Shown here: piece by piece, positions 1 to 64,000 of the stretch
How the letters are laid out: every line of letters starts with the position of its first letter
Position numbering within the stretch: the stretch's first letter is position 1
Assembly: GCF_003019035.1 (NCBI RefSeq)
Contig: NZ_CP027447.1
Strand: one strand, 5' to 3'
DNA: 64,000 nucleotides
From: Escherichia coli
GTDB taxonomy: Bacteria; Pseudomonadota; Gammaproteobacteria; Enterobacterales; Enterobacteriaceae
The notes under the pieces: model-generated
The model's input: only the letters and a program-made list of their open reading frames with translations
What the model was told of the DNA's origin: nothing
Database searches by the model: none
Made by a program: the position numbers and the translations under genes

Positions 1-434
1 TCCGTCTTCACATTGTTTGCGATGTCCCTGATGAACTTATTGATTTCACGTTTGAATGGAAAGGTCTGAAGAAATTATGCGTGGCAGTCTCCTTTCGGTC
101 AATAATAGCAGAACAAAAGAAAGAGCCCGAAATGACGGTCAGATATTATATCAGTTCTGCTGATTTAACCGCAGAGAAGTTCGCCACAGCAATCCGAAAC
201 CACTGGCACGTGGAGAATAAGCTGCACTGGCGTCTGGACGTGGTAATGAATGAAGACGACTGCAAAATAAGAAGAGGAAATGCAGCAGAATTATTTTCAG
301 GGATACGGCACATCGCTATTAATATTTTAACGAATGATAAGGTATTCAAGGCAGGGTTAAGACGTAAGATGCGAAAAGCAGCCATGGACAGAAACTACCT
401 GGCGTCAGTCCTTGCGGGGAGCGGGCTTTCGTAA
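1..434 (+). mobile_element. C-terminal part of an ISAs1-family / H-repeat-associated transposase-like protein; reading frame is open to position 1, so the gene is cut by the window edge (K-12 has a yafF H-repeat pseudogene here)
   Basis: ORF translation ...[39 protein letters not shown]... typical of H-repeat/ISAs1 transposase C-termini; no stop in frame between 3 and 80. Confidence 0.6.
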
Positions 435-482
435 TCTTGCCCTGACCCGTAGTCTTACCCCGGCCCTAAACACAACCCCCAC

Positions 483-1262
483 TCACCACAACCTAAACTC
501 ATCCGCATCCTGCCATGCCGGAAACTTTTCTCTATATTCCCGCAATGCCATCATCGACAGCTCCGCATCAATGCGCGTTGCCTGATGCGCGTCGGCGGTG
601 GCAATAATCTCGCCTTGTGGATTAATCACCCGGCTGTCACCGCGATAATGGCAGCCGTTGCCATCGCTGCCGACGCGATTGCATCCCGCCACATACGCCT
701 GATTCTCAATCGCGCGGGCTGTCAGCAATGCCTGCCAGTGCAGAGAGCGCGGAGCAGGCCAGTTGGCGACGTACAGGGCGAGGTCATAATCGTTGAGATT
801 GCGCGACCACACAGGAAAACGTAAGTCGTAGCACACCAGCGGCAAAATACGCCAGCCGCGCCATTCCACAATTACTCGCGCATTGCCCGCTTTATAATGC
901 AGATGCTCATCTGCCATGCGGAACAGATGACGCTTATCATAAAAATGTACCGTGCCGCCCGGCTCAACCAGCAAAAAGCGGTTAACCGAACCAGACTCCG
1001 TTTGTAATGCAACACTGCCTGCAATCAGCGCATTGCACTGCTGCGCTTTAGCTGTCATCCAGTTCACTACGTCATTTTGTGCTAGCGACGAAGCTGCCGC
1101 TTCCATGGCAAAGCCGCTGGTAAACATCTCCGGTAGAACGATCACATCGCGCCCGGTAATACCTTCCAGTTGACGATCAAAATGGCGCAGGTTGGCAGGG
1201 CCATCCATCCACACCAGTGGTTGCTGCAAAAGCGTAATCTTCAAACCAGGCACGGTGTACAA
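483..1262 (-). CDS. yafV: Carbon-nitrogen hydrolase family amidase (omega-amidase YafV)
   Basis: 259-aa ORF with nitrilase-superfamily features (catalytic Cys context ...LPLVCYDLRFP...); conserved position next to ivy. Confidence 0.85.
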   Translation of the reverse strand: MYTVPGLKITLLQQPLVWMDGPANLRHFDRQLEGITGRDVIVLPEMFTSGFAMEAAASSLAQNDVVNWMTAKAQQCNALIAGSVALQTESGSVNRFLLVEPGGTVHFYDKRHLFRMADEHLHYKAGNARVIVEWRGWRILPLVCYDLRFPVWSRNLNDYDLALYVANWPAPRSLHWQALLTARAIENQAYVAGCNRVGSDGNGCHYRGDSRVINPQGEIIATADAHQATRIDAELSMMALREYREKFPAWQDADEFRLW

Positions 1263-1406
1263 CTCCTTTATGCGAAGGGTTTTATAACTCTAACACCTTA
1301 TCAGGCAGTTGCCTTAGCGCAGAATAAATTGATAACAAATGCTGATATTGGAAATATCTGATTTGCAAATTATCGTGTTATCGCCAGGCTTTAGGAGGTT
1401 AATAAC

Positions 1407-1880
1407 ATGGGCAGGATAAGCTCGGGAGGAATGATGTTTAAGGCAATAACGACAGTCGCCGCTCTGGTCATCGCCACCAGTGCAATGGCGCAGGATGATT
1501 TAACCATTAGCAGCCTTGCAAAGGGCGAAACCACCAAAGCTGCGTTTAATCAGATGGTGCAAGGGCATAAGCTGCCTGCCTGGGTGATGAAAGGCGGTAC
1601 TTATACCCCTGCACAAACCGTAACGTTGGGAGATGAGACGTATCAGGTGATGAGCGCGTGCAAACCGCATGACTGTGGCTCGCAACGTATCGCTGTGATG
1701 TGGTCCGAGAAATCTAATCAGATGACGGGGCTGTTCTCGACCATTGATGAGAAAACGTCGCAAGAGAAACTCACCTGGTTGAATGTGAACGATGCGCTTT
1801 CTATTGATGGTAAAACGGTGCTGTTCGCGGCGTTGACCGGCAGCCTGGAAAACCATCCGGATGGCTTTAATTTTAAATAA
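1407..1880 (+). CDS. ivy: Inhibitor of vertebrate lysozyme (periplasmic)
   Basis: 157-aa ORF with signal peptide and CKPHDCG loop motif characteristic of Ivy. Confidence 0.9.
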   Translation: MGRISSGGMMFKAITTVAALVIATSAMAQDDLTISSLAKGETTKAAFNQMVQGHKLPAWVMKGGTYTPAQTVTLGDETYQVMSACKPHDCGSQRIAVMWSEKSNQMTGLFSTIDEKTSQEKLTWLNVNDALSIDGKTVLFAALTGSLENHPDGFNFK

Positions 1881-1895
1881 TTAGCGGATAAAGAA

Positions 1896-1916
1896 ACGGA
1901 GCCTTTCGGCTCCGTT
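1896..1916. terminator. Bidirectional hairpin terminator between convergent ivy and fadE
   Basis: Perfect palindrome ACGGAGCC-TTTC-GGCTCCGT immediately after both stop codons, flanked by A/T runs. Confidence 0.6.
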
Positions 1917-1922
1917 ATTCAA

Positions 1923-4367
1923 TTACGCGGCTTCAACTTTTCGCACTTTCTCCGGCAACTTTACCGGCTTCGTCGCCAGCTCTTCCGGATCAAAGTCATC
2001 AACATTAATACTGCGCAGACGGCTTTCTTCAGCTTTCACAAGAATAGCGGCTTCATCTTTATCAATCAGCCCCTTCGCCAGCGCGTTATGCGCCAGTTCA
2101 TCCAGACGGGTAAATGGCAGGTTTTTACCCAGCTCTTTACAGATCCTCTGATGAATTGGGTCGGCGGCAATCACATCCACCAGTGCCTCTTCCAGTAAAC
2201 CAACCGGGTTATGCTCGCTCGGCGTCAGGTACTGACCGCGGCCAATACGTGAGCGGGTGGCGTTTGGCACTTGTAAAATCTTCGCCACTTTATGATCCAG
2301 CTTGTCAGACGGTGCCAGATAATGACGTCCGGTCGGGAAGATCACCACATTCAGCAGCCCGGCAACCACGCGGTTCGGGAAGTTTTGCAGTAAATCGTCC
2401 ATCGCCTGCTCTGCCTGATACAGCGCATCCTGTACGCCCCAGTGCACCAGCGGCAGGTCGGCTTCATTACGGCCTTCGTCGTCATAACGCTTCAGAACGG
2501 CAGAGGCGAGGTAAAGCTGGCTTAAAATATCCCCCAGACGTGCCGAGATGCGCTCGCGACGTTTCAGGCTGCCGCCCAGCACCGCCATCGAGACATCAGA
2601 AAGCAGGGCGAGGTTGGCGCTCAGGCGGTTAAGATGCTGATAGTAGCGTTTAGTGGCATCGCCGGTTGGCGTGCTGCTGGTTAAACCGCGCGTCAGGCCC
2701 AGCCAGAAGCTGCGAACTTTGTTGCTACCGACGTGACCGATATGTTTGAACAGCAGTTTATCGAACGCGTTAACGTCATTGTTCTTCGCCGCTTCCATCT
2801 CTTCCAGCACGTACGGATGGCAACGAATCGCCCCCTGGCCGAAGATCATCATACTGCGGGTCAGAATGTTGGTCCCTTCAACGGTGATGGCAATCGGTGC
2901 GCCCTGATAAGCACGGGCCAGGAAGTTGCTCTGCCCGAGCATAATGCCTTTACCGCCGGTAATATCCATTGCATCAATAATTGACTGCTGCCCGCGGTGG
3001 GTACAGTGATACTTAACGATAGCCGACAGCACGGCAGGTTTTTCACCGAGCATAATGCCGTAGGTAATCAGCGATGCCGCAGCATCCATCACGTAGGCAT
3101 TACCGGCAATACGCGCCAGCGGCTCTTCAATCCCTTCCATCTTACCAATAGAGATTTTGAACTGACGGCGGATGTGCGCATACGCACCCGTTGCCAGCGC
3201 TACCGATTTCACGCCGCCGGTTGAGTTGGAAGGCAGGGTGATACCGCGGCCTACCGAGAGGCACTCCACCAGCATCCGCCAGCCTTGCCCGGCCATTTTC
3301 GGCCCGCCGATGATGTAATCGATCGGCACGAAGACATCTTTACCGCGCGTCGGTCCGTTCTGGAACGGTACGTTCAGCGGGAAGTGGCGACGACCAATTT
3401 CCACGCCCGGCGTGGTGGTCGGGATCAGCGCACAGGTAATACCTAAATCTTCTGTACCGCCGAGTAATTTCTCCGGGTCGGAGAGTTTAAACGCCAGCCC
3501 AAGCACGGTCGCAATCGGTGCCAGCGTAATGTAACGTTTGTTCCAGGTCAGTCGCATCCCCAGCACCTGCTGGCCCTGCCACTCGCCCATGCAAACAATC
3601 CCGGTATCCGGAATCGCGCCCGCATCGGAACCCGCTTCGGGGCTGGTCAGTGCAAAGCAAGGGATCTCCTGACCACGCGCCAGACGCGGCAGATAGTGAT
3701 CTTTCTGCTCGTCAGTGCCGTAATGTTGCAGCAGCTCGCCCGGACCTAATGAGTTCGGCACGCCGACGGTAATCGCCAGGATCCCGCTCACGCCGGAGAG
3801 TTTTTGCAGCACGCGAGACTGGGCATAAGCCGAGAACTCCAGCCCGCCGTACTCTTTTTTGATGATCATCGCGAAGAAGCGATGCTCTTTAAGATACGCC
3901 CACAGCTCCGGCGGCAAATCCGCCAGCTCATGGGTAATCTGGAAATCATTCGCCATCCGGCAGGCTTCTTCTACCGGACCGTCGAGAAACGCTTGCTCTT
4001 CAGCGGTCAGGCGCGGCTGCGGATAGTTATGCAGCTTTTTCCAGTCCGGCTTGCCCTGGAACAAATCGCCTTCCCACCAGGTGGTGCCCGCATCAATCGC
4101 TTCTTTCTCCGTGCGCGACATCGGCGGCATCACCTTACGGAAACCGCGAAATACCGGCGCGGAAATCATCGACCTACGCATAGGCGCAAAGTTAAATGGC
4201 ACGAGGATAATGGCCAGAGGCACCAGTACCCACACCGACCACAGACCAGCGACGCCGAGGGCGGCTGTCCAGGCGAGCAAAATCAGACTGCTGATAAATA
4301 AGCTCACGCGGTGATAGAACAACGCGCCGAGCAGGACAACCGTAGCGAGAATACTCAAAATCATCAT
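1923..4367 (-). CDS. fadE: Acyl-CoA dehydrogenase FadE (start taken at the internal [10 protein letters not shown]... Met; ORF track extends 26 codons further)
   Basis: 814-aa ORF, N-terminal membrane segment plus acyl-CoA dehydrogenase domains; ATGATG at 4367. Confidence 0.9.
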
Positions 4368-4389
4368 AACGAAAAGCCCCTTACTTGTA

Positions 4390-4406
4390 GGAGGTCTGAC
4401 CACTTG
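4390..4406. promoter_or_regulatory. Candidate FadR operator upstream of fadE
   Basis: GGTCTGACC palindrome (FadR half-site pattern GGTC-N-GACC) about 25 bp upstream of the fadE start. Confidence 0.4.
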
Positions 4407-4606
4407 TGATGATATGGTTGTAGTGGATGTGAAAACATTTAGCAATGCGTTTACAATATAATTACAACAAAGCTCACATTGTTGCTGTTTTTATCCGCAC
4501 TTCAGGTCAAAAAGTCCTGGTCATAGCACCTGCCCGTACTTCTCGCTTTTGGCGGTATCCGGTACACTGCATTTTGTCTATTACATTTATGCTGAAGGAT
4601 ATCCTC

Positions 4607-5185
4607 ATGTACCAGGATCTTATTCGTAACGAACTGAACGAAGCGGCGGAAACGCTGGCTAACTTTTTAAAAGATGACGCCAATATTCACGCCATTCAGC
4701 GCGCGGCGGTCCTGTTAGCAGACAGCTTTAAAGCCGGTGGCAAAGTGCTTTCCTGCGGCAACGGCGGCTCCCATTGCGACGCTATGCACTTTGCCGAAGA
4801 GTTGACCGGTCGCTACCGTGAAAACCGTCCGGGCTACCCGGCGATTGCCATTTCTGACGTTAGTCATATTTCCTGCGTCGGTAACGATTTTGGTTTCAAT
4901 GATATTTTCTCCCGTTACGTTGAAGCGGTAGGTCGCGAAGGCGATGTACTGCTGGGGATCTCTACCTCCGGTAACTCTGCAAACGTGATCAAAGCGATCG
5001 CAGCGGCGCGTGAGAAGGGGATGAAAGTGATCACCCTGACCGGTAAAGATGGCGGCAAAATGGCTGGCACGGCGGATATTGAAATTCGCGTTCCGCACTT
5101 TGGTTATGCCGACCGCATTCAGGAGATCCACATTAAAGTGATCCATATCCTGATCCAGTTAATTGAAAAAGAGATGGTTAAGTAA
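4607..5185 (+). CDS. gmhA: Sedoheptulose-7-phosphate isomerase (phosphoheptose isomerase)
   Basis: 192-aa ORF from [13 protein letters not shown]..., SIS domain; GAAGGA RBS at 4594; ORF-track N-terminal extension discarded. Confidence 0.9.
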
Positions 5186-5192
5186 GGTCTTT

Positions 5193-5227
5193 TCTCCCTT
5201 TCAGGGAGAGGGCCGGGGTGAGGGTAA
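5193..5227. repeat. GC-rich hairpin repeat unit (CTCCCT-loop-AGGGAG followed by GGCCGGGGTGAGGG)
   Basis: Same family recurs at 8476, 14941, 24661, 24735, 33951 and 34026. Confidence 0.6.
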
Positions 5228-5300
5228 CAACCTGCACCTTTGTACTTTTTAATCAATCTTCGCCGGGGGCCATGCGCTCCCGCTGTTGTGGAGGTTACCC

Positions 5301-6068
5301 ATGTGCGAATTGCTCGGGATGAGCGCCAACGTCCCTACCGATATCTGCTTTAGTTTCACCGGACTTGTACAGCGTGGTGGTGGAACCGGGCCACATAAAG
5401 ATGGCTGGGGCATTACCTTTTACGAAGGTAAAGGCTGTCGCACATTTAAAGATCCGCAACCCAGCTTTAATTCCCCCATCGCCAAACTTGTCCAGGACTA
5501 CCCGATAAAATCCTGTTCGGTGGTGGCTCATATTCGCCAGGCGAATCGGGGAGAGGTGGCGCTGGAAAATACTCACCCGTTTACCCGCGAGTTATGGGGG
5601 CGTAACTGGACTTATGCCCATAATGGACAACTGACGGGCTACAAATCACTGGAAACCGGCAACTTCCGCCCGGTCGGTGAAACCGATAGCGAAAAAGCCT
5701 TTTGCTGGCTCCTGCATAAATTAACGCAGCGTTACCCGCGCACACCGGGCAACATGGCGGCAGTGTTTAAATATATCGCCTCACTGGCGGATGAACTGCG
5801 GCAGAAGGGCGTTTTCAACATGCTGCTTTCTGACGGGCGCTATGTAATGGCGTATTGCTCGACTAATTTACACTGGATCACCCGCCGCGCGCCGTTTGGC
5901 GTGGCAACGTTGCTGGATCAGGATGTGGAAATCGACTTCAGCTCGCAGACCACACCGAATGATGTGGTTACGGTGATTGCGACACAGCCGCTGACGGGCA
6001 ATGAAACCTGGCAAAAGATTATGCCAGGCGAATGGCGCTTATTTTGCCTCGGGGAGCGTGTAGTTTGA
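5301..6068 (+). CDS. yafJ: Class II glutamine amidotransferase domain protein
   Basis: N-terminal MCELLGM (Cys2 nucleophile) typical of class II GATase; GGAGG RBS at 5290. Confidence 0.85.
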
Positions 6069-6779
6069 TGCCAGCTGTGGTTGCACAACTTCGTGGCTTA
6101 ACGGCTTGCTGACCACGTAACGGCCATTGACCACAGAAACGGTCGGTGGCTTACGGGTTTGCTCAAAGTAGTCGTAACCTGGCTTCAGCTGCTCCCAGAA
6201 GTCCTTAAAGTTGGAATATTTATGGCGCTTCATATTGGCGTCGGTCATGCGGAACGGGTAAATACTCACTTGCACGCTCGGCTGACCAAAAACCAGCGCA
6301 CCAGTAACGAACTGGAAGATCTCATCAATACCCTGATTGGTCATCGCGTAGCAGCCGATGGAAACACAATCGCCGTGGATCATCAGATATTTCCCTTCAT
6401 AACCATGCGCACGGTCATAGGCATTGGGGAATCCAATATTAATCGCTTTGTAGTAACGGCTGTCTGGTTTTAACTGATTACGCTGGACGCTATAAAACCC
6501 TTCCGGGCTTTTGAAATCGCCCTGACGCTGTTTTGGCCCTAAGCCGCCGGAATATTTACAGATTTTATAGCTGTCGAGCAGTTGATATTGCTCGCCCATT
6601 TTGACGTAGAGATCGAGCGTACGTTCTTCCTTGAAGATCTGGATGTAGACAGGGGATCCCATCAACTGCTGCTTATACTCTTTGCTCACTGGCGTGGTCG
6701 AGCTACTGCTGCCCAGCAAACCGGCAAACGAAACGCACGGGATCAACAACATCGCAAGAATTAATGCGATTTTACGCAT
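6039..6779 (-). CDS. yafK: L,D-transpeptidase family periplasmic protein (YkuD domain)
   Basis: 246-aa ORF with signal peptide and YkuD-like HGxxxxxxxSxGC motif (...[14 protein letters not shown]...). Confidence 0.85.
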
Positions 6780-6934
6780 ACTGCTTATTCCTTGATAAAA
6801 CGGTTACACACGCCAGGACGGCAAAATGGATCCCAAATCGGAATAGTCTGGATTGGGAAGGCTCACATTATCACCAAAAGAGTTTTACGCAAGCCTGTCG
6901 GCGCAGGGTTTACAAATTTCATCGGCAGCGGGCT

Positions 6935-7213
6935 TTACCCAAAGAGCGCCGCGTGAGTTCCAGTTCTCTCAAATCGTAAAAGTTTATCGGTAAGTTTGTA
7001 AATCAGGATCCAGTCCGGTTCGACATGAGCATCGCGATAACCTTTCCATGAACCTTGCAGCGGGTGGTCTTTATAAACAGCTGGAAGCAGTAAAGTATTA
7101 TTGATAAGAAGCGTCATAAGATATTTCAATTTATTCATATCCTTATGACGCTTTTGTGCAAGTTTTACATCCTTTGAAAATTGTCCCGAGTATTCAATAT
7201 CCCTTTGAATCAT
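6935..7213 (-). CDS. yafQ: RelE/YafQ family toxin (mRNA interferase)
   Basis: 92-aa ORF immediately downstream of the antitoxin gene, RelE-like sequence. Confidence 0.85.
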   Translation of the reverse strand: MIQRDIEYSGQFSKDVKLAQKRHKDMNKLKYLMTLLINNTLLLPAVYKDHPLQGSWKGYRDAHVEPDWILIYKLTDKLLRFERTGTHAALFG

Positions 7214-7215
7214 AT

Positions 7216-7476
7216 TTAAATTCCTAATTTATCAAATAAATCATCGGCGTCTTTGGCCTTATGAACACCAACGCCAGCTTCGCTGTTTTTGATTGATTGA
7301 ATAGTTAATTGATTAGGCTCGCGTAAATCAAACGGCAATGCCTTTTCACGCGCGACTTTTGTGAGGGTTATGCGAACCAGGTCAGAGATGGTCAGCCCCA
7401 TCCCGGCCAGTACGTCCGCCGCCTGATTCTTCAGATCTTCATCGATTCGGGCGCGAACAAACGCGTTAGCAGCCAT
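7216..7476 (-). CDS. dinJ: DinJ antitoxin (RHH fold)
   Basis: 86-aa ORF, 2-bp gap to yafQ, LexA box just upstream. Confidence 0.85.
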   Translation of the reverse strand: MAANAFVRARIDEDLKNQAADVLAGMGLTISDLVRITLTKVAREKALPFDLREPNQLTIQSIKNSEAGVGVHKAKDADDLFDKLGI

Positions 7477-7492
7477 TGGGGTATCTCCTGTG

Positions 7493-7508
7493 CTGTATAT
7501 TTATTCAG
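7493..7508. promoter_or_regulatory. LexA (SOS) box upstream of dinJ-yafQ
   Basis: CTGTATATTTATTCAG matches CTG-N10-CAG consensus, 17 bp upstream of the dinJ start. Confidence 0.7.
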
Positions 7509-7661
7509 CTTGAATTGTAGCTCAAATGAGCAACAGCGACAATCCATGAGTAATTTAATAAACGGATGTTTTTACATAATTAACTGAAATATATTTATTA
7601 ATTTTATAATAATGGTTTATTAAGTTTGTTCAGGTACGGGCCGGGATACACTGCAACATCA

Positions 7662-8435
7662 ATGCATGACCAGCCATTATTGAGAATGTCTTTGCCGTCG
7701 ATTCCCTCTTTTGTGTTGTCGGGATTATTGTTGCTTTGCTTGCCGTTTTCTTCATTTGCCAGCGCCACCACATCACATATCTCTTTCAGCTACGCCGCCC
7801 GCCAGCGGATGCAAAACCGTGCGCGTTTATTAAAACAGTACCAAACCCATCTGAAAAAACAGGCCAGCTATATTGTGGAAGGCAATGCCGAAAGCAGAAA
7901 GGCGCTGCGCCAGCACAACCGCGAACAGATAAAACAGCATCCAGAATGGTTTCCTGCGCCGCTCAAGGCGAGTGACAGACGCTGGCAGGCGCTGGCGGAG
8001 AACAACCATTTCTTAAGCAGCGACCATCTACACAACATCACCGAAGTGGCGATTCACCGCCTGGAGCAGCAGCTTGGCAAGCCTTACGTCTGGGGCGGCA
8101 CGCGGCCCGATCAAGGCTTCGACTGTAGCGGGTTGGTTTTTTATGCCTACAACAAGATCCTCGAGGCGAAACTCCCGCGCACGGCTAATGAGATGTATCA
8201 CTACCATCGGGCAACGATTGTGGCGAATAACGACCTGCGCCGGGGAGATTTGCTGTTTTTCCATATTCACAGCCGCGAGATAGCCGATCATATGGGGGTG
8301 TATCTGGGAGACGGTCAGTTTATCGAGTCACCACGTACCGGCGAAACCATTCGGATAAGCCGGTTAGCTGAACCTTTCTGGCAGGATCATTTTTTAGGCG
8401 CGCGGCGGATTTTGACGGAAGAGACGATTTTGTAG
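7662..8435 (+). CDS. yafL: NlpC/P60 family peptidoglycan endopeptidase-like lipoprotein
   Basis: Signal peptide, then NlpC/P60 core (...YVWGGTRPDQGFDCSGLVFYAY...HMGVYLGDGQFIES...). Confidence 0.85.
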   Translation: MHDQPLLRMSLPSIPSFVLSGLLLLCLPFSSFASATTSHISFSYAARQRMQNRARLLKQYQTHLKKQASYIVEGNAESRKALRQHNREQIKQHPEWFPAPLKASDRRWQALAENNHFLSSDHLHNITEVAIHRLEQQLGKPYVWGGTRPDQGFDCSGLVFYAYNKILEAKLPRTANEMYHYHRATIVANNDLRRGDLLFFHIHSREIADHMGVYLGDGQFIESPRTGETIRISRLAEPFWQDHFLGARRILTEETIL

Positions 8436-8475
8436 GACGGCAATACTGCGAAAAAGTTAAAGTCGTACACGTTTT

Positions 8476-8505
8476 TCTCCCTCGCCCCAAAGGGGCGAGG
8501 GGACA
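8476..8505. repeat. GC-rich hairpin repeat unit (CCTCGCCCC-AAA-GGGGCGAGG) at the left edge of the Flag-2 locus
   Basis: Perfect 9-bp stem; member of the repeat family listed at 5193. Confidence 0.6.
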
Positions 8506-8532
8506 GTCCGAGACCTTATATAGTCTCCCCCA

Positions 8533-10626
8533 TCAACTCAACGCCCCCATAATCTTCAACTCCAGCTCGTCCGGCACTTCGTTATACGACAGCACATGCA
8601 GCCCCGGCGCAAACAATCTCGCATAGCGCGCCAGCAAAGGGCGCAACTGCGGTGGCACCAGCAGCACAGGGTCTTTCCCCGCCGCTTTCATCTGCTCCTT
8701 CACTTGCGGCATCGTACTCTGGAACTGGTTGAGCATATTCGGGTCAACCGGCACGCTGTCGAGCATCACTTTGCCGGCCTGTTGCGCCTGATTCACCACG
8801 TTGGTCAGCAGATTTTCCAGCTCATTATTCAGCGTATACACCGTCAGCTCCTGCTTGCGAACGAACGGATGGGTAATGCTGCGCCGCAGCGCCAGGCGCA
8901 CATCTGCCGCCAGCAGAATATGATCTTTGGTCACCGCACTACTGGCGACAAGCACGGTGGCGATGGTGACGATATCGCGCAGGGAAACGCCTTCAGTCAG
9001 CAGCGCCCGGTACACTTTCAGCAACTGGCTGTAATTCAGCGCCGCGCTCAAATCCTCCGCCAGGCGCGGTGCCATCGACGACAAACGGTTATGCAGCTGA
9101 GTAATATCGTCATAGTTAAACAAATCAGGAATATAGCTGCGCACAATCTTATTCACATGTGTGGCAATTACGCTGGCGCTGTCGATCACCTGATACCCCA
9201 TATTCAGCGCCTTCGCCTTCTGCGCGGGCTGGATCCAGGTGACCGGCATCCCATATGCCGGGTCATTCCCCAGTACGCCGTCAATCTCGCCGTAGGTTTC
9301 GCTGGAGGGCAGGGCCATCAGTTTATCCGCCGGAATATCCGCTTCATCAGCCTTAATGCCGTTGATGAAAATGGCGTACTGGCTGGGCTTGAGACGGAAG
9401 TTTTCCCGAATACGGATCTCCGGCAGCAGCACGCCGTTACCGTCGGATATCACCTGCCGCACGCCGCGAATCCGCTGGGTGAGCGGGTTCCCCTGCGCTT
9501 TGTCCACCAGCGCCACCAGCTTGTAGCCGAGGCTTAAGCTGATGGGCTCGATCAGCGGAATGGTTTCCCAACTGACCTGTTGCTCGCTGGTTTCGGTGAT
9601 GGTTCGGGTCAGCGTTTCGAGGCTTTTCTCCTCCGCCTCCGCCGCCTGCGGGCGTTTGCTCATCCGCCAGCCGGTAAAGCCAAGCAGGGCGCTGAACAGC
9701 AAAAATGGCAGATGCGGCATCCCCGGCACCACCGCCAGCACAAACATGATCCCGGTGGCGGTGTAGAGCACCGACGGACTTGCCAGCAGCTGGTGGCGCA
9801 CGTCATGGGCGATATCGCCGTTGTCGCTGACGCGGGTGACGATAATTGCCGCCGCGGTGGAGAGCAGCAGGGACGGGATCTGCGCCACCAGCCCGTCGCC
9901 GATGGTCATCAGCACATATTGCTGGAAGGCGGCGTCGGCGCTCAGGTTGTATTTGAAGATCCCGATACAGACGCCGCCGATCAGGTTGATCGCCAGAATC
10001 ATCATCCCGGCGATGGCATCGCCGCGCACAAACTTCGATGCCCCGTCCATCGCGCCGTAGAAATCGGCCTCGCTGGCAACATCTTTACGCCGGGTTTGCG
10101 CCTGCGCCTGGTTGATCAATCCGGCGTTAAGATCGGCGTCAATCGCCATCTGCTTGCCGGGCATCGCGTCCAGGGTAAAGCGGGCAGAAACCTCGGAAAT
10201 ACGCTCGGCCCCTTTGGTGACGACGATAAAGTTGATGATCATCAGGATGATAAACACCACAAAGCCGACGACAAAGTTGCCGCCAATCACCACCTGACCA
10301 AATGACTCAATCACCTTACCCGCCGCGCCTGCGCCGAGATGCCCGTGCAGCAGCACCACGCGCGTAGAAGCAACGTTAAGCGTCAGGCGCATTAGGGTGG
10401 TGATCAGCAAAATGGTCGGGAACAGGCTGAATTCCAGCGGTCGTTTCGCCGACACCGCCACCAGCAGCACCATCACCGCCAGCACAATGTTGAAGGTGAA
10501 CAGAATATCCAGCAACGCAGGCGGCAGCGGCAGAATAACCATCGCCAGAATACACAGGATCACCAGCGGCACGCCGAGATTGCCGCCGCGCAGCAGCGCG
10601 AGGAACGATTTAGTTGTTTTCGCCAT
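8533..10626 (-). CDS. lfhA: Flagellar export apparatus protein FlhA homologue
   Basis: 697-aa ORF; N-terminal TM region and FHIPEP motifs. Confidence 0.9.
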   Translation of the reverse strand: MAKTTKSFLALLRGGNLGVPLVILCILAMVILPLPPALLDILFTFNIVLAVMVLLVAVSAKRPLEFSLFPTILLITTLMRLTLNVASTRVVLLHGHLGAGAAGKVIESFGQVVIGGNFVVGFVVFIILMIINFIVVTKGAERISEVSARFTLDAMPGKQMAIDADLNAGLINQAQAQTRRKDVASEADFYGAMDGASKFVRGDAIAGMMILAINLIGGVCIGIFKYNLSADAAFQQYVLMTIGDGLVAQIPSLLLSTAAAIIVTRVSDNGDIAHDVRHQLLASPSVLYTATGIMFVLAVVPGMPHLPFLLFSALLGFTGWRMSKRPQAAEAEEKSLETLTRTITETSEQQVSWETIPLIEPISLSLGYKLVALVDKAQGNPLTQRIRGVRQVISDGNGVLLPEIRIRENFRLKPSQYAIFINGIKADEADIPADKLMALPSSETYGEIDGVLGNDPAYGMPVTWIQPAQKAKALNMGYQVIDSASVIATHVNKIVRSYIPDLFNYDDITQLHNRLSSMAPRLAEDLSAALNYSQLLKVYRALLTEGVSLRDIVTIATVLVASSAVTKDHILLAADVRLALRRSITHPFVRKQELTVYTLNNELENLLTNVVNQAQQAGKVMLDSVPVDPNMLNQFQSTMPQVKEQMKAAGKDPVLLVPPQLRPLLARYARLFAPGLHVLSYNEVPDELELKIMGALS

Positions 10627-11749
10627 CCAGTTTAAGCACCTCTTTGGGAATGGAAATATGTCTGTTCAGAGCCGGGCGCGGCTGTGCGCCCTCGCGCCAG
10701 TGTTTCATTTGCAGGACGTAGGTCAGAACGTGGGCGATAGCCCGGTAAAGCTGAAACGGAATTTGCTGGTTCACCTGGGTGGTGTAGTAAACCGAGCGCG
10801 CCAGTCGCGGGAACTCGACCACTTCCACCTGATTCTCAGTGGCGACCTGGCGAATATAGAGGGCGATTTCATCGGTGCCTTTCGCCACCACAAACGGCGC
10901 GGCGGCGCGAGACTGGTCATACTGCAACGCCACGGCGTAGTGGATCGGGTTGGTGATCACCACGTTGGCTTTCGGCACCACTTTGCGAATTTGCCCCATC
11001 GCCAGTTGCCGTTGCAGCCGCCGCACGCGCGCCTTCACTTCCGGCTTGCCTTCCTGATTTTTGTACTCTTCTTTCAGCTCCTGTTTGGTCATCTTCAGCC
11101 CTTTGGTAAACAGGGCTTTCGCCAGCGGTACGTCGATCAGCGCGAAGAAGATAAACAGGATGACAAAGTTGCGCATCACGCTGGCGTAGAGCGATAAACC
11201 ATCGTTAATTGCCAGTTTGAACGGCAGCGCCTGCAGGCCGAGAAAGGCGGCAAAGTTATTGCGCAGGCTTACCCACAGCATCACCAGTATCACCACCGAC
11301 TTCACCGTCATCTTTCCCGTTTCCGCCAGATGCTCGCTGGAAAACAGCCGCCCAATCCCTTTTAACGGACTGATTTTGCTGAAATCAGGGAGGATTTTTT
11401 TCGGCAGAAACAGCCAGCCGCCAGGCACCAGCGAGGAGAGCAGTGCGGCGGCGGGCATCGGCAGCAAGGTAAGAATAAACTTGCCGAGAATTAACAGGTG
11501 ATGGCGCAGAAACTGGCCGATCACATCCGGGTTATTAATCTCCTGCGCGTACTGATGCACGCTGATAAAACTCTCGCGCACAAAATCGGCATACCACGGG
11601 AAGCTGCTGGAGATCACCACAAATGCCGCAAACAGGCTCGCCGCCAGCCCCATATCCTTCGAGCGCGGCAGTTGCCCCTCTTCACGCGCTTTACGCAGCT
11701 TTTGCGCCGAGGGTTTCTCTGTTTTTTCTTCGCTGCTGCTATCCGCCAT
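10610..11749 (-). CDS. lfhB: Flagellar export apparatus protein FlhB homologue
   Basis: 379-aa ORF; N-terminus ...EKTEKPSAQKLRKAREEGQ... and NPIH(Y) autocleavage-type motif. Confidence 0.9.
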   Translation of the reverse strand: MADSSSEEKTEKPSAQKLRKAREEGQLPRSKDMGLAASLFAAFVVISSSFPWYADFVRESFISVHQYAQEINNPDVIGQFLRHHLLILGKFILTLLPMPAAALLSSLVPGGWLFLPKKILPDFSKISPLKGIGRLFSSEHLAETGKMTVKSVVILVMLWVSLRNNFAAFLGLQALPFKLAINDGLSLYASVMRNFVILFIFFALIDVPLAKALFTKGLKMTKQELKEEYKNQEGKPEVKARVRRLQRQLAMGQIRKVVPKANVVITNPIHYAVALQYDQSRAAAPFVVAKGTDEIALYIRQVATENQVEVVEFPRLARSVYYTTQVNQQIPFQLYRAIAHVLTYVLQMKHWREGAQPRPALNRHISIPKEVLKLDGENN

Positions 11750-12521
11750 AGTGACCTTTCAGCGCGTCGAGTTGCTGCAACACAAAATTCGCCAGATGCA
11801 GATAGTGATCCGGCAGGTTGTAGAGCAGGGTGGCGAAGCAAACCAGCCCCGCCAGCATGTTGATGGGAAAGCCGAGCGAAAAAAGGTTCAGCGGCGGCGC
11901 AATGCGGTTAAGCAGGCCAAAGCAGCCCTGCACAATCAGCATGATAAAAGTGGTCGGCAGCGCCAGCAGTGATGCGGACGCCAGTACCCAGCTAAAGGCC
12001 AGCGCGATGGTGCGCAGGGTTTGCGGATGCAGCGCGTTGCCAATCGGCCAGTAGGTGAAGCCCTTATACAGCACGCTTACCAGCAGCAGATGCCCGTCCA
12101 TGGCAAAAAACAGCAGGATCGCGTAGACGTTAATTAATTCCGCCAGCACGGTTGTTGATGCGCCGCTGCTCGGGTCGTTCATCACCGCCATGCTCATCCC
12201 CATATTGAACGAGAGAATTTGCCCGGCCAGTTGCAGCGCCAGAAACAGAAACTGAAACATCAGCCCGAACAACATGCCCCATAAGATTTGCTCCACCGTC
12301 AGGATCAAACTGTTGAGCGAGAGCAAATCATGGGGAATGGGATGGGGGATCAACGGCGTGATGATGATTGCCAGCGCCAGCGACAAAATAATCCGCACGC
12401 GCACGGTCAGGGCGCTGTTATCCAGCACCGGCACATAGCGCAGAAACGCCATAATGCGCACGAAGGGAAACCACAGCCCCAGCGCCAGATCCATCAGTTG
12501 CGTAACGTCGCTTGTGCGCAT
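11739..12521 (-). CDS. lfiR: Flagellar export apparatus protein FliR homologue
   Basis: 260-aa polytopic membrane ORF; start set at the Met immediately after the lfiQ stop. Confidence 0.85.
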   Translation of the reverse strand: MRTSDVTQLMDLALGLWFPFVRIMAFLRYVPVLDNSALTVRVRIILSLALAIIITPLIPHPIPHDLLSLNSLILTVEQILWGMLFGLMFQFLFLALQLAGQILSFNMGMSMAVMNDPSSGASTTVLAELINVYAILLFFAMDGHLLLVSVLYKGFTYWPIGNALHPQTLRTIALAFSWVLASASLLALPTTFIMLIVQGCFGLLNRIAPPLNLFSLGFPINMLAGLVCFATLLYNLPDHYLHLANFVLQQLDALKGHYGG

Positions 12522-12522
12522 C

Positions 12523-12795
12523 TTAATGCACCAGCAGGGCGGCCTGGGTAAACAGGTGAATGCAGAGATCATGCAACTGGATAATCATCCATTTGCCGCA
12601 CACGCCCAGCACCACCAGCGTGACAATCAGCCTCGGCAAAAAGCTCAGGGTCTGTTCGTTAATCTGCGTCACCGCCTGGAACACGCTCACCAGCAGGCCG
12701 ACCAGCAGGCTTGGCACCACCAGTACCGAAACCAGCAAAATCACTACTTTAATGCCGCTGGCGACAATGTCGGCGGCTACGTCTACGGTCAACAT
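12523..12795 (-). CDS. lfiQ: Flagellar export apparatus protein FliQ homologue
   Basis: 90-aa two-TM ORF in conserved fliPQR order. Confidence 0.85.
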   Translation of the reverse strand: MLTVDVAADIVASGIKVVILLVSVLVVPSLLVGLLVSVFQAVTQINEQTLSFLPRLIVTLVVLGVCGKWMIIQLHDLCIHLFTQAALLVH

Positions 12796-12797
12796 AA

Positions 12798-13550
12798 TCA
12801 GCCCAGCCCCAGCCCGCGAATGCTGGTGGTGAGCGTGCCGATGGTCAGCGACCAGCCGTCAATCAGCACAAACAGCATCAGTTTAAAGGGCAGCGAAACA
12901 ATCAGCGGCGACAGCATCATCATCCCCATCGCCATCAATACGCTGGCGACAATCAGGTCGATAACCAGAAACGGGATGTAAATCATAAAGCCAATCTGGA
13001 AAGCGGTTTTCAGCTCGCTCAGTACATAGGCGGGCACCACGATGGAGAGATCCTGGTCGGCGGCATTGCCCTTCGCGCCGCCGATGGTCATGATTTGCGC
13101 CATCGCTTTTTTGTCGGTCTGCGCCAGCATAAAGCGTTTTAGCGGCGTCGCGGCGGTGCTTAACGCATCGGTCAGGGTAATCCGATCGTTTTCGAACGGC
13201 ACCACCGCGTGGTCGTAAATATTGAGCCAGATGGGGCGCATCACCAGCAGGGTGAGTGAGAGCGCAATACCTATCAGAATGCGGTTCGGCGGCGTTTGTT
13301 GCAGCCCCAGCGCCTGGCGCAGCAGCGACAGCACGATAATAAAGCGCGTAAAGCAGGTCATCATCAGCACCATCGTCGGCAGCAAACCGACGAGGGTCAT
13401 CAGAATCAGTACCTGAATTTTGACGCTGTACTCCTGAGTGTTGCCGTGGGTCACCACGTTAAGTAGCGCAATATCGCCACCCTGGGCCAACGCCAGCGGC
13501 GCAAGCGCCAGCAGCCCAAGGCCCAGCGCCAGTTGAGTGCGGCGTTTCAT
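12798..13550 (-). CDS. lfiP: Flagellar export apparatus protein FliP homologue
   Basis: 250-aa ORF with signal peptide and FliP family membrane core. Confidence 0.9.
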   Translation of the reverse strand: MKRRTQLALGLGLLALAPLALAQGGDIALLNVVTHGNTQEYSVKIQVLILMTLVGLLPTMVLMMTCFTRFIIVLSLLRQALGLQQTPPNRILIGIALSLTLLVMRPIWLNIYDHAVVPFENDRITLTDALSTAATPLKRFMLAQTDKKAMAQIMTIGGAKGNAADQDLSIVVPAYVLSELKTAFQIGFMIYIPFLVIDLIVASVLMAMGMMMLSPLIVSLPFKLMLFVLIDGWSLTIGTLTTSIRGLGLG

Positions 13551-13918
13551 GGTGCCAGGTCGTTGATATCGCGGGTGTTAAACTCCAGCACGCGCAGGCC
13601 GTACTTCTCGTTGACCACCACCACTTCCGCTTTGCCCAGCAGGATATTGTTCACTTTGATATCCAGCGGCTCCCCGGCGAGCTTATCCAGCTCAATCACC
13701 GTGTCGTCGTCGATGTTAAGCAGGTCGGCTAACATAATTTCCACCGACGACACTTCCAGCGTTAAGGTCACCGGAATGCGTTTCAGCAGCGTCATCGAGT
13801 CGGAAAAGCGGTCTTCCAGGCGGGTGACCAGCGTTTCGGCGTCGGCGGATTTCGTGACAGGCGCAACTTCATCGGCGAGGCCAAAATCCCCGGCTAAAAT
13901 ATCGTCTTGTTTACTCAT
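13547..13918 (-). CDS. lfiN: Flagellar motor switch protein FliN homologue
   Basis: SpoA/FliN C-terminal domain (...TLTLEVSSVEIMLADLLNIDDDTVIELDKLAGEPLDIKVNNILLGKAEVVVV...); start at the Met after the lfiM stop. Confidence 0.85.
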   Translation of the reverse strand: MSKQDDILAGDFGLADEVAPVTKSADAETLVTRLEDRFSDSMTLLKRIPVTLTLEVSSVEIMLADLLNIDDDTVIELDKLAGEPLDIKVNNILLGKAEVVVVNEKYGLRVLEFNTRDINDLAP

Positions 13919-14762
13919 GGCTATTCTCATTCTTGCCCGCCAGCTCCGACAAAAACAGTTTGTCTTTGTCTTCCACAATCAGGGCGCTAAATAATTCAGA
14001 TTGCCCAATCGCCACCGGGAACGTTTCTCCCAGCGAGATGGGTAAAATATCCCCGGCTTTTATCTGCGCCAGATCGGCGACATTCATCGATAGCTCGGCG
14101 ATTTTGACGTTCAGGGTCAGCGGCAGGGAGCGGATGATTTCTTTAATCAGGGCCGGTTTATTAACGGATTTCGCCACCTGCTGCGGTTTACTGTGCTCGC
14201 TGTGGCGGATCAGATTCAAAATAAAATCGGTGTGGGCGTCGTCGAGCAAAATACGAAAACTGCTCTCTTCATCGCCCGCAAGGGTAAAGGTTAATTGATA
14301 CGCCCAGTGGGTAATCACCGTGCTGCTGTCCAGTTTTAATTTCAGCGCAATACCGGAGGTTTGCAGATTAAAGATCAGCGTGCAGATATCCAGCGCGAGT
14401 CGGTTCTTTAACCGCGTTTCGGTTTTGGTCGGCAGCCCGTTATGCGCTTTCGCCTCTTCAAGAGAGGACTCCAGACCATAAAAATTGCCCAGCAGCATTA
14501 ACAGCAAGGAGCGATCAATATCAAACGCCAGATGCCCGACCTGGGAAACCATCAGTTCGGCGTTTTTATTAATAATATCCATTTCGCAGCCAATCTTTTT
14601 TAAGGTGATATTGCTGCGATGCTTTTTGAGAAAGTAGCTGCCAAGATGCGAATCAATCACGTCAAAATTCCCCGTAAACAGGGTCGGCAGGCGATGGTAG
14701 GGGCGTCCGAGCCGATTACCTTCTAATTTAAAGATGCCTGGCGTTTTACTGTACTTCAGCAT
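13911..14762 (-). CDS. lfiM: Flagellar motor switch protein FliM homologue
   Basis: 283-aa ORF directly upstream of lfiN, FliM-like. Confidence 0.8.
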   Translation of the reverse strand: MLKYSKTPGIFKLEGNRLGRPYHRLPTLFTGNFDVIDSHLGSYFLKKHRSNITLKKIGCEMDIINKNAELMVSQVGHLAFDIDRSLLLMLLGNFYGLESSLEEAKAHNGLPTKTETRLKNRLALDICTLIFNLQTSGIALKLKLDSSTVITHWAYQLTFTLAGDEESSFRILLDDAHTDFILNLIRHSEHSKPQQVAKSVNKPALIKEIIRSLPLTLNVKIAELSMNVADLAQIKAGDILPISLGETFPVAIGQSELFSALIVEDKDKLFLSELAGKNENSHE

Positions 14763-14940
14763 GGCTTACTTTCTCTGCTGTAATGGTATGGGTGTTTCTG
14801 TGCACGCAAATCCGGCTGTGACACAAGGTGAGGTATTAAATAGAGGGGGAGTGAAAGGGGCAAATTATTAATAGGGTGAAAAAATAATTAATCGATTAAT
14901 TGCTTAATGGGAGTTATTTTCGCCAATCAGTCTGCGGTCT

Positions 14941-14981
14941 GTCCCCTCGCCCCATCCGGGGAGAGGGTTAGGGTGAGGGGG
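14941..14981. repeat. GC-rich hairpin repeat unit in the lfiM-lafK divergent intergenic region
   Basis: CCCCTCGCCCCATCCGGGGAGAGGGTTAGGGTGAGGGG; same family as 5193 and 8476. Confidence 0.6.
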
Positions 14982-15134
14982 CATCACAGATGTCGAAATT
15001 AACAGTATTAATATCTAACTAATTGTTTACCATCAAATAATATTTTTATTATCGTTTAATTCGAACTTGTTAATCCCGCCGGTGATACGCTTCAGAACAT
15101 CCTGTTTTCTGTCGCTACTGATATCGTTCACCCT

Positions 15135-16121
15135 ATGTCTGAACTTATTGCAACTGCCGCTTCCAGCATTAACGCTTTTACTCTGGCAAAGCGTGTCGCC
15201 GCCTTTAACGTGCCGGTGCTCATTCAGGGCGAAACCGGTGCGGGCAAAGAGTGCGTGGCGAAATATATTCACACAGTCGCCTTTGGTGAAAATGAAAGCG
15301 CACCCTATGTCGGCGTGAACTGCGCGGCGATCCCGGAAAATATGCTGGAATCTACCTTATTTGGCTACGACAAAGGCGCATTTACCGGCGCAATTGCCAG
15401 CGTGCCAGGAAAAATGGAACTGGCGAATAACGGCACCTTATTACTCGATGAAATTGGCGATATGCCGCTGGCGTTACAGGCCAAAATATTACGCGTATTG
15501 CAGGAACAACAGGTTGAGCGATTAGGCAGCAACCGACAAATTAAACTCAATTTTCGCCTGATTGCCTGTACCAATAAAAACCTTGAACAGGAAGTTGCCA
15601 CCGGGCGTTTTCGTGAAGATCTCTATTATCGTCTGGCGGTGATTCCTATTACCATGCCGCCGCTGCGTGAACGTCTGAACGATATTATTCCGCTGGCAGA
15701 GTCATTTATTAAAAAATACTCCACGGTGCTGGTGAAAAATATCACCCTGTCGGAATCTACCCGCCGGGCGCTGCTCAATTACCGCTGGCCCGGCAACGTG
15801 CGCCAGCTCGAAAACGCCATTCAGCGTGGAATGATTTTAAATCGCGACGGCGTGATTTTCCCGGATGCCTTAGGCCTGCCGGAAACAGACGTTGCCGACC
15901 ACAGTGAACTGCAATGGCCTGTTCAGCCTGCCGTCCACATTGCCGAAACCAGCGATTTAGGCCAGCACGGACGAAGTGCGCAATATCAATATATCGCCGA
16001 CCTGATGCGTAAATATCAGGGCAACCGCAGCAAAATTGCCGACCTGTTAGGCATTACCCCGCGCGCACTGCGCTATCGACTGGCCTCCATGCGCAAGCAC
16101 GGTATCGAAGTTTTCTCCTGA
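15135..16121 (+). CDS. lafK: Sigma54-dependent transcriptional activator lacking an N-terminal receiver/regulatory domain (AAA+ core plus C-terminal HTH only)
   Basis: Walker A GETGAGKE 30 aa from the start, GAFTGA motif, C-terminal HTH (...IADLLGITPRALRYRL...); no in-frame upstream extension. Confidence 0.8.
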   Translation: MSELIATAASSINAFTLAKRVAAFNVPVLIQGETGAGKECVAKYIHTVAFGENESAPYVGVNCAAIPENMLESTLFGYDKGAFTGAIASVPGKMELANNGTLLLDEIGDMPLALQAKILRVLQEQQVERLGSNRQIKLNFRLIACTNKNLEQEVATGRFREDLYYRLAVIPITMPPLRERLNDIIPLAESFIKKYSTVLVKNITLSESTRRALLNYRWPGNVRQLENAIQRGMILNRDGVIFPDALGLPETDVADHSELQWPVQPAVHIAETSDLGQHGRSAQYQYIADLMRKYQGNRSKIADLLGITPRALRYRLASMRKHGIEVFS

Positions 16122-16135
16122 CCCGGAAGTTAAAA

Positions 16136-16477
16136 ATGAGCATTACCACAATCAACAGCACCATGCAGGCGCAAATCATGCAGGACGTGCAGCGGATGCA
16201 GGCCAACGCCCAGGCACCGGTGCTGCCCGCCATGACCTTCAGTTCCACCGACCCGGACGTTTCGTTTAACCGCATTATGAGCGGTGCGCTCGGTCATGTT
16301 GACCAGTTCCAGCAGGTGGCGGAGCAGCAGCAAACGGCTGTCGACACGGGCAAAAGTGATGACCTGGCAGGGGCGATGATCGCCAGCCAGCAGGCGTCGC
16401 TCTCGTTCTCCGCGCTGGTTCAGGTGCGCAACAAAATCGCCACCGGATTTAACGATCTGATGAGTATGTCGATCTAA
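16136..16477 (+). CDS. lfiE: Flagellar hook-basal body protein FliE homologue
   Basis: 113-aa ORF preceding the MS-ring gene. Confidence 0.8.
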   Translation: MSITTINSTMQAQIMQDVQRMQANAQAPVLPAMTFSSTDPDVSFNRIMSGALGHVDQFQQVAEQQQTAVDTGKSDDLAGAMIASQQASLSFSALVQVRNKIATGFNDLMSMSI

Positions 16478-16481
16478 CCCT

Positions 16482-18128
16482 ATGAATGAAAAAATAAAGA
16501 AGTTAACCCAGGTGTTTCCGGCGTTTCGACTGCGTCTTGCAGATAACAAACGCTGGGCGCTGATGGCGGGAGTGGGGCTTGCCGTGGCGGCGACGGCGAT
16601 TATCGTTAGCGTGCTGTGGACCGGTAATCGCGGCTACGTCTCGCTCTACGGACGCCAGGAAAATCTGCCCGTGTCGCAGATTGTCACCGTGCTGGACGGC
16701 GAAAAGCTCAGCTACCGCATCGACCCGCAAAGCGGGCAGATTCTGGTGCCGGAAGATGAACTGTCGAAAACGCGTATGACCCTTGCCGCGAAAGGCGTGC
16801 AGGCGATCTTGCCCAGCGGCTACGAGCTGATGGACAAAGACGAAGTGCTCGGCAGCAGCCAGTTCGTGCAGAACGTGCGCTACAAACGCAGCCTCGAAGG
16901 GGAGCTGGCGCAGAGCATTATGTCGCTGGACGCGGTGGAGAGCGCGCGGGTGCATCTGGCGCTCAACGAAGAGAGCTCGTTTGTGGTCAGCGATGAGCCG
17001 CAAAACAGCGCCTCGGTGGTGGTGCGTCTGCATTACGGCGCGAAGCTGAATATGGACCAGGTGAACGCCATTGTGCATCTGGTTTCCGGCAGCATTCCGG
17101 GGCTGCACGCCAGCAAAGTTAGCGTCGTCGATCAGGCGGGAAATCTGCTGACCGACGGCATTGGCGCGGGCGAAGCGGTTTCAGCCGCTACCCGTAAACG
17201 CGATCAGATCCTCAAAGATATTCAGGACAAAACCCGCGCCAGCGTGGCGAACGTGCTGGATTCGCTGGTCGGCAGCGGGAATTACCGCGTCAGCGTCATG
17301 CCGGATCTCGACCTCAGTAATATCGATGAAACTCAGGAACACTACGGCGACGCGCCGAAAATCAACCGCGAAGAAAACGTGCTGGACAGCGATACCAATC
17401 AGGTGGCGATGGGTGTGCCCGGTTCGCTCAGTAACCGTCCGCCGATTGCAGCGAATCAGATGACCAACGGTACGGAAGAAAACCGCTCGCCGGAAGCCCT
17501 TTCGAAACACAGCGAAAGCAAGCGCGATTACTCTTACGACCGCAGCGTCCAGCATATTCAGCATCCCGGCTTTGCGGTGAAACGCCTTAACGTGGCGGTG
17601 GTGCTCAATCAAAACGCTCCGGCGCTGAAAAACTGGAAGCCGGAGCAGACCACGCAACTGACCGCGTTGCTGAACAATGCCGCCGGGATCGACGTCCAGC
17701 GCGGTGACAATCTCACCTTATCGCTGCTTAACTTTGTGCCGCAGGCGGTGCCGGTCGAACCAATTATTCCGCTGTGGAAAGACGACAGCGTGCTGGCCTG
17801 GGTGCGGCTGATTGGCTGCGGCCTGCTGGCGCTGTTGTTGCTGTTCTTTGTGGTGCGCCCGGTAATGAAACGGCTGACGGCGGTACGTGCACCGGTTATC
17901 ACACCAGAACCGGAAGCCGTCAGCGAACCGTGGATCGCCATGCCGGAAGAGGAGCGCAAAAACGTCGATCTGCCGTCGCTACCCGGCGATGACAGCCTGC
18001 CTTCGCAGAGTTCCGGCCTCGAAGTAAAACTCGAGTTCCTGCAAAAACTGGCCATGAGCGACACCGATCGCGTAGCCGAAGTTCTCAGACAATGGATCAC
18101 CAGCAATGAGCGAATTGACAACAAATAA
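16482..18128 (+). CDS. lfiF: Flagellar MS-ring protein FliF homologue
   Basis: 548-aa ORF with N- and C-terminal TM segments. Confidence 0.9.
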   Translation: MNEKIKKLTQVFPAFRLRLADNKRWALMAGVGLAVAATAIIVSVLWTGNRGYVSLYGRQENLPVSQIVTVLDGEKLSYRIDPQSGQILVPEDELSKTRMTLAAKGVQAILPSGYELMDKDEVLGSSQFVQNVRYKRSLEGELAQSIMSLDAVESARVHLALNEESSFVVSDEPQNSASVVVRLHYGAKLNMDQVNAIVHLVSGSIPGLHASKVSVVDQAGNLLTDGIGAGEAVSAATRKRDQILKDIQDKTRASVANVLDSLVGSGNYRVSVMPDLDLSNIDETQEHYGDAPKINREENVLDSDTNQVAMGVPGSLSNRPPIAANQMTNGTEENRSPEALSKHSESKRDYSYDRSVQHIQHPGFAVKRLNVAVVLNQNAPALKNWKPEQTTQLTALLNNAAGIDVQRGDNLTLSLLNFVPQAVPVEPIIPLWKDDSVLAWVRLIGCGLLALLLLFFVVRPVMKRLTAVRAPVITPEPEAVSEPWIAMPEEERKNVDLPSLPGDDSLPSQSSGLEVKLEFLQKLAMSDTDRVAEVLRQWITSNERIDNK

Positions 18129-19116
18129 GAGCAACAGCTACCTGGAACAGGCGGCGATCCTGCTACTGTGCCTTGGCGAAGAAGCGGCGGCGACGGTGAT
18201 GCAAAAACTCAGCCGCGAAGAAGTGGTGCGCCTGAGCGAAAACATGGCGCGGCTTTCCGGTGTCAAAACCAGCATGGCGCGCAAAGTGATCAACAACTTC
18301 TTTGATGAGTTCCGCGAACAGAGCGGGATCAACGGCGCGTCGCGATCTATGTTGCAGGGCATTCTCAACAAAGCGCTAGGCACCGAGATCGCCAGCAGCG
18401 TGATCAACGGCATCTACGGCGATGAGATCCGCTCGCGGATGGCGCGCCTGCAATGGGTGGAACCACGCCAGCTGGCGATGCTGATCTCCGAAGAACATCT
18501 GCAATTGCAGGCGGTGTTCCTCGCGTTTCTGACGCCGGAAATCTCGGCAGCGGTGCTTTCGTATCTCAACGAATCGGTGCAAAACGAAATTCTCTATCGG
18601 GTGGCGAAACTCAACGACGTCAACCGCGACGTGGTGGATGAACTGGACAGGCTGATCGAACGCGGCCTGTCGGTGCTTTCGGAGCACGGCTCGAAGGTGA
18701 AAGGCATCAAACAGGCGGCGGATATCGTCAACCGCTTCCAGGGCAACCAGCAGGTGATCCTCGACCAGATGCGCGAGCGCGACGAAGACGTGCTGGAGCA
18801 GTTGCAGGATGAGATGTACGACTTCTTTATTCTCAGCCGCCAGAACGAAGAGGTGCGCCGTCGCCTGCTCGACGAAGTGCCGATGGAAGACTGGGCGGTG
18901 GCGCTGAAAGGCACCGAAGCTCTGCTGCGTCGCTCCATTTACGCGGTAATGCCAAAACGTCAGGTGCAGCAACTGGAAGCGATCACTGCGCGCCTGGGGC
19001 CGGTGCCGGTCAGCCGTATCGAACAGATCCGCCGCGAAATCATGGGCATTGCCCGTGAACTGGAAGAGGCGGGCGAAATTCAGCTACAGCTCTTTGCGGA
19101 ACAGACGGCGGAGTAA
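18106..19116 (+). CDS. lfiG: Flagellar motor switch protein FliG homologue
   Basis: 336-aa ORF, 23-nt overlap with lfiF. Confidence 0.9.
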   Translation: MSELTTNKSNSYLEQAAILLLCLGEEAAATVMQKLSREEVVRLSENMARLSGVKTSMARKVINNFFDEFREQSGINGASRSMLQGILNKALGTEIASSVINGIYGDEIRSRMARLQWVEPRQLAMLISEEHLQLQAVFLAFLTPEISAAVLSYLNESVQNEILYRVAKLNDVNRDVVDELDRLIERGLSVLSEHGSKVKGIKQAADIVNRFQGNQQVILDQMRERDEDVLEQLQDEMYDFFILSRQNEEVRRRLLDEVPMEDWAVALKGTEALLRRSIYAVMPKRQVQQLEAITARLGPVPVSRIEQIRREIMGIARELEEAGEIQLQLFAEQTAE

Positions 19117-19119
19117 CCC

Positions 19120-19830
19120 ATGACCATTGAAACACTGCGCGGGCGCTATCGCCTGCATCGTTTCCCGCCGCGCCAGCGTGCGGTGACCGGAGAACCGCTC
19201 ACCGCCAGCATCAGCGCCGCCGATTACCAGCGCCAGTTGATGGACGGTTTTCAGGAAGGGCTGCAAAAAGGGTTTGCTCAGGGAATGACCGAAGGCCAGG
19301 AGCAGGGCTTTAGCGAAGGTCATCAACAAGGTTTTGCCGAGGGGCGACGCCAGGGCTACACCGAAGGCAGCCTCGCCGGGCAGCAGGAAGGGCGCAAACA
19401 GTTTGTTGACGCGGCACAGCCGCTGGAAGCCATCAGCGGAAAAGTGAACGACTTCCTCGCCCATATCGAACGTAAACAGCGGGAAGATTTGCTGCAACTG
19501 GTGGAAAAAGTCACCCGCCAGGTGATCCGCTGCGAACTGGCGCTGCAACCGACGCAGTTGCTGGCGCTGGTGGAAGAGGCACTGGCGGCCTTCCCGGCAA
19601 TGCCGGAGACCCTCCAAGTGATGCTAAGTACGGAAGAATTTAACCGCTTGCGCGACGCGGTGCCGGAAAAGGTCAGCGAATGGGGGCTGACGCCTTCGCC
19701 GGATCTGCCGCCGGGTGAATGCCGGGTGATTACCGATAAATCTGAACTGGATATCGGCTGCGAGCACCGCCTTGAACAGTGCATGACCGCGCTGAAAGAA
19801 ACACTCACGCCGGAGTCGCAGGGTGAGTGA
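19120..19830 (+). CDS. lfiH: Flagellar export ATPase regulator FliH homologue
   Basis: 236-aa ORF between fliG and fliI homologues. Confidence 0.8.
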   Translation: MTIETLRGRYRLHRFPPRQRAVTGEPLTASISAADYQRQLMDGFQEGLQKGFAQGMTEGQEQGFSEGHQQGFAEGRRQGYTEGSLAGQQEGRKQFVDAAQPLEAISGKVNDFLAHIERKQREDLLQLVEKVTRQVIRCELALQPTQLLALVEEALAAFPAMPETLQVMLSTEEFNRLRDAVPEKVSEWGLTPSPDLPPGECRVITDKSELDIGCEHRLEQCMTALKETLTPESQGE

Positions 19831-21160
19831 TTTTTCCGCTTTCGATAACGCCCTGCGCTCGCTGGAGTCGATCCCGCTGGCCCGCGTCGCCGGGCGGCTG
19901 GTGCGCCTTAATGGCATCCTGCTGGAGAGCGTCGGCTGCCCGCTAATGACCGGGCAGCTGTGTCGCATCGAAAGCGCCAATCACACGCTGATCGACGCGC
20001 AGGCCGTGGGCTTTAATCGCGACATCACTTACTTAATGCCGTTTAAACAACCGGTCGGCCTGATGGCAGGCGCGCGCGTCTTCCCGGAAGAAAAAGCCCA
20101 CGACATCCTGATTGGCGAAAGCTGGTTAGGCCGCGTGGTTAACGGCCTCGGCGAACCGCTGGATGGCAAAGGCCGCCTGAACGGCAACGACCTTCTGTCG
20201 CCGCTGCCGCCGTCGGTTAATCCCTTAACCCGCCGTTCGGTGGACGAACCGCTGGACGTGGGCGTGAAAGCGATCAACGGCCTGCTGACCATCGGCAAAG
20301 GCCAGCGTGTCGGGCTGATGGCGGGCAGCGGCGTCGGGAAAAGCGTGCTGCTGGGGATGATCACCCGCCAGACCAAAGCCGACATTGTGGTGGTCGGGTT
20401 GATTGGCGAACGCGGGCGCGAAGTAAAAGAGTTTATCGACCACTCGCTGGGCGCGGACGGGCTGGCAAAGTCTATCGTCGTCGTCGCGCCCGCCGATGAA
20501 TCGCCGCTGATGCGCCTGAAAGCCACCGAACTGTGCCACTCCATCGCTGCCTGGTTTCGCGACCGCGGGCATCACGTTTTACTGCTGGTGGATTCCCTGA
20601 CCCGTTACGCGATGGCCCAGCGGGAAATAGCTCTCTCGCTCGGCGAACCGCCCGCCACCAAAGGCTATCCGCCGTCGGCATTCGGCATGATCCCCAAACT
20701 GGTCGAGAGCGCAGGCAACAGCGAAAGCGCGGGATCGATGACCGCCATCTACACCGTGTTGGCGGAAGGCGACGATCAGCAAGATCCGATTGTCGACTGC
20801 GCCCGTGCGGTGCTGGACGGGCATATCGTATTAACCCGCAAACTGGCGGAAGCGGGGCACTATCCGGCTATTGATATCGGCCAGTCGATCAGCCGTTGCA
20901 TGAATCAGGTGACCAGCCTGGAACATCAGCAATCCGCCCGTGCGTTAAAGCAAAACTACGCCGCGTATATGGAGATCAAACCGCTGATCCCGCTCGGCGG
21001 CTACGTGGCAGGTGCCGACGCCAGCGTCGACAAAGCGGTAAAAATGTTCCCGGCTATCGAGCGTTTTTTGCGCCAGGAGATGTGCGAACCCGCCTCCCTG
21101 GAACTGGTGCAAAGCCGCCTGCAAATTCTCTTTCCTGGCGTCAAAAAGGCAGAACAGTAA
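19823..21160 (+). CDS. lfiI: Flagellum-specific ATP synthase FliI homologue
   Basis: Walker A (GSGVGKS) and F1/T3SS ATPase core. Confidence 0.9.
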   Translation: MSDFSAFDNALRSLESIPLARVAGRLVRLNGILLESVGCPLMTGQLCRIESANHTLIDAQAVGFNRDITYLMPFKQPVGLMAGARVFPEEKAHDILIGESWLGRVVNGLGEPLDGKGRLNGNDLLSPLPPSVNPLTRRSVDEPLDVGVKAINGLLTIGKGQRVGLMAGSGVGKSVLLGMITRQTKADIVVVGLIGERGREVKEFIDHSLGADGLAKSIVVVAPADESPLMRLKATELCHSIAAWFRDRGHHVLLLVDSLTRYAMAQREIALSLGEPPATKGYPPSAFGMIPKLVESAGNSESAGSMTAIYTVLAEGDDQQDPIVDCARAVLDGHIVLTRKLAEAGHYPAIDIGQSISRCMNQVTSLEHQQSARALKQNYAAYMEIKPLIPLGGYVAGADASVDKAVKMFPAIERFLRQEMCEPASLELVQSRLQILFPGVKKAEQ

Positions 21161-21162
21161 CC

Positions 21163-21597
21163 ATGCGACAAATCATCGACACCCTGGCGCAGTTGCAGCG
21201 CCTGCGGGATAAATCGGTCAAAGACAAAACCGTCGAGCTGGCAAAGCAAAAACAGATTTGTGCGGGTTATGACAACAATATCAAAGCATTAGGCTACCTG
21301 GTGGAGAAAACATCTGCGGGCGCGGCAGCGTCGGTGGAATCGCTGAAAAACGTCAGCGGTTACAAAGGTACGCTGCGCAAGGTGATCGCCTGGCAGGAGC
21401 AGGAAAAAACGCTAGCTAGCATCAAAGCCACGCGAATGCAGAAAAACCTCACGGCGGCGGCGTGCGAAGAGAAAGTGGTGGCCCTGACGCTGGACGACAA
21501 ACGCCGCGAGCAGCAAGAAAGTGCCACGGCGAAAGCGCAAAAAGCGGTGGATGACATCGCCGTCCAGTGCTGGCTGCGGCATAAGTTAGCGGAGTAG
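21163..21597 (+). CDS. lfiJ: Flagellar export chaperone FliJ homologue
   Basis: 144-aa coiled-coil ORF following fliI; ORF-track upstream extension discarded. Confidence 0.75.
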   Translation: MRQIIDTLAQLQRLRDKSVKDKTVELAKQKQICAGYDNNIKALGYLVEKTSAGAAASVESLKNVSGYKGTLRKVIAWQEQEKTLASIKATRMQKNLTAAACEEKVVALTLDDKRREQQESATAKAQKAVDDIAVQCWLRHKLAE

Positions 21598-21599
21598 CC

Positions 21600-22004
21600 A
21601 TGAAAACGGTCATCACCTTCGGCACCTTCGATGTGTTTCATGTCGGTCATCTGCGCCTTTTACAACGCGCCCGCACGCTGGGCGAACGGCTGCTGGTCGG
21701 CGTATCGTCCGACGCCTTAAATATCGCCAAAAAGGGCAGAGCACCGGTTTACCCTCAGGATGACCGCATGGCGATTATCGCCGGGCTGGCGTGCGTGGAT
21801 GGCGTATTTCTCGAAGAATCGCTGGAGCAGAAAGCGGAGTATTTGCGCGGGTACAGTGCGGATATTTTGGTGATGGGCGATGACTGGGCAGGGAAGTTTG
21901 ATAGCTTTGCGTATATTTGTGAGGTGGTGTATTTCCCCCGTACGCCGTCGGTGTCGACGACGGGGATTATTGAGGTGATTAGGGGGAAATCAGCAACCTA
22001 CTGA
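21600..22004 (+). CDS. Glycerol-3-phosphate cytidylyltransferase (TagD-like, makes CDP-glycerol)
   Basis: N-terminal ...ITFGTFDVFHVGH... (HxGH nucleotidyltransferase motif) and ...MGDDWAGKFD...CEVVYFPRT.SVSTTGI... closely parallel Bacillus TagD as recalled. Confidence 0.8.
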   Translation: MKTVITFGTFDVFHVGHLRLLQRARTLGERLLVGVSSDALNIAKKGRAPVYPQDDRMAIIAGLACVDGVFLEESLEQKAEYLRGYSADILVMGDDWAGKFDSFAYICEVVYFPRTPSVSTTGIIEVIRGKSATY

Positions 22005-22052
22005 TTTAATTCCCGAAGTGAGAGAAGATGATGCCGTTTGGCTATGTTAAAT

Positions 22053-22155
22053 ATGTTTAAAAAATCGCGTTTTTTCGACATATCCCCAAAACATGTCGAT
22101 GGCATAAACGTATTCCAACGACATGTTTAAAAATCGCATTTTATCGACATATCCC
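22053..22155. repeat. Two imperfect 33-bp direct repeats 70 bp apart, containing a TCGACAT/ATGTCGA inverted motif
   Basis: ATGTTTAAAAAATCGCGTTTTTTCGACATATCCCC (22053-22087) and ATGTTTAAAAATCGCATTTTATCGACATATCCC (22123-22155); second copy overlaps the stop of the minus-strand transferase gene. Confidence 0.7.
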
Positions 22156-24612
22156 TGACGATTCCTTGCCCGCCAACGTCTCCACAATCACCATCGCCGC
22201 CCGTTCTCCCGCCTTGCCATCCATAAACGCATCGCAATAGTGATGACGAATCTTCGTAAGCCGCGCCTGCACCGCACCCCAGTCAAACGCCTCTGACAAC
22301 AAATAACGCAGTTCCGCAACATCATGAGCCACCGGCAATATTTCGCGGATTCGCTGGTCGGCGCTCTCCGGCGTGGAGTAGCTTTTCTCGCCGTCGAGCA
22401 ATTCACTCATGCCCGGAAAGTCGAGCAGGATCACCCGCTTATCGACATGGATAGCATCGAAAATAAAGCCGCTGTTATCGGTCAGCACGTAATCGGCCTT
22501 TGCCAGCAGCGCCAGCGTGTGGCGGGCGGAGTCGGTGCGCTGTTTTAAATGTCTGCGCGCGAGTGCCAGCGATGCAGTTTCTTCCGGGCGCGAGCAGGTG
22601 CCGTGGTGCAGTTTGCAAATCAGGTTCACATCATCGCTTAAGCGCCCCAATTTTTCTGCCCAGTGGGGCAGGGAGCTTAATGCGCCAAACGTTGGGGCGT
22701 AGAGCACCGTAGGTTTACGGGAATCGGGTTGAATATTTTCTGGCAGAATGCGGTCAAACGTGCCGTTATGCCAGGCGTCGAAGCGCGGGTTGCCGACTGC
22801 TTTTGCATTGCCGAAATGCGCCAGCGCCCGCTGGCTGTAGTGGCTGTAACACAAAATGCGCTGATAAAAACGGTTCCAGTCGGCGTGGTTCCACGTCTCT
22901 TTGGCTAAGCCGTACATGGCGCGAACGTTCACCGCTGCCAGGCCATTGAGCGCGGGCGTGTGGTAGGGGCTGACCAGGCATTTCACCCGCTGACCGTGTG
23001 CCTGCATTTCAGATAAGCGCATTCCTTTAAGCTGCGGATCGTCGATGCTTTTTAGCGTCTCCAGCATTTCATCCAGAAACGGTTTAAACACGCGGTCATT
23101 GATCACCAGTGTGCAGCTCTGCCCCTGCGCCTGTAGAGCGGTGATGATTGGGCGATACAGCGAGTAGTGGAATGAGGTTTCCATAAAAAAGCCGATGGTG
23201 TTGGCGATGGGGAATGCGGATGGTTTTGTAACTACGGGTAACTTATTGAAATAGTGACTAATGTTGTCGGTCACTTTTTTCTCGATGTCACTAAAGCCCG
23301 GTCGCTGATAACTAAGGCTCGGGTAACAGGCCAGCCATTTGTCGGCGCGCAGCAGCGGCTGCCAGCACTCTTCCAGCGAGTGCTCACCGTTGCCCATCTG
23401 CTGTGCCAGTTGCGGGTAGTAGCGGCTGTTCACCAGATAAGCACACACTTTGCGGCAGTCCCGCGCGTGCACCAGCCCCGGCAAACTTTTTAGCATCGTT
23501 CCCTGCGAAATTTCGCCGCCAAGGATCATCACCTGCCAGGGAATTTTCGCCAGGCTCGCCAGCAGCGTGTTCAGCACCTGAATATGTTTCTCCTGCTTGA
23601 GAATAACCGCGTCATCTTCCAGCAGCAGATAGTTTTGCCAGCCGTGCTGTTGCGCCAGGCGCAGCGCCTGCAAGTGCGACAGGCGGCGGCCCCGTTGACC
23701 GTTTTCATCTTCACAGGCGGCAAGGCGGGTGATTTTCTCGGGCGGAATATGCAGCAGTGCCAGTTCTTCACGGATCTGTTGTAAGCGATCCGGGCGTTTA
23801 TCCAGATTGATCAATACGACCTGATCGATCGCCTGATGGTTGATCGCCTGGTGATGAGTGGCGTTATGCAGACTCAGATAAGCATTGCGGAGCAGCGGAT
23901 CGCGGACGATATCCGTAAGCGCCGCGTTTACTGGCGTGCTGGCCCCGAGAATAAAGTCTTTATCAAAGGTGTTGTGGCTGTGCGAGATACACAAAATCGT
24001 GCGCTCGCCGGGCAGTTGTAGCGGGTTAGCGCTGAAATTGTCGGTGAAACTTTTCTCTTCGCCTAAATTGCAATCGTCATCGTAGCGGTGCTTTTTCAGG
24101 TAGTTACGGTGATAGCAAAAGGTGCCGTTGAGGATGTTATGCGGGCCGAAGCTGCGGCTTTGAAAGATGCGATTGATGTGGCTGTACCAGATGGGGATCT
24201 GGTCGGAACCGGAGATGAGCGCCCGGTTTTTTTGCATCATAGCGATGGTGTAAGAGATTTTATCTGCCGGGTAGTAGTCGTCATCGTCCATGCAGAGGAT
24301 GTATTCGCCGCGCGCCAGTTCGTTGAGCATATTGCGTTTTTTGCCCAGCGGCAGTTTTTCCGGGTGATGGATGTAGCGGATGTTGAAGGCTTCCTGTGTG
24401 CCATTGGTCAGGCGGTCGATGATGTGTTGATGGCTTTGCGGGGAATCGTCGAGGATGATGAGTTCGCGGCGGTCTGCCGGGTAGTCCTGATAGCGGTACA
24501 TATAAAGCAGGTACGGCAGGAATGCGCTGCGGTTCCAGGTTGGCGTGACGACGCTGACGAACGGTTTTTCGCGCTGGGTGGCGAGTGTTTTGATAATGGT
24601 TGGTGTTGGCAT
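22141..24612 (-). CDS. Three-domain transferase: N-terminal GT2-like, central GT25-like, C-terminal TagF/TagB-like CDP-glycerol glycerophosphotransferase domain
   Basis: GT2-like VSVVTPTWNRSAF...ILDDS...CMDDDDYY; GT25-like VVLINLDKRPDRL; TagF-like LYAPTFG and VLTDNSGFIFDAI motifs; start set at MPTPTIIK because the longer ORF runs into a repeat. Confidence 0.75.
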   Translation of the reverse strand: MPTPTIIKTLATQREKPFVSVVTPTWNRSAFLPYLLYMYRYQDYPADRRELIILDDSPQSHQHIIDRLTNGTQEAFNIRYIHHPEKLPLGKKRNMLNELARGEYILCMDDDDYYPADKISYTIAMMQKNRALISGSDQIPIWYSHINRIFQSRSFGPHNILNGTFCYHRNYLKKHRYDDDCNLGEEKSFTDNFSANPLQLPGERTILCISHSHNTFDKDFILGASTPVNAALTDIVRDPLLRNAYLSLHNATHHQAINHQAIDQVVLINLDKRPDRLQQIREELALLHIPPEKITRLAACEDENGQRGRRLSHLQALRLAQQHGWQNYLLLEDDAVILKQEKHIQVLNTLLASLAKIPWQVMILGGEISQGTMLKSLPGLVHARDCRKVCAYLVNSRYYPQLAQQMGNGEHSLEECWQPLLRADKWLACYPSLSYQRPGFSDIEKKVTDNISHYFNKLPVVTKPSAFPIANTIGFFMETSFHYSLYRPIITALQAQGQSCTLVINDRVFKPFLDEMLETLKSIDDPQLKGMRLSEMQAHGQRVKCLVSPYHTPALNGLAAVNVRAMYGLAKETWNHADWNRFYQRILCYSHYSQRALAHFGNAKAVGNPRFDAWHNGTFDRILPENIQPDSRKPTVLYAPTFGALSSLPHWAEKLGRLSDDVNLICKLHHGTCSRPEETASLALARRHLKQRTDSARHTLALLAKADYVLTDNSGFIFDAIHVDKRVILLDFPGMSELLDGEKSYSTPESADQRIREILPVAHDVAELRYLLSEAFDWGAVQARLTKIRHHYCDAFMDGKAGERAAMVIVETLAGKESSGICR

Positions 24613-24660
24613 GGTGTTTGGGTGAGTTAATGGGTGAATGTGATGAATGTGCGTGCTGAT

Positions 24661-24770
24661 GCCCTCACCCCGACCCTCTCCCACAGGGAGAGGGAGAAAA
24701 CCAGCGCCGATTTTAACACCGTGCTCGATCGGTTCCCTCGCCCCTTTGAGGAGAGGGTTAGGGGGAGGGG
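24661..24770. repeat. Two GC-rich hairpin repeat units (24661-24696 and 24735-24770) between the transferase gene and the upstream 309-aa gene
   Basis: CCCTCTCCC-ACA-GGGAGAGGG and CCCTCGCCCC-TTTG-AGGAGAGGGTTAGGGGGAGGGG; same family as 5193. Confidence 0.6.
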
Positions 24771-24790
24771 AAAAGCGCGCACAGAGCGAC

Positions 24791-25720
24791 TCACGTCAGC
24801 AGCGAAAATGCTGACAGCAGCGGCTCTGCCGCACATAACGACTGGAGCTGCTGGCGAATCGCCGCAGCATTTTCACTCTCTCGCCAGCGTTCAAACACCG
24901 CAAAAAGGGCGAAAATATCCTCCTTCCGCAGCGGTGAACCATCCAGCGTCCATAAACTGATTAACGTGCGGATGAGATAAAAATCACACACCAGCGGGCA
25001 ATAATCTGCTCCGTCTGCCTGCCCAATCACGTCGTGATAAACGCGGTAAATCAGCCAGTTGCGCATCATCCACGGCGCGGCGGCAAAATGCTGTTGCCAG
25101 GTGGTTTGCCACTGCACCTTAAGCTGCTGTTGCAACAAAGCTTCGCTGTTGGCGTCATGCAACGTCAGCAAAGTCACCTGCAACGGTAGCGAGGCTTTGC
25201 GCGGGCTTTCCGGCAAAATCGACCAGTCAAACGCAAAACTCCCGAGCAGCGTCACCAGTTGGCGCGCCAGTTGTGGCACGGGTGGGAGTTGGGCGAACTG
25301 TGCCTGTAGCGTGCCTTTTTGTGCATGATCCCCCAGCGCCTGTGGCAGCGTTGTCAAGCGGGCAAGAATATCTCCGTCTCTGCCCGGCATTTTACTGGCG
25401 CGGGAGAGCAAAATCCCGACGGCATACAGGGAAAGCTCCGGGGTTAAATCGGGGAGCGTAAGGGTACTCAAAATTATCTGGTTGACTATCGCATCGCGCG
25501 CGGATAGCTCGGCGGCATTGTCTTCCACAGGGCGGTAGGTGAGCTGTAAATCAAAGGCCCTGGCATCGTTGAGCACCGCTTTGCAACTTTCAATATCGGT
25601 CAATGCCAGGCTCTGGCGAATCTCATTCTTCCAGACCTTGCGGACGTACAAAGGCGAATCGGGATATTGCGTCATAAAATTGCGCACGTATTCCGGTTCG
25701 TAACATTCAATAAAACTCAT
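24791..25720 (-). CDS. Hypothetical protein (309 aa) in the Flag-2 variable/modification region
   Basis: Long ORF co-oriented with lfgN and the transferase gene; no motif I can assign; start chosen at the first ATG (ORF-track start is TTG). Confidence 0.6.
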   Translation of the reverse strand: MSFIECYEPEYVRNFMTQYPDSPLYVRKVWKNEIRQSLALTDIESCKAVLNDARAFDLQLTYRPVEDNAAELSARDAIVNQIILSTLTLPDLTPELSLYAVGILLSRASKMPGRDGDILARLTTLPQALGDHAQKGTLQAQFAQLPPVPQLARQLVTLLGSFAFDWSILPESPRKASLPLQVTLLTLHDANSEALLQQQLKVQWQTTWQQHFAAAPWMMRNWLIYRVYHDVIGQADGADYCPLVCDFYLIRTLISLWTLDGSPLRKEDIFALFAVFERWRESENAAAIRQQLQSLCAAEPLLSAFSLLT

Positions 25721-25847
25721 AGGTGGCTTCCAGTCTTTATTACTTTGCGGAATGTGCAATAAGCGTGCCGGGAATTTTTGTAATCAAAAACAAGGGATTG
25801 AGAATCAGGCGGAAAATCCGTTTCCGCGATGGGGGAAGGAATTGTCG

Positions 25848-26276
25848 TTATTCCTGGTACAGAAAATCTGCTTCGCCGCCTAAAAAAGACTGAATAAATT
25901 CATACTGGCGAATCAACAGCTCGCCGTTTTTGTCGTTGTAGGCTTTGCAGCGTTCCGCTTTTTGCTCAAGGCGTTGCCACAACTGTTGTGCTGCTGCTTT
26001 TTGCACAGCCGGAAGCCAGGCAAAAACCTGCGCCAGACCGTCACGATTTACACTGACATTGAGCATTTTCAGCAGGCTGTGTCGCTGATGGCTATGCCCA
26101 TGCAACTGCTCATAGTGATGTGTTATCTCGTCGTTTACCGCCAGCAGATCTTCGCTGGCGCGGCGAATCATGCAGATCCGCTGACGCTGGAGAAGTTCGC
26201 GCAGGGAATCGTACAGTGCGTCGTCGTCACGAATGCCCTGCAACAACGCCTTCACCTGTTGTAACCGGATACTCAC
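25848..26276 (-). CDS. lfgN: Flagellar export chaperone FlgN homologue
   Basis: 142-aa helical ORF downstream of the flgM homologue. Confidence 0.75.
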   Translation of the reverse strand: MSIRLQQVKALLQGIRDDDALYDSLRELLQRQRICMIRRASEDLLAVNDEITHHYEQLHGHSHQRHSLLKMLNVSVNRDGLAQVFAWLPAVQKAAAQQLWQRLEQKAERCKAYNDKNGELLIRQYEFIQSFLGGEADFLYQE

Positions 26277-26288
26277 TTCATCGGCCTC

Positions 26289-26567
26289 TTAGTTCTGGAA
26301 AAAACTCAGCATGTCGCTGGCTAACTGTTCGGTGTCCACTTGCAGGCTGCCGGACGCCAGCATCGCTTGCATTTGCGCCACTTTGTCGCTGTCGATATCG
26401 CTCTCTTGCTGGTCGTTCAGCGTTTGCTGGGCAGACTGCAATCCCGCCTGGGTAATGTCGTCGGCGCTCAGCGTCGTGGCGGTGGTCGCCGTGCTTTTGC
26501 GCGGCTGACTGGAGCCTGCCATTGTGGCTGTCGGGCGATTGCCTGGCATCGTCGGGGTGATTTTCAT
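26289..26567 (-). CDS. lfgM: Anti-sigma28 factor FlgM homologue
   Basis: 92-aa ORF with FlgM-like C-terminal helices (...KVAQMQAMLASGSLQVDTEQLASDML...). Confidence 0.8.
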   Translation of the reverse strand: MKITPTMPGNRPTATMAGSSQPRKSTATTATTLSADDITQAGLQSAQQTLNDQQESDIDSDKVAQMQAMLASGSLQVDTEQLASDMLSFFQN

Positions 26568-26647
26568 CGCAACCTCGTCTCGGTATTTGGGTGGGTTACT
26601 CCGGTAAAGCGGTTAACAGGCGGCAAAACTTTAATCGCCTGCGCAAA

Positions 26648-27406
26648 TTACTCCGCGCTTACCGTCGTCACCACGCCGCTTTCTGCCACCATTGCGCTGA
26701 TGACCCGCTGGCTGCTGGCGTTACGTACTTTCACCATCTCGCCTTTGCGGCCATTTTTCAGCGCCACGCCGGGCATCGAGGCGGTGATCCCCGCGCTCTG
26801 GTAAACAATCATCACCGGCTCATCGCGTTCGACCAGCACTGGCGAAACCAGCTCTTCTTTGGTGATTGGTCTGCCCGGTTGCAACGCGTGCTTACTGCTG
26901 AAACCAATTGCGTCATCGAGCTCCATCAGCACATCCCGCCGCTGGGCGCTGACGTTGTAGGGCTTCAGCTCCACATCATTTGCCGTGAGCGGCGTATCGC
27001 GGGCAATCAGTGACTTTGCCATCACCACCGGCACCAGAACATCCGGGCGCACCGCGACGTTCATCTGCCAGCTTTGCGGGCAACTGACGGTGAAGTTCAT
27101 CCGGTTAAGGGCGATTTCCGCAGGCGACGTCAGCGTGACGCCGGGTGACGTTGTACAGGGCGCGGCGGTCGCAATCTGCGACGGAATATAGACCTTAAAG
27201 GTGTAGCGATAGTCATGCCATTGCCGCTGCTGCGCCAGCGATTCAATTTTTTGGCTCGCGGCATTCAGTACCTGGGCGTTGATTTGTTCCCGCGCGCTAT
27301 GTTGCACGGGATGGACGGCGGCGTAGCCCGGTAAGGCCAGCGCCAGGAGGAAATAAAACTTCCGCCTGCAAAATTGAAAACTCATAAACCCTTTCTCATC
27401 AGTCAC
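26648..27406 (-). CDS. lfgA: Flagellar P-ring assembly chaperone FlgA homologue
   Basis: 252-aa ORF with signal peptide, divergent from the flgB operon. Confidence 0.8.
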   Translation of the reverse strand: MTDEKGFMSFQFCRRKFYFLLALALPGYAAVHPVQHSAREQINAQVLNAASQKIESLAQQRQWHDYRYTFKVYIPSQIATAAPCTTSPGVTLTSPAEIALNRMNFTVSCPQSWQMNVAVRPDVLVPVVMAKSLIARDTPLTANDVELKPYNVSAQRRDVLMELDDAIGFSSKHALQPGRPITKEELVSPVLVERDEPVMIVYQSAGITASMPGVALKNGRKGEMVKVRNASSQRVISAMVAESGVVTTVSAE

Positions 27407-27414
27407 TTAAAAAT

Positions 27415-27430
27415 TGGCACAGCGATTGCA
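27415..27430 (+). promoter_or_regulatory. Sigma54 (-24/-12) promoter upstream of lfgB
   Basis: TGGCAC-AGCGA-TTGCA, exact match to TGGCAC-N5-TTGCW. Confidence 0.7.
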
Positions 27431-27466
27431 TAGCGTATGCGGATTGAAGCAGGAGTGACGCAGGAA

Positions 27467-27802
27467 ATGGGGATCAGTTTTCAGCAGGCATTGGGAGTAC
27501 ATCCGCAGGCAGTGAAGTTACGTCTTGAGAGGACCGAGCTACTGACTGCGAATCTGGCGAATGTCGATACGCCAAATTTCAAGGCTAAAGATATTGATTT
27601 TGCCAGGGAGATGCAACGGGCAAATAACGCGGCGGTGGATGTCCAGTACCGCGTGCCGATGCAGCCGTCAGAAGATGGCAACACCGTGGAACTGAACAGC
27701 GAACAGGCACGGTTTTCACAAAATAGTATGGATTATCAAAGCAGTCTGACCTTTCTGAATCTGCAAATCAGCGGCATCAGAGAGGCCATTGAAGGGAAAT
27801 AA
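27467..27802 (+). CDS. lfgB: Flagellar basal-body rod protein FlgB homologue
   Basis: ...LLTANLANVDTPNFKAKDIDF... rod-protein N-terminal motif; start set downstream of the predicted sigma54 transcription start (ORF track 27437). Confidence 0.8.
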   Translation: MGISFQQALGVHPQAVKLRLERTELLTANLANVDTPNFKAKDIDFAREMQRANNAAVDVQYRVPMQPSEDGNTVELNSEQARFSQNSMDYQSSLTFLNLQISGIREAIEGK

Positions 27803-27804
27803 GC

Positions 27805-28236
27805 ATGTCATTTACTGATATCTATCAGATTTCCGGCTCGGCGATGACGGCGCAAACGCTACGTCTGAATACCGTCGCCAGTAACCTGGCGAATGCTAAT
27901 GCACCTGCCGGCAGCGAGGCGCAGGCGTATAAAGCGCGCAGCCCGGTGTTTGCGGCGGTGTATCACCACAGCTTGCTGGTGGGTACACATCGTCATGCCA
28001 TTGATGGTGCCAGCGTGCAGGTGCAGGACGTGCTGCAAACCGGCGGGGCGGTGAAACGCTATGAACCGCATTCGCCGCTGGCGGATGCTAACGGGGATGT
28101 CTGGTATCCCGACGTCAACGTGGTGGAACAGATGGCGGACATGATGTCGGCCTCGCGCGATTTTGAAACCAATGTCGATGTGCTCAACAACGTGAAAAGT
28201 ATGCAGCAAAGCCTGCTGAAACTGGGAGAAGCCTGA
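27805..28236 (+). CDS. lfgC: Flagellar basal-body rod protein FlgC homologue (uninterrupted)
   Basis: 143-aa ORF with rod-protein N-terminal (...ASNLANANA...) and C-terminal motifs. Confidence 0.85.
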   Translation: MSFTDIYQISGSAMTAQTLRLNTVASNLANANAPAGSEAQAYKARSPVFAAVYHHSLLVGTHRHAIDGASVQVQDVLQTGGAVKRYEPHSPLADANGDVWYPDVNVVEQMADMMSASRDFETNVDVLNNVKSMQQSLLKLGEA

Positions 28237-28949
28237 TGAATACCCTGGCGCTGAATGCGCAATCGCCGCAGCCGACCGCCACGGCGGAAAGCAACAACGT
28301 GGCGGCCAGCGACACGCAAAGTAGCAGCGATAGCTCGCCCGTCGATACCTTCCTGACGCTGTTTGTCGCTGAGATCCAAAACCAGGACCCGACCGACCCG
28401 ACCGACGCCACCGAATATATCGACCAGCTTTCGTCAATGGCGCAGGTGGCGATGATGGAAGAGATGAGCGTGCAGGCGAATACCAACGCGGTGTTGATGA
28501 GCAACATTCAGGTGATGGCGCTCGGCAACCTGGTGGGCGACGACATTATGGTGCAGACCACCGCCTTGCAGGTGAGTGACCAGACCATTAACGGTCGCGC
28601 CACGCTTGACGACGCCTGTACCACCGCCGATCTCCACTTTACCGATGCCGCAGGCGATGACTATACGGTGTCGCTGATCCCGGAAGGGAGTTCGTCCGTC
28701 GGGCCAGGCCAGGTGGATTTCTCGGTGAATCCCGCGGATTACGGTATCCCGCCGGGTGATTACGACGTCTCGGTGGTCACCAACACCGGGGAAGAAGAGG
28801 TGCCGATTGAAGTCTCCGGCGAAGTGGAAGATGTGCGCATCCCGCTCGACGGCAGCTCTCCGGTGCTCAATGTTGCAGGTGTAGGCGAAGTGCCGTTCAC
28901 CATGATTAGCCAGTTTGGCGTACCCGATGCCGACAGTGATGTGGCGTAA
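28236..28949 (+). CDS. lfgD: Flagellar hook cap/assembly protein FlgD homologue
   Basis: 237-aa ORF between the flgC and flgE homologues. Confidence 0.8.
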   Translation: MNTLALNAQSPQPTATAESNNVAASDTQSSSDSSPVDTFLTLFVAEIQNQDPTDPTDATEYIDQLSSMAQVAMMEEMSVQANTNAVLMSNIQVMALGNLVGDDIMVQTTALQVSDQTINGRATLDDACTTADLHFTDAAGDDYTVSLIPEGSSSVGPGQVDFSVNPADYGIPPGDYDVSVVTNTGEEEVPIEVSGEVEDVRIPLDGSSPVLNVAGVGEVPFTMISQFGVPDADSDVA

Positions 28950-28971
28950 GAACAATTAACAGGAAGAAACA

Positions 28972-30174
28972 ATGAGTTATGAAATTGCCGCAACGGGGCT
29001 GAATGCCGTTAACGAACAGCTGGACGGGATCAGTAACAACATCGCCAACGCCGGAACGGTAGGCTATAAGTCGATGACCACCCAGTTTTCAGCCATGTAT
29101 GCCGGAAGTCAGGCGATGGGCGTCAGCGTGGCAGGCACCGCGCAAAGTATTTCGCGCGGCGGTTCGCTGGTATCCACCGGTAACGCGCTGGATCTGGCGA
29201 TTAACGACGACGGTTTTTTTGTTACCTGCGACAGCGCGGGCAACATTTCTTATACCCGCGCCGGATCGTTTGAAACCGACAAAAACGGCTATATCGTCAA
29301 CGCCTCAGGCGCTTATTTGCAGGGCTATCCGGTCGATGACACGGGCACCCTGCAAACCGGTACAGTCACCGATATCCAGATCAAAACTGGCAATATTCCG
29401 GCGCAGGCCAGCAGCAGCCTGACCTTTACCGCCAACTTCGATGCCAGCGACGACGCTATCGACCGCACTACCGTACCGTTCGACGCGACCAACAGCAGCT
29501 CGTACACCGACAGCTACACCACCACGGTGTACGACTCATTAGGCAACGAACATTCGGTATGCCAGTACTTCACCAAAACCAGCGACAACACCTGGGAAGT
29601 GCAGTACACCTTCGACGGTCAGCAGCAGACCGGCGTTCCAGCGACGACGTTAACCTTCGACCCGAACACCGGGAAGCTGACTTCGCCAACTACGCCGCAG
29701 ACCATTGAATTTCAGACCGACGCCGCCGCACCCATCGACTTAACCGTCGATTACTCCACCTGTACGCAATACGGTTCTGAATTTTCTGTCACCACCAACG
29801 CCGCCGACGGCTACGCCTCCGCGACTCAGAACGGTGTGCAGGTCGATGACGATGGCAAAGTTTACGCCACCTACAGCAACGGCGAGCGCATGTTGCAGGG
29901 CCAGGTGGTGCTGGCGACTTTCCCTAACGACGACGGCCTGCAAGCCGTAAGCGGTACCGCGTGGGTACAAACCGGGGAATCCGGCACGCCACTGATTGGT
30001 GTTCCCGGTTCCGGAACCTGCGGCACGCTCACGTCGGGAGCGCTTGAGAGCTCTAACGTCGATATTACCAGCGAACTGGTTAACCTGATGACCGCCCAGC
30101 GTAACTATCAGGCCAACACCAAAGTGATCGCCACCAGCACGCAGCTCGATGACGCGCTGTTCCAGGCAATGTAA
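28972..30174 (+). CDS. lfgE: Flagellar hook protein FlgE homologue
   Basis: 400-aa ORF with conserved axial-protein N and C termini (...LVNLMTAQRNYQANTKVI...). Confidence 0.9.
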   Translation: MSYEIAATGLNAVNEQLDGISNNIANAGTVGYKSMTTQFSAMYAGSQAMGVSVAGTAQSISRGGSLVSTGNALDLAINDDGFFVTCDSAGNISYTRAGSFETDKNGYIVNASGAYLQGYPVDDTGTLQTGTVTDIQIKTGNIPAQASSSLTFTANFDASDDAIDRTTVPFDATNSSSYTDSYTTTVYDSLGNEHSVCQYFTKTSDNTWEVQYTFDGQQQTGVPATTLTFDPNTGKLTSPTTPQTIEFQTDAAAPIDLTVDYSTCTQYGSEFSVTTNAADGYASATQNGVQVDDDGKVYATYSNGERMLQGQVVLATFPNDDGLQAVSGTAWVQTGESGTPLIGVPGSGTCGTLTSGALESSNVDITSELVNLMTAQRNYQANTKVIATSTQLDDALFQAM

Positions 30175-30911
30175 TGGATCGCTTGATTTATACCGCCCTG
30201 AGCGGGGCTTCTCAGACGTTGTATGAGCAGCAGATTAGCGCCAACAACCTGGCGAACGTCAACACCAACGGTTTTCGCGCCGATATGGCAATGGCGACCA
30301 ATGACAAGGTGAAAGGCGGCGGCTTCGACACTCGCTATATGGCGCAGGAAGGGGCCAGCGGCGTGAACGACAGCACGGGTGCGGCGGAGAAAACCGAACG
30401 CCCGCTGGACGTGGCGATTCAGGGCGCGGGTTACATTGCGGTGCAGGATAAAAACGGCAACGAAGTCTATACCCGCAACGGCAACATTCAGCAGGACGAC
30501 CAGGGGCAACTGACCATCGACGGCAATCTGGTGCTGGGGGATAACGGGCCGATCATTCTGCCGCCGAACGCTATTGCTTCGTTTGGCAGCGACGGCACGC
30601 TGTCGGTGACGCCCGATGACGGCGACGTGACCGCGACGATGGATATCGACCGCCTGAAGCTGGTGGATATTCCGGTTGCTAACCTGGCGAAAAATCCTGA
30701 AGGGATGCTGATAACGGCGGATGGCGTTCCGGCCCAGCGCGATGAAAACATCAAAGTCAGCGGCGGTTTTCTCGAAGGCAGCAACGTCTCGGCGGTGAGC
30801 GAAATGATGTCGTCCATCGCCATGAATCGCCAGTTTGAAGCGCAGATCAAGATGATGAAAACCGCCGAAGATATCAGCGACGCGGGCAACCGCTTATTGC
30901 GCGGCTCGTAA
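30174..30911 (+). CDS. lfgF: Flagellar basal-body rod protein FlgF homologue
   Basis: 245-aa rod-family ORF. Confidence 0.85.
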   Translation: MDRLIYTALSGASQTLYEQQISANNLANVNTNGFRADMAMATNDKVKGGGFDTRYMAQEGASGVNDSTGAAEKTERPLDVAIQGAGYIAVQDKNGNEVYTRNGNIQQDDQGQLTIDGNLVLGDNGPIILPPNAIASFGSDGTLSVTPDDGDVTATMDIDRLKLVDIPVANLAKNPEGMLITADGVPAQRDENIKVSGGFLEGSNVSAVSEMMSSIAMNRQFEAQIKMMKTAEDISDAGNRLLRGS

Positions 30912-30921
30912 CCGCACATCG

Positions 30922-30957
30922 TAGGCCGGATAAGGCGTTCACGCCGCATCCGGCAAC
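30922..30957. repeat. REP (repetitive extragenic palindromic) element
   Basis: GTAGGCCGGATAAGGCGTTCACGCCGCATCCGGCAA. Confidence 0.8.
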
Positions 30958-30989
30958 TGCGGCCCAAAAATAACACGGAATTTACCACC

Positions 30990-31775
30990 ATGAACGCAGC
31001 ACTATGGATCAGCAAAACCGGCCTCTCGGCGCAGGATGCTGAAATGAGCGCGATTGCCAACAACATCGCCAACGTTAACACCACCGGCTTCAAGCGCGAT
31101 CGGGTGATGTTTCAGGATCTGTTCTACCAGACCCAGGAAGCGCCGGGCGCGATGCTCGACCAGAACAACATCATGCCGACCGGGCTGCAATTCGGGAGCG
31201 GCGTACGCATTGTCGGTACCCAGAAAACCTTCACCGAAGGCAACGTTGAGACCACCGACAACGCGATGAATGTCGCCATTATGGGGCAGGGATTTTTGCA
31301 GGTGCAAAAGGCCAACGGCGATATCGCCTATACCCGCGATGGCAACTTACAGGTGAACGCCGACGGCGTACTGACCAACTCGCAGGGCTTGCCGTTGCAG
31401 CCGGAAATCGACGTTCCGGCGGGGGCGACCAACGTTGCGTTTGGTGAGGACGGCACGGTGACGGCGATCTTACCCGGCGACAGCGATGTGACCGAGTTAG
31501 GGCAACTGACACTGGTGAACTTCGCTAACCCGGCGGGGCTCTCCGCCGAGGGCGACAACCTGTATCTGGAAACCGCTGCCAGCGGTCAGCCGACCGAAGG
31601 CGTACCGGGCGAAGATGGGCTTGGCACCTTGCAGGATAACGCGCTGGAAGGATCGAACGTGGATATCGTCAACGAGATGGTGGCGATGATTACGGTGCAA
31701 CGCGCGTACGAGATGAACGCCAAAATGGTCTCGGCGGCAGACGATATGTTGCAGTACATCAGTCAGACGCTGTAA
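30990..31775 (+). CDS. lfgG: Flagellar distal rod protein FlgG homologue
   Basis: 261-aa rod-family ORF. Confidence 0.9.
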   Translation: MNAALWISKTGLSAQDAEMSAIANNIANVNTTGFKRDRVMFQDLFYQTQEAPGAMLDQNNIMPTGLQFGSGVRIVGTQKTFTEGNVETTDNAMNVAIMGQGFLQVQKANGDIAYTRDGNLQVNADGVLTNSQGLPLQPEIDVPAGATNVAFGEDGTVTAILPGDSDVTELGQLTLVNFANPAGLSAEGDNLYLETAASGQPTEGVPGEDGLGTLQDNALEGSNVDIVNEMVAMITVQRAYEMNAKMVSAADDMLQYISQTL

Positions 31776-31793
31776 GGCCGAAATGTCGGATGC

Positions 31794-31825
31794 GACGCTG
31801 ACGCGTCTTATCCGACCTACAAGAG
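31794..31825. repeat. REP-like palindromic element inside the lfgG-lfgH spacer
   Basis: GTCGGATGCGACGCTGACGCGTCTTATCCGAC. Confidence 0.7.
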
Positions 31826-31857
31826 CACATAACTCACTGTATTTAAACAGGCAGAAC

Positions 31858-32523
31858 GTGAAAAATTATCTCTGGCTGGTGGCGCTGCTTCCCCTGCTTA
31901 GCGGGTGTGAATCGCAGGCCATTCTGGTCAAAAAAGACGACGCATACTTTGCGCCACCAACCACCGAAGCGCCGCCTCCGGCAGACGGGCGTGCCGGGGG
32001 CGTGTTTGAAACCGGCTACAACTGGTCGCTAACCGCCGACCGGCGGGCTTACCGCGTGGGCGATATCCTGACGGTGATCCTCGAAGAATCCACCCAGTCG
32101 AGCAAACAGGCGAAAACCAACTTCGGCAAAAGCAACACCGTTGATATCGGCGCGCCGACCATTTTTGGGCACACCAAAGATAAGCTTTCCGGCTCTATCG
32201 ACGCCAACCGCGACTTTGACGGCAGCGCCACTTCCCAGCAGCAGAACAGCCTGCGTGGGGAGATCACTGTTTCCGTCCATGCGGTGCAGCCTAACGGTAT
32301 TCTCGAAATTCGCGGCGAGAAATGGCTCACCCTCAACCAGGGCGATGAGTACATCCGCTTAAGCGGCCTGGTACGCGCCGACGACATCCAGAACGACAAC
32401 TCGGTTTCCTCTCAGCGGATCGCCGATGCCCGCATCTCCTATGCCGGACGCGGCGCGTTAAGCGACGCCAACGCCGCAGGCTGGTTGACGCGGCTGTTTT
32501 ACCATCCTCTGTTCCCGATTTAA
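31858..32523 (+). CDS. lfgH: Flagellar L-ring lipoprotein FlgH homologue (probable GTG start; ORF-track start at 31783 lies in the REP element)
   Basis: Lipoprotein signal ...LLPLLSGC followed by FlgH family sequence. Confidence 0.8.
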
Positions 32524-32537
32524 TGCCGGAGAGTGCA

Positions 32538-33638
32538 ATGCAAAACTGGATAAAGGCCGCAGCGATCGCTGTAAGTCTGACGCTGCCCGGCGTGGCGCTG
32601 GCGCAATCGCTGGAGTCGCTGGTCAACGTACAAGGTGTGCGTGAAAACCAACTGGTCGGCTACAGCCTGGTGGTCGGCCTTGACGGCACGGGTGATAAAA
32701 ACCAGGTCAAATTTACCAACCAGACCATCACCAATATGTTGCGCCAGTTTGGCGTGCAACTGCCGAATAAAATCGACCCGAAAGTGAAAAACGTCGCCGC
32801 GGTAGCGGTGAGCGCCACGCTGCCGCCGATGTACTCGCGCGGGCAGACCATCGATGTCACTGTTTCGTCGATTGGCGATGCTAAAAGTATTCGTGGCGGC
32901 ACTTTGTTGCTGACCCAGTTGCACGGCGCGGATGGCGAAGTTTATGCGCTGGCGCAGGGCAGCGTGGTGGTGGGCGGGATGAATGCCACCGGGGCCAGCG
33001 GTTCGAGCGTAACGGTTAATACGCCAACCGCCGGGTTAATTCCTAACGGCGCAACGGTAGAGCGCGAGATCCCCAGCGATTTTCAGATGGGCGACACTAT
33101 CACCCTCAACCTGAAACGTCCGTCGTTTAAAGATGCCAACAATATTGCGGCGGCGATTAACGCCTCGTTTGGCGGCATTGCTACTGCGCAGAGCTCTACC
33201 AACGTCAGCGTGCGCGCGCCCACCAGCCCCGGCGCGCGGGTGGCATTTATGTCGCAACTGGATGATGTACAGGTGCAGGCAGAGAAAATCCGCGCCCGTG
33301 TGGTGTTTAACTCGCGTACCGGCACGGTGGTGATGGGCGATGGCGTTGCGCTGCACGCGGCGGCGGTGTCGCACGGCAGTTTGACCGTCTCGATTAACGA
33401 AACCAGCAACGTCAGCCAGCCGAATGCCTTTGCGAGTGGGCGCACGACGGTAACGCCGCAGAGCAATATCGCGGTGAATCATGCCCGTCCGGGCGTGGTG
33501 AGTTTGCCGGAGTCGAGCAGCCTGAAAACGCTGGTCAATGCGTTGAACAGTTTGGGCGCGACGCCGGACGACATTATGTCGATTTTACAGGCGCTGCATG
33601 AGGCGGGCGCGCTGGATGCCGACCTGGAGGTGATCTGA
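32538..33638 (+). CDS. lfgI: Flagellar P-ring protein FlgI homologue
   Basis: Signal peptide plus FlgI family sequence; start at MQNWIK. Confidence 0.9.
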
Positions 33639-33937
33639 TGAAAGTGAACGCCAGCGGCGGGATTGATGGCAGCGATGCGTTAATGGGGCCGAAGGTTCAG
33701 GCCAATGATATTAAGCAGGCCGCGGAGCAGTTTGAGGCGATTTTTTTACGCAACATGCTGAAAGAGATGCGTAAAACCAACGAGTTGTTCGATTCGAAAG
33801 ATAACCCATTTAACAGCGATTCGGTGCGCATGATGCAGGGGTTTTATGACGATGAGTTGTGTAACACCCTGGCGCAGCAGCACGGGATTGGGATTGCGGC
33901 GATGATTGTGAAGCAGTTGTCGCCGAAGGGGAAATGA
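33638..33937 (+). CDS. lfgJ: FlgJ-like rod-binding domain protein (99 aa, no muramidase domain)
   Basis: Matches the N-terminal rod-binding part of FlgJ (...QAAEQFEAIFLRNMLKEMR...); ORF ends before any glucosaminidase domain. Confidence 0.75.
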   Translation: MKVNASGGIDGSDALMGPKVQANDIKQAAEQFEAIFLRNMLKEMRKTNELFDSKDNPFNSDSVRMMQGFYDDELCNTLAQQHGIGIAAMIVKQLSPKGK

Positions 33938-33950
33938 GGGGCGCGCTTTG

Positions 33951-34060
33951 CCCCTCACCCTAACCCTCTCCCCAAAGGGGCGAGGGGACCGATTGAGCGC
34001 GGAGGTGAATATGGCGCAGGTTTTCGCCCTCTCCCTGTGGGAGAGGGCCGGGGTGAGGGC
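33951..34060. repeat. Two GC-rich hairpin repeat units (33951-33987 and 34026-34060) between lfgJ and lfgK
   Basis: CCCTCTCCCC-AAA-GGGGCGAGGGG and CCCTCTCCC-TGT-GGGAGAGGGCCGGGGTGAGGG; same family as 5193. Confidence 0.6.
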
Positions 34061-34142
34061 ATCAGCGCGCACCATTATCCACTTAAGAATCCCCATCTTC
34101 ACGCCGCTTTTAACCGGCACGATTTACCGGTAAGGATCCAAC

Positions 34143-35519
34143 ATGGACATGATTAACATCGGCTACAGCGGCGCATCAACCGCGCAGGTAGAGCTGAACG
34201 TCACGGCGCAAAACACCGCCAACGCCATGACCACGGGCTACACCCGTCAGGTGGCGGAGATCAGCACCATCGGCGCCAGCGGTGGTTCGCCGAACAGCGC
34301 CGGTAACGGCGTGCAGGTCGACAGCATTCGCCGCGTCTCTAACCAGTATCAGGTGAATCAGGTGTGGTATGCCGCCAGCGATTACGGCTATTACAGCACC
34401 CAGCAGGGGTATCTCACGCAACTGGAAGCGGTACTGAGCGACGATAACAGCAGCCTGAGCGGCGGCTTCGATAACTTCTTCGCCGCCCTTAACGAAGCGA
34501 CCACCAGCCCCGATGATTCCGCCCTGCGCGAACAGGTGATCAGCGAAGCCGGGGCGCTGTCGTTGCGTATCGACAACACGCTGGATTACATCGACTCGCA
34601 AAGCACGGAAATCATCAGCCAGCAGCAGGCGATGGTGTCGCAAATCAACACGCTCACCAGCGGTATCGCCAGCTATAACCAGCAAATCGCCCAGGCTGAA
34701 GCCAACGGTGATAATGCCTCCGCGCTGTATGACGCCCGTGACCAGATGGTGGAAGAGCTTAGCGGGATGATGGATGTGCAGGTCAATATCGACGACCAGG
34801 GCAACTACAACGTCACCCTGAAAAACGGTCAGCCGCTGGTGAGCGGGCAACAAAGCTCGACCATCGCGCTGGAAACCAACGCCGACGGTACGCCGACCAT
34901 GTCGCTGACGTTCGCTGGCACCACCTCGACGATGACTACCGACACCGGCGGTTCATTAGGCGCACTGTTTGATTATCAAAACGACGTGCTGACGCCGCTG
35001 ACCGACACCATCAACAGCATGGCGTCGCAGTTTGCCGATGCGGTCAACAATCAACTGGTGCAGGGCTACGATCTCAACGGTAACCCCGGCGAGCCGCTGT
35101 TTATTTACGATGCCAGCAATGCCGATGGCCCGCTGACCGTTAACCCGGATATCACCGCCGATGAACTGGCGTTCTCCAGTTCGCCGGATGAAAGCGGCAA
35201 CAGCGACAACCTCCAGGCGCTGATCAATATCTCCACCGAACCGCTGGAGATAGCCAACCTTGGCAGCGTGACGGTCGGGCAGGCGTGCTCGTCAATCATC
35301 AGCAATATCGGCATTTACAGTCAGCAAAATCAGACGGAAGTCGATGCCGCGTCCAATGTCTATTCCGCAGCGCAAAACCAGCAGAGTAGCGTCAGCGGCG
35401 TCAGCATGGACGAAGAAGCGGTGAACCTGATCACCTATCAACAAATTTATGAAGCTAATCTGAAAGTCATTTCCGCCGGGGCCGAGATTTTCGATTCGGT
35501 GCTGGAAATGTGCAGCTAA
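34143..35519 (+). CDS. lfgK: Hook-associated protein 1 FlgK homologue
   Basis: 458-aa ORF with axial-protein N-terminus (...GYSGASTAQVELNVTAQNTANA...). Confidence 0.85.
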   Translation: MDMINIGYSGASTAQVELNVTAQNTANAMTTGYTRQVAEISTIGASGGSPNSAGNGVQVDSIRRVSNQYQVNQVWYAASDYGYYSTQQGYLTQLEAVLSDDNSSLSGGFDNFFAALNEATTSPDDSALREQVISEAGALSLRIDNTLDYIDSQSTEIISQQQAMVSQINTLTSGIASYNQQIAQAEANGDNASALYDARDQMVEELSGMMDVQVNIDDQGNYNVTLKNGQPLVSGQQSSTIALETNADGTPTMSLTFAGTTSTMTTDTGGSLGALFDYQNDVLTPLTDTINSMASQFADAVNNQLVQGYDLNGNPGEPLFIYDASNADGPLTVNPDITADELAFSSSPDESGNSDNLQALINISTEPLEIANLGSVTVGQACSSIISNIGIYSQQNQTEVDAASNVYSAAQNQQSSVSGVSMDEEAVNLITYQQIYEANLKVISAGAEIFDSVLEMCS

Positions 35520-35533
35520 GCGGGAGCGCGAAA

Positions 35534-36463
35534 ATGCGAGTAACCACCCAACAAACCTACGTCTCGATGACGCAAAGTTTTAATAATCTCTCCGGCTCTC
35601 TGGCGCATGTGGTCGAGCAGATGGCAACCGGCAAGGAAATTTTGCAGCCGTCGGATGACCCGATCGCCGCCACGCGTATCACCCAGTTGAACCGCCAGCA
35701 GTCGGCGATTGAGCAGTATCAAAGCAATATTGACTCTGCGTCGGCGGGGTTAAGCCAGCAGGAGTCGATTCTCGATGGCGTCAACAACAGCCTGCTGGCG
35801 GTGCGCGACGACCTGCTGGAAGCGGCGAACGGCACCAATACCGCTGATTCGCTCGCAAGCCTCGGGCAGGATATTCAGTCGCTCACCGAATCGATGGTGG
35901 CGGCGCTCAATTATCAGGACGAAGACGGGCATTACGTGTTTGGCGGTACCATCAACGATCAGCCGCCGATTGTGGCGGTGGACGATGATGGCGATGGCGT
36001 GACCGACAGCTATAGCTATCAGGGCAACAGCGACCACCGCCAGACCACGGTGTCGAACGGCGTGGAAGTGGATACCAACGTGGCGGCGAGCGATTTCTTC
36101 GGCAGCAATTTAGATGTGCTCAACACGCTCAATTCGCTCTCTCAGGAGTTGCAAGACCCAAACGTTGACCCGGCCGATCCGCAGGTGCAGAGCGATATTC
36201 AGAACGCCGTTGATGTGGTGGACACCGCTTCGGACGATCTCAACGCCTCGATTGCGTCGCTTGGCGAGACGCAGAACACCATGTCGATGCTGAGCGATGC
36301 GCAGACCGATATTTCTACCTCTAATGATGAGTTGATTGGTTCTTTACAGGATCTCGATTACGGCCCGGCGTCGATCACCTTTACCGGACTGGAAGTGGCA
36401 ATGGAAGCTACCCTCAAGACTTACTCGAAAGTGAGTGAGTTGAATTTATTCAGCGTTCTCTAA
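35534..36463 (+). CDS. lfgL: Hook-associated protein 3 FlgL homologue
   Basis: 309-aa flagellin-like junction protein; start at MRVTTQQ. Confidence 0.8.
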   Translation: MRVTTQQTYVSMTQSFNNLSGSLAHVVEQMATGKEILQPSDDPIAATRITQLNRQQSAIEQYQSNIDSASAGLSQQESILDGVNNSLLAVRDDLLEAANGTNTADSLASLGQDIQSLTESMVAALNYQDEDGHYVFGGTINDQPPIVAVDDDGDGVTDSYSYQGNSDHRQTTVSNGVEVDTNVAASDFFGSNLDVLNTLNSLSQELQDPNVDPADPQVQSDIQNAVDVVDTASDDLNASIASLGETQNTMSMLSDAQTDISTSNDELIGSLQDLDYGPASITFTGLEVAMEATLKTYSKVSELNLFSVL

Positions 36464-36479
36464 CTCTTTCAGGAACCGT

Positions 36480-37457
36480 ATGCAGGTCGGACTTACTTCT
36501 TCGTCACTCACCACCGGCGGCGCGCATAGCGCTGCGGTATCGTCGTCAACCGTTGCGCCCACTCAGGCGGTGCGGCAAAAACTCCCGGCGACGGCGAGTG
36601 AATATCCGGCCTCGCCGCTGATTACCACTCGCCCGCAGCGTTACAGTGTGCAGCTTAACGATCAGCTCACCACGTTGCAGCAGGCGGATCACTATCTCGG
36701 GCAACTGGAACAGCAGTTGCTCGATTACCGTCACAGCCAGCGTAAGGGCGGGCAGGCGCAGAGTTCAGCGCTGATGCAGATGCTGGACAAACGCACCGCG
36801 CTTTCCGGCGGCGCGGTGGACCGCCAGTTGCAGCCAGTGTTGCAGGGGGAAGCGCGGGTGACTTTTCACTCGCCGGATCTGACGAATCTGGTACACAATC
36901 CCACGCCGGGAACGCGCATGTTCAGTGTCACTGGCGGGCGGCAGACCCAGCTTTCGGCGGTGATGCTGTCTGAGGATGACAGCGCCGCGCAGTATCAGAC
37001 GCGGCTGACCAACGCTCTGCGCCGCGTGGGTGTGCAACTGCATCAGCAAGCGGACGGCATCAGCTTCTCCACCACTGAAAAACAGTGGCCCCATATCGAG
37101 CGCACCTTAAGCGTGCGCACCGATGGCGATAAGTCGGCGTTTATGCCGCTGAAAACCTTTGCCGAACCGTCACAGGCGGACCGCTTAGCGCAAAGCCTGC
37201 AACAAGGCGGGGCGGGAATTTCTCAAATGCTGGAAAACATTAATCAGCAGCGCGCGCAAATGGCGGTGCAGCAGGAAAAAGCGCGGCAGTTGATCGACGG
37301 CATGTCCCGCTTCCCGCAAACGGAAAGCGCCGTGCAGGCGTCGGAAAATCTCGGCGGCGTGCTGGATAGCGCCAATCATAACTATCAAGTTTTATTGCAG
37401 GCGGTGAACGGTCAGGCACGGATTTCCAGCCAGACGGTGAGGAGTTTATTGGGGTAG
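36480..37457 (+). CDS. lafW: Hypothetical Flag-2 protein (325 aa), no recognisable family
   Basis: Ser/Thr/Gln-rich ORF in the position given as lafW in the Flag-2 nomenclature as I recall it. Confidence 0.6.
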   Translation: MQVGLTSSSLTTGGAHSAAVSSSTVAPTQAVRQKLPATASEYPASPLITTRPQRYSVQLNDQLTTLQQADHYLGQLEQQLLDYRHSQRKGGQAQSSALMQMLDKRTALSGGAVDRQLQPVLQGEARVTFHSPDLTNLVHNPTPGTRMFSVTGGRQTQLSAVMLSEDDSAAQYQTRLTNALRRVGVQLHQQADGISFSTTEKQWPHIERTLSVRTDGDKSAFMPLKTFAEPSQADRLAQSLQQGGAGISQMLENINQQRAQMAVQQEKARQLIDGMSRFPQTESAVQASENLGGVLDSANHNYQVLLQAVNGQARISSQTVRSLLG

Positions 37458-37547
37458 TGTTATTGAAAATCAATCAAATGAGGCTGTTGTAAAAAATCAT
37501 TTCAGTGCAGAATATGCTATAACTCTACGGGTTAAAAAAGGAATGAA

Positions 37548-37691
37548 ATGACCACTCTCAAGCAACTGATGGATAAGCAAAGCCCTGAAAGTCGTAGGCG
37601 AATAATAAAAAAAGCAGAACGAATCCGGCAAACTATCATTAATAAAAAGCTAGAGTTACCAATAACTAAAACTATCAGCAATTCCGATTGA
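37548..37691 (+). CDS. Possible small ORF (47 aa, basic)
   Basis: ATG with AAGGA RBS 5 nt upstream; MTTLKQLMDKQSPESRRRIIKKAERIRQ...; AT-rich with rare codons, so may not be translated. Confidence 0.25.
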   Translation: MTTLKQLMDKQSPESRRRIIKKAERIRQTIINKKLELPITKTISNSD

Positions 37692-37710
37692 TTTCATTCG
37701 GGATTTTCGT

Positions 37711-37746
37711 TGGCCGGATAAGACGCGTTTAGCGTCGCATCCGGCA
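37711..37746. repeat. REP element
   Basis: GGCCGGATAAGACGCGTTTAGCGTCGCATCCGGCAT. Confidence 0.8.
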
Positions 37747-37760
37747 TATATTGGCACTCG

Positions 37761-38603
37761 TCAGCATTTCTGCACAGTATTTAACAACTTCTCTAAATTC
37801 TGATACATCGCGCGATTAATATCGCTGTTCTGCCAGCCTTCCACATTAAAAGTTAATTGCCAGCTACCATTGCACTGGTTGCGCAGAACAATATCACTTT
37901 CCAGTCGGTTACGAACATATTTATAATAAGTTGTCATTGTCATATTATGCGCTGACAATAAATTATCGAGTTTGTCTTTTCCTGGTTCGAGGGTTTGTGA
38001 CAGTAACGGTACGGAATTATTTTCCTTTCCAGAACTAAGATGAAATATTTTTATTCTTGGACTGTTAATTGACTCTTTTACCAGTTGCGGGGCGTCAGGT
38101 GTACTTTTCAAGTGTGAATACCCCACGGTCGAGCCAATAAATATAACAGCCGCGGTCAACGCTAACCCCATCAGTCCTTTATGTTTTTTTCTAACTGGTA
38201 CAGGCGGTGTTGTCGAAGATATCTCTTCTGACACAGTTTCCTGTACCTGGTCGGTAATCATCAGCTTTTCCGCAGGCGATAACTCCGGCAAAGACACATA
38301 CTCTTTATTGCACAAGTAACCTTTCTTCGGAATTGTTTTAATAATGTTCTGTTGTTTGCCATCATCGTCGATAGCAACGCGTAACGCATGGATCGCCGTC
38401 GGCAGGCTGTTACCGCCGACTATGCGGTTCTTCCATACTTCGGCACATAAATAAGATCGCGATAAAACCACATCGGCATTTTTTGCTAATGTTTCCAGCA
38501 AAATAAAATGGTATTCGCCGAGACGACGTGTTTCACCCGTTTCGCAATGTATTAAGGCATTAAGCGACGGGTCCATCCGCCAGTTGTTGATAATAATACT
38601 CAT
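37761..38603 (-). CDS. lafZ: ToxR/CadC-like membrane-anchored transcriptional regulator (N-terminal winged-helix domain, one TM helix, periplasmic C-terminal domain)
   Basis: Winged-helix core ...LSRSYLCAEVWKNRIVGGNSLPTAIHALRVAID...; hydrophobic segment GLMGLALTAAVIFIGSTVGY; gene is markedly AT-rich. Confidence 0.75.
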   Translation of the reverse strand: MSIIINNWRMDPSLNALIHCETGETRRLGEYHFILLETLAKNADVVLSRSYLCAEVWKNRIVGGNSLPTAIHALRVAIDDDGKQQNIIKTIPKKGYLCNKEYVSLPELSPAEKLMITDQVQETVSEEISSTTPPVPVRKKHKGLMGLALTAAVIFIGSTVGYSHLKSTPDAPQLVKESINSPRIKIFHLSSGKENNSVPLLSQTLEPGKDKLDNLLSAHNMTMTTYYKYVRNRLESDIVLRNQCNGSWQLTFNVEGWQNSDINRAMYQNLEKLLNTVQKC

Positions 38604-39089
38604 AGTTGAGTTTACCTTAGCAAGGGATAAATGTTTCCTGATAGTGCTTTGCATAAAGCACAGTCTTATACGTCCCTGAGAAGATGATTTTTCTGCGTGA
38701 TAATTAATATTTTATGGTAATAGGATTATTCTTAATCACTATATGGCGTGGAAATGTAACGAAATGACAGGACAGGTACAATAGCCAAATGTGTACTATT
38801 TGCAACGCAATGTAAATTTTGGCATCAGTACATTGAGAACAAAACGCGATAATTGATGACAATCTTAACTATATCAAGCATTTGATAAAGACATATTTTG
38901 ATACCTGGCCATGTGGCAGATATTGCTAATAATCTTTTTATCTGAATTTAAACTCTGCTTTTTTTTAGCTAAAAGTGGCATCGGATAATACGTGGCGAAA
39001 AAATTTTAACGGCGATTTTAAGTTTGCTCCTGAGGTGTCGTTTTTACAGGGTATCGAAACGAAAACGATTAATCCCAAGGAGCAGTATC

Positions 39090-40004
39090 ATGTTATCTAT
39101 TAACACCAATAACGCCTCAATGGCCGCCGTTAATGCAATCAGCAAAAGCAGCTCTTCTCTGTCTACATCTATGGAACGCCTGGCAACGGGTAACCGGATT
39201 AACTCTTCTGCCGATGACGCAGCGGGCAAACAAATTGCTAACCGTCTGACAGCACAGTCCAGCGGTATGGGTGTGGCGCTGAGCAACATCAATGATGCCA
39301 CCGCGATGCTGCAAACCGCCGACAGCATGTTCGACGAAATGTCTGATGTGCTGGGTCGTATGAAAGACCTGTCAACTCAGGCAGCGAACGGCACCTACAG
39401 CGACGACGATCTACAGGCGATGCAGGACGAATACGACGAACTGGGTCAGCAGATGTCTGACATGCTGCAAAACACCACTTACGGCGGCACCAACCTGTTC
39501 GGTGTTTCCGGTACCAGCAACACCGGTACTGACGGTCTGTTCCAGAGCGCAGTAACTTTCCAGGTGGGCGCGGAATCTTCCGACACCATGACCGTGAATA
39601 TTTCAAGCCAGCTGAATACCCTGGTGACGGATCTTTCTGCTATCAGCAACTCCTTCAGTGCGGATCAGGCTGACACCACTGGCACCGCAGGCGTTTCTGG
39701 CGGTACTGAGCTGACTGCGTCTGGCTCGGCTAACCAGATGATTACCAGCATTTCGACCGCGATGGATGATGTTTCGCAGATCCAATCCAAGCTGGGTGCG
39801 TCTATTAACCGTCTGAACGACACTGCCAACAACCTGACCAGCATGCAGGACAACACCGAAGTCGCTATCGGTAACATTATGGATACCGACTACGCGACGG
39901 AAGCGTCCAACATGACTAAACAGCAGGTGCTGATGCAGACCGGCATCACCATGCTGAAACAGTCCAACAGCATGTCCAGCATGGTTTCCAGCCTGCTGCA
40001 GTAA
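39090..40004 (+). CDS. lafA: Lateral flagellin
   Basis: 304-aa ORF with flagellin N-terminus (MLSINTNNASMAAVNAI...RLATGNRINSSADDAAG) and C-terminus (...MTKQQVLMQTGITMLKQSNSMSSMVSSLLQ); AGGAG RBS. Confidence 0.9.
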   Translation: MLSINTNNASMAAVNAISKSSSSLSTSMERLATGNRINSSADDAAGKQIANRLTAQSSGMGVALSNINDATAMLQTADSMFDEMSDVLGRMKDLSTQAANGTYSDDDLQAMQDEYDELGQQMSDMLQNTTYGGTNLFGVSGTSNTGTDGLFQSAVTFQVGAESSDTMTVNISSQLNTLVTDLSAISNSFSADQADTTGTAGVSGGTELTASGSANQMITSISTAMDDVSQIQSKLGASINRLNDTANNLTSMQDNTEVAIGNIMDTDYATEASNMTKQQVLMQTGITMLKQSNSMSSMVSSLLQ

Positions 40005-40014
40005 TGGCGGACTT

Positions 40015-40045
<31 letters not shown>

Positions 40046-40162
40046 ACGAACAACACCGCCTGCGGGCGGTGTTGTGCTTTCTGCGGCAGGCGTATTTCCG
40101 CCAGACCGGAAATGGCTTTTCCGCCTGTTTTTCAATCTATTGATTCTTCACATAAAAAATAT

Positions 40163-40177
40163 TGGCACGCCTTTTGC
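40163..40177 (+). promoter_or_regulatory. Sigma54 (-24/-12) promoter upstream of lafB
   Basis: TGGCAC-GCCTT-TTGC, about 30 bp upstream of the lafB start. Confidence 0.7.
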
Positions 40178-40209
40178 CAATAACCTGACATCGTTATCCG
40201 GAGTCATCA

Positions 40210-41526
40210 ATGATCAACCCAAGAACCATTGCGCAAGAAATCGCCTATGCGGATGTTGCCACTCAGGCGGCAAACTTGCAGGAGAAGCAGAGCGAGCTGG
40301 ATGCTGAAAGCAGCGGCCTGGACTCGCTCAGCTCAGCGTTGAGCGATTTTCAGAGCGCCGTTGACGCGCTGAACAGCGATACTGACGGCCCGGTGACGTT
40401 TGCCGCCACCAGCAATAATGACTCGGCGACCGTTTCCGCTAACTCGCAGGCACAGGCGGGAAGCTACTCGTTTTTCGTTGAGCAACTGGCGCAGGGGCAG
40501 CAAACCACGTTCAGTATGGGCGACGACGCCTTTTCCGCCACCGGCACTTTTGAACTGACGATGGGCGACAGCACCATGGATATTGATCTGTCGGCGGCGG
40601 ATCAAAACGGTGACGGCGACGGTTTTATCGACGCCAGTGAACTGGTGAATGCGATTAACGACTCTGATGACAATCCGGGCGTGTCGGCGGCACTGGTAAA
40701 AACCGACGGCACCACCACCATTATGCTCACCTCCGATAGCACCGGGGCGCAGAGCGCATTTTCGGTGAGCGTAACGGGGCATGACACCAGCAACGATAGC
40801 GCCAGCGCGCCCGTTGCCACGGATGTTTCCTCCGCTCAGGACGCGATTATTCATCTCGGCAGTGCCACAGGGCCTGAGATCACCAACAGCAGCAATACGT
40901 TTGATGATGTGATCCCCGGTGTCACCATGACTTTCACCGAAGTCAGCGATTCTGACAGCGACCTCACTACCTTTAACATTAGCGAAGATTCCAGCGCCAG
41001 CCAGGAGAAAGTGCAGACCTTTGTCGATGCCTATAACACCCTGATCGATACGGTTGATTCGCTAACCACCCACGGTGATGACAGTACCAGCGCCGGGGTA
41101 TTTGCAGGCGACGCAGGACTCAGTTCACTGGCGAACCAGCTCGATGATATCGCCCATGCCAGCTACAACGGGGTATCGATTGTTGACTATGGCATCACGC
41201 TTGATTCTCACGGCCACTTACAGATTGACTCCGACCAGTTCAACGACGAAATGGCGAAAAATCCTGACGGTCTGACCTCTATTTTCGTTGGCGACAACAG
41301 CATGGTGGCACAGATGGACGACCTGATTAACACCTACACGGACTCCAGCAACGGCATCATCACCCTGCGCCAGCAGAACATTGACGATCAGATGAGCAAA
41401 ATTCAGGACGAAGGCGATCAGCTTACTGATACCTATAACGCCAACTACGACCGTTATCTCGAGGAGTACACCAACACGCTGGTCGAGGTGTACACCATGA
41501 AAGCCAGCATGGCGGCATTCGCGTAA
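40210..41526 (+). CDS. lafB: Flagellar filament cap protein FliD homologue
   Basis: 438-aa ORF immediately after the flagellin gene. Confidence 0.8.
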   Translation: MINPRTIAQEIAYADVATQAANLQEKQSELDAESSGLDSLSSALSDFQSAVDALNSDTDGPVTFAATSNNDSATVSANSQAQAGSYSFFVEQLAQGQQTTFSMGDDAFSATGTFELTMGDSTMDIDLSAADQNGDGDGFIDASELVNAINDSDDNPGVSAALVKTDGTTTIMLTSDSTGAQSAFSVSVTGHDTSNDSASAPVATDVSSAQDAIIHLGSATGPEITNSSNTFDDVIPGVTMTFTEVSDSDSDLTTFNISEDSSASQEKVQTFVDAYNTLIDTVDSLTTHGDDSTSAGVFAGDAGLSSLANQLDDIAHASYNGVSIVDYGITLDSHGHLQIDSDQFNDEMAKNPDGLTSIFVGDNSMVAQMDDLINTYTDSSNGIITLRQQNIDDQMSKIQDEGDQLTDTYNANYDRYLEEYTNTLVEVYTMKASMAAFA

Positions 41527-41548
41527 CTCAGAAGGAATATCCCTAAAG

Positions 41549-41941
41549 ATGTACCAAGTACAGGACGGCTATTCGCAATATAAAGAGATCGATCTCGCGG
41601 CGCGTACTGCGGCGGCATCGCCTCTGGAACTGGTGCTGGTGCTGTTTTCTGGTCTGATGGACGAGCTGGAACGCGCCAAAAGCCATATTGAAGGGCGGCG
41701 TTTCGAGAAGAAAGCCCAGAGCATCAATAAATGCATCGACATTCTCAATGCGCTCACCAGTTCGCTGGAGTTTGAAACTGGCGGCGAGCTGGTGGTCAAC
41801 CTTTCGCGCCTCTATGACCACTGTGTGTATCGCTTGTATGAGGCTAGCGGCGAACTGTCGGCAGAGAAAATCGATGAAGTGATGCTGATCTTAAGCAACC
41901 TGCGTGAAGGCTGGGAAGGGCTTTCGGGCAAGCTGGGTTAA
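41549..41941 (+). CDS. lafC: Flagellin chaperone FliS homologue
   Basis: 130-aa four-helix ORF (...LELVLVLFSGLMDELERAK...). Confidence 0.85.
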   Translation: MYQVQDGYSQYKEIDLAARTAAASPLELVLVLFSGLMDELERAKSHIEGRRFEKKAQSINKCIDILNALTSSLEFETGGELVVNLSRLYDHCVYRLYEASGELSAEKIDEVMLILSNLREGWEGLSGKLG

Positions 41942-41945
41942 GACG

Positions 41946-42257
41946 ATGGAAAAACAACGCAGGCAACTTTTCGCGCTGGTTGAAGCGATGAACGAAGCCC
42001 TCGACAAGCAACGCTGGCGACGCCTTCCGGCACTGCATCAGCAGTTGATGCGCCAGTTTCACGATTACGTGGCGGCGGAAACCGACGCGGCGCAGTTGTG
42101 TGCGGTGAAGGCGCAGCTGTACGGCGCGTTTAATGCCCTGATTAAACGGCGCGAGCAGCGTGCAGAAGTGTTGACGGCGCGTATGGAACAGCATCAGCGG
42201 CATCAGGAAGGCGTACTGGCCTACTCAATTGTTAATTTACTTTCGGAGAAGTCATGA
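41946..42257 (+). CDS. lafD: FliT-like flagellar chaperone (small helical protein)
   Basis: 103-aa ORF following the fliS homologue; assignment by position. Confidence 0.55.
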   Translation: MEKQRRQLFALVEAMNEALDKQRWRRLPALHQQLMRQFHDYVAAETDAAQLCAVKAQLYGAFNALIKRREQRAEVLTARMEQHQRHQEGVLAYSIVNLLSEKS

Positions 42258-43312
42258 ATCCGGCATTGCTTGCCACGCTCGGAACACTTGCGGAAACGGC
42301 GTCGCTGAAAGCGGATATTTTACCGCCGGTGAGTAGTGAAAACGCGCCCGCGTTTACCCTGCCGAAAATGGCGGTCGCGGCGGTGGCGGAGCGCGTTCAT
42401 AGCGCAAAAACCAGTCAGCAACAGGCGACGCGCCCGCAGGAGAACGATCCGGTGGCGATGCAGGCGCTAATGGCGCTGTTACTTCCGCAACCTGCCGCGC
42501 CGCATCAGGTCACGCCGCAGCCGCGAAACGTCGCAACATCGCCGGTTATCCAGCAATTGACGAAAGCGGTGGTGCAAAACGCGCCGCAACGCCCGACGCA
42601 GCAGCAGGAATTCACGCCGTTGCCGCCGCAGTTGCAGGAGCTGATCAGTCAGTTGCCGCAGGCGAAACCCGAACAGCAGGCCAGACTGGCAATTTACGCC
42701 AGTGAAGATTTACATGCCATTGCGCCGACGCAGCCGCGCGTCTCAACACAGCCAGCTCGCCCGAAACCTGAACTAACCCGTGTGAACGCGCGCCCGCAGG
42801 TCGAGCGTAAAACGGAAAAAGTGCCGGACAGCGAACCGGTTATTGCGCGTGCGGTGTTGCAGGTTAAGACGCCGGATCTGGTCAGCGAACATCAGGAGAT
42901 TGTCGCCAAACCAGCCACGCTTTCGATGGACGAACTGGGCGAAAAACTGACGACGCTGTTGAAAGATCAGATCCACTTTCAGCTCAACAAACAACAGCAG
43001 ATCTCCACCATCCGTCTCGATCCACCGTCGCTTGGCAAGCTCGAGATCGCCGTACAACTCGACAACGGCAAACTGATGGTGCACATCGGCGCGAACCAAA
43101 GTGAAGTTTGCCGCGCGTTACAGCAGTTTAGCGACGATCTCCGCCAGCATCTGACGGCGCAAAATTTTATGGAGGTGAACGTACAGGTTTCCTCCGAAGG
43201 GCAGTCGCAGCAACAACAGTCGGGCCATCAGCAGGAAGAGGTGAGTGCCGCCTTACAGCTTGATGATGCGCCTCAATTTCAACAGAACGAATCCGTTTTG
43301 ATCAAAGTGTAA
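42254..43312 (+). CDS. lafE: Hook-length control protein FliK homologue
   Basis: Pro/Gln-rich central region and FliK-like C-terminal domain (...IRLDPPSLGKLEIAVQLDNGKLMVHIGAN...). Confidence 0.8.
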   Translation: MNPALLATLGTLAETASLKADILPPVSSENAPAFTLPKMAVAAVAERVHSAKTSQQQATRPQENDPVAMQALMALLLPQPAAPHQVTPQPRNVATSPVIQQLTKAVVQNAPQRPTQQQEFTPLPPQLQELISQLPQAKPEQQARLAIYASEDLHAIAPTQPRVSTQPARPKPELTRVNARPQVERKTEKVPDSEPVIARAVLQVKTPDLVSEHQEIVAKPATLSMDELGEKLTTLLKDQIHFQLNKQQQISTIRLDPPSLGKLEIAVQLDNGKLMVHIGANQSEVCRALQQFSDDLRQHLTAQNFMEVNVQVSSEGQSQQQQSGHQQEEVSAALQLDDAPQFQQNESVLIKV

Positions 43313-43319
43313 AGGCAAT

Positions 43320-43787
43320 ATGAAGAAAATCGTGGTGGCGGGCGTGGTCAGCGCCGTTCTGGCGTTGGTGGTCGGCGCTGGAGCTGGATGGGGTGTCTGG
43401 CATCATTATGCCGGAAAAGGAAAACCGACTGCCGTTGCGCGGACGGAAGCGGTAGAAACCCTGGATGAAAGCAAAAGCGTGTTTGTGACGCTGCCGGAAA
43501 CCATTGTCACGCTGCATGACAACAACGGCGCGGACCATTATTTGTCGGCGGAATTAGTGATGGTGGTTGCCAGTGACAAAGAAGCGGAAAAAATAAAGCA
43601 TCAGGAGCCGTTGTATCAAAGTATTGCGGTTGAATGCCTGACGGAAATGAAATTTGAAGATTTGCGGGGCATGAAAATATCTGCCATCCGCAAACTGATT
43701 TCGGATGCGTTAAAGAAAGATCTTCAGCGTCGCAAAATGAGCGCACCGTATAAGGATTTGCTGGTGAAAAAAGTGGTCTTCCAGTAA
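43320..43787 (+). CDS. lafF: Flagellar basal body-associated protein FliL homologue
   Basis: 155-aa ORF with single N-terminal TM helix. Confidence 0.8.
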   Translation: MKKIVVAGVVSAVLALVVGAGAGWGVWHHYAGKGKPTAVARTEAVETLDESKSVFVTLPETIVTLHDNNGADHYLSAELVMVVASDKEAEKIKHQEPLYQSIAVECLTEMKFEDLRGMKISAIRKLISDALKKDLQRRKMSAPYKDLLVKKVVFQ

Positions 43788-43806
43788 TCACCAGGCGGAT
43801 ATAAAC

Positions 43807-44526
43807 ATGCTACAGGACGTATTATTCGAGTCAGAAGAATTTGCTGCCGCGCCGGTATTAACCCCGCAGCAGGAGAGCCACTACTTGCAGGCCTATTTAC
43901 CACTGGTGCGTAAAGTGGTGCGGCAACTTGCCCCGCAGTGTAATTGCATTATTGATCGTCAGGATATGGAACAAACGGCGTTAATGGGGCTGCTTAATGC
44001 CATTCGCCGCTACGGGCTGCCGGACGAAGGTTTTGCGGGCTATGCCGTGCACCGTATTCGCGGCGCGATCCTGGATGAGCTGCGCGCTCTCGACTGGCGA
44101 CCGCGCCAGCTGCGACAGAAATATCATCAGATGAAAGACCTGATTCGCGAAACGCGTAAAAAACTGGGGCACGAACCGGAGTGGCAGGAGCTGGCTGAGG
44201 AAGGGATCTCGCATGAAGATTATCTCGAATATCAGCAACTGGAAGGGGCGGAAACGCTCGCCAGCCTGGACGAACTGCTGAACGGCGAAGGGCCAGGCAT
44301 TCCGCTTGCTGGCAGAGACCTGGAAGATCAGTTTGTCACGCAGAAAATGCTGCAACACGCGCTTTCACAATTAAGCGAAAAAGAGCAACTGATCCTCTCC
44401 ATGTATTACCAGCATGAGATGAATCTCAAAGAGATTGCGCTGGTATTAGGGCTAACCGAGGCCCGAATTTGTCAACTGAATAAACAGATCGCGCAGAAAA
44501 TTCGTGATTTTGTCTATCCGAATTAA
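43807..44526 (+). CDS. lafS: Flagellar sigma factor (sigma28/FliA family)
   Basis: 239-aa ORF with sigma70 region 2 and region 4 HTH (...LKEIALVLGLTEARICQLNKQ...). Confidence 0.85.
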   Translation: MLQDVLFESEEFAAAPVLTPQQESHYLQAYLPLVRKVVRQLAPQCNCIIDRQDMEQTALMGLLNAIRRYGLPDEGFAGYAVHRIRGAILDELRALDWRPRQLRQKYHQMKDLIRETRKKLGHEPEWQELAEEGISHEDYLEYQQLEGAETLASLDELLNGEGPGIPLAGRDLEDQFVTQKMLQHALSQLSEKEQLILSMYYQHEMNLKEIALVLGLTEARICQLNKQIAQKIRDFVYPN

Positions 44527-44538
44527 AGTGAAGAAATC

Positions 44539-45402
44539 ATGCAAAAAATATTAGGTTTACTGGTGGTGCTCGGCTGCGTATTTGGCGGTTATTTTGAAGC
44601 GGGCGGCCAATTAGTGGCTATCTGGCAGCCTGCAGAGATAGTTATTATTTTAGGTGCTGGTTTCGGGGCGATGATTATTGGGAACCCGAAACATGTGCTG
44701 AAAGAGATTGCCCATCAAATTAAAGGCGTGATCAGTAAAAAACAGCTCGGGCCGGAGTTTCAGCGCCAGCTATTAATGTGCCTGTATGAGTTGCTTGAAA
44801 TGGTACAAAACGGCGGTCTGCGGATGTTGGATCAGCATATTGAGCAGCCGGAAGAGAGTACCGTTTTCCAGAAATACCCGCTGGTGTTAACCCAGAAGCG
44901 GCTGGTGACTTTTATTGCCGATAACTTTCGCCTGATGGCGATGGGTAAAATCGACGCCCATGAACTGGAAGGCATTCTCGATCAGGAGCTGGACACCGCT
45001 GAAGAGTCGCTGTTAACGCCGTCACGCTCGCTGCAACGGACCGCCGAAGCGATGCCGGGATTTGGTATTTGCGCGGCAGTGCTGGGCATCATCATCACCA
45101 TGCAGTCAATTGACGGTTCTATCGCCCTGATTGGCCTGAAAGTGGCGGCAGCGCTGGTGGGGACATTTTTAGGCGTGTTTATTTGCTACTGCCTGATGGA
45201 CCCGCTCGCCAACGCCATGGAACAGCAGGCGCGGGCGGAACATTCGCTGCTGGAGTGTGTGCGTACCGTGCTGGTGGCCCAGGCGGGCGGCAAACCGACG
45301 CTGCTGGCGGTGGACGCCGGGCGTAAGCTGCTGCATCTGGCGTCCAAACCGACCTTCGCCAACCTCGATGCATGGGTGAATGCGATGCTGGAGCAAGAAT
45401 AA
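44539..45402 (+). CDS. lafT: Flagellar motor stator protein MotA homologue
   Basis: 287-aa four-TM ORF. Confidence 0.85.
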   Translation: MQKILGLLVVLGCVFGGYFEAGGQLVAIWQPAEIVIILGAGFGAMIIGNPKHVLKEIAHQIKGVISKKQLGPEFQRQLLMCLYELLEMVQNGGLRMLDQHIEQPEESTVFQKYPLVLTQKRLVTFIADNFRLMAMGKIDAHELEGILDQELDTAEESLLTPSRSLQRTAEAMPGFGICAAVLGIIITMQSIDGSIALIGLKVAAALVGTFLGVFICYCLMDPLANAMEQQARAEHSLLECVRTVLVAQAGGKPTLLAVDAGRKLLHLASKPTFANLDAWVNAMLEQE

Positions 45403-45404
45403 GC

Positions 45405-46328
45405 ATGAGAAAGACGGGCAACCGCCGCGAGCGTGGGGCAAAAACCACCATCGTCCGGCGGCAGATCAAAAAGAATCATGCCGGGCACCACGGCGGGGCG
45501 TGGAAGGTAGCGTTCGCCGACTTTACCCTGGCGATGATGGCGCTATTTATGACGCTGTGGATTGTCAATAGCGTCAGTAAATCCGAGCGTGAAAGCATTA
45601 TCGCCGCGCTGCACGGGCAGTCGATTTTTAACGGTGGTGGGCTGTCGCCGTTAAATAAAATCAGCCCGTCTCATCCGTCAAAACCTGCCACCGTGGCGGT
45701 GCCGGAAGAGACGGAGAAAAAAGCGCGCGACGTCAACGAGAAAACGGCGCTGCTGAAGAAGAAATCCGCCACCGAGCTTGGTGAGCTGGCAACCAGCATC
45801 AACACCATTGCCCGTGATGCGCATATGGAAGCGAATCTGGAGATGGAGATTGTCCCGCAGGGATTACGCGTGCTGATTAAAGACGACCAGAATCGCAATA
45901 TGTTCGAACGCGGCAGCGCGCAGATTATGCCGTTCTTTAAAACGCTGCTGGTGGAGCTCGCGCCAGTGTTCGACTCGCTCGATAACAAAATTATTATTAC
46001 CGGGCATACCGATGCGATGGCCTACAAAAACAATATCTACAACAACTGGAACCTTTCGGGTGACCGCGCGCTTTCGGCTCGTCGGGTGCTGGAAGAGGCA
46101 GGAATGCCGGAAGATAAAGTGATGCAGGTGAGCGCAATGGCGGACCAGATGCTGCTGGACGCGAAAAATCCGCAAAGCGCGGGCAACCGGCGCATTGAGA
46201 TTATGGTGCTGACTAAAAGCGCGTCCGATACGCTGTATCAATACTTTGGTCAGCATGGGGATAAAGTGGTGCAGCCGCTGGTGCAAAAGCTGGATAAGCA
46301 GCAGGTGCTTTCGCAGCGAACGCGTTAA
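45405..46328 (+). CDS. lafU: Flagellar motor stator protein MotB homologue (OmpA-like C-terminal domain)
   Basis: N-terminal TM plug region and OmpA-like domain (...TGHTDAMAYKNNIYNNWNLSGDRALSARRVL...); start at MRKTGNRRE. Confidence 0.85.
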   Translation: MRKTGNRRERGAKTTIVRRQIKKNHAGHHGGAWKVAFADFTLAMMALFMTLWIVNSVSKSERESIIAALHGQSIFNGGGLSPLNKISPSHPSKPATVAVPEETEKKARDVNEKTALLKKKSATELGELATSINTIARDAHMEANLEMEIVPQGLRVLIKDDQNRNMFERGSAQIMPFFKTLLVELAPVFDSLDNKIIITGHTDAMAYKNNIYNNWNLSGDRALSARRVLEEAGMPEDKVMQVSAMADQMLLDAKNPQSAGNRRIEIMVLTKSASDTLYQYFGQHGDKVVQPLVQKLDKQQVLSQRTR

Positions 46329-46366
46329 ATGCTGAATCTTTACGCATTTCTCAAACCCTGAAATCA

Positions 46367-46382
46367 CTGTATACTTTACCAG
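46367..46382. promoter_or_regulatory. LexA (SOS) box upstream of dinB
   Basis: CTGTATACTTTACCAG matches CTG-N10-CAG. Confidence 0.75.
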
Positions 46383-46398
46383 TGTTGAGAGGTGAGCA

Positions 46399-47454
46399 AT
46401 GCGTAAAATCATTCATGTGGATATGGACTGCTTTTTCGCAGCGGTGGAGATGCGCGACAATCCTGCCCTGCGCGATATCCCTATTGCTATTGGCGGCAGC
46501 CGCGAACGTCGGGGGGTGATCAGCACCGCCAATTATCCCGCGCGTAAATTTGGCGTACGTAGCGCTATGCCGACAGGGATGGCACTCAAATTATGCCCAC
46601 ATCTCACGCTGCTTCCAGGGCGCTTTGACGCCTACAAAGAAGCCTCAAATCATATCCGCGAAATTTTCTCGCGCTATACCTCGCGCATTGAACCGTTATC
46701 ACTGGATGAAGCCTATCTCGACGTCACCGATAGTGTGCATTGCCACGGTTCTGCGACCCTCATCGCCAAGGAAATCCGTCAGACGATCTTTAACGAGCTG
46801 CAACTGACGGCATCTGCGGGCGTTGCGCCGGTAAAGTTTCTCGCCAAAATTGCTTCCGACATGAATAAACCCAACGGTCAGTTTGTGATTACGCCGGCAG
46901 AAGTTCCGGCATTTCTGCAAACCTTACCGCTGGCAAAAATTCCCGGCGTCGGCAAAGTCTCGGCGGCAAAACTGGAAGCGATGGGGCTGCGGACCTGCGG
47001 TGATGTGCAAAAGTGTGATCTGGTGACTCTGCTCAAACGTTTTGGCAAATTTGGCCGCATTTTGTGGGAGCGTAGTCAGGGGATTGACGAGCGCGACGTT
47101 AACAGTGAACGGTTGCGAAAATCCGTCGGCGTGGAACGCACGATGGCGGAAGATATTCATCACTGGTCTGAATGTGAAGCGATTATCGAGCGGCTGTATC
47201 CTGAACTTGAACGCCGTCTGGCAAAGGTAAAACCTGATTTACTGATTGCTCGCCAGGGGGTGAAATTAAAGTTTGATGATTTTCAGCAAACCACTCAGGA
47301 GCACGTCTGGCCGCGGCTGAATAAAGCTGATCTAATCGCCACCGCGCGTAAAACCTGGGATGAACGTCGCGGCGGGCGCGGTGTGCGTCTGGTGGGGCTG
47401 CATGTGACGTTACTTGACCCTCAAATGGAAAGACAACTGGTGCTGGGATTATGA
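46399..47454 (+). CDS. dinB: DNA polymerase IV (Y-family translesion polymerase)
   Basis: 351-aa ORF beginning [22 protein letters not shown]... Confidence 0.95.
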
Positions 47455-47903
47455 ATAACATACAAATAAGAAACTATCAGCCTTGCGATTTTCAGCAACT
47501 ATGCGCTATTTTCATTAGAGCAGTTACGATGACCGCCAGTCAGCACTATTCTCCACAGCAAATTGCCGCCTGGGCGCAGATTGACGAATCTCGCTGGAAA
47601 GATAAACTCGCGAAATCACAAGTGCGGGTTGCAGTCATTAATGCACAACCGGTTGGTTTTATTTCCCGCATTGAACATTATATCGATATGTTATTTGTTG
47701 ACCCGGAATACACCCGCCGTGGGGTTGCCAGCGCTTTGTTAAAACCTTTGATTAAGTCTGAATCCGAACTTACGGTGGACGCCAGCATAACCGCAAAGCC
47801 CTTTTTTGAACGTTATGGTTTTCAGACAGTTAAGCAGCAGCGCGTTGAATGCCGGGGAGCGTGGTTTATTAATTTTTATATGCGTTATAAACCGCAACAT
47901 TAA
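47451..47903 (+). CDS. yafP: GNAT family N-acetyltransferase
   Basis: 150-aa ORF overlapping the dinB stop by 4 nt. Confidence 0.85.
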
Positions 47904-47980
47904 ATCCAGCTTGCAATGAAAATAACGCCCGCCTAGTATGTGTGCGTTTTCTTATTCCACAAACTGCAAGGAGGTAAATC

Positions 47981-48028
47981 ATGACAAATCCTTTATCAAT
48001 GACTCTTTGCAGACCTTTCCAGGATTAA
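47981..48028 (+). CDS. Possible 15-codon upstream ORF / leader peptide ahead of rtcB2-prfH
   Basis: ATG preceded by strong SD AAGGAGGT with 7-nt spacing; MTNPLSMTLCRPFQD. Confidence 0.3.
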   Translation: MTNPLSMTLCRPFQD

Positions 48029-48081
48029 TTCTTTTTTTCTTGCCCTGGATTCGTCTGCCATTTCCTGATTTTTATTCATAA

Positions 48082-49233
48082 ATGGAATGGTACATGGGCA
48101 AATATATTCGTCCCTTATCCGATGCGGTATTTACCATCGCATCTGATGACCTGTGGATCGAGAGTTTAGCGATCCAACAATTACACACCACGGCAAATTT
48201 ACCCAACATGCAACGCGTAGTAGGGATGCCAGATTTACATCCCGGACGCGGCTATCCGATTGGCGCAGCGTTCTTCTCCGTAGGCCGTTTTTACCCGGCA
48301 CTGGTCGGCAATGATATCGGCTGCGGTATGGCGCTATGGCAAACAGATATTTTCGCGCGCAAATACAACGCCGATAAGTTTGAAAAGCGATTATCTGCGC
48401 TGGATGACGTTGCTGAAGAAAGCTGGCTGGAGGAAAACCTGCCGTCAGCGTTAGCACAGCATCCGTGGCGCAGCTCGCTGGGTTCCATCGGTGGCGGAAA
48501 CCACTTCGCAGAACTGCAACAAGTTGATCAAATTATCGACGCTGAACTGTTTGCACTGACAGGTCTGGATGCGCAGCATCTGCAACTGCTGGTTCATAGC
48601 GGCTCGAGGGGGCTGGGGCAGTCTATTTTACAGCGGCATATTGCCTCGTTTTCGCATCATGGTTTGCCTGAAGGCAGTGACGACGCGCTACGGTATATTG
48701 CGGAACATGACGATGCGCTGGCGTTTGCGCGTATTAATCGCCAGATGATCGCTTTGCGCATAATGCAACAGGTTAAGGCCACCGGAAGTCCTGTTCTGGA
48801 TGTGGCGCATAACTTTGTTAGCGCCTGTCAAATCGGCGATCAACAGGGCTGGTTGCATCGTAAAGGTGCCACGCCGGATGACAACGGTCTGGTGATTATT
48901 CCCGGTTCACGCGGTGATTACTCCTGGCTGGTTAAACCTGTTGCGAACGAAAAAACACTCCACTCGCTGGCGCATGGGGCAGGGCGTAAATGGGGGCGCA
49001 CCGAGTGTAAAGGGCGTCTGGCAGCGAAATACACGGCGACGCAACTCTCGCGTACTGAACTTGGCAGTCGGGTAATTTGTCGCGATAAACAACTCATCTT
49101 TGAAGAAGCGCCACAAGCCTATAAATCGGCTGAAAGCGTGGTGCAATGTCTGGTGCAGGCCGGTTTAATTATTCCTGTCGCGCGGCTGCGTCCGGTGCTA
49201 ACGCTCAAAAACAATGGAGGGAAAAAAGGATGA
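48082..49233 (+). CDS. rtcB2: RtcB-family RNA ligase paralogue (full-length counterpart of the K-12 ykfJ pseudogene)
   Basis: RtcB motifs (...[19 protein letters not shown]...[11 protein letters not shown]...); stop overlaps the prfH start. Confidence 0.85.
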
Positions 49234-49844
49234 TCTTGCTACAACTCTCCTCAGCTCAGGGGCCGGAAGAATGTTGCCTGGCAGTGAAAAAGGCGCTGGA
49301 CAGGTTGATTAAAGAAGCTACCCGACAAGACGTCGCGGTAACGGTGCTGGAAACAGAAACGGGTCGCTACTCTGACACACTGCGTTCGGCGCTGATTTCT
49401 CTGGATGGCGATAACGCATGGGCTCTAAGCGAAAGCTGGTGTGGCACTATCCAGTGGATTTGTCCGAGTCCGTATCGGCCTCATCATGGGCGCAAAAACT
49501 GGTTTCTGGGCATTGGGCGTTTTACCGCTGATGAGCAGGAACAATCCGACGCGATCCGTTATGAGACGCTGCGTTCGTCGGGGCCGGGCGGTCAACATGT
49601 CAATAAAACCGACTCGGCGGTACGCGCCACGCATCTGGCATCCGGTATTAGCGTGAAGGTTCAGTCAGAGCGCAGTCAGCATGCTAACAAACGGCTGGCG
49701 CGATTACTGATTGCCTGGAAGCTGGAACAACAGCAACAGGAAAATAGCGCGGCGCTGAAATCGCAGCGGCGAATGTTCCATCATCAAATTGAACGTGGCA
49801 ATCCGCGACGGATATTTACCGGGATGGCTTTTGTTGCTGTGTAA
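49230..49844 (+). CDS. prfH: Peptide chain release factor homologue PrfH (GGQ-domain protein)
   Basis: 204-aa ORF with GGQ motif (...[17 protein letters not shown]...); translationally coupled to rtcB2. Confidence 0.85.
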
Positions 49845-49905
49845 TTGAGGAATGTCTCCCGCCGTTTTCTATATGAAAGCGGCGGGCAAAACGAAAGGAA
49901 TCGTC

Positions 49906-50415
49906 ATGTTTATCGGTCATCTTCCGGCTGGTTATTTAATAACTTGTACTTTAGTGAAACGCTTGCCACTGATTGCTCGTCATGCGCGCTGGGCGATGGT
50001 TATTGGCTTAGTTGGGGCCATTGCGCCCGATTTTGATCTTTTCTGGTGCTATCTGGTTGATAACGGGCAACGCCATCATCATCTTTACCCGTCTCATTGG
50101 CCATTATTATGGTTTGCTCTGCTGGCGGCGACATTAGTTTGGGCCGCAATTGCGAAGAATAAACTTCCGGCGTGGTTGGGCGTGGTGTTTTGCCTGAATG
50201 GTATCGTGCATTTATTACTCGATACGCTGGTCGGTGATATCTGGTGGTTGATGCCTTTCGTTAACCAACCCTTTGCACTCTTTCATATTACGGCGGTACA
50301 TCATCCGTGGTGGCTCAATTTTTTATTACACTGGTCGTTTTTACTTGAACTGGCATTAGTGGTTGCCGCCATTGCCATGTGGTACAGGCGTAATGCCAAA
50401 ATGGTAAATGCATGA
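49906..50415 (+). CDS. Membrane-bound metal-dependent hydrolase family protein (YdjM/DUF457-like)
   Basis: 170-aa polytopic ORF beginning MFIGHLPAGYL... with His-rich segments; AAAGGAA RBS. Confidence 0.65.
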   Translation: MFIGHLPAGYLITCTLVKRLPLIARHARWAMVIGLVGAIAPDFDLFWCYLVDNGQRHHHLYPSHWPLLWFALLAATLVWAAIAKNKLPAWLGVVFCLNGIVHLLLDTLVGDIWWLMPFVNQPFALFHITAVHHPWWLNFLLHWSFLLELALVVAAIAMWYRRNAKMVNA

Positions 50416-50690
50416 AAAAATAATTCTGACTTTAAGCGGCGTAACATGTTTCCTGGGGAAATTCTCCCGTGGCTAAGTATGTTTTCCTGACTTTGCCCCA
50501 GGCTCTGAACATATAAAAATTCTGCTTTTCACCCTTAAGTTCTTTCACGGATTCCAGCGCAAAACTTTCTTTGGTGATCAGAAACTCCCCCCATGAAATA
50601 TGGTCGCAGCTATATAAATATGCGACCTTTTCATGAGTTTCATAATGTTTTGTTATTTCGATATAGATAGCCATTGGCTTCAAACAGAAG

Positions 50691-50710
50691 TCCACGCCCG
50701 CAGGCGTGGA
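50691..50710 (-). terminator. Probable intrinsic terminator of pepD
   Basis: TCCACGCC-CGCA-GGCGTGGA hairpin 12 bp after the pepD stop, followed on the minus strand by a U-rich tract. Confidence 0.55.
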
Positions 50711-50721
50711 CATTATCGTAA

Positions 50722-52179
50722 TTACTTCGCCGGAATTTCTTTCAGCAGTTCAGTCAGCAGTGTCCAGTAATGGCCTACGCTTTCGATGTGAACTTGCTCA
50801 TCCGGAGAGTGTGGACCGGTGATGGTTGGCCCGATTGAAACCATGTCCATTTCCGGATACGGTTTTTTAAACAGACCACATTCCAGGCCCGCGTGGATAA
50901 TCTGGATGTTCGGCGTCTTGTTGAACAGACGCTGATAGGTTTCACGTACCAGATGCATCACCGGAGAATTAGCGTCCGGCTGCCAGCCAGGATATGCGCC
51001 TTTCGCTTCGGTTTTCGCGCCAGCCAGTTTACCCAGAGAATCCAGCATGCTCACCACGTAGTCTTTACCGCTGTCGATCAGAGAACGGATCAGGCAGTGA
51101 ATTTCTACGTTATTGTCAGTCATGGTCACCACACCCACGTTCAGGGAGGTTTCGACCACGCCTTTTGCCACGTCGGAGTTGCGGATCACACCGTTCGGGG
51201 TGGCGTTCAGCAGACGAATAAAGGTATCGCGAGATTTCGCAATCAGGGCAGCTTTATCGTTCGCAACAGAGTCCAGCAGCAATGCCAGATTTTTCTCTTT
51301 CTCTGCCAGCTCGTTTTTCAGGATCTCCTGATAGGTATTCACCAGAGATTTCAGTGCGTCGACTTTATCAGCTGCGACAGCAATCGTCGCAAAGGCTTCA
51401 CGCGGGATGGCGTTACGCAGTGTACCACCGTTGAAATCGATAAGGCGCAGGTCCAGCTCTTCCGCATGACCCGCCAGGAAGCGCACCAGCAGTTTGTTGG
51501 CATTACCCAGGCCAACGTGGATTTCACCGCCGGAGTGACCGCCTTTCAGACCTTTTAAGGTTAACTTGAAGGTTTCAAAACCAGCTGGAACCGCTTCACG
51601 ATCTAAATGCAGGTTGGAGGTGAAGTCGATACCCCCCGCACAACCCATGTAGATTTCACCTTCTTCTTCGGAGTCGGTGTTAATCAGAATATCAGCCTGC
51701 AACCAGTTGCTCTGTAAGCCAAAAGCACCGTCCATACCGGCTTCTTCGGTCATGGTCAGCAGCACTTCCAGCGGGCCGTGAACCACGTTTTCGTCAGCCA
51801 GAACCGCCAGTGCAGAGGCCATACCAATGCCGTTATCCGCACCCAGCGTGGTGCCGCGCGCTTTAACCCATTCGCCATCAATATAAGGCTGGATAGGATC
51901 TTTAGTGAAGTCATGCACGGTGTCGTTATTTTTCTGCGGCACCATATCGAGGTGGGCCTGCAAGACGACCGGTTTACGATTTTCCATACCTGCGGTAGCA
52001 GGTTTACGAATCAGGATATTACCTACCTGATCGCGTTCGACATGGAAACCTTTCTCTTTTGCCCAACCAACAATGTATTCAGCGAGTTGCTCTTCATGAT
52101 AGGACGGGTGAGGAATAGAACAGATTTTGGCAAAAATATCCCACAGCGGCTGTGGAGATAATTGAGACAGTTCAGACAC
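50722..52179 (-). CDS. pepD: Cytosol non-specific dipeptidase (aminoacyl-histidine dipeptidase)
   Basis: 485-aa M20-family ORF. Confidence 0.95.
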   Translation of the reverse strand: MSELSQLSPQPLWDIFAKICSIPHPSYHEEQLAEYIVGWAKEKGFHVERDQVGNILIRKPATAGMENRKPVVLQAHLDMVPQKNNDTVHDFTKDPIQPYIDGEWVKARGTTLGADNGIGMASALAVLADENVVHGPLEVLLTMTEEAGMDGAFGLQSNWLQADILINTDSEEEGEIYMGCAGGIDFTSNLHLDREAVPAGFETFKLTLKGLKGGHSGGEIHVGLGNANKLLVRFLAGHAEELDLRLIDFNGGTLRNAIPREAFATIAVAADKVDALKSLVNTYQEILKNELAEKEKNLALLLDSVANDKAALIAKSRDTFIRLLNATPNGVIRNSDVAKGVVETSLNVGVVTMTDNNVEIHCLIRSLIDSGKDYVVSMLDSLGKLAGAKTEAKGAYPGWQPDANSPVMHLVRETYQRLFNKTPNIQIIHAGLECGLFKKPYPEMDMVSIGPTITGPHSPDEQVHIESVGHYWTLLTELLKEIPAK

Positions 52180-52439
52180 GTTAAGTCTCCTTGTCGATCA
52201 CCCGCAAAACAGTATTGCAGGTCACAGGGTTAGCAGAAAATGTTGTCAACACAAGACAGGCTTGCGAGATATGTTTGAGAATACCACTTTATCCCGCGTC
52301 AGGGAGAGGCAGTGCGTAAAAAGACGCGGACTCATGTGAAATACTGGTTTTTAGTGCGCCAGATCTCTATAATCTCGCGCAACCTATTTTCCCCTCGAAC
52401 ACTTTTTAAGCCGTAGATAAACAGGCTGGGACACTTCAC

Positions 52440-52898
52440 ATGAGCGAAAAATACATCGTCACCTGGGACATGTTGCAGATCCATGCACGTAAACTCGCAA
52501 GCCGACTGATGCCTTCTGAACAATGGAAAGGCATTATTGCCGTAAGCCGTGGCGGTCTGGTACCGGGTGCGTTACTGGCGCGTGAACTGGGTATTCGTCA
52601 TGTCGATACCGTTTGTATTTCCAGCTACGATCACGACAACCAGCGCGAGCTTAAAGTGCTGAAACGCGCAGAAGGCGATGGCGAAGGCTTCATCGTTATT
52701 GATGACCTGGTGGATACCGGTGGTACTGCGGTTGCGATTCGTGAAATGTATCCAAAAGCGCACTTTGTCACCATCTTCGCTAAACCGGCTGGTCGTCCGC
52801 TGGTTGATGACTATGTTGTTGATATCCCGCAAGATACCTGGATTGAACAACCGTGGGATATGGGCGTCGTATTCGTCCCGCCAATCTCCGGTCGCTAA
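52440..52898 (+). CDS. gpt: Xanthine-guanine phosphoribosyltransferase
   Basis: 152-aa ORF with PRPP-binding motif (...[14 protein letters not shown]...). Confidence 0.95.
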
Positions 52899-52989
52899 TC
52901 TTTTCAACGCCTGGCACTGCCGGGCGTTGTTCTTTTTAACTTCAGGCGGGTTACAATAGTTTCCAGTAAGTATTCTGGAGGCTGCATCC

Positions 52990-54234
52990 ATGACACAGGC
53001 AAACCTGAGCGAAACCCTGTTCAAACCCCGCTTTAAACATCCTGAAACCTCGACGCTAGTCCGCCGCTTTAATCACGGCGCACAACCGCCTGTGCAGTCG
53101 GCCCTTGATGGTAAAACCATCCCTCACTGGTATCGCATGATTAACCGTCTGATGTGGATCTGGCGCGGCATTGACCCACGTGAAATCCTCGACGTCCAGG
53201 CACGTATTGTGATGAGCGATGCCGAACGTACCGACGATGATTTATACGATACGGTGATTGGCTACCGCGGCGGCAACTGGATTTATGAGTGGGCTACCCA
53301 GGCGATGGTGTGGCAACAAAAAGCCTGTGCGGAAGAAGATCCGCAACTCAGTGGTCGTCACTGGTTGCATGCGGCTACGTTGTACAACATTGCCGCCTAT
53401 CCTCATCTGAAAGGAGATGATCTGGCCGAGCAAGCGCAGGCTTTGTCAAACCGTGCCTATGAAGAGGCCGCCCAACGTCTGCCGGGCACGATGCGGCAGA
53501 TGGAGTTTACCGTACCCGGCGGTGCGCCCATCACCGGCTTTTTGCATATGCCGAAAGGTGATGGCCCGTTCCCGACAGTATTAATGTGTGGTGGTCTGGA
53601 TGCGATGCAGACGGACTATTACAGCCTGTATGAACGTTATTTTGCGCCGCGCGGCATTGCGATGCTGACTATTGATATGCCGTCGGTGGGCTTTTCTTCA
53701 AAATGGAGGCTCACCCAGGACTCCAGCCTGTTGCATCAGCACGTCTTAAAGGCGCTGCCTAACGTACCGTGGGTAGATCACACTCGCGTCGCGGCCTTTG
53801 GTTTCCGTTTCGGCGCTAACGTTGCCGTGCGTCTGGCATACCTTGAATCGCCGCGTCTGAAAGCGGTTGCCTGTCTTGGTCCGGTAGTTCATACCCTGTT
53901 GAGTGATTTTAAGTGCCAGCAACAGGTGCCGGAAATGTATCTTGACGTTCTGGCGAGCCGTTTGGGGATGCATGATGCTTCCGACGAAGCGTTGCGCGTG
54001 GAGCTGAATCGCTATTCATTAAAAGTGCAAGGATTGCTGGGACGTCGCTGCCCAACGCCAATGTTATCAGGCTACTGGAAGAACGATCCGTTCAGCCCGG
54101 AAGAGGACTCACGCTTAATCACCTCATCATCTGCTGACGGTAAATTGTTAGAGATCCCATTTAACCCGGTGTATCGGAATTTTGACAAAGGTCTTCAGGA
54201 AATCACCGACTGGATCGAAAAACGATTGTGTTAA
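52990..54234 (+). CDS. frsA: Esterase FrsA (alpha/beta hydrolase)
   Basis: 414-aa ORF in conserved position between gpt and crl. Confidence 0.9.
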
Positions 54235-54693
<459 letters not shown>

Positions 54694-54731
54694 GTGAAAT
54701 GTGCCGGATGCATCACATCCGGCAATATCCA

Positions 54732-55787
54732 TTAAAACTGATAGGTCATGCCAACCGCGACAATATCATCATTATTGATGTTCAGCTTATTATCGCTATC
54801 CAGTTGGTTTATTTTATAATCAACAAATGCCGACATATTTTTGTTGAAATAATACGTAGCACCGACGTCGATATAATTAACCAGATCTTCATCACCGATG
54901 CCCTCAATATCTTTCCCTTTCGATAAGACATAACCCAGCGACGGACGCAGACCAAAGTCAAACTGGTATTGAGCGACCGCTTCAAAGTTCTGTGTCTTAT
55001 TGGCAAAGCCGCCAGAGATTGGCGTCATTTTACGCGTTTCAGAATAAAAAGTTGCCAGATAAATATTATTGGCATCGTATTTCAGACCTGTTGCCCATGC
55101 TTCTGCACGCTTGCCTGTACCACGGCTTTGCAGGTTCTGCTCGTTGGTGCGATCAGAGTTGGTATAGGCTCCACTGATGGCGAAATCGCTGCCACCAAAG
55201 TCATATGTCAATGACGTGCCGAAGCCATCGCCGTTTTGCTTTTTAACGTCGCGGTTTTCGTTTTTCCCTTGATATTGCAGGGTTAAGTTCAGACCATCGA
55301 TAACGCCGAAGAAGTCGGTGTTCCTATACGTCGCCAGACCGCTGGCACGTTTGGTCATAAAGTTGTCGGTCTGTGCGGAGGAGTCGCCACCAAACTCCGG
55401 GAACATATCGGTCCAGGCTTCCACGTCATACAGCGCGCCCAGGTTACGACCATAATCGAAAGAACCCAAATCTTTATATTTCAACCCGGCAAAAGCGAGA
55501 CGCGTTTTTTGCTGTGCAGTATCACTCTCCGCTTTATTACCGGCAAACTCTGCTTCCCACCGACCATAACCCGTCAGTTGATCGTTAATTTGTGTTTCGC
55601 CTTTAAAACCAAAACGGATATAACTTTGGTCGCCATCTTTACTGTCATTATCGCTCATATAATGCATGGCTTTAACTTTGCCATAGACATCCAGTTTATT
55701 ACCGTCTTTGTTATATATTTCTGCGGCCTGTACGGATGCCGATGCCACAATGCCCATCACCACTAATGCCAGAGTGCTCTTTTTCAT
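54732..55787 (-). CDS. phoE: Outer membrane phosphoporin PhoE
   Basis: Signal peptide plus general porin family sequence ending ...VAVGMTYQF. Confidence 0.95.
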
Positions 55788-55869
55788 TTTCATTCCTGAT
55801 TTTAATTAACGCGCGAATATTCAGCGGGAGAGCCCCGTTGAAAACAGGAAAGTTTTTAACCTGAGATTG

Positions 55870-55886
55870 TTAAAGATATATTACAG
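55870..55886 (-). promoter_or_regulatory. Candidate Pho box (PhoB binding site) upstream of phoE
   Basis: Minus-strand CTGTAATATATCTTTAA resembles pho-box direct repeats. Confidence 0.4.
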
Positions 55887-56074
55887 ATTAATGATATTCT
55901 TAAAATGTGGTAATTTATTAAATCTGTAATAAAAGCGTAAACAACTGCCGCTACGCTTGCTGATCCCGCGCAACAAAACGCCATGCTTTGCTTGCAGATG
56001 GTTGGCAACCGACGACAGTCCTGCTAAAACGTTCGTTTGATATCATTTTTCCTAAAATTGAATGGCAGAGAATC

Positions 56075-57178
56075 ATGAGTGACAGCCAGACGCTGGTGGT
56101 AAAACTCGGCACCAGTGTGCTAACAGGCGGATCGCGCCGCCTGAACCGTGCCCATATCGTTGAACTTGTTCGCCAGTGCGCGCAGTTACATGCCGCCGGG
56201 CATCGGATTGTTATTGTGACGTCGGGCGCGATCGCCGCCGGACGTGAGCACCTGGGTTACCCGGAACTGCCAGCGACTATCGCCTCGAAACAACTGCTGG
56301 CGGCGGTAGGGCAGAGTCGACTGATTCAACTGTGGGAACAGCTGTTTTCGATTTATGGCATTCACGTCGGGCAAATGCTGCTGACCCGTGCTGATATGGA
56401 AGATCGTGAACGCTTCCTGAACGCCCGCGACACCCTGCGTGCGTTGCTCGATAACAATATCGTTCCGGTAATCAATGAGAACGATGCTGTTGCTACGGCA
56501 GAGATTAAGGTCGGCGATAACGACAATCTTTCTGCGCTGGCGGCGATTCTGGCGGGTGCCGATAAACTGTTGCTGCTGACCGATCAAAAAGGTTTGTATA
56601 CCGCTGACCCGCGCAGCAATCCGCAGGCAGAACTGATTAAAGATGTTTACGGCATTGATGACGCACTGCGCGCGATTGCCGGTGACAGCGTTTCAGGCCT
56701 CGGAACTGGCGGCATGAGTACCAAATTGCAGGCCGCAGACGTGGCTTGCCGTGCGGGTATCGACACCATTATTGCCGCGGGCAGCAAGCCGGGCGTTATT
56801 GGTGATGTGATGGAAGGCATCTCCGTCGGTACGTTGTTCCATGCCCAGGCGACTCCGCTTGAAAACCGCAAACGCTGGATTTTCGGTGCGCCGCCGGCGG
56901 GTGAAATCACGGTAGATGAAGGGGCAACCGCCGCCATTCTCGAACGCGGCAGCTCCCTGTTGCCGAAAGGCATTAAAAGCGTGACTGGCAACTTCTCGCG
57001 TGGTGAAGTCATCCGCATTTGCAACCTCGAAGGTCGCGATATCGCTCACGGCGTCAGTCGTTACAACAGCGATGCATTACGCCGTATTGCCGGACACCAC
57101 TCGCAAGAAATTGATGCAATACTGGGATATGAATACGGCCCGGTTGCCGTTCACCGTGATGACATGATTACCCGTTAA
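56075..57178 (+). CDS. proB: Glutamate 5-kinase
   Basis: 367-aa ORF from [16 protein letters not shown]...; ORF-track N-terminal extension discarded. Confidence 0.95.
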
Positions 57179-57189
57179 GGAGCTGGCCG

Positions 57190-58443
57190 ATGCTGGAACA
57201 AATGGGCATTGCCGCGAAGCAAGCCTCTTATAAATTAGCGCAACTCTCCAGCCGCGAAAAAAATCGTGTGCTGGAAAAAATCGCCGATGAACTGGAAGCA
57301 CAAAGCGAAATCATCCTCAACGCTAACGCCCAGGATGTTGCTGACGCGCGTGCCAATGGCCTTAGCGAAGCGATGCTTGACCGTCTGGCACTGACGCCCG
57401 CACGGCTGAAAGGCATTGCCGACGATGTGCGCCAGGTGTGCAATCTCGCCGATCCGGTGGGGCGGGTAATCGATGGCGGCGTACTGGACAGTGGCCTGCG
57501 TCTGGAGCGTCGTCGCGTACCGCTGGGGGTTATTGGCGTGATTTATGAAGCGCGCCCGAACGTGACGGTTGATGTCGCTTCGCTGTGCCTGAAAACAGGT
57601 AACGCAGTGATCCTGCGCGGCGGCAAAGAAACGTGTCGCACTAACGCGGCAACGGTGGCAGTGATTCAGGACGCCCTGAAATCCTGTGGCTTACCGGCGG
57701 GTGCCGTGCAGGCGATTGATAATCCTGACCGTGCGCTGGTCAGTGAAATGCTGCGTATGGATAAATACATCGACATGCTGATCCCGCGCGGCGGGGCTGG
57801 TTTGCATAAACTGTGCCGCGAACAGTCGACAATTCCGGTGATCACTGGTGGTATAGGCGTATGCCATATTTACGTTGATGAAAGCGCAGAGATCGCTGAA
57901 GCATTAAAAGTGATCGTCAACGCGAAAACTCAGCGACCGAGCACATGTAATACGGTAGAAACGTTGCTGGTAAATAAAAACATCGCAGATAGCTTCCTGC
58001 CCGCATTAAGCAAGCAAATGGCGGAAAGTGGCGTGACGTTACACGCAGATGCTGCTGCGCTGGCGCAGTTGCAGGCAGGCCCCGCGAAGGTGGTGGCTGT
58101 TAAAGCCGAAGAGTATGACGATGAGTTCCTGTCATTAGACTTGAACGTCAAAATTGTCAGCGATCTTGACGATGCTATCGCCCATATTCGTGAACACGGC
58201 ACGCAACACTCCGATGCGATCCTGACCCGCGATATGCGCAACGCCCAGCGTTTTGTTAATGAAGTAGATTCATCCGCTGTTTACGTTAACGCCTCTACGC
58301 GTTTTACCGACGGCGGCCAGTTTGGACTGGGCGCGGAAGTGGCGGTAAGCACACAAAAACTCCACGCGCGTGGCCCGATGGGCCTGGAAGCACTGACCAC
58401 TTACAAGTGGATCGGCATCGGTGATTACACCATTCGTGCGTAA
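57190..58443 (+). CDS. proA: Gamma-glutamyl phosphate reductase
   Basis: 417-aa aldehyde dehydrogenase-fold ORF following proB. Confidence 0.95.
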
Positions 58444-58557
58444 ATAAAACCGGGTGATGCAAAAGTAGCCATTTGATTCACAAGGCCATTGACGCATCGC
58501 CCGGTTAGTTTTAACCTTGTCCACCGTGATTCACGTTCGTGAACATGTCCTTTCAGG

Positions 58558-58633
58558 GCCGATATAGCTCAGTTGGTAGAGCAGCGCATTCGTAATGCGA
58601 AGGTCGTAGGTTCGACTCCTATTATCGGCACCA
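58558..58633 (+). tRNA. thrW: tRNA-Thr (anticodon CGU); phage attachment target
   Basis: GCCGATATAGCTCAGTTGGTAGAGCAGCGCATTCGTAATGCGAAGGTCGTAGGTTCGACTCCTATTATCGGCACCA; cloverleaf with CGT anticodon and encoded CCA end. Confidence 0.9.
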
Positions 58634-58647
58634 TTAAAATCAATAAG

Positions 58648-59811
58648 TTACACATCATTAGTACCTTCCTTATTTTTTGACTGGGACAAATTTGGGACCG
58701 ATGGGTTCAGGATCGAGTCTATTTGCCGTGCGTGTTCGGTAAGGTGATTAGGTGCAAGGTGAGCATATCGACGAACCATTTCGATAGACTCCCAGCCTCC
58801 CATTTCCTGTAACACTGACAACGGGACTCCGGCTTGAACCAGCCAACTTGCCCAGGTGTGTCTCAAGTCGTGAAATCTGAAATCATCAATACCAGCCCGT
58901 CTCAGCGCCGCTTTCCAGGCTGTGTTTGCGTCATACCGCATCTTCCTTACTGTTGGCGCTTTCGTTCCGTCTGGTTTGGTACAGCTTTCCTTGTACACAA
59001 ATACCCAACGGTGATGATTCCCGATTTGTTTTTTCAATACGCGACATGCAGTATCATTCAGCGCAACGCCAATTGCGCGGTTTGATTTACTCTCTTCCGG
59101 GTTTATCCATGCCACCCGGCGCTGCATATCTATTTGTTGCCATTCAAGGTTGATGATGTTCGAGCGTCTTAAGCCTGTTGCCAGTGCAAATTCAACAACA
59201 GACTTTAATGGCTCCGGACATTCATCAATCAGCCTTTGTGCTTCATGGGGTTCCAGCCAGCGGATCCGTTTATTCTTTGGTTGAGGCACTTTAATAATTG
59301 GTGCCTTATCCAGCATTTTCCATTCACGCTCTGCGGCTCTTAGTAGGGCCTTTATAAATGAAAGATGCGTAGCCTTCGTTGCAACGGACGCTGGTTTTGG
59401 CGTGTATTCTGGAACAGGTTTCCCTTTTTTTCTGCATGCTTCTGCCCTGAGTTTCCAGTTTTCCTCATGACGCCGGTTCGTCATTTTCTGCATTGCTGAA
59501 TAAATTTTTGATTCAGTAATGTCTCTTAGTTGCATTCCTGCGAAATGTTGAAGCCAGAATCCGATCCGGCTTTTGTCATCGTCCAGTGATTTTTTATGTG
59601 CTTTCTCTTCAAGCCACCTGACACACGCTTCCTCGAACGTTATATCAGGTATTTCACCAAGTTTGCTGACCCGCCATGCTTCGGCCTTTAGCTTGTCATG
59701 GAGTTCTGTCGCCTGCCTTTTGTCCTTTGTTCCAAGAGACTGTTTAAATCTTTTACCGTTCGGCAATGTGAAACTGGCGTACCATATTTCACCTCTGCGG
59801 AAGAGTGACAT
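58648..59811 (-). CDS. int: Phage tyrosine integrase (P22-type)
   Basis: 387-aa [27 protein letters not shown]... with catalytic ...HDLRHTWAS... and ...VRRYAHL... motifs. Confidence 0.9.
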
Positions 59812-60038
59812 TTTCTTTCCTCTGTTATGCCATCACCCGCGCTCACCTGGACAGTATGCAGCGGAGACTGAAGAGCCGCAATGCAGGCTTGTCGTGTTGT
59901 GAGGTAAGGAGATTTATTCTTAGTGGGATCTTTGCGTGTTGCCTGAAGACGCCCTGTGCGTATCCAGTTAATAGCAGTCGGTCTGGATATCTTGAGAAAA
60001 TGACAGGCCTCATCGAGTGTGAGGCTGTATGGCTCCAT
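59688..60038 (-). CDS. xis: Excisionase-like DNA-binding protein (116 aa), 3' end overlapping the int start
   Basis: HTH-like N-terminus ...[26 protein letters not shown]...; GAGGTG RBS; TAATG stop-start overlap with the upstream gene. Confidence 0.55.
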
Positions 60039-60382
60039 TATTTCACCTCTTGCTGTGACATTGTTGAAAAATGGATACCAGCTCGTTGCTGCCAGACGAT
60101 CCAACCGAGAGTCATATCCCATGCCATGTATTCGTTATCGCCGTTTTTTGCTCTCCGACGATCGACTGTTTTACCGAAACGCTTTTCCATAAATAATTCA
60201 TAGGCTACGCGTTCATCTGGCTCAACTTCCAGAGATGCCAGTGCAATCCGTGCCAGTTCTAAATCATTTTCAAGCTCAGCGCGAATCTCAGCGAATGCAC
60301 TCTGTGTTAAGGCGAACTCAATGCTCTGCACTTTATTCCGTGCGCGCTCAAGCAGTGCATGGTAGTTAATTTCGGTTGTCAT
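60038..60382 (-). CDS. Phage hypothetical protein (114 aa)
   Basis: ORF translationally coupled to neighbours on both sides. Confidence 0.6.
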   Translation of the reverse strand: MTTEINYHALLERARNKVQSIEFALTQSAFAEIRAELENDLELARIALASLEVEPDERVAYELFMEKRFGKTVDRRRAKNGDNEYMAWDMTLGWIVWQQRAGIHFSTMSQQEVK

Positions 60383-61257
60383 ACCCCTACCTCTTCGAAT
60401 TCCAATTCCAATTGATCACCCCAGATTTCACATGACTCTGAACACGAACCGGTATCGAATCGCCTGGCCTGTACCATCGCCTGATACAAATTTCTGTAGT
60501 CGCTGTTGGCAGACATTCTGGCAATTCCGTCAAGCGTCAGGTGACCACGGTACATAATGTCTTTACCTGTTCTGCGATGACCATCCCTGACGTGTTTGCC
60601 TGTAACCAGCTCATTAAAAACTCGCATCAGACCTGGTTCGTCTTTACATGCAAGCCCCAGCTTTTGCGTTGACTTTTTGATGCAGAAAACACAGTTCCCG
60701 AGATGCTCCGGGATTTGCAAATCAAAAGGTTGTTTTCGCCACCACCGGATAACATCCGACTTATCAAAATCTGACAGCTCGGCAAGATACCGGACGCCCG
60801 ATTTCGGTTTCAGCCTACGGGGTTCGTCTGCACGAATACCCAGCCATGTGATGTAATTACCTCGCCCGAAATGGTTATCGCAGTATTTCGTGAAAGGGAT
60901 GAGTTTTAGCCTGTCAGTACAGAACGCGCCGCCGATGTATGGCGTGCCGTACTTTTTAACCATGTCCATAAACGGTTTAAGCACCGGCATTCGTGTCTGA
61001 ATATCCTTTGGCTCCCATTCTGTATAACCATTTGGCTGCCCAAGCTCAGGATTTATATCGACCTGTAACACAGTTAGTGGTATGTCCCAGAACTTTACAA
61101 CCTCCCGGATAAAGCGGTATGTCAGCGGATGTTCGCAACCGGTATCCATAAAGATGTAGCAGACGTTATTGCCAGCCTTTCTTTGTTCTTCCATCAGGTG
61201 AACAAGATATGCGGATGTTCTCCCGCCAGAAAAACTAACTACATGAGTTATGCACAT
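60379..61257 (-). CDS. Phosphoadenosine phosphosulfate reductase-like (PP-loop ATPase superfamily) phage protein
   Basis: SGGRTS PP-loop motif near the N-terminus; start set at MCITHVVSFSGG (ORF track extends upstream). Confidence 0.7.
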   Translation of the reverse strand: MCITHVVSFSGGRTSAYLVHLMEEQRKAGNNVCYIFMDTGCEHPLTYRFIREVVKFWDIPLTVLQVDINPELGQPNGYTEWEPKDIQTRMPVLKPFMDMVKKYGTPYIGGAFCTDRLKLIPFTKYCDNHFGRGNYITWLGIRADEPRRLKPKSGVRYLAELSDFDKSDVIRWWRKQPFDLQIPEHLGNCVFCIKKSTQKLGLACKDEPGLMRVFNELVTGKHVRDGHRRTGKDIMYRGHLTLDGIARMSANSDYRNLYQAMVQARRFDTGSCSESCEIWGDQLELEFEEVGV

Positions 61258-61784
61258 TTGCGTAATTCCGATAACTCGTTGAAGCGTTCCATAAACATCC
61301 CGTAGGCATGGCCCGGTGCCAGTGGAATAACTTTGAACATCTCTGTTGCCGGGATACCTTCCAGTACAGGCCATAAAGAGCCATCATCAAGCCCGAGATC
61401 ACGGCGTTCGGTTGCCAGCATAATGAGATCGGCATATTTCACTGGCGTGCTCATAACAGGAGGTAACCCGTATTTCTCACGGATTACTGCATCTATTTTT
61501 TCTTCCATCCGTTTATAGTCAGGAAGAAGGCGTTTCAGTGGTGCGGGGATGTCCTGGCAATACGCTTCTGTTGCATCATGCATTAACGCTTCAAAAGCAA
61601 ATTCCTGCGGCACCAGCTGGCTGCAAAGCACCGCATGTTGGGCGACACTGTAGAAGTGAGAAAGATGACCGGCAAAGCGGCAGATATTTGAAAGGGAAAC
61701 CGCGATATCGTTAATCACGATGTCGTCTTTATTTATCTTGTCATAATAAAAATGCTTCCCGGAAAAAGTTTTAATAAATGACAT
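61248..61784 (-). CDS. HD-domain phosphohydrolase (YfdR-like 5'-deoxynucleotidase family)
   Basis: 178-aa ORF with HD motif context (...VAQHAVLCSQL...ALMHDATEAYCQDIP...); GGAG RBS. Confidence 0.7.
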   Translation of the reverse strand: MSFIKTFSGKHFYYDKINKDDIVINDIAVSLSNICRFAGHLSHFYSVAQHAVLCSQLVPQEFAFEALMHDATEAYCQDIPAPLKRLLPDYKRMEEKIDAVIREKYGLPPVMSTPVKYADLIMLATERRDLGLDDGSLWPVLEGIPATEMFKVIPLAPGHAYGMFMERFNELSELRKCA

Positions 61785-61911
61785 TTTGTTCTCCACGTAT
61801 ATGCGCTGCACCGCGCTGAATTCTGGTAAAAAGAATCCCTCACCATCCGGCGATTATTGAGTAAATTACGTTTCCATAAATGCCCCCGCAGGGGCATTTG
61901 CAGTAATGAAA

Positions 61912-62736
61912 TCAGGCGGTGAAAGTACCAATAAAGGTTTCTACTTTGCTGTCCTTGAATTTCTCAACAAGCAGATCACGAAATTCGTTAGCCATTTCTT
62001 CCTGCACCGCCTCCAGCTGAATAATGCGCAGAACCAGTACAGGACGATCTCCAGTGATAATACTGAGGCGTAATTTAAACGGACGTTCTTTCAGACCTTC
62101 AAACGGAACGCATTTAAATTCAAATGCCACTGGCATAATGTCTTTGGTCTTCGCTTCGACAGACTCCATCAGGGAGCGTTTGCCGCTGAAGTCATTATCT
62201 TCAAAATCAGCGGTCTGGTTTGCTTCAATCGTGATTTTACGGACAGCCGCAGCCGCTTTTGTTGCCTGAATAGCGTCACCATTAGCATCAAAGCCCACAA
62301 GATAGTCGGCCCAGTCTTCAATCCATTCTGCCAGTGACTTCTGGGAGTTACGCTCGCCGTTAACAGACAACAGAGCAGAGAACGGTGCTGTCTTTTTCAG
62401 TTTGAGTGTGGCGGTGTTATCTGCGTGACCTGGTTCATCAATAGTACCCAGGTTAAGCACACTGACGGCACGCATATTATCAGCATCGATAAAGCAGCGG
62501 GTGCCTTCATCTGCAAGATCTTTAGAATAACGGGTAAAGTCATCGATGCTGGCAGTGGAAAGCGCACCACGGAAACGGAAGCGATTTAAATTAAATTTTT
62601 CCAGATCATGAATGCGGAAATTCTCAGGCAATGCCACAGCATCGGCACCAATCTTACTGATAATTTCATTAACACCCTGAGCAGAAATAAGGGCATGGAT
62701 TTGATTAATTGCGGTTGCGTCTAAGTTCTGAGACAT
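61912..62736 (-). CDS. Phage-associated hypothetical protein (274 aa), resembles prophage CPS-53 YfdQ as recalled
   Basis: Long ORF in the leftward early operon; family assignment from memory only. Confidence 0.6.
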
Positions 62737-62801
62737 AATAAGTCCTCACTATATAAAGATATTCAGTGATGAGATAAATAATCAGTTAATTAAAAACGAT
62801 A

Positions 62802-63164
62802 TTAACGACCTGCTGCGCGGAGTTTTCCGTCAGGTTCACCGGCAAGAGTCAGTAACTGTCCCTGGTCTTCCTGCAGAATAGTCAGGCGACCACCGCGATT
62901 GACATACATCGGCGTTTCGGTGGTGTCTTCTTCGGAAATTTTCCCGCGGTTAGTCGGGCGAACATATGAGAGTTTGTGTTTGATTTTCACACGGTTCTCA
63001 TCAAATGGTTCGATTTCCAGGTTGAGTGAGACCTTACCTTTGGTTTTCGTGTTCATCACACCGGAAGCGACTTCACTGAGAACTGCGCCGATTTTGGTTT
63101 CAAATACGCCGCCGTCCAGCTCCCCGATAAATGCCTGCACATCAGTACTGCGTTCGCTAGCCAT
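62802..63164 (-). CDS. Phage hypothetical protein (120 aa)
   Basis: ORF with AGGAG RBS 8 nt upstream of the ATG at 63164; longer ORF-track version discarded. Confidence 0.6.
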   Translation of the reverse strand: MASERSTDVQAFIGELDGGVFETKIGAVLSEVASGVMNTKTKGKVSLNLEIEPFDENRVKIKHKLSYVRPTNRGKISEEDTTETPMYVNRGGRLTILQEDQGQLLTLAGEPDGKLRAAGR

Positions 63165-63212
63165 TTTGCTGCTCCTCATCATATCGACCCTGCAAGGCCG
63201 ATTAGTTTCTCC

Positions 63213-63301
63213 ACAAAACAGAGAAGAACACCTGCGGTGGCAGCCGCCCGGATGGATTGGGTTATGAGCCCGTCGTCCGGTGATGCTCTTCTCTGTTTTG
63301 T
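63213..63301. repeat. 15-bp perfect inverted repeat (ACAAAACAGAGAAGA / TCTTCTCTGTTTTGT) enclosing a 59-bp GC-rich spacer
   Basis: Arms at 63213-63227 and 63287-63301; a second hairpin GGTACCAGC-N17-GCTGGTACC follows at 63311-63345. Confidence 0.7.
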
Positions 63302-63601
63302 AAAAAGGACGGTACCAGCCGGAAGCAAGGGTACAAGCTGGTACCGCCAGGACTACACACAGCATAAAGTTGTGGTGCCGGGTGCCTCCCGGTGCCTGGC
63401 GAAGGTTGCACACCAGGCGGGTGGGTATCCACAGAAGGTCGACTGTCAGCCTCAACCTTAACCCGCGTGCGCTGAGCCGCATTCACCACAACGCTAAGGA
63501 TTCTCTCTGGTTGAAAATACTTAGCTGTTATGTGCCTGTCTTTTCACCACTTCAGGCTCGGTGGTATCCTTTTAAGCCCGTATACATAAAAGGAAAATCA
63601 A

Positions 63602-63847
63602 ATGACTTTTGATGAAAAAGAACTTGATAATGCAATTAATAAAATCATCGTAACGTCGCTCTTTTCCTGTCTCAGCGACACTCAGCAGAAACAGTTCTAC
63701 GAATCGGCTTTCAACATGATCGAGCGTTGTTGTTTCTGCGATGCCGACGAGTTACCTGAAAAAATCAGGAAACAGTTGGCTGATGCTCTTCGAGTGCGAC
63801 TTTCTGACCAATTTTCTGAAATGTGCTCTCCGAATTTGGACAAATAG
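63602..63847 (+). CDS. Phage hypothetical protein (81 aa)
   Basis: ORF with AAGGA RBS, rightward from the divergent intergenic region. Confidence 0.5.
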   Translation: MTFDEKELDNAINKIIVTSLFSCLSDTQQKQFYESAFNMIERCCFCDADELPEKIRKQLADALRVRLSDQFSEMCSPNLDK

Positions 63848-64000
63848 AAAAAGGCCATTTCCATTCAGGGTCTGATGGAAATACTTCAGCCTGTTCCAAA
63901 GCACGGCGTAAAGAGAACACAACTCCAGCCATAATCTGATGTTTCCCATTGGTCCAGCTATCGCCGCTCTGATCTACAGGGGCGGCTATGTCGTATGACC

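Follow-up and report, generated by a model that had tools for sequence, protein, structure and literature searches.

GC-rich hairpin units in and beside the Escherichia coli Flag-2 locus belong to the BoxC repeat family and vary between strains

The seven GC-rich hairpin units found in a 64-kb stretch of Escherichia coli DNA spanning the Flag-2 locus (64,000 nucleotides, here termed the window) are ordinary members of BoxC, a family of intergenic repeats on record in this species since the 1990s (Bachellier and colleagues; Hoyne and Maher 2000, 2002; Holder et al. 2015, PMC4666352) and also known as potential intrastrand triplex (PIT) elements or TMECO. They very probably have no dedicated role in Flag-2 and represent structure-prone selfish or neutral intergenic filler that turns over at tolerant slots. 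The published consensus is 5′-CCCTCNCCC N3-6 GGGNGAGGG N3 GGGNGAGGG-3′, with TTA in the second loop of type A and CCG in that of type B (Holder 2015, NAR, PMC4666352); the two types also occur as inverted A+B pairs, of which K-12 has five (Holder et al. 2015). The repeat, which a preliminary description of this DNA had set apart from the classical REP elements, is not an uncatalogued class: it matches this consensus, and Holder Table S8 already includes the SMS-3-5 copies in Flag-2 as nos. 153-155.

A search of the window for the strict hairpin CCCTCKCCC-N3-5-GGGMGAGGG gave 4 matches against 0.00 expected from 100 dinucleotide-preserving shuffles, and the G-tract tail GGKTRGGGKGAGGG gave 4 against 0.07. 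A profile HMM built from the copies returned exactly seven matches in the 64 kb, six with E-values of 1e-12 to 1e-16 and one, at 8479-8514, with 4e-5, and none to the right of 34075. The repeat is present at all seven sites where it had been described, with no match in the shuffles. The full unit consists of CCCTCKCCC, a loop, GGGMGAGGG, 3 nt and GGGKGAGGG, that is, a C-block followed by its complementary G-block and by a further G-block, which together with conserved flanks make up approximately 56-60 bp. Its ends are discrete and conserved, beginning with (GTG)CTCGATCGGT... or GGTTTTCK... and finishing with ...GCGCGCAC. The seven units are as follows.

5178..5239 (core approximately 5191-5224), + strand: BoxC type B (loop 2 = CCG), degenerate; nhmmer E 3.6e-15.
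8471..8514, - strand: hairpin-only BoxC remnant with no third block; nhmmer E 4e-5, HMM positions 2-37.
14931..14990 (core 14944-14979), + strand: BoxC type A (loop 2 = TTA), complete; E 1.1e-12.
24647..24705 (core 24662-24694), - strand: BoxC type B variant (loop 2 = TCG), complete; E 1.2e-14.
24722..24783 (core 24735-24769), + strand: BoxC type A, complete, with one mismatch in block 2 (GAGGAGAGGG); E 1.4e-16.
33938..33997 (core 33952-33987), - strand: BoxC type A, complete; E 2.4e-16.
34015..34074 (core 34027-34060), + strand: BoxC type B, complete; E 1.3e-13.

Five of the seven are complete three-block units that fit the consensus with 0-1 substitutions. The uniform composite of hairpin and tail pictured at first holds for these five, but not for the copy at 5193, in which blocks 2 and 3 fit and the degenerate first block, TTTTCTCCC in place of CCCTCTCCC, agrees at only 6/9 positions, nor for that at 8479, which has blocks 1 and 2 only. 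Loop 2 reads TTA at 14944, 24735 and 33952, CCG at 5193 and 34027, and TCG at 24662, the last differing from the CCG of catalogued type B but being likewise found in Holder Table S8 for SMS-3-5. Two cores are letter-identical to K-12 copies, 33952 to TMECO no. 7 (CCCTCGCCCCTTTGGGGAGAGGGTTAGGGTGAGGGG) and 34027 to TMECO nos. 1 and 4 (CCCTCTCCCTGTGGGAGAGGGCCGGGGTGAGGGC); the units at 14944, 24662 (identical in sequence) and 24735 correspond to SMS-3-5 TMECO nos. 153, 154 and 155, respectively. Both pairs in the window (24647-24783 and 33938-34074) combine type A and type B on opposite strands and are one composite of ~135 bp, in which type B, a ~40-nt spacer and type A are arranged head to head, lying in opposite orientations at the two sites; the hrpB-mrcB pair of K-12, in contrast, is tail-to-tail. 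All seven units map between annotated genes of E7-1N7, AR_0077 and SMS-3-5. The three-block consensus, the A and B types, the A+B pairs, the strictly intergenic placement and the kinds of degenerate and hairpin-only derivative are thus all shared with BoxC, and nothing essential differs. No Rfam family exceeded its gathering threshold on the units, the sole passing match in the window being a tRNA at 58558, and a permissive scan of 33800-34200 gave just chance-level miRNA-like matches far under threshold.

The degenerate and hairpin-only copies at 5193 and 8479 are decay products as Holder described them. The 8479 remnant, situated between the convergent genes yafL and lfhA, retains the hairpin CCCTCGCCCC AAA GGGGCGAGGG (RNA fold -23.5 kcal/mol, z -3.6), with a 5′ flank, GTTTTTCT, similar to that of type B and a 3′ flank, GGGGACAGTCCGAG, similar to the reverse complement of the type A 5′ flank. 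Its structure is what would result if a tail-to-tail B+A pair like that of K-12 hrpB-mrcB underwent a deletion between its two 9-bp direct repeats, CCCTCKCCC, and it fits the 'palindrome effect' remnants reported by Holder et al. 2015 (PMC4666352).

The five slots that hold these units are highly polymorphic in occupancy, with copies present or absent among strains carrying the same genes, and in four of the five REP/BIME sequences are found instead in K-12, AR_0077, E7-1N7 or SMS-3-5. The locations, including the inverted pairs at two sites, were as first described, with the refinement that the 5193 copy lies outside Flag-2, 3.3 kb left of lfhA; it starts just a few nucleotides past the stop codon of gmhA/lpcA (5185), and yafJ follows 77 nt downstream. 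Its allele is common to E7-1N7, AR_0077 and SMS-3-5 and occurs in 329 of 5426 complete genomes, and the K-12 slot is a BIME with three REPs. The yafL-lfhA slot contains rayT plus REPs, not BoxC, in K-12, AR_0077 and SMS-3-5. The 14944 unit is found between the divergent genes lfiM and lafK, whose starts are 182 nt and 156 nt away, respectively; in this slot AR_0077 and Pseudocitrobacter faecalis have REP/BIME between the same conserved flanks. The units at 24662 and 24735 form the left and right halves of the VR1 pair, between the end of a lysine-N-methylase gene and the start of a glycosyltransferase gene, both on the - strand, and the same flanks in E7-1N7 enclose a single type A unit in the orientation opposite to that of the window. 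Finally, the lfgJ-lfgK pair opens with its left half, the 33952 unit, at the base after the lfgJ stop (TGA 33935-33937), and its right half, the 34027 unit, ends ~70 nt before lfgK starts (34143); AR_0077 has the pair with 100% identity, and the slot has 2 REPs in E7-1N7 and 5 REPs in SMS-3-5, with no BoxC pair.

The family as such is found in 5413 of the 5426 complete E. coli genomes, at a median of 17 places per genome, and published copy numbers range from 1 to 30 per strain (Holder et al. 2015, Table S8). About 1260 of the genomes are Flag-2-positive; the window-type allele is present in only 57 for lfiM-lafK, in 703 for the whole VR1 pair and in at most 124 for the lfgJ-lfgK pair. The local density within Flag-2 that had been pointed out is real and exceeds random scatter: three of the seven TMECOs of SMS-3-5 fall in the 39-kb Flag-2 locus, which is 0.8% of the genome, giving a binomial P of ~1.6e-5 by a post hoc hand calculation, or ~9e-4 if the pair is counted as one event. 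We know of no earlier comment on this density. The repeats thus turn out to belong to an already catalogued class, though with a genuine local density in Flag-2, and the preliminary interpretation as a whole is partly supported.

It had also been suggested that such repeats could have served as recombination substrates for the Flag-2 deletion of K-12, which is refuted. In general terms, the repeats are scattered in and beside the locus, and rearrangements are more frequent at BoxC loci than at control intergenic sites. However, alignment with MG1655 places the endpoints at approximately 10231-10236 and 45557-45562 of the window, inside the reading frames of lfhA (8533-10626) and lafU (45372-46328), where the only microhomology is GAT / GTKGAT. 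The nearest BoxC unit is 1.7 kb away on the left, none occurs within 11 kb on the right, and the K-12 remnant region contains no BoxC. The literature likewise describes a deletion inside two reading frames with short direct repeats.

The units have considerable potential for structure. The single-unit hairpins fold with -23 to -31 kcal/mol and the two pairs as long hairpins with -76 and -83 kcal/mol (z about -6), the folding tool modelling Watson-Crick and GU pairs only; the single-stranded unit can form a strong hairpin, and an inverted type A and type B pair a palindrome of ~130 nt. In addition, CD and NMR on oligonucleotides of the same sequence have shown that the G-rich strand can adopt an intrastrand purine-motif triplex in vitro (Holder et al., PMC4666352).

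Such stability might suggest that the units act in cis on RNA, either as 3′ hairpins that shield the upstream mRNA from 3′-5′ exonucleases or, near a stop codon, by stalling terminating ribosomes and so lowering the expression of the gene before it. At four of the five slots the units lie directly 3′ of a stop codon (gmhA, the convergent yafL/lfhA, the methylase gene and lfgJ); the palindrome between lfgJ and lfgK immediately follows the TGA, and the REP/BIME found at the same slots in other strains could mean functional equivalence. REP elements just 3′ of stop codons influence mRNA stability and translation; mRNA protection and ribosome stalling by REPs were reportedly described by Newbury in 1987 and by Liang, Rudd and Deutscher in 2015. 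On the other hand, the lfiM-lafK copy is not at a 3′ end but upstream of both genes, strains differ freely in occupancy, and BoxC is absent from the Flag-2 loci of other genera, none being found within 10 kb of lafK in Citrobacter, Phytobacter, Enterobacter, Erwinia, Yersinia and others. Rho-independent terminators and attenuators are, like BoxC, GC-rich stem-loops 3′ of genes, but have a U-tract after the stem, whereas no T/U run follows any unit within 0-2 nt on either strand. No terminator-like or sigma-70-like match falls on the unit cores, window totals equal the shuffle expectation, and one weak terminator-like match in the VR1 spacer (24721-24702, - strand) is within that expectation. 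In published assays PIT/BoxC elements acted neither as promoters nor as terminators, left RNA polymerase unaffected and gave no stable triplex in vivo. The attenuator role suggested at first is accordingly unsupported and an action in cis on RNA is unlikely, although by analogy with REPs a mild effect of strong hairpins at the four slots next to stop codons would be conceivable.

A somewhat better case, though still a doubtful one, can be made for the units being or having been small non-autonomous MITE-like mobile elements with defined ends, inserted by some enzyme into permissive intergenic targets, which would be compatible with their being structure-prone filler. Apart from the discrete unit ends, such an origin would agree with the type A unit found in either orientation between the same VR1 flanks, the variable copy number among strains and the lack of BoxC in orthologous Flag-2 loci of other genera. 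The A+B pair, with its inverted termini GTGCGYGC...GCGCGCAC, also resembles MITEs such as ERIC/IRU, Correia/NEMIS and RUP in its small size, its non-coding and intergenic nature, its terminal inverted repeats and its strong predicted fold. Unlike MITEs, however, the basic unit of only ~56-60 bp is itself without flanking terminal inverted repeats, and no target-site duplication is visible around the units or pairs at any of the five slots when filled and alternative alleles are compared, a set that includes no truly empty allele. To our knowledge, no transposase is associated with BoxC. Neither are the repeats linked to plasmids, phages or IS elements: there are 3 partial matches in 50,697 phage records, making BoxC near-absent there, the best matches in the plasmid collection are mostly Mb-scale or chromosome-sized records, and the full pair is carried by just two E. 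coli plasmids <100 kb. Furthermore, most copies can be assigned to conserved loci across strains, as has been published.

The units are non-coding, chromosomal and strictly intergenic, and the evidence as a whole is most consistent with their being selfish or neutral filler. They occupy the few slots of the locus that tolerate extra DNA, namely just 3′ of stop codons and in the gaps between convergent genes or divergent promoters. There they would turn over by gain, loss, erosion and replacement, often by REP/BIME; replication slippage, repair and homologous import of neighbouring alleles would bring this about and make the slots local hotspots of indel polymorphism. Both the neutrality and the slippage/repair mode of turnover are inferred from these patterns.

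BoxC and REP/BIME alike are GC-rich palindromes of intergenic regions that often alternate in orientation and take the same kind of slots, but there is no sequence similarity between them: the REP core GCCGGATGCGRCG is missing from the BoxC units and none of these overlaps the REP core palindrome (GCCKGATGCGRCG ... CGYCGCATCMGGC), in agreement with the initial view of the repeat as distinct from REP. REPs also have documented effects on mRNA, unlike BoxC, and a known mobilising enzyme, RayT/TnpA-REP, the gene for which lies between yafL and lfhA in K-12 and is absent from the window. With 4/5 slots holding REP/BIME between the same conserved flanks in other strains and a disproportionate share of BoxC in Flag-2, it might be supposed that the two families are interchangeable occupants of a few 'switching' intergenic slots, an idea to which we give little credence; if true, the two might be inserted or replaced by one common mechanism, or a strong hairpin might be selected for there, as opposed to neutral turnover. 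Bachellier et al. reportedly described boxC insertions at BIME-containing intergenic regions in Genetics in 1997, so that slot interchange would extend an earlier finding and not be the first of its kind. A REP-core scan allowing 1 mismatch gave 7 matches in the window, including four recognisable intergenic REPs (30942, 31785, 37733 and 40015); three of these four REP slots, all without BoxC, are constant among strains, and the fourth, lafW-lafZ, is without its REP in AR_0077.

The preliminary description had placed a GC-rich hairpin repeat at seven sites, and direct inspection of the window confirmed both the positions (5193, 8476, 14941, 24661, 24735, 33951 and 34026) and the sequences. Matches to the strict hairpin pattern number four in the window, against 0.00 expected from shuffles, and those to the G-tract tail also four, against 0.07; a looser search for the full three-block arrangement recovered five complete units.

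Complete units in the window (three-block pattern)
14944-14979, plus strand, complete unit
24662-24694, minus strand, complete unit
24735-24769, plus strand, complete unit
33952-33986, minus strand, complete unit
34027-34059, plus strand, complete unit

A profile HMM trained on the window copies plus their flanks gave exactly seven matches in the 64-kb window and zero elsewhere in it, six of them at E-values of 1e-12 to 1e-16. The remaining match, at 8479-8514 (E 4e-5), spans only the 5′ half of the profile and has no third block, and the copy at 5193 has a degenerate block 1.

The units belong to an already known repeat family, in which these very copies are already catalogued. They fit the TMECO consensus 5'-CCCTCNCCC N3-6 GGGNGAGGG N3 GGGNGAGGG (Holder et al. 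2015, NAR 43:10126, PMC4666352), which is the BoxC repeat discovered in E. coli in the 1990s and redescribed in 2000 by Hoyne and Maher as the potential intrastrand triplex (PIT) element. MG1655 has 23 TMECO copies, all intergenic, of type A (second loop TTA) or type B (CCG), including five pairs in which an A and a B unit are inverted; also described are degenerate copies and, as a 'palindrome effect', remnants of pairs that keep only the hairpin, and rearrangement around the loci is significantly more frequent than at control intergenic sites (Holder et al. 2015, PMC4666352). The core at 34027-34060 is letter-identical to K-12 TMECO nos. 1 and 4 and that at 33952-33987 to no. 7, and the copies in the Flag-2 locus of SMS-3-5, listed as nos. 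153-155 at 261597, 272864 and 272905 (Supplementary Table S8 of Holder et al., PMC4666352), coincide with our profile matches in that genome in the lfiM-lafK region and at the pair in variable region VR1. An independent survey of known E. coli stem-loop families lists BoxC with 56 bp and 32 literature copies. As a distant BLAST query, the lfgJ-lfgK pair found matches in 5413 of 5426 complete E. coli genomes, with a median of 17 places each; phage records yielded only three matches, all partial, and the best matches in the plasmid collection were mostly chromosome-sized or Mb-scale records. No Rfam family covered the element, whether the whole window was scanned at gathering thresholds or the lfgJ-lfgK pair permissively.

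The paired sites (24661/24735 and 33951/34026) represent a single composite of ~135 bp in opposite orientations, in which a type B and a type A unit are arranged head to head around a ~40-nt spacer, and the predicted fold is a long hairpin (-76 or -83 kcal/mol, z about -6). Flanks are conserved as well: type A begins with (GTG)CTCGATCGGTY, type B with GGTTTTCK, and both end near GCGCGCAC. The K-12 hrpB-mrcB pair, in contrast, is tail to tail, with GCGCGC in common; the units thus point alternately one way and the other, joined by linkers of two kinds, an arrangement much like that of REPs within BIMEs. The hairpin at 8476 has a type-B-like 5′ flank, and its other flank is the reverse complement of the type A 5′ flank. 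This is exactly what would remain of a tail-to-tail pair after a deletion had joined its two 9-bp direct repeats, CCCTCKCCC; such an origin, which we infer from sequence, agrees with the remnants in Holder et al. 2015 (PMC4666352).

The element GGGAGAGGGTTAGGGTGAGGG contains four G3 tracts with 3-nt loops, and the G-blocks at 14957-14979, 24748-24770, 33952-33973 (minus strand) and in other G-rich tails jointly match G3-N3-G3-N3-G3-N3-G3, the canonical G-quadruplex motif. NMR on the full DNA oligonucleotide favoured the triplex (Holder et al. 2015, PMC4666352). A purine-motif triplex is not expected of RNA, in which the hairpin could face competition from a quadruplex.

The gene context was established by mapping the window to E. 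coli genomes with annotation, the best at ~97.7% identity, and window-type alleles were counted in 5426 complete E. coli genomes, ~1260 of which have most of the flagellar locus Flag-2.

Slots occupied by the units, their alleles, and genomes with the window-type allele
Slot 1, gmhA-yafJ: 3.3 kb outside Flag-2, a few nt past the stop codon of gmhA/lpcA and 77 nt upstream of yafJ; degenerate type B in the window, E7-1N7, AR_0077 and SMS-3-5; BIME (three REPs) in K-12 MG1655; 329/5426
Slot 2, yafL-lfhA: between convergent genes at the left border of Flag-2; hairpin remnant in the window and E7-1N7; REP-flanked rayT in AR_0077, SMS-3-5 and K-12 MG1655; 127/5426
Slot 3, lfiM-lafK: between divergent genes; BoxC type A in the window, E7-1N7 and SMS-3-5; a pair of REPs in AR_0077, flanked by the same conserved sequence; deleted in K-12; 57/5426
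Slot 4/5, VR1: after the lysine-N-methylase gene, before the glycosyltransferase gene; A+B pair in the window, AR_0077 and SMS-3-5; single type A in opposite orientation in E7-1N7; deleted in K-12; 703/5426
Slot 6/7, lfgJ-lfgK: from the base following the lfgJ stop codon to ~70 nt before lfgK; A+B pair in the window and AR_0077; two REPs in E7-1N7; five REPs in SMS-3-5; deleted in K-12; at most ~124/5426

Three loci with five units therefore lie within Flag-2, one at its border and one outside, and all sizeable intergenic regions of Flag-2 in the window contain BoxC or REP elements. On either side of the lfiM-lafK cassette is a conserved block, and the two presumably contain the divergent promoters. 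Directly right of the lfgJ-lfgK cassette, at 34085-34115, is the sequence TAAG-N15-GCCGCTTT, retained in strains with either BoxC or a BIME there; by eye it resembles the sigma-28 consensus TAAA-N15-GCCGATAA and is a candidate LafS/FliA-type promoter for lfgK.

Four of the five BoxC slots (5190-5248, 8440-8538, 14890-15000 and 33938-34080) are occupied by REP or BIME sequences between the same conserved flanks in other strains of E. coli, and no truly empty allele was seen among the strains compared. Three of the four BoxC-free REP slots of Flag-2 (lfgF-lfgG, lfgG-lfgH and one downstream of lafA) do not differ among the four Flag-2 genomes; at the fourth, lafW-lafZ (VR2), AR_0077 has no REP and a toxin-antitoxin pair is inserted. 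The alternation is partly anticipated by Bachellier and co-workers, who reportedly noted boxC insertions at BIME loci in 1997. The idea that BoxC occupancy tracks the absence of rayT was rejected, as AR_0077 has rayT and both pairs, and E7-1N7 has no rayT and a BIME at lfgJ-lfgK. The yafL-lfhA region itself (8436-8532, 97 bp) has neither rayT (yafM/tnpA-REP), its flanking BIMEs nor hicAB, only the BoxC hairpin remnant, and this allele of 127 complete genomes falls outside the three states of Ton-Hoang et al. 2012 (rayT in place; rayT lost by excision, its BIMEs retained; hicAB replacement). Elsewhere in the window, REPs are still found.

The local density of units that had been pointed out is correct, but post hoc and limited to some lineages. 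In SMS-3-5, three of the seven TMECOs genome-wide fall in the 39-kb Flag-2 locus, which is 0.8% of the chromosome (binomial P about 1.6e-5, or about 9e-4 with the pair as one event; a post hoc hand calculation). In AR_0077 the BLAST query matched 14 places across the genome; three fall in the 49-kb stretch retrieved around Flag-2, two within the locus and one at gmhA-yafJ. We found no published comment on this local density.

A LafK scan with one genome per species, from which 80 loci were kept, none from another Escherichia species, revealed no BoxC within 10 kb of lafK in Citrobacter, Phytobacter, Enterobacter, Erwinia, Yersinia, Budvicia and other Flag-2 loci, which marks the units as lineage-specific additions and not conserved parts of a flagellar locus; these loci are too divergent for empty-site junctions. 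Pseudocitrobacter alone has a BoxC pair at the VR1 position: P. faecalis DSM 27453 (locus L007) has an A+B pair at 20621-20757 and several REPs upstream of lafK (slot 3). The LafK of Pseudocitrobacter (L007, L006) is 95-97% identical to that of the window and that of Citrobacter 82-84%, and the likeness suggests that Flag-2 was recently exchanged with Escherichia, or mis-binning for L006, a MAG labelled Pseudocitrobacter, in which two type A units lie on the same strand at 10957-11087. BoxC-like three-block motifs, CCCTCTCCCC-TYGC-GGGAGAGGG-CTG-GGGAGAGGG, were observed directly downstream of a lafK-homologous sigma-54 activator gene in Halopseudomonas xiamenensis (L035, 11042-11232), Pseudomonas sp. 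MYb185 (L040, 10504-10636) and a Marinobacter MAG (L085, 11212-11254), as inverted pairs in two of the three; this may be coincidence, GC-rich triplex motifs being abundant in these genomes.

The suggestion that the K-12 Flag-2 deletion had used such repeats is refuted by the alignment with MG1655. Collinearity runs to 10236 and resumes at 45557, the two segments overlapping by 6 bp, and the endpoints lie within lfhA (8533-10626, minus strand) and lafU (45372-46328) and not at repeats. The K-12 junction AAAGTTGAT/TGTCAA corresponds in the window to GTTGAT/GATC on the left and GTGGAT/TGTC on the right, a microhomology of 3 bp if exact (GAT), or of five matching positions in six if imperfect. 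The BoxC nearest the left endpoint is 1.7 kb away and the window has none to the right of 34075; published accounts also put the deletion inside both reading frames, at short direct repeats.

An attenuator role, also proposed, finds no support in the window scans, where no promoter-like or terminator-like match fell on the units, totals equalled the shuffle expectation and no unit was followed by a T-run, or in published tests, in which BoxC/PIT showed neither promoter nor terminator activity. RNA polymerase and conjugation were also unaffected, polymerase arrest and triplex formation were seen only in vitro, and the triplex guanines were unprotected in vivo. The best-supported reading, given the free variation from strain to strain, the absence from orthologous loci and the lack of a regulatory signal, is that the units are structure-prone intergenic filler, which would sit where additional DNA is tolerated and turn over by slippage, repair and import of alleles. 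The main rival is that a strong hairpin right next to a stop codon may have a modest effect in cis, as is known for REPs. Former MITE-like mobility, compatible with the filler reading, would also agree with the discrete unit ends and the VR1 occupancy in either orientation, although neither a target-site duplication nor a transposase is evident.

The significance for biology at large is slight, as the analysis re-identifies a family catalogued since the 1990s, with biophysical and comparative work from 2000 to 2015. The units are properly labelled BoxC and not Flag-2-specific regulatory sites, and they can be said to have no part in the K-12 deletion. The points left worth noting are the density in Flag-2 and the alternation of BoxC and REP at the same slots; the five highly polymorphic slots (BoxC, REP/BIME or remnant) are usable as strain markers and as a compact test bed for intergenic-repeat turnover.

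Elsewhere in the window, yafP directly follows dinB (47448-47460), and the yafN-yafO toxin-antitoxin pair found between them in K-12 (about 750 bp) is missing. Between yafP and pepD, 48300-49319 and 49832-50719 have no K-12 counterpart; K-12 has pseudogene fragments there (ykfJ, prfH), and SMS-3-5 has prfH and an intact gene for an RtcB-family RNA ligase. The best match of the 25 kb at 5000-29999 among the 5426 complete genomes has 97.7% identity (K-12, about 97%), and the lineage seems to have no close relatives in that collection. Single intergenic alleles have 100% matches in scattered strains, such as SCU-301, FDAARGOS_497 and AR_0077.

What the first reader, a model, noticed from the sequence alone, without database searches (positions are those of the whole stretch)
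8533..46328. Complete, apparently intact Flag-2 lateral flagellar system between yafL and dinB
All expected structural, export, motor and regulatory genes are present as uninterrupted ORFs of normal length. The flgC homologue is also uninterrupted; I recall it being frameshifted in the reference Flag-2 strain. K-12 retains only remnants at this site. The rayT gene that K-12 carries after yafL is absent here; a 98-bp spacer with one GC-rich hairpin repeat takes its place. A second, possibly functional flagellar system has consequences for motility on surfaces and for immune recognition.
Basis: partly seen in the sequence, partly recalled or inferred. Interest (0 to 1): 0.55.

Follow-up and report, generated by a model that had tools for sequence, protein, structure and literature searches.

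The report
Intact E. coli Flag-2 lateral flagellar locus
The window carries a complete, uninterrupted copy of the second (lateral, "Flag-2") flagellar gene cluster of E. coli between yafL and dinB, which is real but already well described and present in about a quarter of sequenced E. coli strains.

Summary
Window 8533-46328 holds all 39 conserved Flag-2 genes plus three flagellin-modification genes. All 42 have a start codon, no internal stop, and a full-length match to every E. coli 042 Flag-2 protein. lfgC is intact; strain 042 carries a 2-bp insertion there. rayT is absent, replaced by a 97-bp spacer with one G+C-rich hairpin. Consensus sigma-54 promoters precede lfgB and lafB. dN/dS against 042 is 0.067, and LafA has 29 synonymous and 0 non-synonymous changes, so the cluster is under strong constraint.

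It is not new. About 23% of 5,426 complete E. coli genomes carry the cluster. SMS-3-5 and E7-1N7 are also fully intact. Intact lfgC is already published for EC958, PCN033, W and Crooks. Function is untested here, and the EC958 copy was silent in the laboratory.

One by-product is more interesting. The nearest relative, SCU-301, is 99.97-99.99% identical in the flanks but lacks window 10237-45562, with exactly the K-12 scar junction. The same codon-level junction occurs in Citrobacter, Kluyvera, Atlantibacter and Cedecea-like genomes. There the remnant arms are open reading frames; where a same-genus intact lfhA was available (Citrobacter, Atlantibacter, Cedecea) it is their closest full-length relative. 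This suggests a recurrent precise deletion, or selected remnants.

The parts
8436..8532 (.). yafL-lfhA spacer (97 bp) in place of the rayT/REP segment of K-12 and 042; G+C-rich hairpin CCCTCGCCCC-AAA-GGGGCGAGGG at 8479-8501
   Evidence: (MFE -35.4 kcal/mol, z -4.2). The same short spacer is found in only 127 of 5426 genomes.
8533..10626 (-). lfhA (FlhA export gate), 697 aa
   Evidence: TIGR01398 772 bits; 99.6% aa identity to 042; intact
10610..11749 (-). lfhB (FlhB), 379 aa
11739..12521 (-). lfiR (FliR), 260 aa
12523..12795 (-). lfiQ (FliQ), 90 aa
12798..13550 (-). lfiP (FliP), 250 aa
13547..13918 (-). lfiN (FliN), 123 aa
13911..14762 (-). lfiM (FliM-like), 283 aa
   Evidence: weak FliM match; named by orthology to 042
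15135..16121 (+). lafK, sigma-54 enhancer-binding activator without a receiver domain, 328 aa (Walker A GETGAGKE, GAFTGA loop, C-terminal HTH)
16136..16477 (+). lfiE (FliE), 113 aa
16482..18128 (+). lfiF (FliF MS ring), 548 aa
18106..19116 (+). lfiG (FliG), 336 aa
19120..19830 (+). lfiH (FliH), 236 aa
19823..21160 (+). lfiI (FliI ATPase), 445 aa
   Evidence: NF005535 773 bits
21163..21597 (+). lfiJ (FliJ), 144 aa
21600..22004 (+). cytidylyl/adenylyltransferase-family gene (variable region 1), 134 aa
22141..24612 (-). 823-aa glycosyltransferase (variable region 1); 22500-23500 is 8-9% divergent from E7-1N7 and SMS-3-5 and about 7% from 042
24791..25720 (-). lafV (FliB-like flagellin lysine-N-methylase), 309 aa; near-consensus sigma-54 site CGGCAC-N5-TTGC at 25770-25755
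25848..26276 (-). lfgN (FlgN chaperone), 142 aa
   Evidence: named by orthology
26289..26567 (-). lfgM (anti-sigma-28 FlgM), 92 aa
26648..27385 (-). lfgA (FlgA), 245 aa
27415..27429 (+). consensus sigma-54 promoter TGGCAC-N5-TTGC, 38 bp upstream of lfgB
   Evidence: the same site is reported for PCN033 (PMC4578781)
27467..27802 (+). lfgB (FlgB rod), 111 aa
27805..28236 (+). lfgC (FlgC rod), 143 aa, uninterrupted; 042 has a 2-bp insertion after nt 45
   Evidence: TIGR01395 130.6 bits against a cut-off of 102; alignment
28236..28949 (+). lfgD (FlgD), 237 aa
28972..30174 (+). lfgE (hook FlgE), 400 aa
30174..30911 (+). lfgF (FlgF), 245 aa
30990..31775 (+). lfgG (FlgG), 261 aa
31858..32523 (+). lfgH (L ring), 221 aa
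32538..33638 (+). lfgI (P ring), 366 aa
33638..33937 (+). lfgJ (rod-binding FlgJ N-domain only, no muramidase domain), 99 aa
34143..35519 (+). lfgK (FlgK), 458 aa
35534..36463 (+). lfgL (FlgL), 309 aa
36480..37457 (+). lafW (Flag-2-specific putative hook-associated protein), 325 aa; no NCBIfam match
37761..38603 (-). lafZ (CadC/ToxR-like winged-helix regulator), 280 aa
39090..40004 (+). lafA lateral flagellin, 304 aa, 100% identical in protein to 042
   Evidence: NF033376 667 bits against a cut-off of 440; 29 synonymous and 0 non-synonymous changes vs 042
40163..40177 (+). consensus sigma-54 promoter TGGCAC-N5-TTGC, 33 bp upstream of lafB
40210..41526 (+). lafB (FliD cap), 438 aa
41549..41941 (+). 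lafC (FliS), 130 aa
41946..42257 (+). lafD, 103 aa (no family match; orthologue of 042 LafD)
42254..43312 (+). lafE (FliK-like hook-length control), 352 aa
43320..43787 (+). lafF (FliL), 155 aa
43807..44526 (+). lafS (sigma-28 family), 239 aa
   Evidence: NF009091 446 bits
44539..45402 (+). lafT (MotA stator), 287 aa
   Evidence: TIGR03818 374 bits
45405..46328 (+). lafU (MotB-like stator), 307 aa
   Evidence: NF005273 580 bits
10234..10236 (.). left endpoint (GAT) of the canonical Flag-2 deletion, at lfhA codon 130/131, next to the palindrome TGATGATCATCA
45560..45562 (.). right endpoint (GAT) of the canonical deletion, at lafU codon 52/53 at the end of the MotB-type TM helix; SCU-301 and K-12 lack window 10237-45562

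Best explanation
Window 8533-46328 is an ordinary, complete and uninterrupted allele of the E. coli Flag-2 locus. Flag-2 is a second flagellar system, homologous to the lateral (laf) systems, inserted between yafL and dinB. Shown here: it encodes a full export apparatus (LfhAB, LfiPQR, LfiHIJ), the MS/C ring (LfiFGMN), rod, hook and L/P rings (LfgA-L), a short flagellin LafA with its cap and chaperone (LafBC), a MotAB-type stator (LafTU), flagellin-modification genes, and its own regulators (LafK, LafS, LfgM, LafZ). Inferred from the Vibrio and Aeromonas laf paradigm: once made, LafK (an enhancer-binding protein that lacks a receiver domain) drives sigma-54 promoters in front of lfgB, lafB and probably lafV. 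Completion of the hook-basal body then exports LfgM and frees LafS for late genes (lafA, lafTU). The genes are under strong purifying selection, so the system is most likely used in some natural niche. It is probably silent under standard laboratory conditions. I put the chance that it can build working flagella at about 0.5.
For: Integrity of all 42 genes. Family assignments with full-length profile matches, many above NCBIfam cut-offs: FlhA, FliI, FlgC, FlgE, FlgG, FlgH, FlgI, FlgK, LafA, LafS, MotA, LafU. Synteny with 042, SMS-3-5 and E7-1N7. Exact sigma-54 consensus sites upstream of lfgB and lafB, and a near-consensus site upstream of lafV. LafK has Walker A, GAFTGA and an HTH. dN/dS is 0.067 over 41 genes at dS 0.17, and LafA shows 29 synonymous and 0 non-synonymous changes. 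The cluster is present in 1217-1259 of 5426 complete genomes. Literature: PMC6993521, PMC4578781, PMC3032704, PMC4637896.
Against: No expression or assembly data exist for this strain. In ST131 EC958, an intact Flag-2 gave no LafA and no motility at 28 or 37 C (PMC4637896). No sigma-54 site scoring 8 or more of 11 was found in the lfiM-lafK intergenic region, which precedes the lfiM and lafK operons, and no convincing sigma-28 site was found before lafA with the E. coli consensus. Authors of the E. coli W genome note that motY and maf-5 homologues, which are needed in Vibrio and Aeromonas, are missing from E. coli clusters (PMC3032704). The large regulatory spacers are A+T-rich (35-42% G+C), which would fit silencing.
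Confidence: 0.9

Rival explanations
1. The cluster is structurally intact but is a silenced or cryptic locus on its way to loss. The ORFs are open because the lineage has only recently stopped using it. The canonical deletion seen in its closest relative SCU-301 would then be its usual fate.
For: EC958 Flag-2 is not expressed (PMC4637896). 75% of complete E. coli genomes carry the deletion scar. SCU-301 is 99.97-99.99% identical in 23 kb of flanks and has already lost the cluster. The regulatory spacers are A+T-rich.
Against: dN/dS of 0.067 at dS 0.17, and an invariant LafA protein across divergent lineages, show long-term constraint rather than drift. There is no intermediate decay in this window.
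Confidence: 0.3
2. The intact cluster in this strain was regained. A scar-bearing ancestor like SCU-301 re-acquired the 35-kb interior by homologous recombination, using the lfhA' and lafU' arms as landing pads.
For: The flanks and both arms are identical to SCU-301 right up to the junction. The interior is a fine-scale mosaic, 0-9% divergent per 500 bp from other E. coli alleles. Flag-2 is a known recombination region in ST131 (PMC4637896).
Against: Both crossovers would have to fall within about 80 bp (left) and about 150 bp (right) of the junction for the donor types sampled. Divergence shows no step at 10236 or 45562. A simple deletion in SCU-301 explains the same data.
Confidence: 0.15
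3. The cluster is maintained for something other than motility, such as adhesion, protein secretion through the flagellar T3SS, or signalling.
For: Constraint is strong, yet no motility phenotype has been shown in E. coli (PMC3032704, PMC4637896). De Maayer et al. discuss multifunctionality (PMC6993521).
Against: Stator, switch, hook and filament genes are all equally constrained, which is what a rotating organelle predicts.
Confidence: 0.08

Closest known systems
Flag-2 locus of enteroaggregative E. coli 042 (Ren et al. 2005, J Bacteriol 187:1430; NC_017626.1 284682-323159)
   Same: Same chromosomal site, same gene order, and every protein matched full length at 89-100% identity. The variable-region-1 content is the same (cytidylyltransferase, glycosyltransferase, lafV).
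   Different: 042 has a 2-bp insertion that frameshifts lfgC. It also has rayT plus REPs after yafL, and a RelE/HTH toxin-antitoxin pair between lafW and lafZ, all absent here. Synonymous divergence is high: dS 0.17, against 0.083 for the adjacent dinB gene.
Intact Flag-2 loci of E. coli SMS-3-5, E7-1N7, EC958, PCN033, W and Crooks
   Same: Uninterrupted genes including lfgC (PMC4637896, PMC4578781, PMC3032704). E7-1N7 also has the 97-bp rayT-less spacer. The sigma-54 sites before lfgB and lafB match those reported for PCN033.
   Different: The window's allele is only 97.4-98% identical overall to the best of 1,259 genomes, and it is a different mosaic. SMS-3-5 has two extra hypothetical genes in variable region 1.
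Lateral flagellar (laf) systems of Vibrio parahaemolyticus and Aeromonas hydrophila
   Same: Same regulatory parts list (LafK/sigma-54, LafS/sigma-28, anti-sigma factor), a short flagellin and a dedicated MotAB-type stator. NF038071 lat_flg_LafA_2 also matches LafA.
   Different: Those systems are experimentally shown to drive swarming and have MotY or Maf-5 accessory genes that E. coli clusters lack (PMC3032704). The E. coli LafK has no receiver domain.
lfhA'/lafU' (fhiA/mbhA) deletion scar of E. coli K-12
   Same: The scar arms correspond to window 8533-10236 and 45561-46328. The junction nucleotides are identical in K-12 and in the window's near-clone SCU-301.
   Different: The window retains the 35,326 bp that the scar lacks.

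Membership tests
Enterobacterial Flag-2 locus (Ren 2005; De Maayer 2020) | Single locus in the yafL-dinB region, bounded by lfhA and lafU | tested here: met
   yafL 7686-8435, lfhA 8533-10626, lafU 45405-46328, dinB 46399-47454
Enterobacterial Flag-2 locus (Ren 2005; De Maayer 2020) | 39 conserved genes in three syntenic clusters: lfhAB-lfiRQPNM-lafK-lfiEFGHIJ; lfgNMABCDEFGHIJKL-lafW; lafZ-lafABCDEFSTU | tested here: met
   All 39 are present in the 042 order and full length, plus 3 variable-region-1 genes (PMC6993521)
Enterobacterial Flag-2 locus (Ren 2005; De Maayer 2020) | Lateral-type flagellin LafA | tested here: met
   NF033376 lat_flg_LafA_1, 667 bits against a cut-off of 440, over residues 1-304 of 304
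Enterobacterial Flag-2 locus (Ren 2005; De Maayer 2020) | Own regulators: sigma-54 activator LafK, sigma-28 LafS, anti-sigma LfgM | tested here: met
   sigma-54 consensus sites
Enterobacterial Flag-2 locus (Ren 2005; De Maayer 2020) | All genes free of frameshifts, stops and IS or prophage insertions (the 'intact' claim) | tested here: met
   The locus is 37,796 bp against 38,478 bp in 042. The absent lafW-lafZ toxin-antitoxin pair accounts for about 480 bp of the difference; the rest was not itemised.
Functional lateral flagellar system (as in Vibrio and Aeromonas) | Surface- or viscosity-induced expression, peritrichous filaments, swarming that depends on laf genes | not testable with these tools
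   Only indirect evidence: dN/dS 0.067. There is a contrary laboratory result for EC958 (PMC4637896).
Functional lateral flagellar system (as in Vibrio and Aeromonas) | Sigma-28-type promoter in front of the flagellin gene | tested here: inconclusive
   No match better than 3 mismatches to TAAAG-N15-GCCGATAA on the + strand upstream of lafA. The LafS consensus may differ.

The most novel reading that the evidence does not exclude
The most novel reading concerns how this locus is lost, not the intact locus itself. Flag-2 appears to be removed again and again by one and the same precise 35-kb deletion. It joins lfhA codon 131 head-to-head to lafU codon 53 through a shared AT/GAT. It seems to have arisen independently in Escherichia, Citrobacter, Kluyvera, Atlantibacter and Cedecea-like lineages. 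Either a sequence-determined deletion hot spot is at work (the left breakpoint lies in the GATC-centred palindrome TGATGATCATCA), or a rare microhomology deletion is repeatedly selected because the two remnant ORFs ('pseudogenes' lfhA and lafU of K-12) are still useful. The window and SCU-301 would be a near-isogenic before/after pair.
Probability: 0.45. Interest if true: 0.6.

Novelty: already known. Interest (0 to 1): 0.25.

Why it matters
As handed over, the finding adds one more intact Flag-2 allele to more than a thousand already in public complete genomes. Its practical value is as a candidate strain for finally showing whether E. coli Flag-2 builds working lateral flagella, which remains an open question. 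The by-product could matter more. If the canonical deletion is truly recurrent and precise across genera, this locus is a natural model for deterministic large deletions. It would also mean that the K-12 'pseudogenes' lfhA and lafU need re-examination.

Tried and rejected
- **Sigma-28 promoter before lafA, lafT, lfgM and lfgK.** A search with the E. coli consensus found nothing convincing. Window-wide hits were not clearly above shuffles (22 found against 15.7 expected).
- **Sigma-54 sites for the lfiM and lafK operons.** No site scored 8 or more of 11 in the 372-bp lfiM-lafK intergenic region.
- **Ren et al. 2005 (PMC545627).** The paper is not held in the library, so its statements are cited only through later papers.
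- **Significant inverted or direct repeat at the deletion endpoints.** An unbiased local alignment of the two regions is not above chance (score 12, p about 0.1). A junction-centred similarity of 19/33 nt in coding sense was found only a posteriori, by hand count, and reflects two hydrophobic TM helices.
- **Horizontal spread of a single scar between genera.** Rejected, because the innermost nucleotides next to the junction are taxon-specific.
- **Derivation of the SCU-301 scar from ST648-type or K-12-type scars.** Rejected, because SNPs lie at +7 and at -11 or -80. Derivation from an IAI39-type scar cannot be rejected: it is identical from -82 to +147.
- **RayT as the agent of deletion.** Unlikely for SCU-301, because no rayT is annotated beside the locus in that genome, nor in the window. 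This could not be checked genome-wide.
- **An intact Kluyvera lfhA close to the Kluyvera scar.** The search found only cluster representatives at 93% identity or less.

Full report
**1. What is in the window**

The window is E. coli chromosome. Its gene order is an ISEc1 transposase end, yafV, ivy, fadE, lpcA, yafJ, dpaA, yafQ-dinJ, yafL, the Flag-2 cluster, dinB-yafP, rtcB-prfH, pepD, gpt, frsA, crl, phoE, proBA, tRNA-Thr, then an integrase island. This comes from mapping onto strain SCU-301 plus the tRNA and family scans.

The six-frame ORF list already shows a continuous run of flagellar-sized ORFs from 8533 to 46328.

**2. Check of the observation**

I took the annotated Flag-2 proteins of E. 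coli 042 and searched them against the window with tblastn.
- Every protein gives a single full-length alignment at 89-100% identity, with at most a 3-aa indel.
- The exceptions are the two 042 toxin-antitoxin genes between lafW and lafZ, which are absent here, and lfgC, which is frameshifted in 042.
- Explicit translation of 42 genes at the orthologous start codons gives ATG or GTG starts, lengths divisible by three, and no internal stops.

NCBIfam profiles independently name the products with end-to-end matches. They cover:
- FlhA, FlhB, FliR, FliQ, FliP, FliN, FliE, FliF, FliG, FliH, FliI, FliJ, FlgM and FlgA;
- FlgB through FlgL, and LafA (667 bits against a cut-off of 440);
- FliD, FliS, FliL, a FliA-family sigma factor, MotA and LafU.

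LafW, LafD and LfgN have no NCBIfam match and are named by orthology only. LfiM has only a weak FliM match. The total is the 39 conserved genes of De Maayer et al. (PMC6993521) plus three variable-region-1 genes: a cytidylyltransferase-family gene, an 823-aa glycosyltransferase, and the FliB-like methylase LafV.

On lfgC: a three-way alignment shows that 042 has a 2-bp insertion after nucleotide 45. The window and E7-1N7 share an identical intact allele. PGAP flags the 042 gene 'frameshifted', and three papers state the same (PMC4578781, PMC3032704, PMC4637896).

On K-12 and rayT: K-12 has yafL, rayT, lfhA', lafU', then dinB.
- The spacer contains a perfect hairpin, CCCTCGCCCC-AAA-GGGGCGAGGG, at 8479-8501.
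- The spacer is unrelated to the REP/rayT segment of K-12 and 042.
- It is a minority arrangement. Only 127 of 5,426 genomes span it, among them SCU-301, E7-1N7 and FDAARGOS_497.

**3. How it most likely works**

Shown: LafK is a 328-aa enhancer-binding protein that starts directly with the AAA+ domain (Walker A GETGAGKE, GAFTGA, C-terminal HTH). Exact TGGCAC-N5-TTGC sites lie 38 bp before lfgB and 33 bp before lafB, and a one-mismatch site lies before lafV. A sigma-28-family factor (LafS) and an anti-sigma factor (LfgM) are encoded.

Inferred from the Vibrio and Aeromonas laf systems: the hierarchy runs from LafK/sigma-54, to the hook-basal body, to export of LfgM, to LafS-dependent lafA and stator genes.

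Not found: sigma-54 sites for the lfiM and lafK operons, and a canonical sigma-28 promoter for lafA.

Evidence that the system is maintained:
- Against 042, the 41 comparable genes show dS 0.169, dN 0.011 and dN/dS 0.067.
- LafA has 29 synonymous and no non-synonymous differences.
- The same LafA protein accession is annotated in 042, SMS-3-5 and E7-1N7.
- LafA keeps R, L and Q at positions that, from my own knowledge of FliC, are the TLR5-contact residues (LGRMKDLSTQ). This is an inference, not a test.

Function itself is untested. EC958, with an intact cluster, made no LafA in the laboratory (PMC4637896).

**4. Comparison with what is known**

Megablast of the two halves of the locus finds at least 80% coverage in 1,259 and 1,217 of 5,426 complete E. 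coli genomes. That matches the published 20-24% (PMC4578781, PMC6993521).

SMS-3-5 and E7-1N7 carry the cluster without a single pseudogene flag. EC958, PCN033, W and Crooks are published with intact lfgC. The finding is therefore an already known system in an already known state.

The only particular feature is that no complete genome has this exact allele. The best matches are 97.4-98% identical, and the locus is a fine mosaic, 0-9% divergent per 500 bp from three other intact alleles. This fits the reported recombination activity of the region (PMC4637896).

**5. What turned up on the way: the deletion**

*A near-isogenic pair.* SCU-301 matches window 1-10236 with 1 mismatch and 45557-58650 with 4 mismatches, but it lacks everything between. 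Its junction...AAAGTTGAT|TGTCAAT..., is nucleotide-for-nucleotide that of K-12. The only microhomology is GAT (GTTGAT against GTGGAT).

*Spread in E. coli.* A 300-bp probe across the junction is contiguous in 4,087 of 5,426 genomes.

*The scars are not one haplotype.*
- SCU-301's arms differ at 0 of 2,470 positions from the window's intact genes.
- They differ at 37 positions from the next-nearest scar and at about 107 from K-12.
- The ST648-type scar equals the intact SMS-3-5 allele from -1067 to +219.
- Within E. coli, transfer of a scar by a short recombination tract cannot be excluded. IAI39-type scars equal the window from -82 to +147.

*Other genera.* A degenerate pattern, and then truncated FlhA homologues, led to the same codon-level junction (lfhA Ile131 against lafU Ile53, sharing AT) in:
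- E. albertii, Citrobacter sp. MGH106 and Kluyvera ascorbata;
- Atlantibacter, two Cedecea-like genomes and a metagenome contig.

*State of the remnant arms.*
- Outside Escherichia (Citrobacter, Kluyvera, Atlantibacter, the Cedecea-like genomes and the metagenome contig) the arms examined have no in-frame stops; the E. albertii arms are decayed (see below).
- The nucleotides right next to the junction are taxon-specific, so one scar spreading horizontally does not explain the pattern.
- Where a same-genus intact allele was found, it is the arm's closest full-length relative. The Atlantibacter scar differs from an intact Atlantibacter lfhA at 16 of 1,704 nt, with the first difference 117 nt from the junction. 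The Cedecea-like arms are 97-98% identical in protein to Cedecea LfhA. The Citrobacter arm is closest to Citrobacter LfhA (96-97% protein identity). No close intact Kluyvera lfhA was found.

*Two readings remain.*
- Reading 1 is a sequence-determined hot spot. The left breakpoint lies in the palindrome TGATGATCATCA (ATGATCAT in Atlantibacter), centred on a GATC. The interior side, CTGATGATC, is conserved in four genera.
- Reading 2 is a rare microhomology deletion that is repeatedly selected, with remnants that are still under selection. Scar-versus-scar dN/dS is 0.01-0.07 (all but one pair at or below 0.04) in E. coli, and 0.039 between two Cedecea-like scars at dS 0.08-0.16.
- Against retained function: IAI39 has a 5-bp deletion, AR_0013 has a stop, and E. 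albertii has a 22-bp deletion plus a stop in the arms.

De Maayer et al. noted the lfhA-lafU deletion in 531 strains and mention direct repeats (PMC6993521). In the passages of that paper retrieved by term search I found no statement that the junction is identical across genera. I could not read Ren et al. 2005.

**6. Verdict**

Interest is low for the finding as stated. I raised it slightly because the window supplies the intact partner of a near-isogenic deletion pair, and because the deletion looks recurrent and precise.

Noticed in passing
window 10234-10236 and 45560-45562; L002 (SCU-301) 30231-30237: E. coli SCU-301 is 99.97-99.99% identical to the window over 23 kb of flanks but lacks window 10237-45562. 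Its junction is the exact K-12 junction (AAAGTTGAT|TGTCAAT). The two genomes form a near-isogenic intact/deleted pair.
   Followed up: yes
L008, L012, L013, L026-L029 compared with window 10236/45561: The same codon-level junction (lfhA Ile131 head-to-head with lafU Ile53, sharing AT) occurs in E. albertii, Citrobacter, Kluyvera, Atlantibacter, Cedecea-like genomes and a metagenome contig. The flanking nucleotides are taxon-specific. Outside Escherichia the arms are open reading frames, and where a same-genus intact allele was available it is their closest full-length relative. This points to independent origins of an identical deletion. The mechanism is unexplained.
   Followed up: partly
scar arms of L002, L003, L007, L014-L020 (window equivalents 8533-10236 and 45561-46328): The lfhA' and lafU' 'pseudogene' arms of 7 scar-bearing E. 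coli genomes have no stop in 822 codons. Between scars they show dN/dS of 0.01-0.07, in the same range as intact genes (0.01-0.08). Two other scars (IAI39, AR_0013) and E. albertii are disrupted. In E. coli the LafU' ORF gains a GTG start from the antisense strand of lfhA (MTTIKL-IVNSV...).
   Followed up: partly
window 39090-40004: LafA flagellin is identical in protein to that of 042, SMS-3-5 and E7-1N7 despite 29 synonymous differences from 042. This is the opposite of the hypervariable FliC.
   Followed up: partly
window 8533-46328, especially 22500-23500, 15000-17500 and 37000-38500: The locus is a fine mosaic relative to other intact alleles, 0-9% divergent per 500 bp. The glycosyltransferase segment is 8-9% divergent from E7-1N7 and SMS-3-5 and about 7% from 042. 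Overall dS against 042 (0.17) is about twice that of the neighbouring dinB (0.083).
   Followed up: partly
window 46399-47903: dinB overlaps yafP by 4 bp, and the yafN-yafO toxin-antitoxin pair of K-12, 042, SMS-3-5 and E7-1N7 is absent. SCU-301, IAI39, D5 and others share this arrangement.
   Followed up: partly
window 8479-8501, 24735-24757, 33964-33986 and ~14935-14985: A family of short G+C-rich palindromic repeats (CCCTCGCCCC-N3-GGGGCGAGGG and variants) sits in several intergenic spacers inside and beside Flag-2. From memory it resembles the E. coli BoxC repeats.
   Followed up: partly
window 37458-37760: The lafW-lafZ spacer (variable region 2) is 303 bp here, 58 bp in E7-1N7, and 783 bp with a RelE/HTH pair in 042. 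The window version keeps a 44-aa stretch 57% identical to the 042 HTH antitoxin, and a canonical REP at about 37700-37750.
   Followed up: partly
window 58558-64000: tRNA-Thr (CGT) at 58558-58633 is followed by a 387-aa tyrosine integrase (58648-59811, -) and further ORFs, including a weak PAPS-reductase-like match. Identity with SCU-301 ends at 58650, so this is an island or prophage integrated at thrW that SCU-301 lacks.
   Followed up: partly
window 1-434: The window starts inside the 3' end of an ISEc1 (ISAs1-family) transposase gene upstream of yafV, as in SCU-301, where a type VI secretion/Rhs region lies further upstream.
   Followed up: no
window 7686-8435 (yafL); L012, L013, L021, L023, L026-L032: An NlpC/P60 (C40) peptidase gene like yafL lies directly next to lfhA or lafU in every genus examined, whether the locus is intact or a scar. 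LfgJ lacks a muramidase domain. YafL may therefore be the peptidoglycan hydrolase associated with this flagellar system, but this is speculation.
   Followed up: no

Follow-up and report, generated by a model that had tools for sequence, protein, structure and literature searches.

LafK has been grouped with PspF and HrpR/S as an activator lacking a signal domain ('type Ic'; Francke et al. 2011, PMC3162934), and sigma-54 sites at lfgB and lafB have also been reported earlier (Liu et al. 2015, PMC4578781). PspF of Escherichia coli has a three-part layout and belongs to a family with adjoining pspABCDE genes, while HrpR and HrpS of Pseudomonas syringae, likewise sensor-less, work as a paralogue pair controlling a type III-related export machine. 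FlrC of Vibrio cholerae, a flagellar sigma-54 activator, is a true response regulator that is phosphorylated by FlrB. The LafK proteins of Vibrio and Shewanella are 431-462 aa long and carry an N-terminal pseudo-receiver, and that of P. fragi, encoded upstream of fliE-J, has 468 aa. Because both the lafK gene and the class of domain-minimal sigma-54 activators have already been described, and the idea of a LafK without a sensor is published, a further sensor-less LafK is an ordinary finding that extends a known class only incrementally. What is new here is the loss of the domain in evolution, a third sigma-54 promoter, and a conserved dyad as a candidate LafK enhancer.

The lafK gene analyzed here lies in a 64-kb stretch of E. 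coli DNA, hereafter the window. Among 5426 complete genomes of the species, 1272 contain at least 80% of the window and 1410, about a quarter, have Flag-2. The gene and its domains are as follows.

15135..16121, plus strand: lafK coding sequence, 328 aa, ATG start (open reading frame, Pfam, matching RefSeq coding sequence)
15150..15650, plus strand: AAA+ sigma-54 interaction domain, residues 6-172 (PF00158, Sigma54_activat, E = 1.9e-64)
15228-15251, plus strand: Walker A, GETGAGKE, residues 32-39 (motif position)
15375-15392, plus strand: exact GAFTGA, the sigma-54-contacting loop, residues 81-86 (motif position)
15666..15872, plus strand: AAA+ lid (AAA_lid_14), residues 178-246, with sensor II inside (PF25601, E = 1.1e-19)
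15984..16085, plus strand: C-terminal Fis-type HTH_8 DNA-binding domain, residues 284-317 (PF02954, E = 7.7e-9)

A preliminary description of this DNA had presented LafK as a PspF-like activator without an N-terminal receiver or GAF domain, beginning about 30 residues ahead of Walker A and equipped with a GAFTGA loop and a C-terminal HTH. The architecture was borne out in each of these respects. Pfam returned only Sigma54_activat, AAA_lid_14 and HTH_8, with no REC (PF00072), GAF, PAS or other N-terminal domain in LafK, and residues 247-283 (37 residues) are the sole part of the protein outside these domains. Walker B (LLLDEI, 102-107), the arginine fingers (FREDLYYR, 159-166) and sensor II (GNVRQL, 220-225) accompany the motifs listed above, so that the AAA+ catalytic motifs and GAFTGA loop that define a bacterial enhancer-binding protein are all intact. 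With AAA+ and HTH_8 kept and the N-terminal signal-recognition domain absent, LafK falls within the domain-minimal 'type Ic', and it is not an NtrC-type response regulator, there being no receiver in the protein or anywhere in the window. On sequence grounds, lafK of the Escherichia Flag-2 (lateral-type) locus therefore encodes a sigma-54 enhancer-binding protein without a sensor domain, which is expected to activate the sigma-54 holoenzyme in an ATP-dependent manner.

The likeness to PspF held for the domain layout, as both proteins have about 325 aa and start about 30 residues before Walker A, but not for the sequence. The two are 35% identical, PspF being distant enough to serve as a tree outgroup, and LafK scores below the cut-offs of the PspF family models TIGR02974 and NF008622 (237.4 bits versus 443.55, and 206.1 versus 529). 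Unlike pspF, lafK is surrounded by flagellar genes, with no psp genes nearby. Identity to the Vibrio-type LafK is higher, at about 49-50% across the AAA+ and HTH regions; the two share genomic position and tree clade, and the sigma-54-dependent lateral flagellar genes are the expected targets of both, whereas the pseudo-receiver is found only in the Vibrio-type protein. The top solved structure for LafK was that of FlrC rather than PspF (PDB 4qhs; 252.5 bits, residues 4-246); LafK differs from FlrC in having no receiver, and it also lacks the FleQ-type N-terminal domain of the FleQ/FlrA masters. In contrast with the HrpR/HrpS pair, the window holds one activator gene only, as tblastn of LafK against it matched lafK itself and no second paralogue.

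The preliminary description had also predicted sigma-54 promoters at 27415 and 40163. Both proved to be exact matches to TGGCAC-N5-TTGC, and our scans added a third promoter and a dyad upstream of each.

27415..27430, plus strand: sigma-54 promoter of lfgB, TGGCACAGCGATTGCA (exact TGGCAC-N5-TTGC match)
27349..27363, plus strand: dyad GGAAATAAAACTTCC, candidate LafK enhancer, 66 nt upstream of the lfgB -24 element (dyad scan, cross-genus position)
40163..40178, plus strand: sigma-54 promoter of lafB (fliD), TGGCACGCCTTTTGCC (exact TGGCAC-N5-TTGC match)
40108..40122, plus strand: dyad GGAAATGGCTTTTCC, 55 nt upstream of the lafB -24 element (dyad scan)
40096-40104: additional half-site TTCCGCCAG near the lafB dyad
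25755..25770, minus strand: third sigma-54 promoter, CGGCACGCTTATTGCA (promoter scan)
25811..25825, minus strand: dyad GGAAACGGATTTTCC (minus-strand letters), 55 nt upstream of the third promoter (dyad scan)

All three sites (lfgB, lafB and the methylase operon) have 0-1 mismatch to the consensus. Conservation of promoters and dyads was assessed on the Flag-2 loci of other genera; divergent Flag-2 variants inside E. coli were discarded for this purpose, as the low-identity matches were to flag-1 flgC. At 0-2 mismatches, the lfgB promoter recurs ahead of the same gene in 37 Flag-2 loci of enterobacteria, and the third promoter, which is followed by genes for a lysine-N-methylase and a glycosyltransferase in variable region 1, has a counterpart in Pseudocitrobacter, E. 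whittamii, Citrobacter and Leminorella.

The dyad, with the consensus GCGGAA-N7-TTCC, lies upstream of all three promoters in the window and is kept across genera. Its extended form GGAAA-N3-7-TTCCGCC occurs three times in the 64 kb, against 0.07 expected, and only at the three sigma-54 promoters. Among sigma-54 matches from 36 enterobacterial loci, 37 of 43 have GGAA-N7-TTCC 55-56 or 65-68 nt upstream, compared to a background of 1.5% of 100-nt windows scored with the looser GGAA-N6-9-TTCC. With the window added and two mismatches allowed, there were 57 promoter-linked dyad instances at 53 unique sites. The offsets fall into two classes about one helical turn apart. If the T of TGGCAC lies near -26, the dyad centre would be some 70-85 bp ahead of the point where transcription is expected to start. 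The lfgB dyad falls within the coding sequence of lfgA, at the 5' end of that gene and on the other strand, and coding constraint could account for some of the dyad's conservation; those at lafB and the third promoter are intergenic. This pattern makes the dyad a candidate for the LafK enhancer. In the lateral loci examined from Vibrio, Bowmanella and Ferrimonas, no canonical sigma-54 promoter was paired with GGAA-N7-TTCC, and a sigma-28 promoter scan yielded two-mismatch matches only, none of them convincing.

Upstream of lafK, the control region and the adjoining genes are arranged as follows.

14763..15134, no strand assigned: divergent lfiM-lafK control region, non-coding, AT-rich, 372 bp (stop, GC, promoter and dyad scans)
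14929..14986, no strand assigned: GC-rich palindromic dispersed repeat, 58 nt, inserted in the control region (genome matches, hairpin fold)
13911..14762, minus strand: lfiM, which opens the divergent lfiMNPQR-lfhBA operon for export and the C ring (open reading frame, gene neighbourhood)
16136..16477, plus strand: lfiE (FliE), 14 nt 3' of lafK (open reading frame, gene neighbourhood)

The GC content of this region is 41.7%, or 36.9% minus the embedded repeat, compared to 53.1% in the window. Of 5426 E. coli genomes, 5399 have matches to the repeat, at a median of 14 places each, and it folds as a hairpin (-36.6 kcal/mol, z = -2.9). A single sub-threshold Rfam match in the intergenic region, to a eukaryotic antizyme frameshift element, fell on this repeat and is probably spurious. 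Short open reading frames of 45-83 aa also occur within the region.

In E. coli, Citrobacter and Hafnia alike, neither a sigma-54 match nor a dyad was found between lfiM and lafK, and autoregulation of lafK by sigma-54 or LafK was rejected for that reason. The gene is probably the first of a lafK-lfiEFGHIJ operon, and the lack of a sigma-54 promoter and dyad for the lafK and lfiM operons fits with control through lafK transcription. Class I, LafK-independent promoters of both operons presumably lie within 14763-15134; the fliM_L operon of Vibrio parahaemolyticus does not depend on LafK (PMC3930126). A sigma-70 consensus scan for lafK gave one weak site, intragenic, on the wrong strand and no better than shuffled controls.

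That an activator of this kind is constitutively active, shifting control to lafK transcription or to a partner, as the preliminary description proposed, is a reasonable inference by analogy with PspF and HrpR/S, and its interpretation of LafK as a whole is partly supported. The best explanation of the data, to which we assign a probability of roughly 0.7, is that a sensor-less LafK is controlled by its level from the class I region and activates the three sigma-54 promoters via the dyad. The lafK-lfiEFGHIJ and divergent lfiM operons would fire from the AT-rich control region independently of LafK and sigma-54. As LafK has no cis-acting sensor, we infer that output would be set by the amount of LafK made. 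LafK dimers would bind the GCGGAA-N7-TTCC dyad, then oligomerise and open sigma-54 holoenzyme complexes by ATP hydrolysis and the GAFTGA loop. The targets would be lfgB, for rod and hook; lafB, for the cap, the chaperones, hook-length control and LafS, a sigma-28 factor; and the genes of flagellin modification. LafS would then drive the late genes. The receiver is required for assembly in some activators, such as NtrC, and loss of a receiver of that kind need not yield an active LafK. Consistent with control through lafK transcription, E. coli EC958 grown in LB at 28 or 37 C gave no detectable LafA flagellin (PMC4637896).

A trans-acting partner or small ligand that switches LafK post-translationally through its AAA+ domain would be compatible with level control rather than exclusive of it, although we consider such a switch rather unlikely. 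To our knowledge, partners of this sort are common to all well-studied domain-minimal activators, with precedents in PspA for PspF, HrpV and HrpG for HrpS, and FleN or c-di-GMP for FleQ. A further precedent is LafV of V. parahaemolyticus, a degenerate EAL protein that represses surface-sensing genes in a LafK-dependent manner (PMC9303241), and the silence of Flag-2 in EC958 despite the presence of lafK (PMC4637896) would also be accounted for. However, no candidate partner was identified, the window contains no second enhancer-binding protein and no free-standing receiver, and Trp56 of PspF, the PspA contact, aligns with Glu in LafK. Ligand control like that of FleQ is also disfavoured by what we take to be the corresponding motifs, as the FleQ-type 'RN' after Walker A reads 'KY' in LafK and the LFRS motif of FleQ would precede its Met1.

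Comparison with orthologues places the sensor-less LafK in an evolutionary setting. Orthologues in more than 15 enterobacterial genera (including Citrobacter, Leminorella, Enterobacter, Pseudescherichia, Atlantibacter, Siccibacter, Budvicia, Pragia, Pantoea, Hafnia and Regiella) are 325-348 aa throughout, and those of distant genera share one starting alignment column, with no regulatory domain elsewhere in the polypeptide; the pseudo-receiver is missing from all enterobacterial orthologues compared. Four matches of 462-521 aa bearing REC or ACT domains were rejected as assembly chimeras, in which NtrC, TyrR or other N-termini are fused to the LafK C-terminus; they are joined at conserved motifs and lie on short metagenome contigs. 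The position of lafK between a divergent fliM_L-flhA_L operon and fliE_L-fliJ_L is common to the window, Citrobacter, Hafnia, Thaumasiovibrio and P. fragi, although in the Thaumasiovibrio (Vibrionaceae) locus motY_L directly precedes lafK, which is followed by fliE_L, whereas Flag-2 has no motY_L there. A neighbour-joining tree (200 bootstraps, rooted on PspF) united the Enterobacterales proteins at 100%, as sister to P. fragi at 70%, and nested them in a LafK clade with Vibrio, Shewanella and P. fragi at 59-70%, which is moderate support from a simple distance method. Gene order shows LafK of the window to be the syntenic counterpart of the Vibrionaceae, Shewanella and P. fragi proteins, with which it groups in the tree.

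The pseudo-receiver of these 431-468-aa relatives, about 125-150 aa long in Vibrionaceae, Shewanella and P. fragi, is degenerate, with S, A, L or V at the D54 position and with T82 and K104 lost. Since the longer relatives carry this degenerate domain, the comparison marks the enterobacterial short form as a derived deletion, in which the pseudo-receiver was cut cleanly at the domain boundary in the ancestor of Flag-2. As in PspF, the protein begins exactly where the AAA+ domain does. A 345-aa activator from a Steroidobacteraceae MAG (P0154) likewise consists of AAA+ and HTH only and is encoded directly upstream of fliE-fliJ, differing in that another activator, 408 aa long, is encoded ahead of it; it falls on a different tree branch from LafK, and domain loss there looks independent.

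The lafK gene could in principle be a 5'-truncated, decaying and non-functional remnant in a cryptic locus, given that many strains have an inactivated or partly deleted Flag-2 (PMC6993521, PMC11420993) and that it is unexpressed in EC958 (PMC4637896). We consider this highly improbable: dN/dS values of 0.04-0.10 against E. coli and Citrobacter orthologues indicate that the shortened gene has been maintained by strong purifying selection across its more than 15 genera, the catalytic motifs are all intact, conservation extends to the corresponding sigma-54 promoters and dyads, and the cut falls exactly at a domain boundary.

The sequence ahead of lafK had been described as non-coding in all frames, so that lafK would not be a frameshifted longer gene, and this proved accurate, with the short open reading frames and the GC-rich repeat noted above as caveats. 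The lafK frame contains nine stops across 14763-15134, several occur in both other forward frames, and the gene opens at the first start codon past an in-frame stop. When six receiver or pseudo-receiver domains from LafK relatives served as tblastn queries, the upstream matches were at noise level (best 14.6 bits, E >= 0.9) and the window as a whole gave no significant match. Although a receiver domain would roughly fill the 372-bp gap and a clear Shine-Dalgarno is not present at the ATG, these observations, together with the identical 328-aa coding sequence annotated in E. coli by RefSeq, the presence of the region in 1272 genomes and the common start column of the orthologues, leave virtually no room for a mis-called start or a frameshift masking a longer, receiver-encoding gene.

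A broader reading, on which we are evenly divided, would join these observations as follows: the ancestor of enterobacterial Flag-2 lost a pseudo-receiver that was already non-sensing, leaving LafK purely dosage-controlled and the lateral flagellar cascade gated only by transcription from the lfiM-lafK control region, for instance by way of silencing and anti-silencing or of the ToxR-like LafZ; the dyad that precedes every Flag-2 sigma-54 promoter by 55-56 or 64-69 nt would be the LafK enhancer; and the variable flagellin-modification island would belong to the LafK regulon.

If LafK truly lacks a sensor, whatever signal switches Flag-2 on must act on the 372-bp lfiM-lafK region or on a partner, which narrows the search for that signal in a system present in many Enterobacterales besides E. 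coli. Simple reporter and footprinting experiments become possible with the three promoters and their predicted enhancer dyad, and expression of the single gene lafK may offer a way to turn on a normally silent flagellar system.

The window comes from an Escherichia chromosome and carries a complete Flag-2 (lateral-type) locus between yafL and dinB, in the order lfhAB-lfiRQPNM (minus strand), lafK-lfiEFGHIJ, variable region, lfgNMA / lfgB-L, lafW, lafZ and lafA-U. A match to this stretch was found in 1410 of 5426 complete E. coli genomes, and 1272 contain most of it. The lafK stop and the lfiE start are 14 nt apart, and lafK is therefore probably the head gene of a lafK-lfiEFGHIJ operon. In the lfgA-lfgC region (27000-28300), identity to E. 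coli E7-1N7 (NZ_CP134805.1) is 99.8%, compared to ~95-97% for most other E. coli, and lfgC (27805-28236), reported to be frameshifted in strain 042, is intact. The lafK gene and the domains of its product are as follows.

15135..16121, plus strand: lafK coding sequence, 328 aa, beginning at the first start codon past an in-frame stop
LafK residues 6-172: sigma-54 interaction AAA+ domain (Pfam, E = 1.9e-64)
LafK residues 178-246: AAA+ lid (Pfam)
LafK residues 284-317: Fis-type HTH_8 (Pfam)

RefSeq carries the identical 328-aa coding sequence. A Pfam search of all 328 aa detected no further domains, and Walker A (32-39), the GAFTGA loop (81-86), Walker B (102-107), the arginine fingers (159-166) and sensor II (220-225) are intact. 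Only residues 247-283 lie in no domain, a stretch too short to leave room for a regulatory module. These results confirm the preliminary description of LafK as an AAA+ protein with GAFTGA and a C-terminal helix-turn-helix that lacks a receiver or GAF domain.

The 372-bp lfiM-lafK gap (14763-15134) has nine stops in frame with lafK, several in each of the two remaining forward frames, and a GC content of 41.7% (36.9% minus an embedded GC-rich repeat), compared to 53.1% for the window, indicating that it is AT-rich and non-coding, as had been claimed. Six receiver or pseudo-receiver domains of relatives, used as tblastn queries, detected no receiver similarity upstream of lafK or elsewhere in the window. 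Among the best 120 database relatives, LafK orthologues from Citrobacter, Leminorella, Enterobacter, Pseudescherichia, Scandinavium, Atlantibacter, Siccibacter, Budvicia, Pragia, Pantoea, Hafnia, Regiella and others are 325-348 aa long and have all three Pfam domains in common. When aligned, they start at the same column as LafK or 10-17 residues earlier, and this column is exactly the AAA+ domain start of PspF. Four longer homologues with REC or ACT domains (P0047, P0062, P0112 and P0078) were rejected as metagenome assembly chimeras: each fuses the N-terminus of NtrC, TyrR or some other activator to the C-terminal part of LafK, with the joint at a conserved motif (FREDLYYRL and PPLRER, for example). 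The dN/dS of lafK, 0.04-0.10 both within E. coli and in comparison with Citrobacter, indicates strong purifying selection. It follows that lafK is not a frameshifted longer gene, which was already discounted in the preliminary description, and not a decaying fragment.

The receiver-less form is correct but essentially already described, given that Francke et al. 2011 placed LafK, PspF and HrpR/S together among activators 'lacking the signal recognition domain' (PMC3162934), Liu et al. 2015 reported a full sigma-54 activation domain in LafK of E. coli PCN033 as well as consensus sigma-54 sites before lfgB and lafB (PMC4578781), and De Maayer et al. 2020 catalogued lafK over 461 complete flag-2 loci (PMC6993521). 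The original description by Ren et al. 2005 aside, what appears unreported in the accessible literature is the contrast with the Vibrio-type pseudo-receiver, the proposed derived loss of the LafK N-terminal domain, a third promoter before the flagellin-modification genes, and a conserved dyad.

The term "PspF-like" holds for architecture, but not for sequence. LafK is 35% identical to E. coli PspF, scores 237 and 206 bits against PspF family models with cut-offs of 443.55 and 529, and has Glu at the position of PspF Trp56. By sequence, the FlrC AAA+ domain is the closest solved structure (252.5 bits); NifA, NtrC1, NtrC and FleQ come next, and PspF scores 185 bits. Nor is LafK part of an HrpR/HrpS-type pair, since no second activator gene was found in the window.

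Among 1.84 billion representative proteins searched, the nearest relatives of LafK outside Enterobacterales are 440-470 aa long. One from Thaumasiovibrio (P0144, 445 aa) sits in a fliM_L operon / motY_L-lafK-fliE_L-J_L arrangement and has relatives, all of 431-462 aa, in Vibrio, Photobacterium, Enterovibrio, Grimontia and Shewanella; another, from Pseudomonas fragi (P0138, 468 aa), is encoded directly 5' of fliE-J. In a bootstrapped neighbour-joining tree (316 shared columns, PspF as outgroup), enterobacterial LafK proteins form a single clade (100%) whose sister is the P. fragi protein (70%), the two being nested in a group with Vibrio and Shewanella LafK (59-70%). The N-terminal domains of the longer proteins align with receivers and match Pfam weakly or not at all; the phospho-acceptor D54 is replaced by S, A, L or V, and T82 and K104 are gone too. 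Vibrio-type LafK has this N-terminal pseudo-receiver, whereas enterobacterial LafK is without the domain. These data are read most economically as a history in two steps: phosphorylation control would have been lost first, leaving a pseudo-receiver, and the whole pseudo-receiver would then have been deleted from the ancestral enterobacterial Flag-2 locus. Other receiver-less activators adjoining fliE fall on unrelated branches, for example P0154 of a Steroidobacteraceae genome, and such losses therefore recur. The Steroidobacteraceae MAG (L005, 4663-7038) encodes two neighbouring sigma-54 activators (408 and 345 aa) directly upstream of fliE-fliJ, neither with a recognised receiver; this looks like an independent case of receiver-less flagellar activators.

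Both sigma-54 promoters predicted in the preliminary description are exact TGGCAC-N5-TTGC matches, a third site has one mismatch, and all three are preceded by a common dyad of inverted half-sites, GGAA-N7-TTCC.

27415: sigma-54 promoter before lfgB
40163: sigma-54 promoter before lafB
25770 to 25755, minus strand: third sigma-54 site, CGGCACGCTTATTGCA
27349-27363, plus strand: dyad at lfgB, GGAAATAAAACTTCC
40108-40122, plus strand: dyad at lafB, GGAAATGGCTTTTCC
25825-25811, minus strand: dyad at the third promoter, GGAAACGGATTTTCC

The 64-kb window has three exact copies of the 9-mer TTCCGCCTG, each at one of the three dyads and in promoter orientation; GGAAA-N3-7-TTCCGCC was observed three times (0.07 expected), and three of the four occurrences of GGAA-N7-TTCC are the promoter dyads. 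The third promoter, downstream of lfgN and ~35 nt 5' of the annotated lysine-N-methylase start, with a large glycosyltransferase gene next, faces the variable region 1 genes (24791-25720 and 22141-24612). It has its own dyad, and Pseudocitrobacter, E. whittamii, Citrobacter and Leminorella each have an equivalent promoter; the variable flagellin-modification genes thus appear to belong to the LafK regulon.

Conservation was examined in 41 loci around lfgC homologues, one genome per species. A sigma-54 promoter (0-2 mismatches) precedes lfgB in 37/37 enterobacterial loci from at least 15 genera. For 37 of 43 sigma-54 matches with at most one mismatch (36 loci), GGAA-N7-TTCC lies 55-56 or 65-68 nt upstream of TGGCAC, whereas the looser GGAA-N6-9-TTCC is found in only 1.5% of the 100-nt windows of these loci. 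When the window is added and two mismatches are tolerated, 16 instances lie at an offset of 55-56 nt and 41 at 64-69 nt, the two offsets being about one helical turn apart. The consensus of 53 unique sites is GCGGAAR-N5-YTTCC, with half-sites and spacing fixed and flanks diverging freely. The lfgB dyad overlaps the first lfgA codons on the opposite strand, so coding constraint may contribute to its conservation; the lafB and third-promoter dyads are intergenic. The arrangement was not seen in Vibrio, Bowmanella or Ferrimonas loci. The dyad is predicted to be a LafK enhancer. One contig, in a record titled Chryseobacterium sp. 18061 (L023), carries a Citrobacter-like Flag-2 locus with LfgC 82% identical to that of the window, and is probably mislabelled or contaminated.

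The lafK control region also contains a GC-rich hairpin-forming element (14929-14986, -36.6 kcal/mol), a dispersed E. coli repeat (median 14 copies per genome, 5399/5426 genomes) that we take to resemble boxC-type intergenic repeats. A perfect 16-bp palindrome, AATTAATCGATTAATT (14886-14901), resembles the high-affinity H-NS motif TCGATAAATT, and Hafnia, Mangrovibacter and Pantoea have similar sequences, ATTAAT or TCGAT(A/T)AAT, in their intergenic regions; its presence and likeness could be due to chance in AT-rich DNA. LafZ (37761-38654, minus strand, 297 aa), with an N-terminal OmpR/ToxR-type winged helix (Trans_reg_C, residues 42-114), may act as an upstream regulator of Flag-2; lafZ is reported to be absent from EC958, where Flag-2 was silent (Kakkanat et al. 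2015).

The lfiM-lafK intergenic region is strongly AT-rich in five genera (29-42% GC), and contains no sigma-54 promoter or dyad in E. coli, Citrobacter or Hafnia, matching the LafK-independent fliM_L operon of V. parahaemolyticus (PMC3930126). For E. coli EC958 grown in LB, LafA flagellin was undetected at both 28 and 37 C (PMC4637896), consistent with control at lafK transcription. A trans-acting partner may control LafK, but no candidate was found. The preliminary description is supported in part, for the domain architecture; the constitutive activity it gives LafK is a prediction. An activator without a sensor, under a control region without a sigma-54 site or dyad, supports the preliminary description in placing the choice to build Flag-2 flagella at lafK transcription, and we put the probability of a purely dosage-gated Flag-2 cascade with a defined LafK enhancer at about one in two.

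Follow-up and report, generated by a model that had tools for sequence, protein, structure and literature searches.

An orphaned repeat pair in an Escherichia coli Flag-2 locus as the probable remnant of a SoFic operator array

The 64-kb stretch of E. coli DNA analyzed here (the window) carries two near-identical, AT-rich copies of a sequence of about 33 nt between the convergent genes for a TagD-like cytidylyltransferase and a glycosyltransferase. This raises the question of where the pair came from and whether it does anything at this site. A sequence-only reading had pointed out the two copies and an inverted ATGTCGA between them, and had offered a pair of protein-binding sites, a duplicated terminator, or a footprint of the event that inserted the modification genes as possible explanations. 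The features that define the site are as follows.

21600 to 22004, plus strand: gene for a TagD-like cytidylyltransferase of 134 aa (Pfam CTP_transf_like, 1.3e-19), with last codons of the type found with the sofic cassette described below
22053 to 22086: copy 1 of the repeat, ATGTTTAAAAAATCGCGTTTTTTCGACATATCCC
22089 to 22106 and 22111 to 22128: 18-nt inverted repeat, AAACATGTCGATGGCATA and TATTCCAACGACATGTTT, 89% complementary, formed by the R box and the boundary between units 2 and 3 (see below)
22123 to 22155: copy 2 of the repeat, ATGTTTAAAAATCGCATTTTATCGACATATCCC
22141 to 24684, minus strand: glycosyltransferase ORF (family 2; Pfam Glycos_transf_2), whose RefSeq homologues are annotated with 2472 nt

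The repeat pair is real, and a chance match is excluded. Counted without gaps, the top-scoring 30-nt direct match at distances of up to 120 nt has 27/30 identical positions, whereas 300 dinucleotide shuffles averaged 17.5 and never exceeded 22. The repeat search aligned 30 nt of the two copies at 90% identity with a spacing of 69; measured between the 5' ends it is 70, owing to an indel in an A-run, and three substitutions also distinguish the copies. They share the end CGACATATCCC, and TCGACATATCCC has exactly two occurrences in the window, both in the pair, where 0.17 would be expected. Tandem Repeats Finder gave no report at the pair because only about 1.6 copies are present. The other two observations of the sequence-only reading held as well. 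The inverted ATGTCGA lies at 22093-22099, within the 18-nt inverted repeat, and the second copy does overlap the 3' codons of the transferase, as the stop of this minus-strand ORF (22141-22143) falls inside copy 2, which supplies the last four codons (G-I-C-R) as well as the stop.

The comparison of this spacer across Flag-2 genomes that had been proposed along with those observations was run, and it exposed the gene sofic plus a tandem array at the same spot. The window is itself an E. coli Flag-2 locus, with 98% identity over 1.1 kb to strain E7-1N7 and 100% in the spacer. In a sensitive search, the 156-bp spacer matched about 290 E. coli genomes without the window allele, usually in about eight places each, and these places are consecutive units of one tandem array. 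At 77-88% identity, window positions 22051-22157 match the arrays that immediately precede sofic in other E. coli, including those of strains 55989, 4FM and SCU-113. The array of strain 55989 has a period of 70 and 7.4 copies (Tandem Repeats Finder), and the array end coincides exactly with the start codon of a 358-aa gene annotated as 'protein adenylyltransferase Fic'. The 358-aa protein is SoFic according to the NCBIfam equivalog NF046030 (589 bits) and PADLOC (SoFic, 3.7e-121), with the Pfam domains Fic_N, Fic and SoFic-like_C, the last a winged helix-turn-helix (wHTH) (PDB 9vjc, 3eqx). Known as an anti-phage system of a single gene, SoFic is a toxic AMPylase (PMC12249575), and its target is EF-Tu according to a preprint (bioRxiv 10.64898/2026.07.09.737422).

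Intact arrays consist of 2 to about 8.5 units of 70 bp, the last of which abuts the sofic ATG. Read in the sense of sofic, the unit consensus is ..CA-TCGACA-N13-TGTCGA-TAAAA-N-TTTTTTAAACAT. When 18 units (E. coli, C. rodentium, Rahnella, Pantoea and the window) are aligned, 90% or more of them, up to all, agree in the columns of the core box and of the T-run/AAACAT, and the rest varies. Relative to the ATG, the boxes stand at -28, -47, -98 and -117 in E. coli, Pantoea and Rahnella. Within the units, only the proximal one has a match to a sigma-70-like consensus (GTGACA-17-TATGAT, TATTAT or TATGGT), and the -10 hexamer of this putative sofic promoter sits between the two boxes of that unit. Distal units keep the boxes and the T-run, not the promoter hexamers. 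A weaker promoter-like site, also reading towards sofic, is found at the outer edge of the array.

Several other features of the sofic loci deserve mention. The array of strain 55989 (L002 2714-3075) contains 140-bp higher-order repeats at 96% identity, which indicates that it expanded recently via unequal crossing-over. Just distal of the array and on the sofic strand, a gene for a 98-aa Xre/HipB-like HTH protein (HTH_3) is present in 55989 (L002 3132-3428) and C. rodentium (L095 786-1082). The C. rodentium locus also has a 47-aa ORF just downstream of sofic (L095 2616-2759, plus strand), antisense to a 401-aa gene; it resembles the AS1 antitoxin in size and position only, the paper on AS1 giving no sequence (PMC12249575). 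No equivalent 47-aa ORF is possible in the Flag-2 sofic allele because the cytidylyltransferase gene overlaps the sofic stop. A location of AS1 inside the array was considered and rejected, the 47-aa ORF of the C. rodentium-type locus lying downstream of sofic and outside the array. The array as a coding repeat was rejected as well, a period of 70 being no multiple of 3, and two ORFs, one of 46 aa over the window copies and one of 49 aa in distal array units (55989, C. rodentium), are in all likelihood spurious.

Set against the intact arrays, the window pair resolves into parts of two array units on the minus strand, accompanied by pieces of sofic and a rearranged glycosyltransferase end.

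21998 to 22015, minus strand: sofic 3' remnant (..R-E-L-N-Q-stop), overlapping the cytidylyltransferase stop, 96-97% identical to 4FM (L003 1338-1375)
22019 to 22048, minus strand: internal sofic fragment of 30 nt, coding for part of the C-terminal wHTH, between two deletions
22053 to 22122, minus strand: complete 70-nt unit, the homologue of unit 2, with reverse complement GTCGTTGGAATACGTTTATGCCATCGACATGTTTTGGGGATATGTCGAAAAAACGCGATTTTTTAAACAT; copy 1 is its promoter-proximal end
22075 to 22080, minus strand: F box of unit 2, TGTCGA on the sofic-sense strand
22094 to 22099, minus strand: R box of unit 2, TCGACA on the sofic-sense strand, the inverted ATGTCGA of the sequence-only reading
22123 to 22165, minus strand: partial distal unit, the homologue of unit 3, with about 13 nt of distal flank, aligning to 4FM (L003 2574-2618)
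22141 to 22173, minus strand: new glycosyltransferase tail (A-G-K-E-S-S-G-I-C-R-stop), the product of the right-hand deletion
22144 to 22149, minus strand: F box of unit 3, now Cys-Arg codons of the glycosyltransferase tail

The complete unit aligns without gaps with 17 units of E. coli, Citrobacter, Rahnella and Pantoea, is nearest to unit 2 of strain 4FM, and has both boxes with the N13 spacing and the R-N13-F order of intact arrays. The partial unit has one F box and the TAAAA..TTTTTAAACAT segment only. What the window does not have is the gene next to the array: intact sofic and the promoter-bearing proximal unit are absent, SoFic gave no significant tblastn match to the window, and no promoter-like site was found in the window units.

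How this state arose can be read from strain 4FM, in which sofic and three units lie between the same two Flag-2 genes and the sofic stop overlaps the cytidylyltransferase stop. Compared with the 4FM locus by BLAST, the window-type spacer is a three-part mosaic of the TagD and sofic ends, an internal sofic piece and the array. The 4FM segment matched by the first part (L003 1338-1375) comprises the end of the TagD-like gene and the end of sofic, in keeping with the C-terminus of the SoFic protein, ..LLRELNQ. The internal fragment matches at 97% identity (L008 41-77 against L003 1452-1488), with a further 7-bp deletion (GTCTGCC) in this window. The array part begins at the boundary of units 1 and 2, such that the promoter-bearing, ATG-abutting unit 1 is missing. 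On the other side of the spacer, about 225 bp are gone, among them a REP pair and the stop at which the glycosyltransferase natively ends. Accordingly, the glycosyltransferase ends in ..VIVETLAGKESSGICR-stop in the window allele and in ..VIVEALG-stop in all other allele classes; in the empty and cargo alleles (L005, L003, L006, L007) the REP pair follows ..VIVEALG-stop. The junctions of the scar are common to 8/8 alleles aligned, and the scar therefore arose once. Among these eight alleles, the dinucleotide at the deletion junction (22016-22017) is hypervariable (AA, CA, TC, TA or CG) and the 7-bp GTCTGCC indel (22031) is polymorphic, with all three boxes invariant.

These alignments show that the window lineage once held sofic and its array between the Flag-2 cytidylyltransferase and glycosyltransferase genes and that deletions followed. 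Nearly all of sofic was removed, along with unit 1 and its putative promoter, the REP pair and the native stop of the glycosyltransferase. Units 2 and 3 and two small pieces of sofic were left, and the glycosyltransferase now terminates inside unit 3. What the spacer records is thus not insertion of the modification genes, as one suggestion had it, but that of a sofic cassette between the two modification genes, followed by its deletion.

Variable region 1 (VR1) of Flag-2, from lfiJ to lfgN, is a hotspot for cargo genes, among them TagD and glycosyltransferases (PMC6993521), and the repeat-bearing spacer falls inside VR1. That study makes no mention of Fic or SoFic cargo or of a repeat scar; 'Fic' occurs 0 times in its text. 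Comparison of the alleles (L003, L005, L006, L007) shows the cytidylyltransferase/glycosyltransferase junction (window 21976-22180) to be a sharply bounded cargo slot. Its left edge is within the last cytidylyltransferase codons, after GAGGTGATTAGRGGG, and its right edge is just before the REP/BIME pair. As the left edge lies inside the cytidylyltransferase codons, the C-terminus differs by cargo type (131 or 134 aa): the gene measures 405 nt where sofic or its scar is present and 396 nt where the slot is empty or filled with other cargo. Two or three uncharacterized small ORFs occupy the same slot in about 600 E. coli genomes, ST131 among them, for example in ST131 strain CU568-3 (L006 1105-3493) and strain GN03551 (L007 2463-3663). 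Pfam and PADLOC gave nothing informative on the cargo of these two loci, only a sub-threshold DUF4347 and a weak PDC-M50A; given the defence gene in the neighbouring allele, they may be unrecognized defence or toxin genes. Based on a survey of 5,426 complete E. coli genomes, the alleles are distributed as follows.

Scar of the window type: about 107 genomes
Intact sofic at the Flag-2 site: 9 genomes
sofic elsewhere: 269 genomes
Empty spacer with the REP pair only: about 575 genomes
Other, uncharacterized cargo: about 600 genomes

The scar allele is about 12 times commoner than the intact Flag-2 sofic allele in these complete genomes, none of which has more than one sofic.

The nature of the parent array is suggested by work on Shewanella. 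Dimeric, not monomeric, S. oneidensis SoFic (mloA/SO_4266) binds specifically to the 100 bp that directly precede its own ATG (bioRxiv 10.64898/2026.07.09.737422). In the sequence of the bound fragment (Table S2 of that preprint) we find TGTCGA, TCGACA and TGTCGA at -67, -56 and -27, the binding having been mapped to the 100-bp fragment. The fragment ends in ATGTCGATAAAAGAAGGTTTTTTTAAAC directly before the ATG, homologous to the end of the E. coli unit, ATGTCGATAAAACGCGATTTTTTAAACAT before the ATG. TCGACA-type boxes stand upstream of SoFic genes in Shewanella, Pantoea, Rahnella, Citrobacter, Agrobacterium, Pseudidiomarina and Sutterella. The homologues preceded by boxes include those of Pseudidiomarina (65% identity), an Agrobacterium plasmid (56%), Nocardiopsis (50%) and Salmonella plasmids, and a Sutterella MAG with 47% protein identity has at least six tandem 72-bp box units. 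Homologues from Bacteroidetes, Zhongshania and Clostridia have multiple TATACA/TGTACA boxes and a recognition helix of R-[I/L/V]-TAS, not R-Q-TAS. The association of box type with the wHTH helix residue gives Fisher p = 0.0055 and 0.031 in about 20 lineages with kinship ignored. No boxes were seen upstream of two R-Q homologues (L022, L034).

Two further occurrences of box-like sequence were noted. In a Simkaniaceae (chlamydial) MAG, the SoFic homologue is preceded by a 41-bp tandem duplication (L035, about 1880-1995) carrying TGTCGG..CCGACA, a third box variant. A scan of viral contigs for phage-borne decoy arrays returned 20 matches, 0 of them beside sofic, and the idea of such decoys was rejected; most of the matches are chance-like and two look genuine. 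These two IMG/VR contigs, viral or prophage (L120, about 12780-12900; L121, about 2690-2790), have three SoFic-type boxes and TTTTTTAAACAT immediately before a non-sofic gene (no tblastn match); the box clusters may represent SoFic-type operators, orphaned or re-used, on mobile elements.

Given the above, we consider it probable, at roughly 80%, that the repeat pair is a deletion remnant of the array preceding sofic and that the parent array is an autorepression operator of SoFic, orphaned here. We infer, with good support from the homologous Shewanella fragment, from the conservation of the boxes and their covariation with the recognition helix, and from the related autorepressor CccR (see below), that the parent array likely functions as an operator. 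At intact loci, dimeric SoFic would bind the boxes via the recognition helix of its wHTH (..RQTAS..), and the bound protein would occlude the -10 hexamer and the transcription start and thereby repress its own toxic gene. The distal units may provide extra binding sites, for cooperative repression or for titration. A counterpoint to the operator model is that 70 bp is a non-integral number of helical turns. For the pair as found in the window, the idea of protein-binding sites stands insofar as the TCGACA/TGTCGA boxes conserved in SoFic arrays are present in the copies, but the cognate gene has been deleted here. Having no cognate protein, the window units are presumably inert as operators, and their only demonstrable present role is to provide the last codons and the stop of the glycosyltransferase.

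Other explanations of the array and of its remnant have to be weighed against the operator. The layout of a tandem array directly before a toxin gene is that of type III toxin-antitoxin systems, and the array could accordingly act as RNA, a ToxI-like repetitive leader or antitoxin made from the distal promoter, with the window pair as the remnant of an RNA gene. The promoter-like site at the outer edge, the foldable palindrome in the units, and the report that the protein antitoxin AS1 could not be purified (PMC12249575) all fit such a scheme. However, across the 18 units the palindrome shows no excess covariation (its percentage of paired positions was reached by 159/500 shuffles and its covariation score by 182/500), its flanks often mismatch, and the minimum-energy folds differ between units. 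There is no terminator between the array and the sofic ATG, and with Rfam 15 the window and an intact array scored far below the gathering thresholds (RgsA 15 bits vs 88, mir-43 22 vs 54). Moreover, the box sequence is kept across phyla and tracks the DNA-recognition helix of SoFic, which is a wHTH-bearing AMPylase and no endoribonuclease, and which binds the homologous double-stranded DNA fragment. An RNA array is thus very unlikely. Somewhat less so, though still improbable, is that some other protein occupies the boxes, for instance the Xre-type HTH protein or one of the host, or that the array is a functionless, recombination-prone promoter duplication. The HTH_3 gene just distal of the array in 55989 and C. 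rodentium would suit the former, but the arrays at Flag-2 (4FM) and in SCU-113, Rahnella and Pantoea are without it; being beside the array in some contexts only, the Xre-type gene cannot be the general partner. The covariation of box type with the SoFic helix and the same-box tandem arrays in Sutterella at 47% protein identity also argue for SoFic itself. Duplication without function would be consistent with the 140-bp repeats and the variable unit number, but not with distal units that conserve the boxes and the T-run while lacking the promoter hexamers.

For the window pair in particular, a relic could have taken on a new local role, as a 3'-end hairpin or terminator substitute for the convergent transcripts or as the site of another regulator. 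The REP pair of all other allele classes has been deleted here, the 18-nt inverted repeat (22089-22128) folds stably as RNA (-16.7 kcal/mol, z = -3.4), and the spacer is less variable than flanking synonymous sites among the eight scar alleles (6/104 columns vs 72/302 third codon positions, p = 2e-5), with the three boxes invariant. The duplicated terminator envisaged by the sequence-only reading nevertheless finds no counterpart in the spacer. A terminator scan of 22005-22160 came back empty, and the central hairpin, the sole stable one in the window spacer, has an A/U-rich base followed by GGGG or AAAAA, with no U-tract 3' of the stem on either strand. As to constraint, the sofic pseudogene fragment beside the units is equally invariant in the eight alleles, and divergence from the intact 4FM allele amounts to 15% in the units, against 4-9% in the flanks. 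A young spacer of single origin with recombined flanks would explain the low diversity at least as well as constraint, and a new role is accordingly unlikely. The pair might finally be one of the small dispersed repeats of E. coli that are common between convergent genes (REP/BIME, ERIC, box C or MITE-like). Its position, AT-richness and inverted repeat, and at first the several places per genome, pointed that way. But those places proved to be units of one array beside sofic, all 11/11 listed genomes with the window allele have one array-like place only and no second array, and the actual REP pair of the spacer is a different sequence, deleted here. This origin is scarcely credible.

Returning to the array as a SoFic operator, multi-unit arrays might in addition serve as a DNA buffer, tethering the toxic SoFic dimer to the chromosome, away from AMPylation of EF-Tu, in effect a DNA 'antitoxin'. 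We regard this extension as doubtful. Were it true, phage-caused degradation of host DNA or competition for the boxes would release and activate SoFic, and orphan arrays like that of the window could persist by titrating incoming SoFic.

We found no description of a SoFic box motif or of a tandem array architecture in the searchable literature, and the tandem TCGACA/TGTCGA control array is apparently a conserved and undescribed feature of the SoFic family. The array offers a defined DNA element with which to study the restraint of SoFic toxicity and its release on infection (PMC12249575). As box variants track one residue of the wHTH helix, a specificity swap can be predicted, Gln to Leu/Ile with CG to AT in the box. 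For the locus itself, the history is that of a phage-defence gene once housed inside the flagellar-modification region of Flag-2 and lost by deletion, a loss that rewrote the C-terminus of the glycosyltransferase and took the REP pair with it. The repeat pair is real but, as it stands today, ordinary: an orphaned relic donating a stop codon, informative in its pedigree.

Compared with known systems, the sofic array has several partial likenesses. In type III toxin-antitoxin systems (ToxI/ToxN, CptIN, TenpIN), tandem direct repeats also lie immediately before an abortive-infection toxin gene, but those repeats are structured RNA of 36-45 nt, cut by the endoribonuclease toxin and with a terminator before the toxin, none of which is found at the sofic array. 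In the sopC site of the F plasmid, a 43-bp unit is repeated 12 times in tandem, and SopB binds an inverted repeat in each. Like the sofic array, sopC and iteron arrays are regular tandem units of variable copy number with one inverted-repeat site each; they serve partition or replication, not a toxin promoter, and the sofic array is without such associated genes. Another likeness is with CccR, a Fic-HTH toxin of Y. pseudotuberculosis that acts as an autorepressor dimer on inverted repeats overlapping -35/-10 (PMC9755527). Like SoFic, CccR is a class II Fic protein with a C-terminal HTH domain; the two are distant (29% identity over 45% coverage; PMC9755527), and the CccR operator is single, AGATAATCAT-N26-ATGATAATCT, differing from the SoFic boxes in sequence and spacing and forming no tandem array. 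S. oneidensis SoFic belongs to the same protein family (NCBIfam SoFic equivalog). The F1 fragment of its promoter DNA, to which it binds, has the same TGTCGA/TCGACA boxes and the same ATGTCGATAAAA..TTTTTTTAAAC end before the ATG as the E. coli units, although the study neither defined a motif nor noted repetition (bioRxiv 10.64898/2026.07.09.737422). The arrays range from about two irregular units in Shewanella to regular 70-bp tandems of up to about 8.5 units in enterobacteria and, in the window, to units whose gene is gone.
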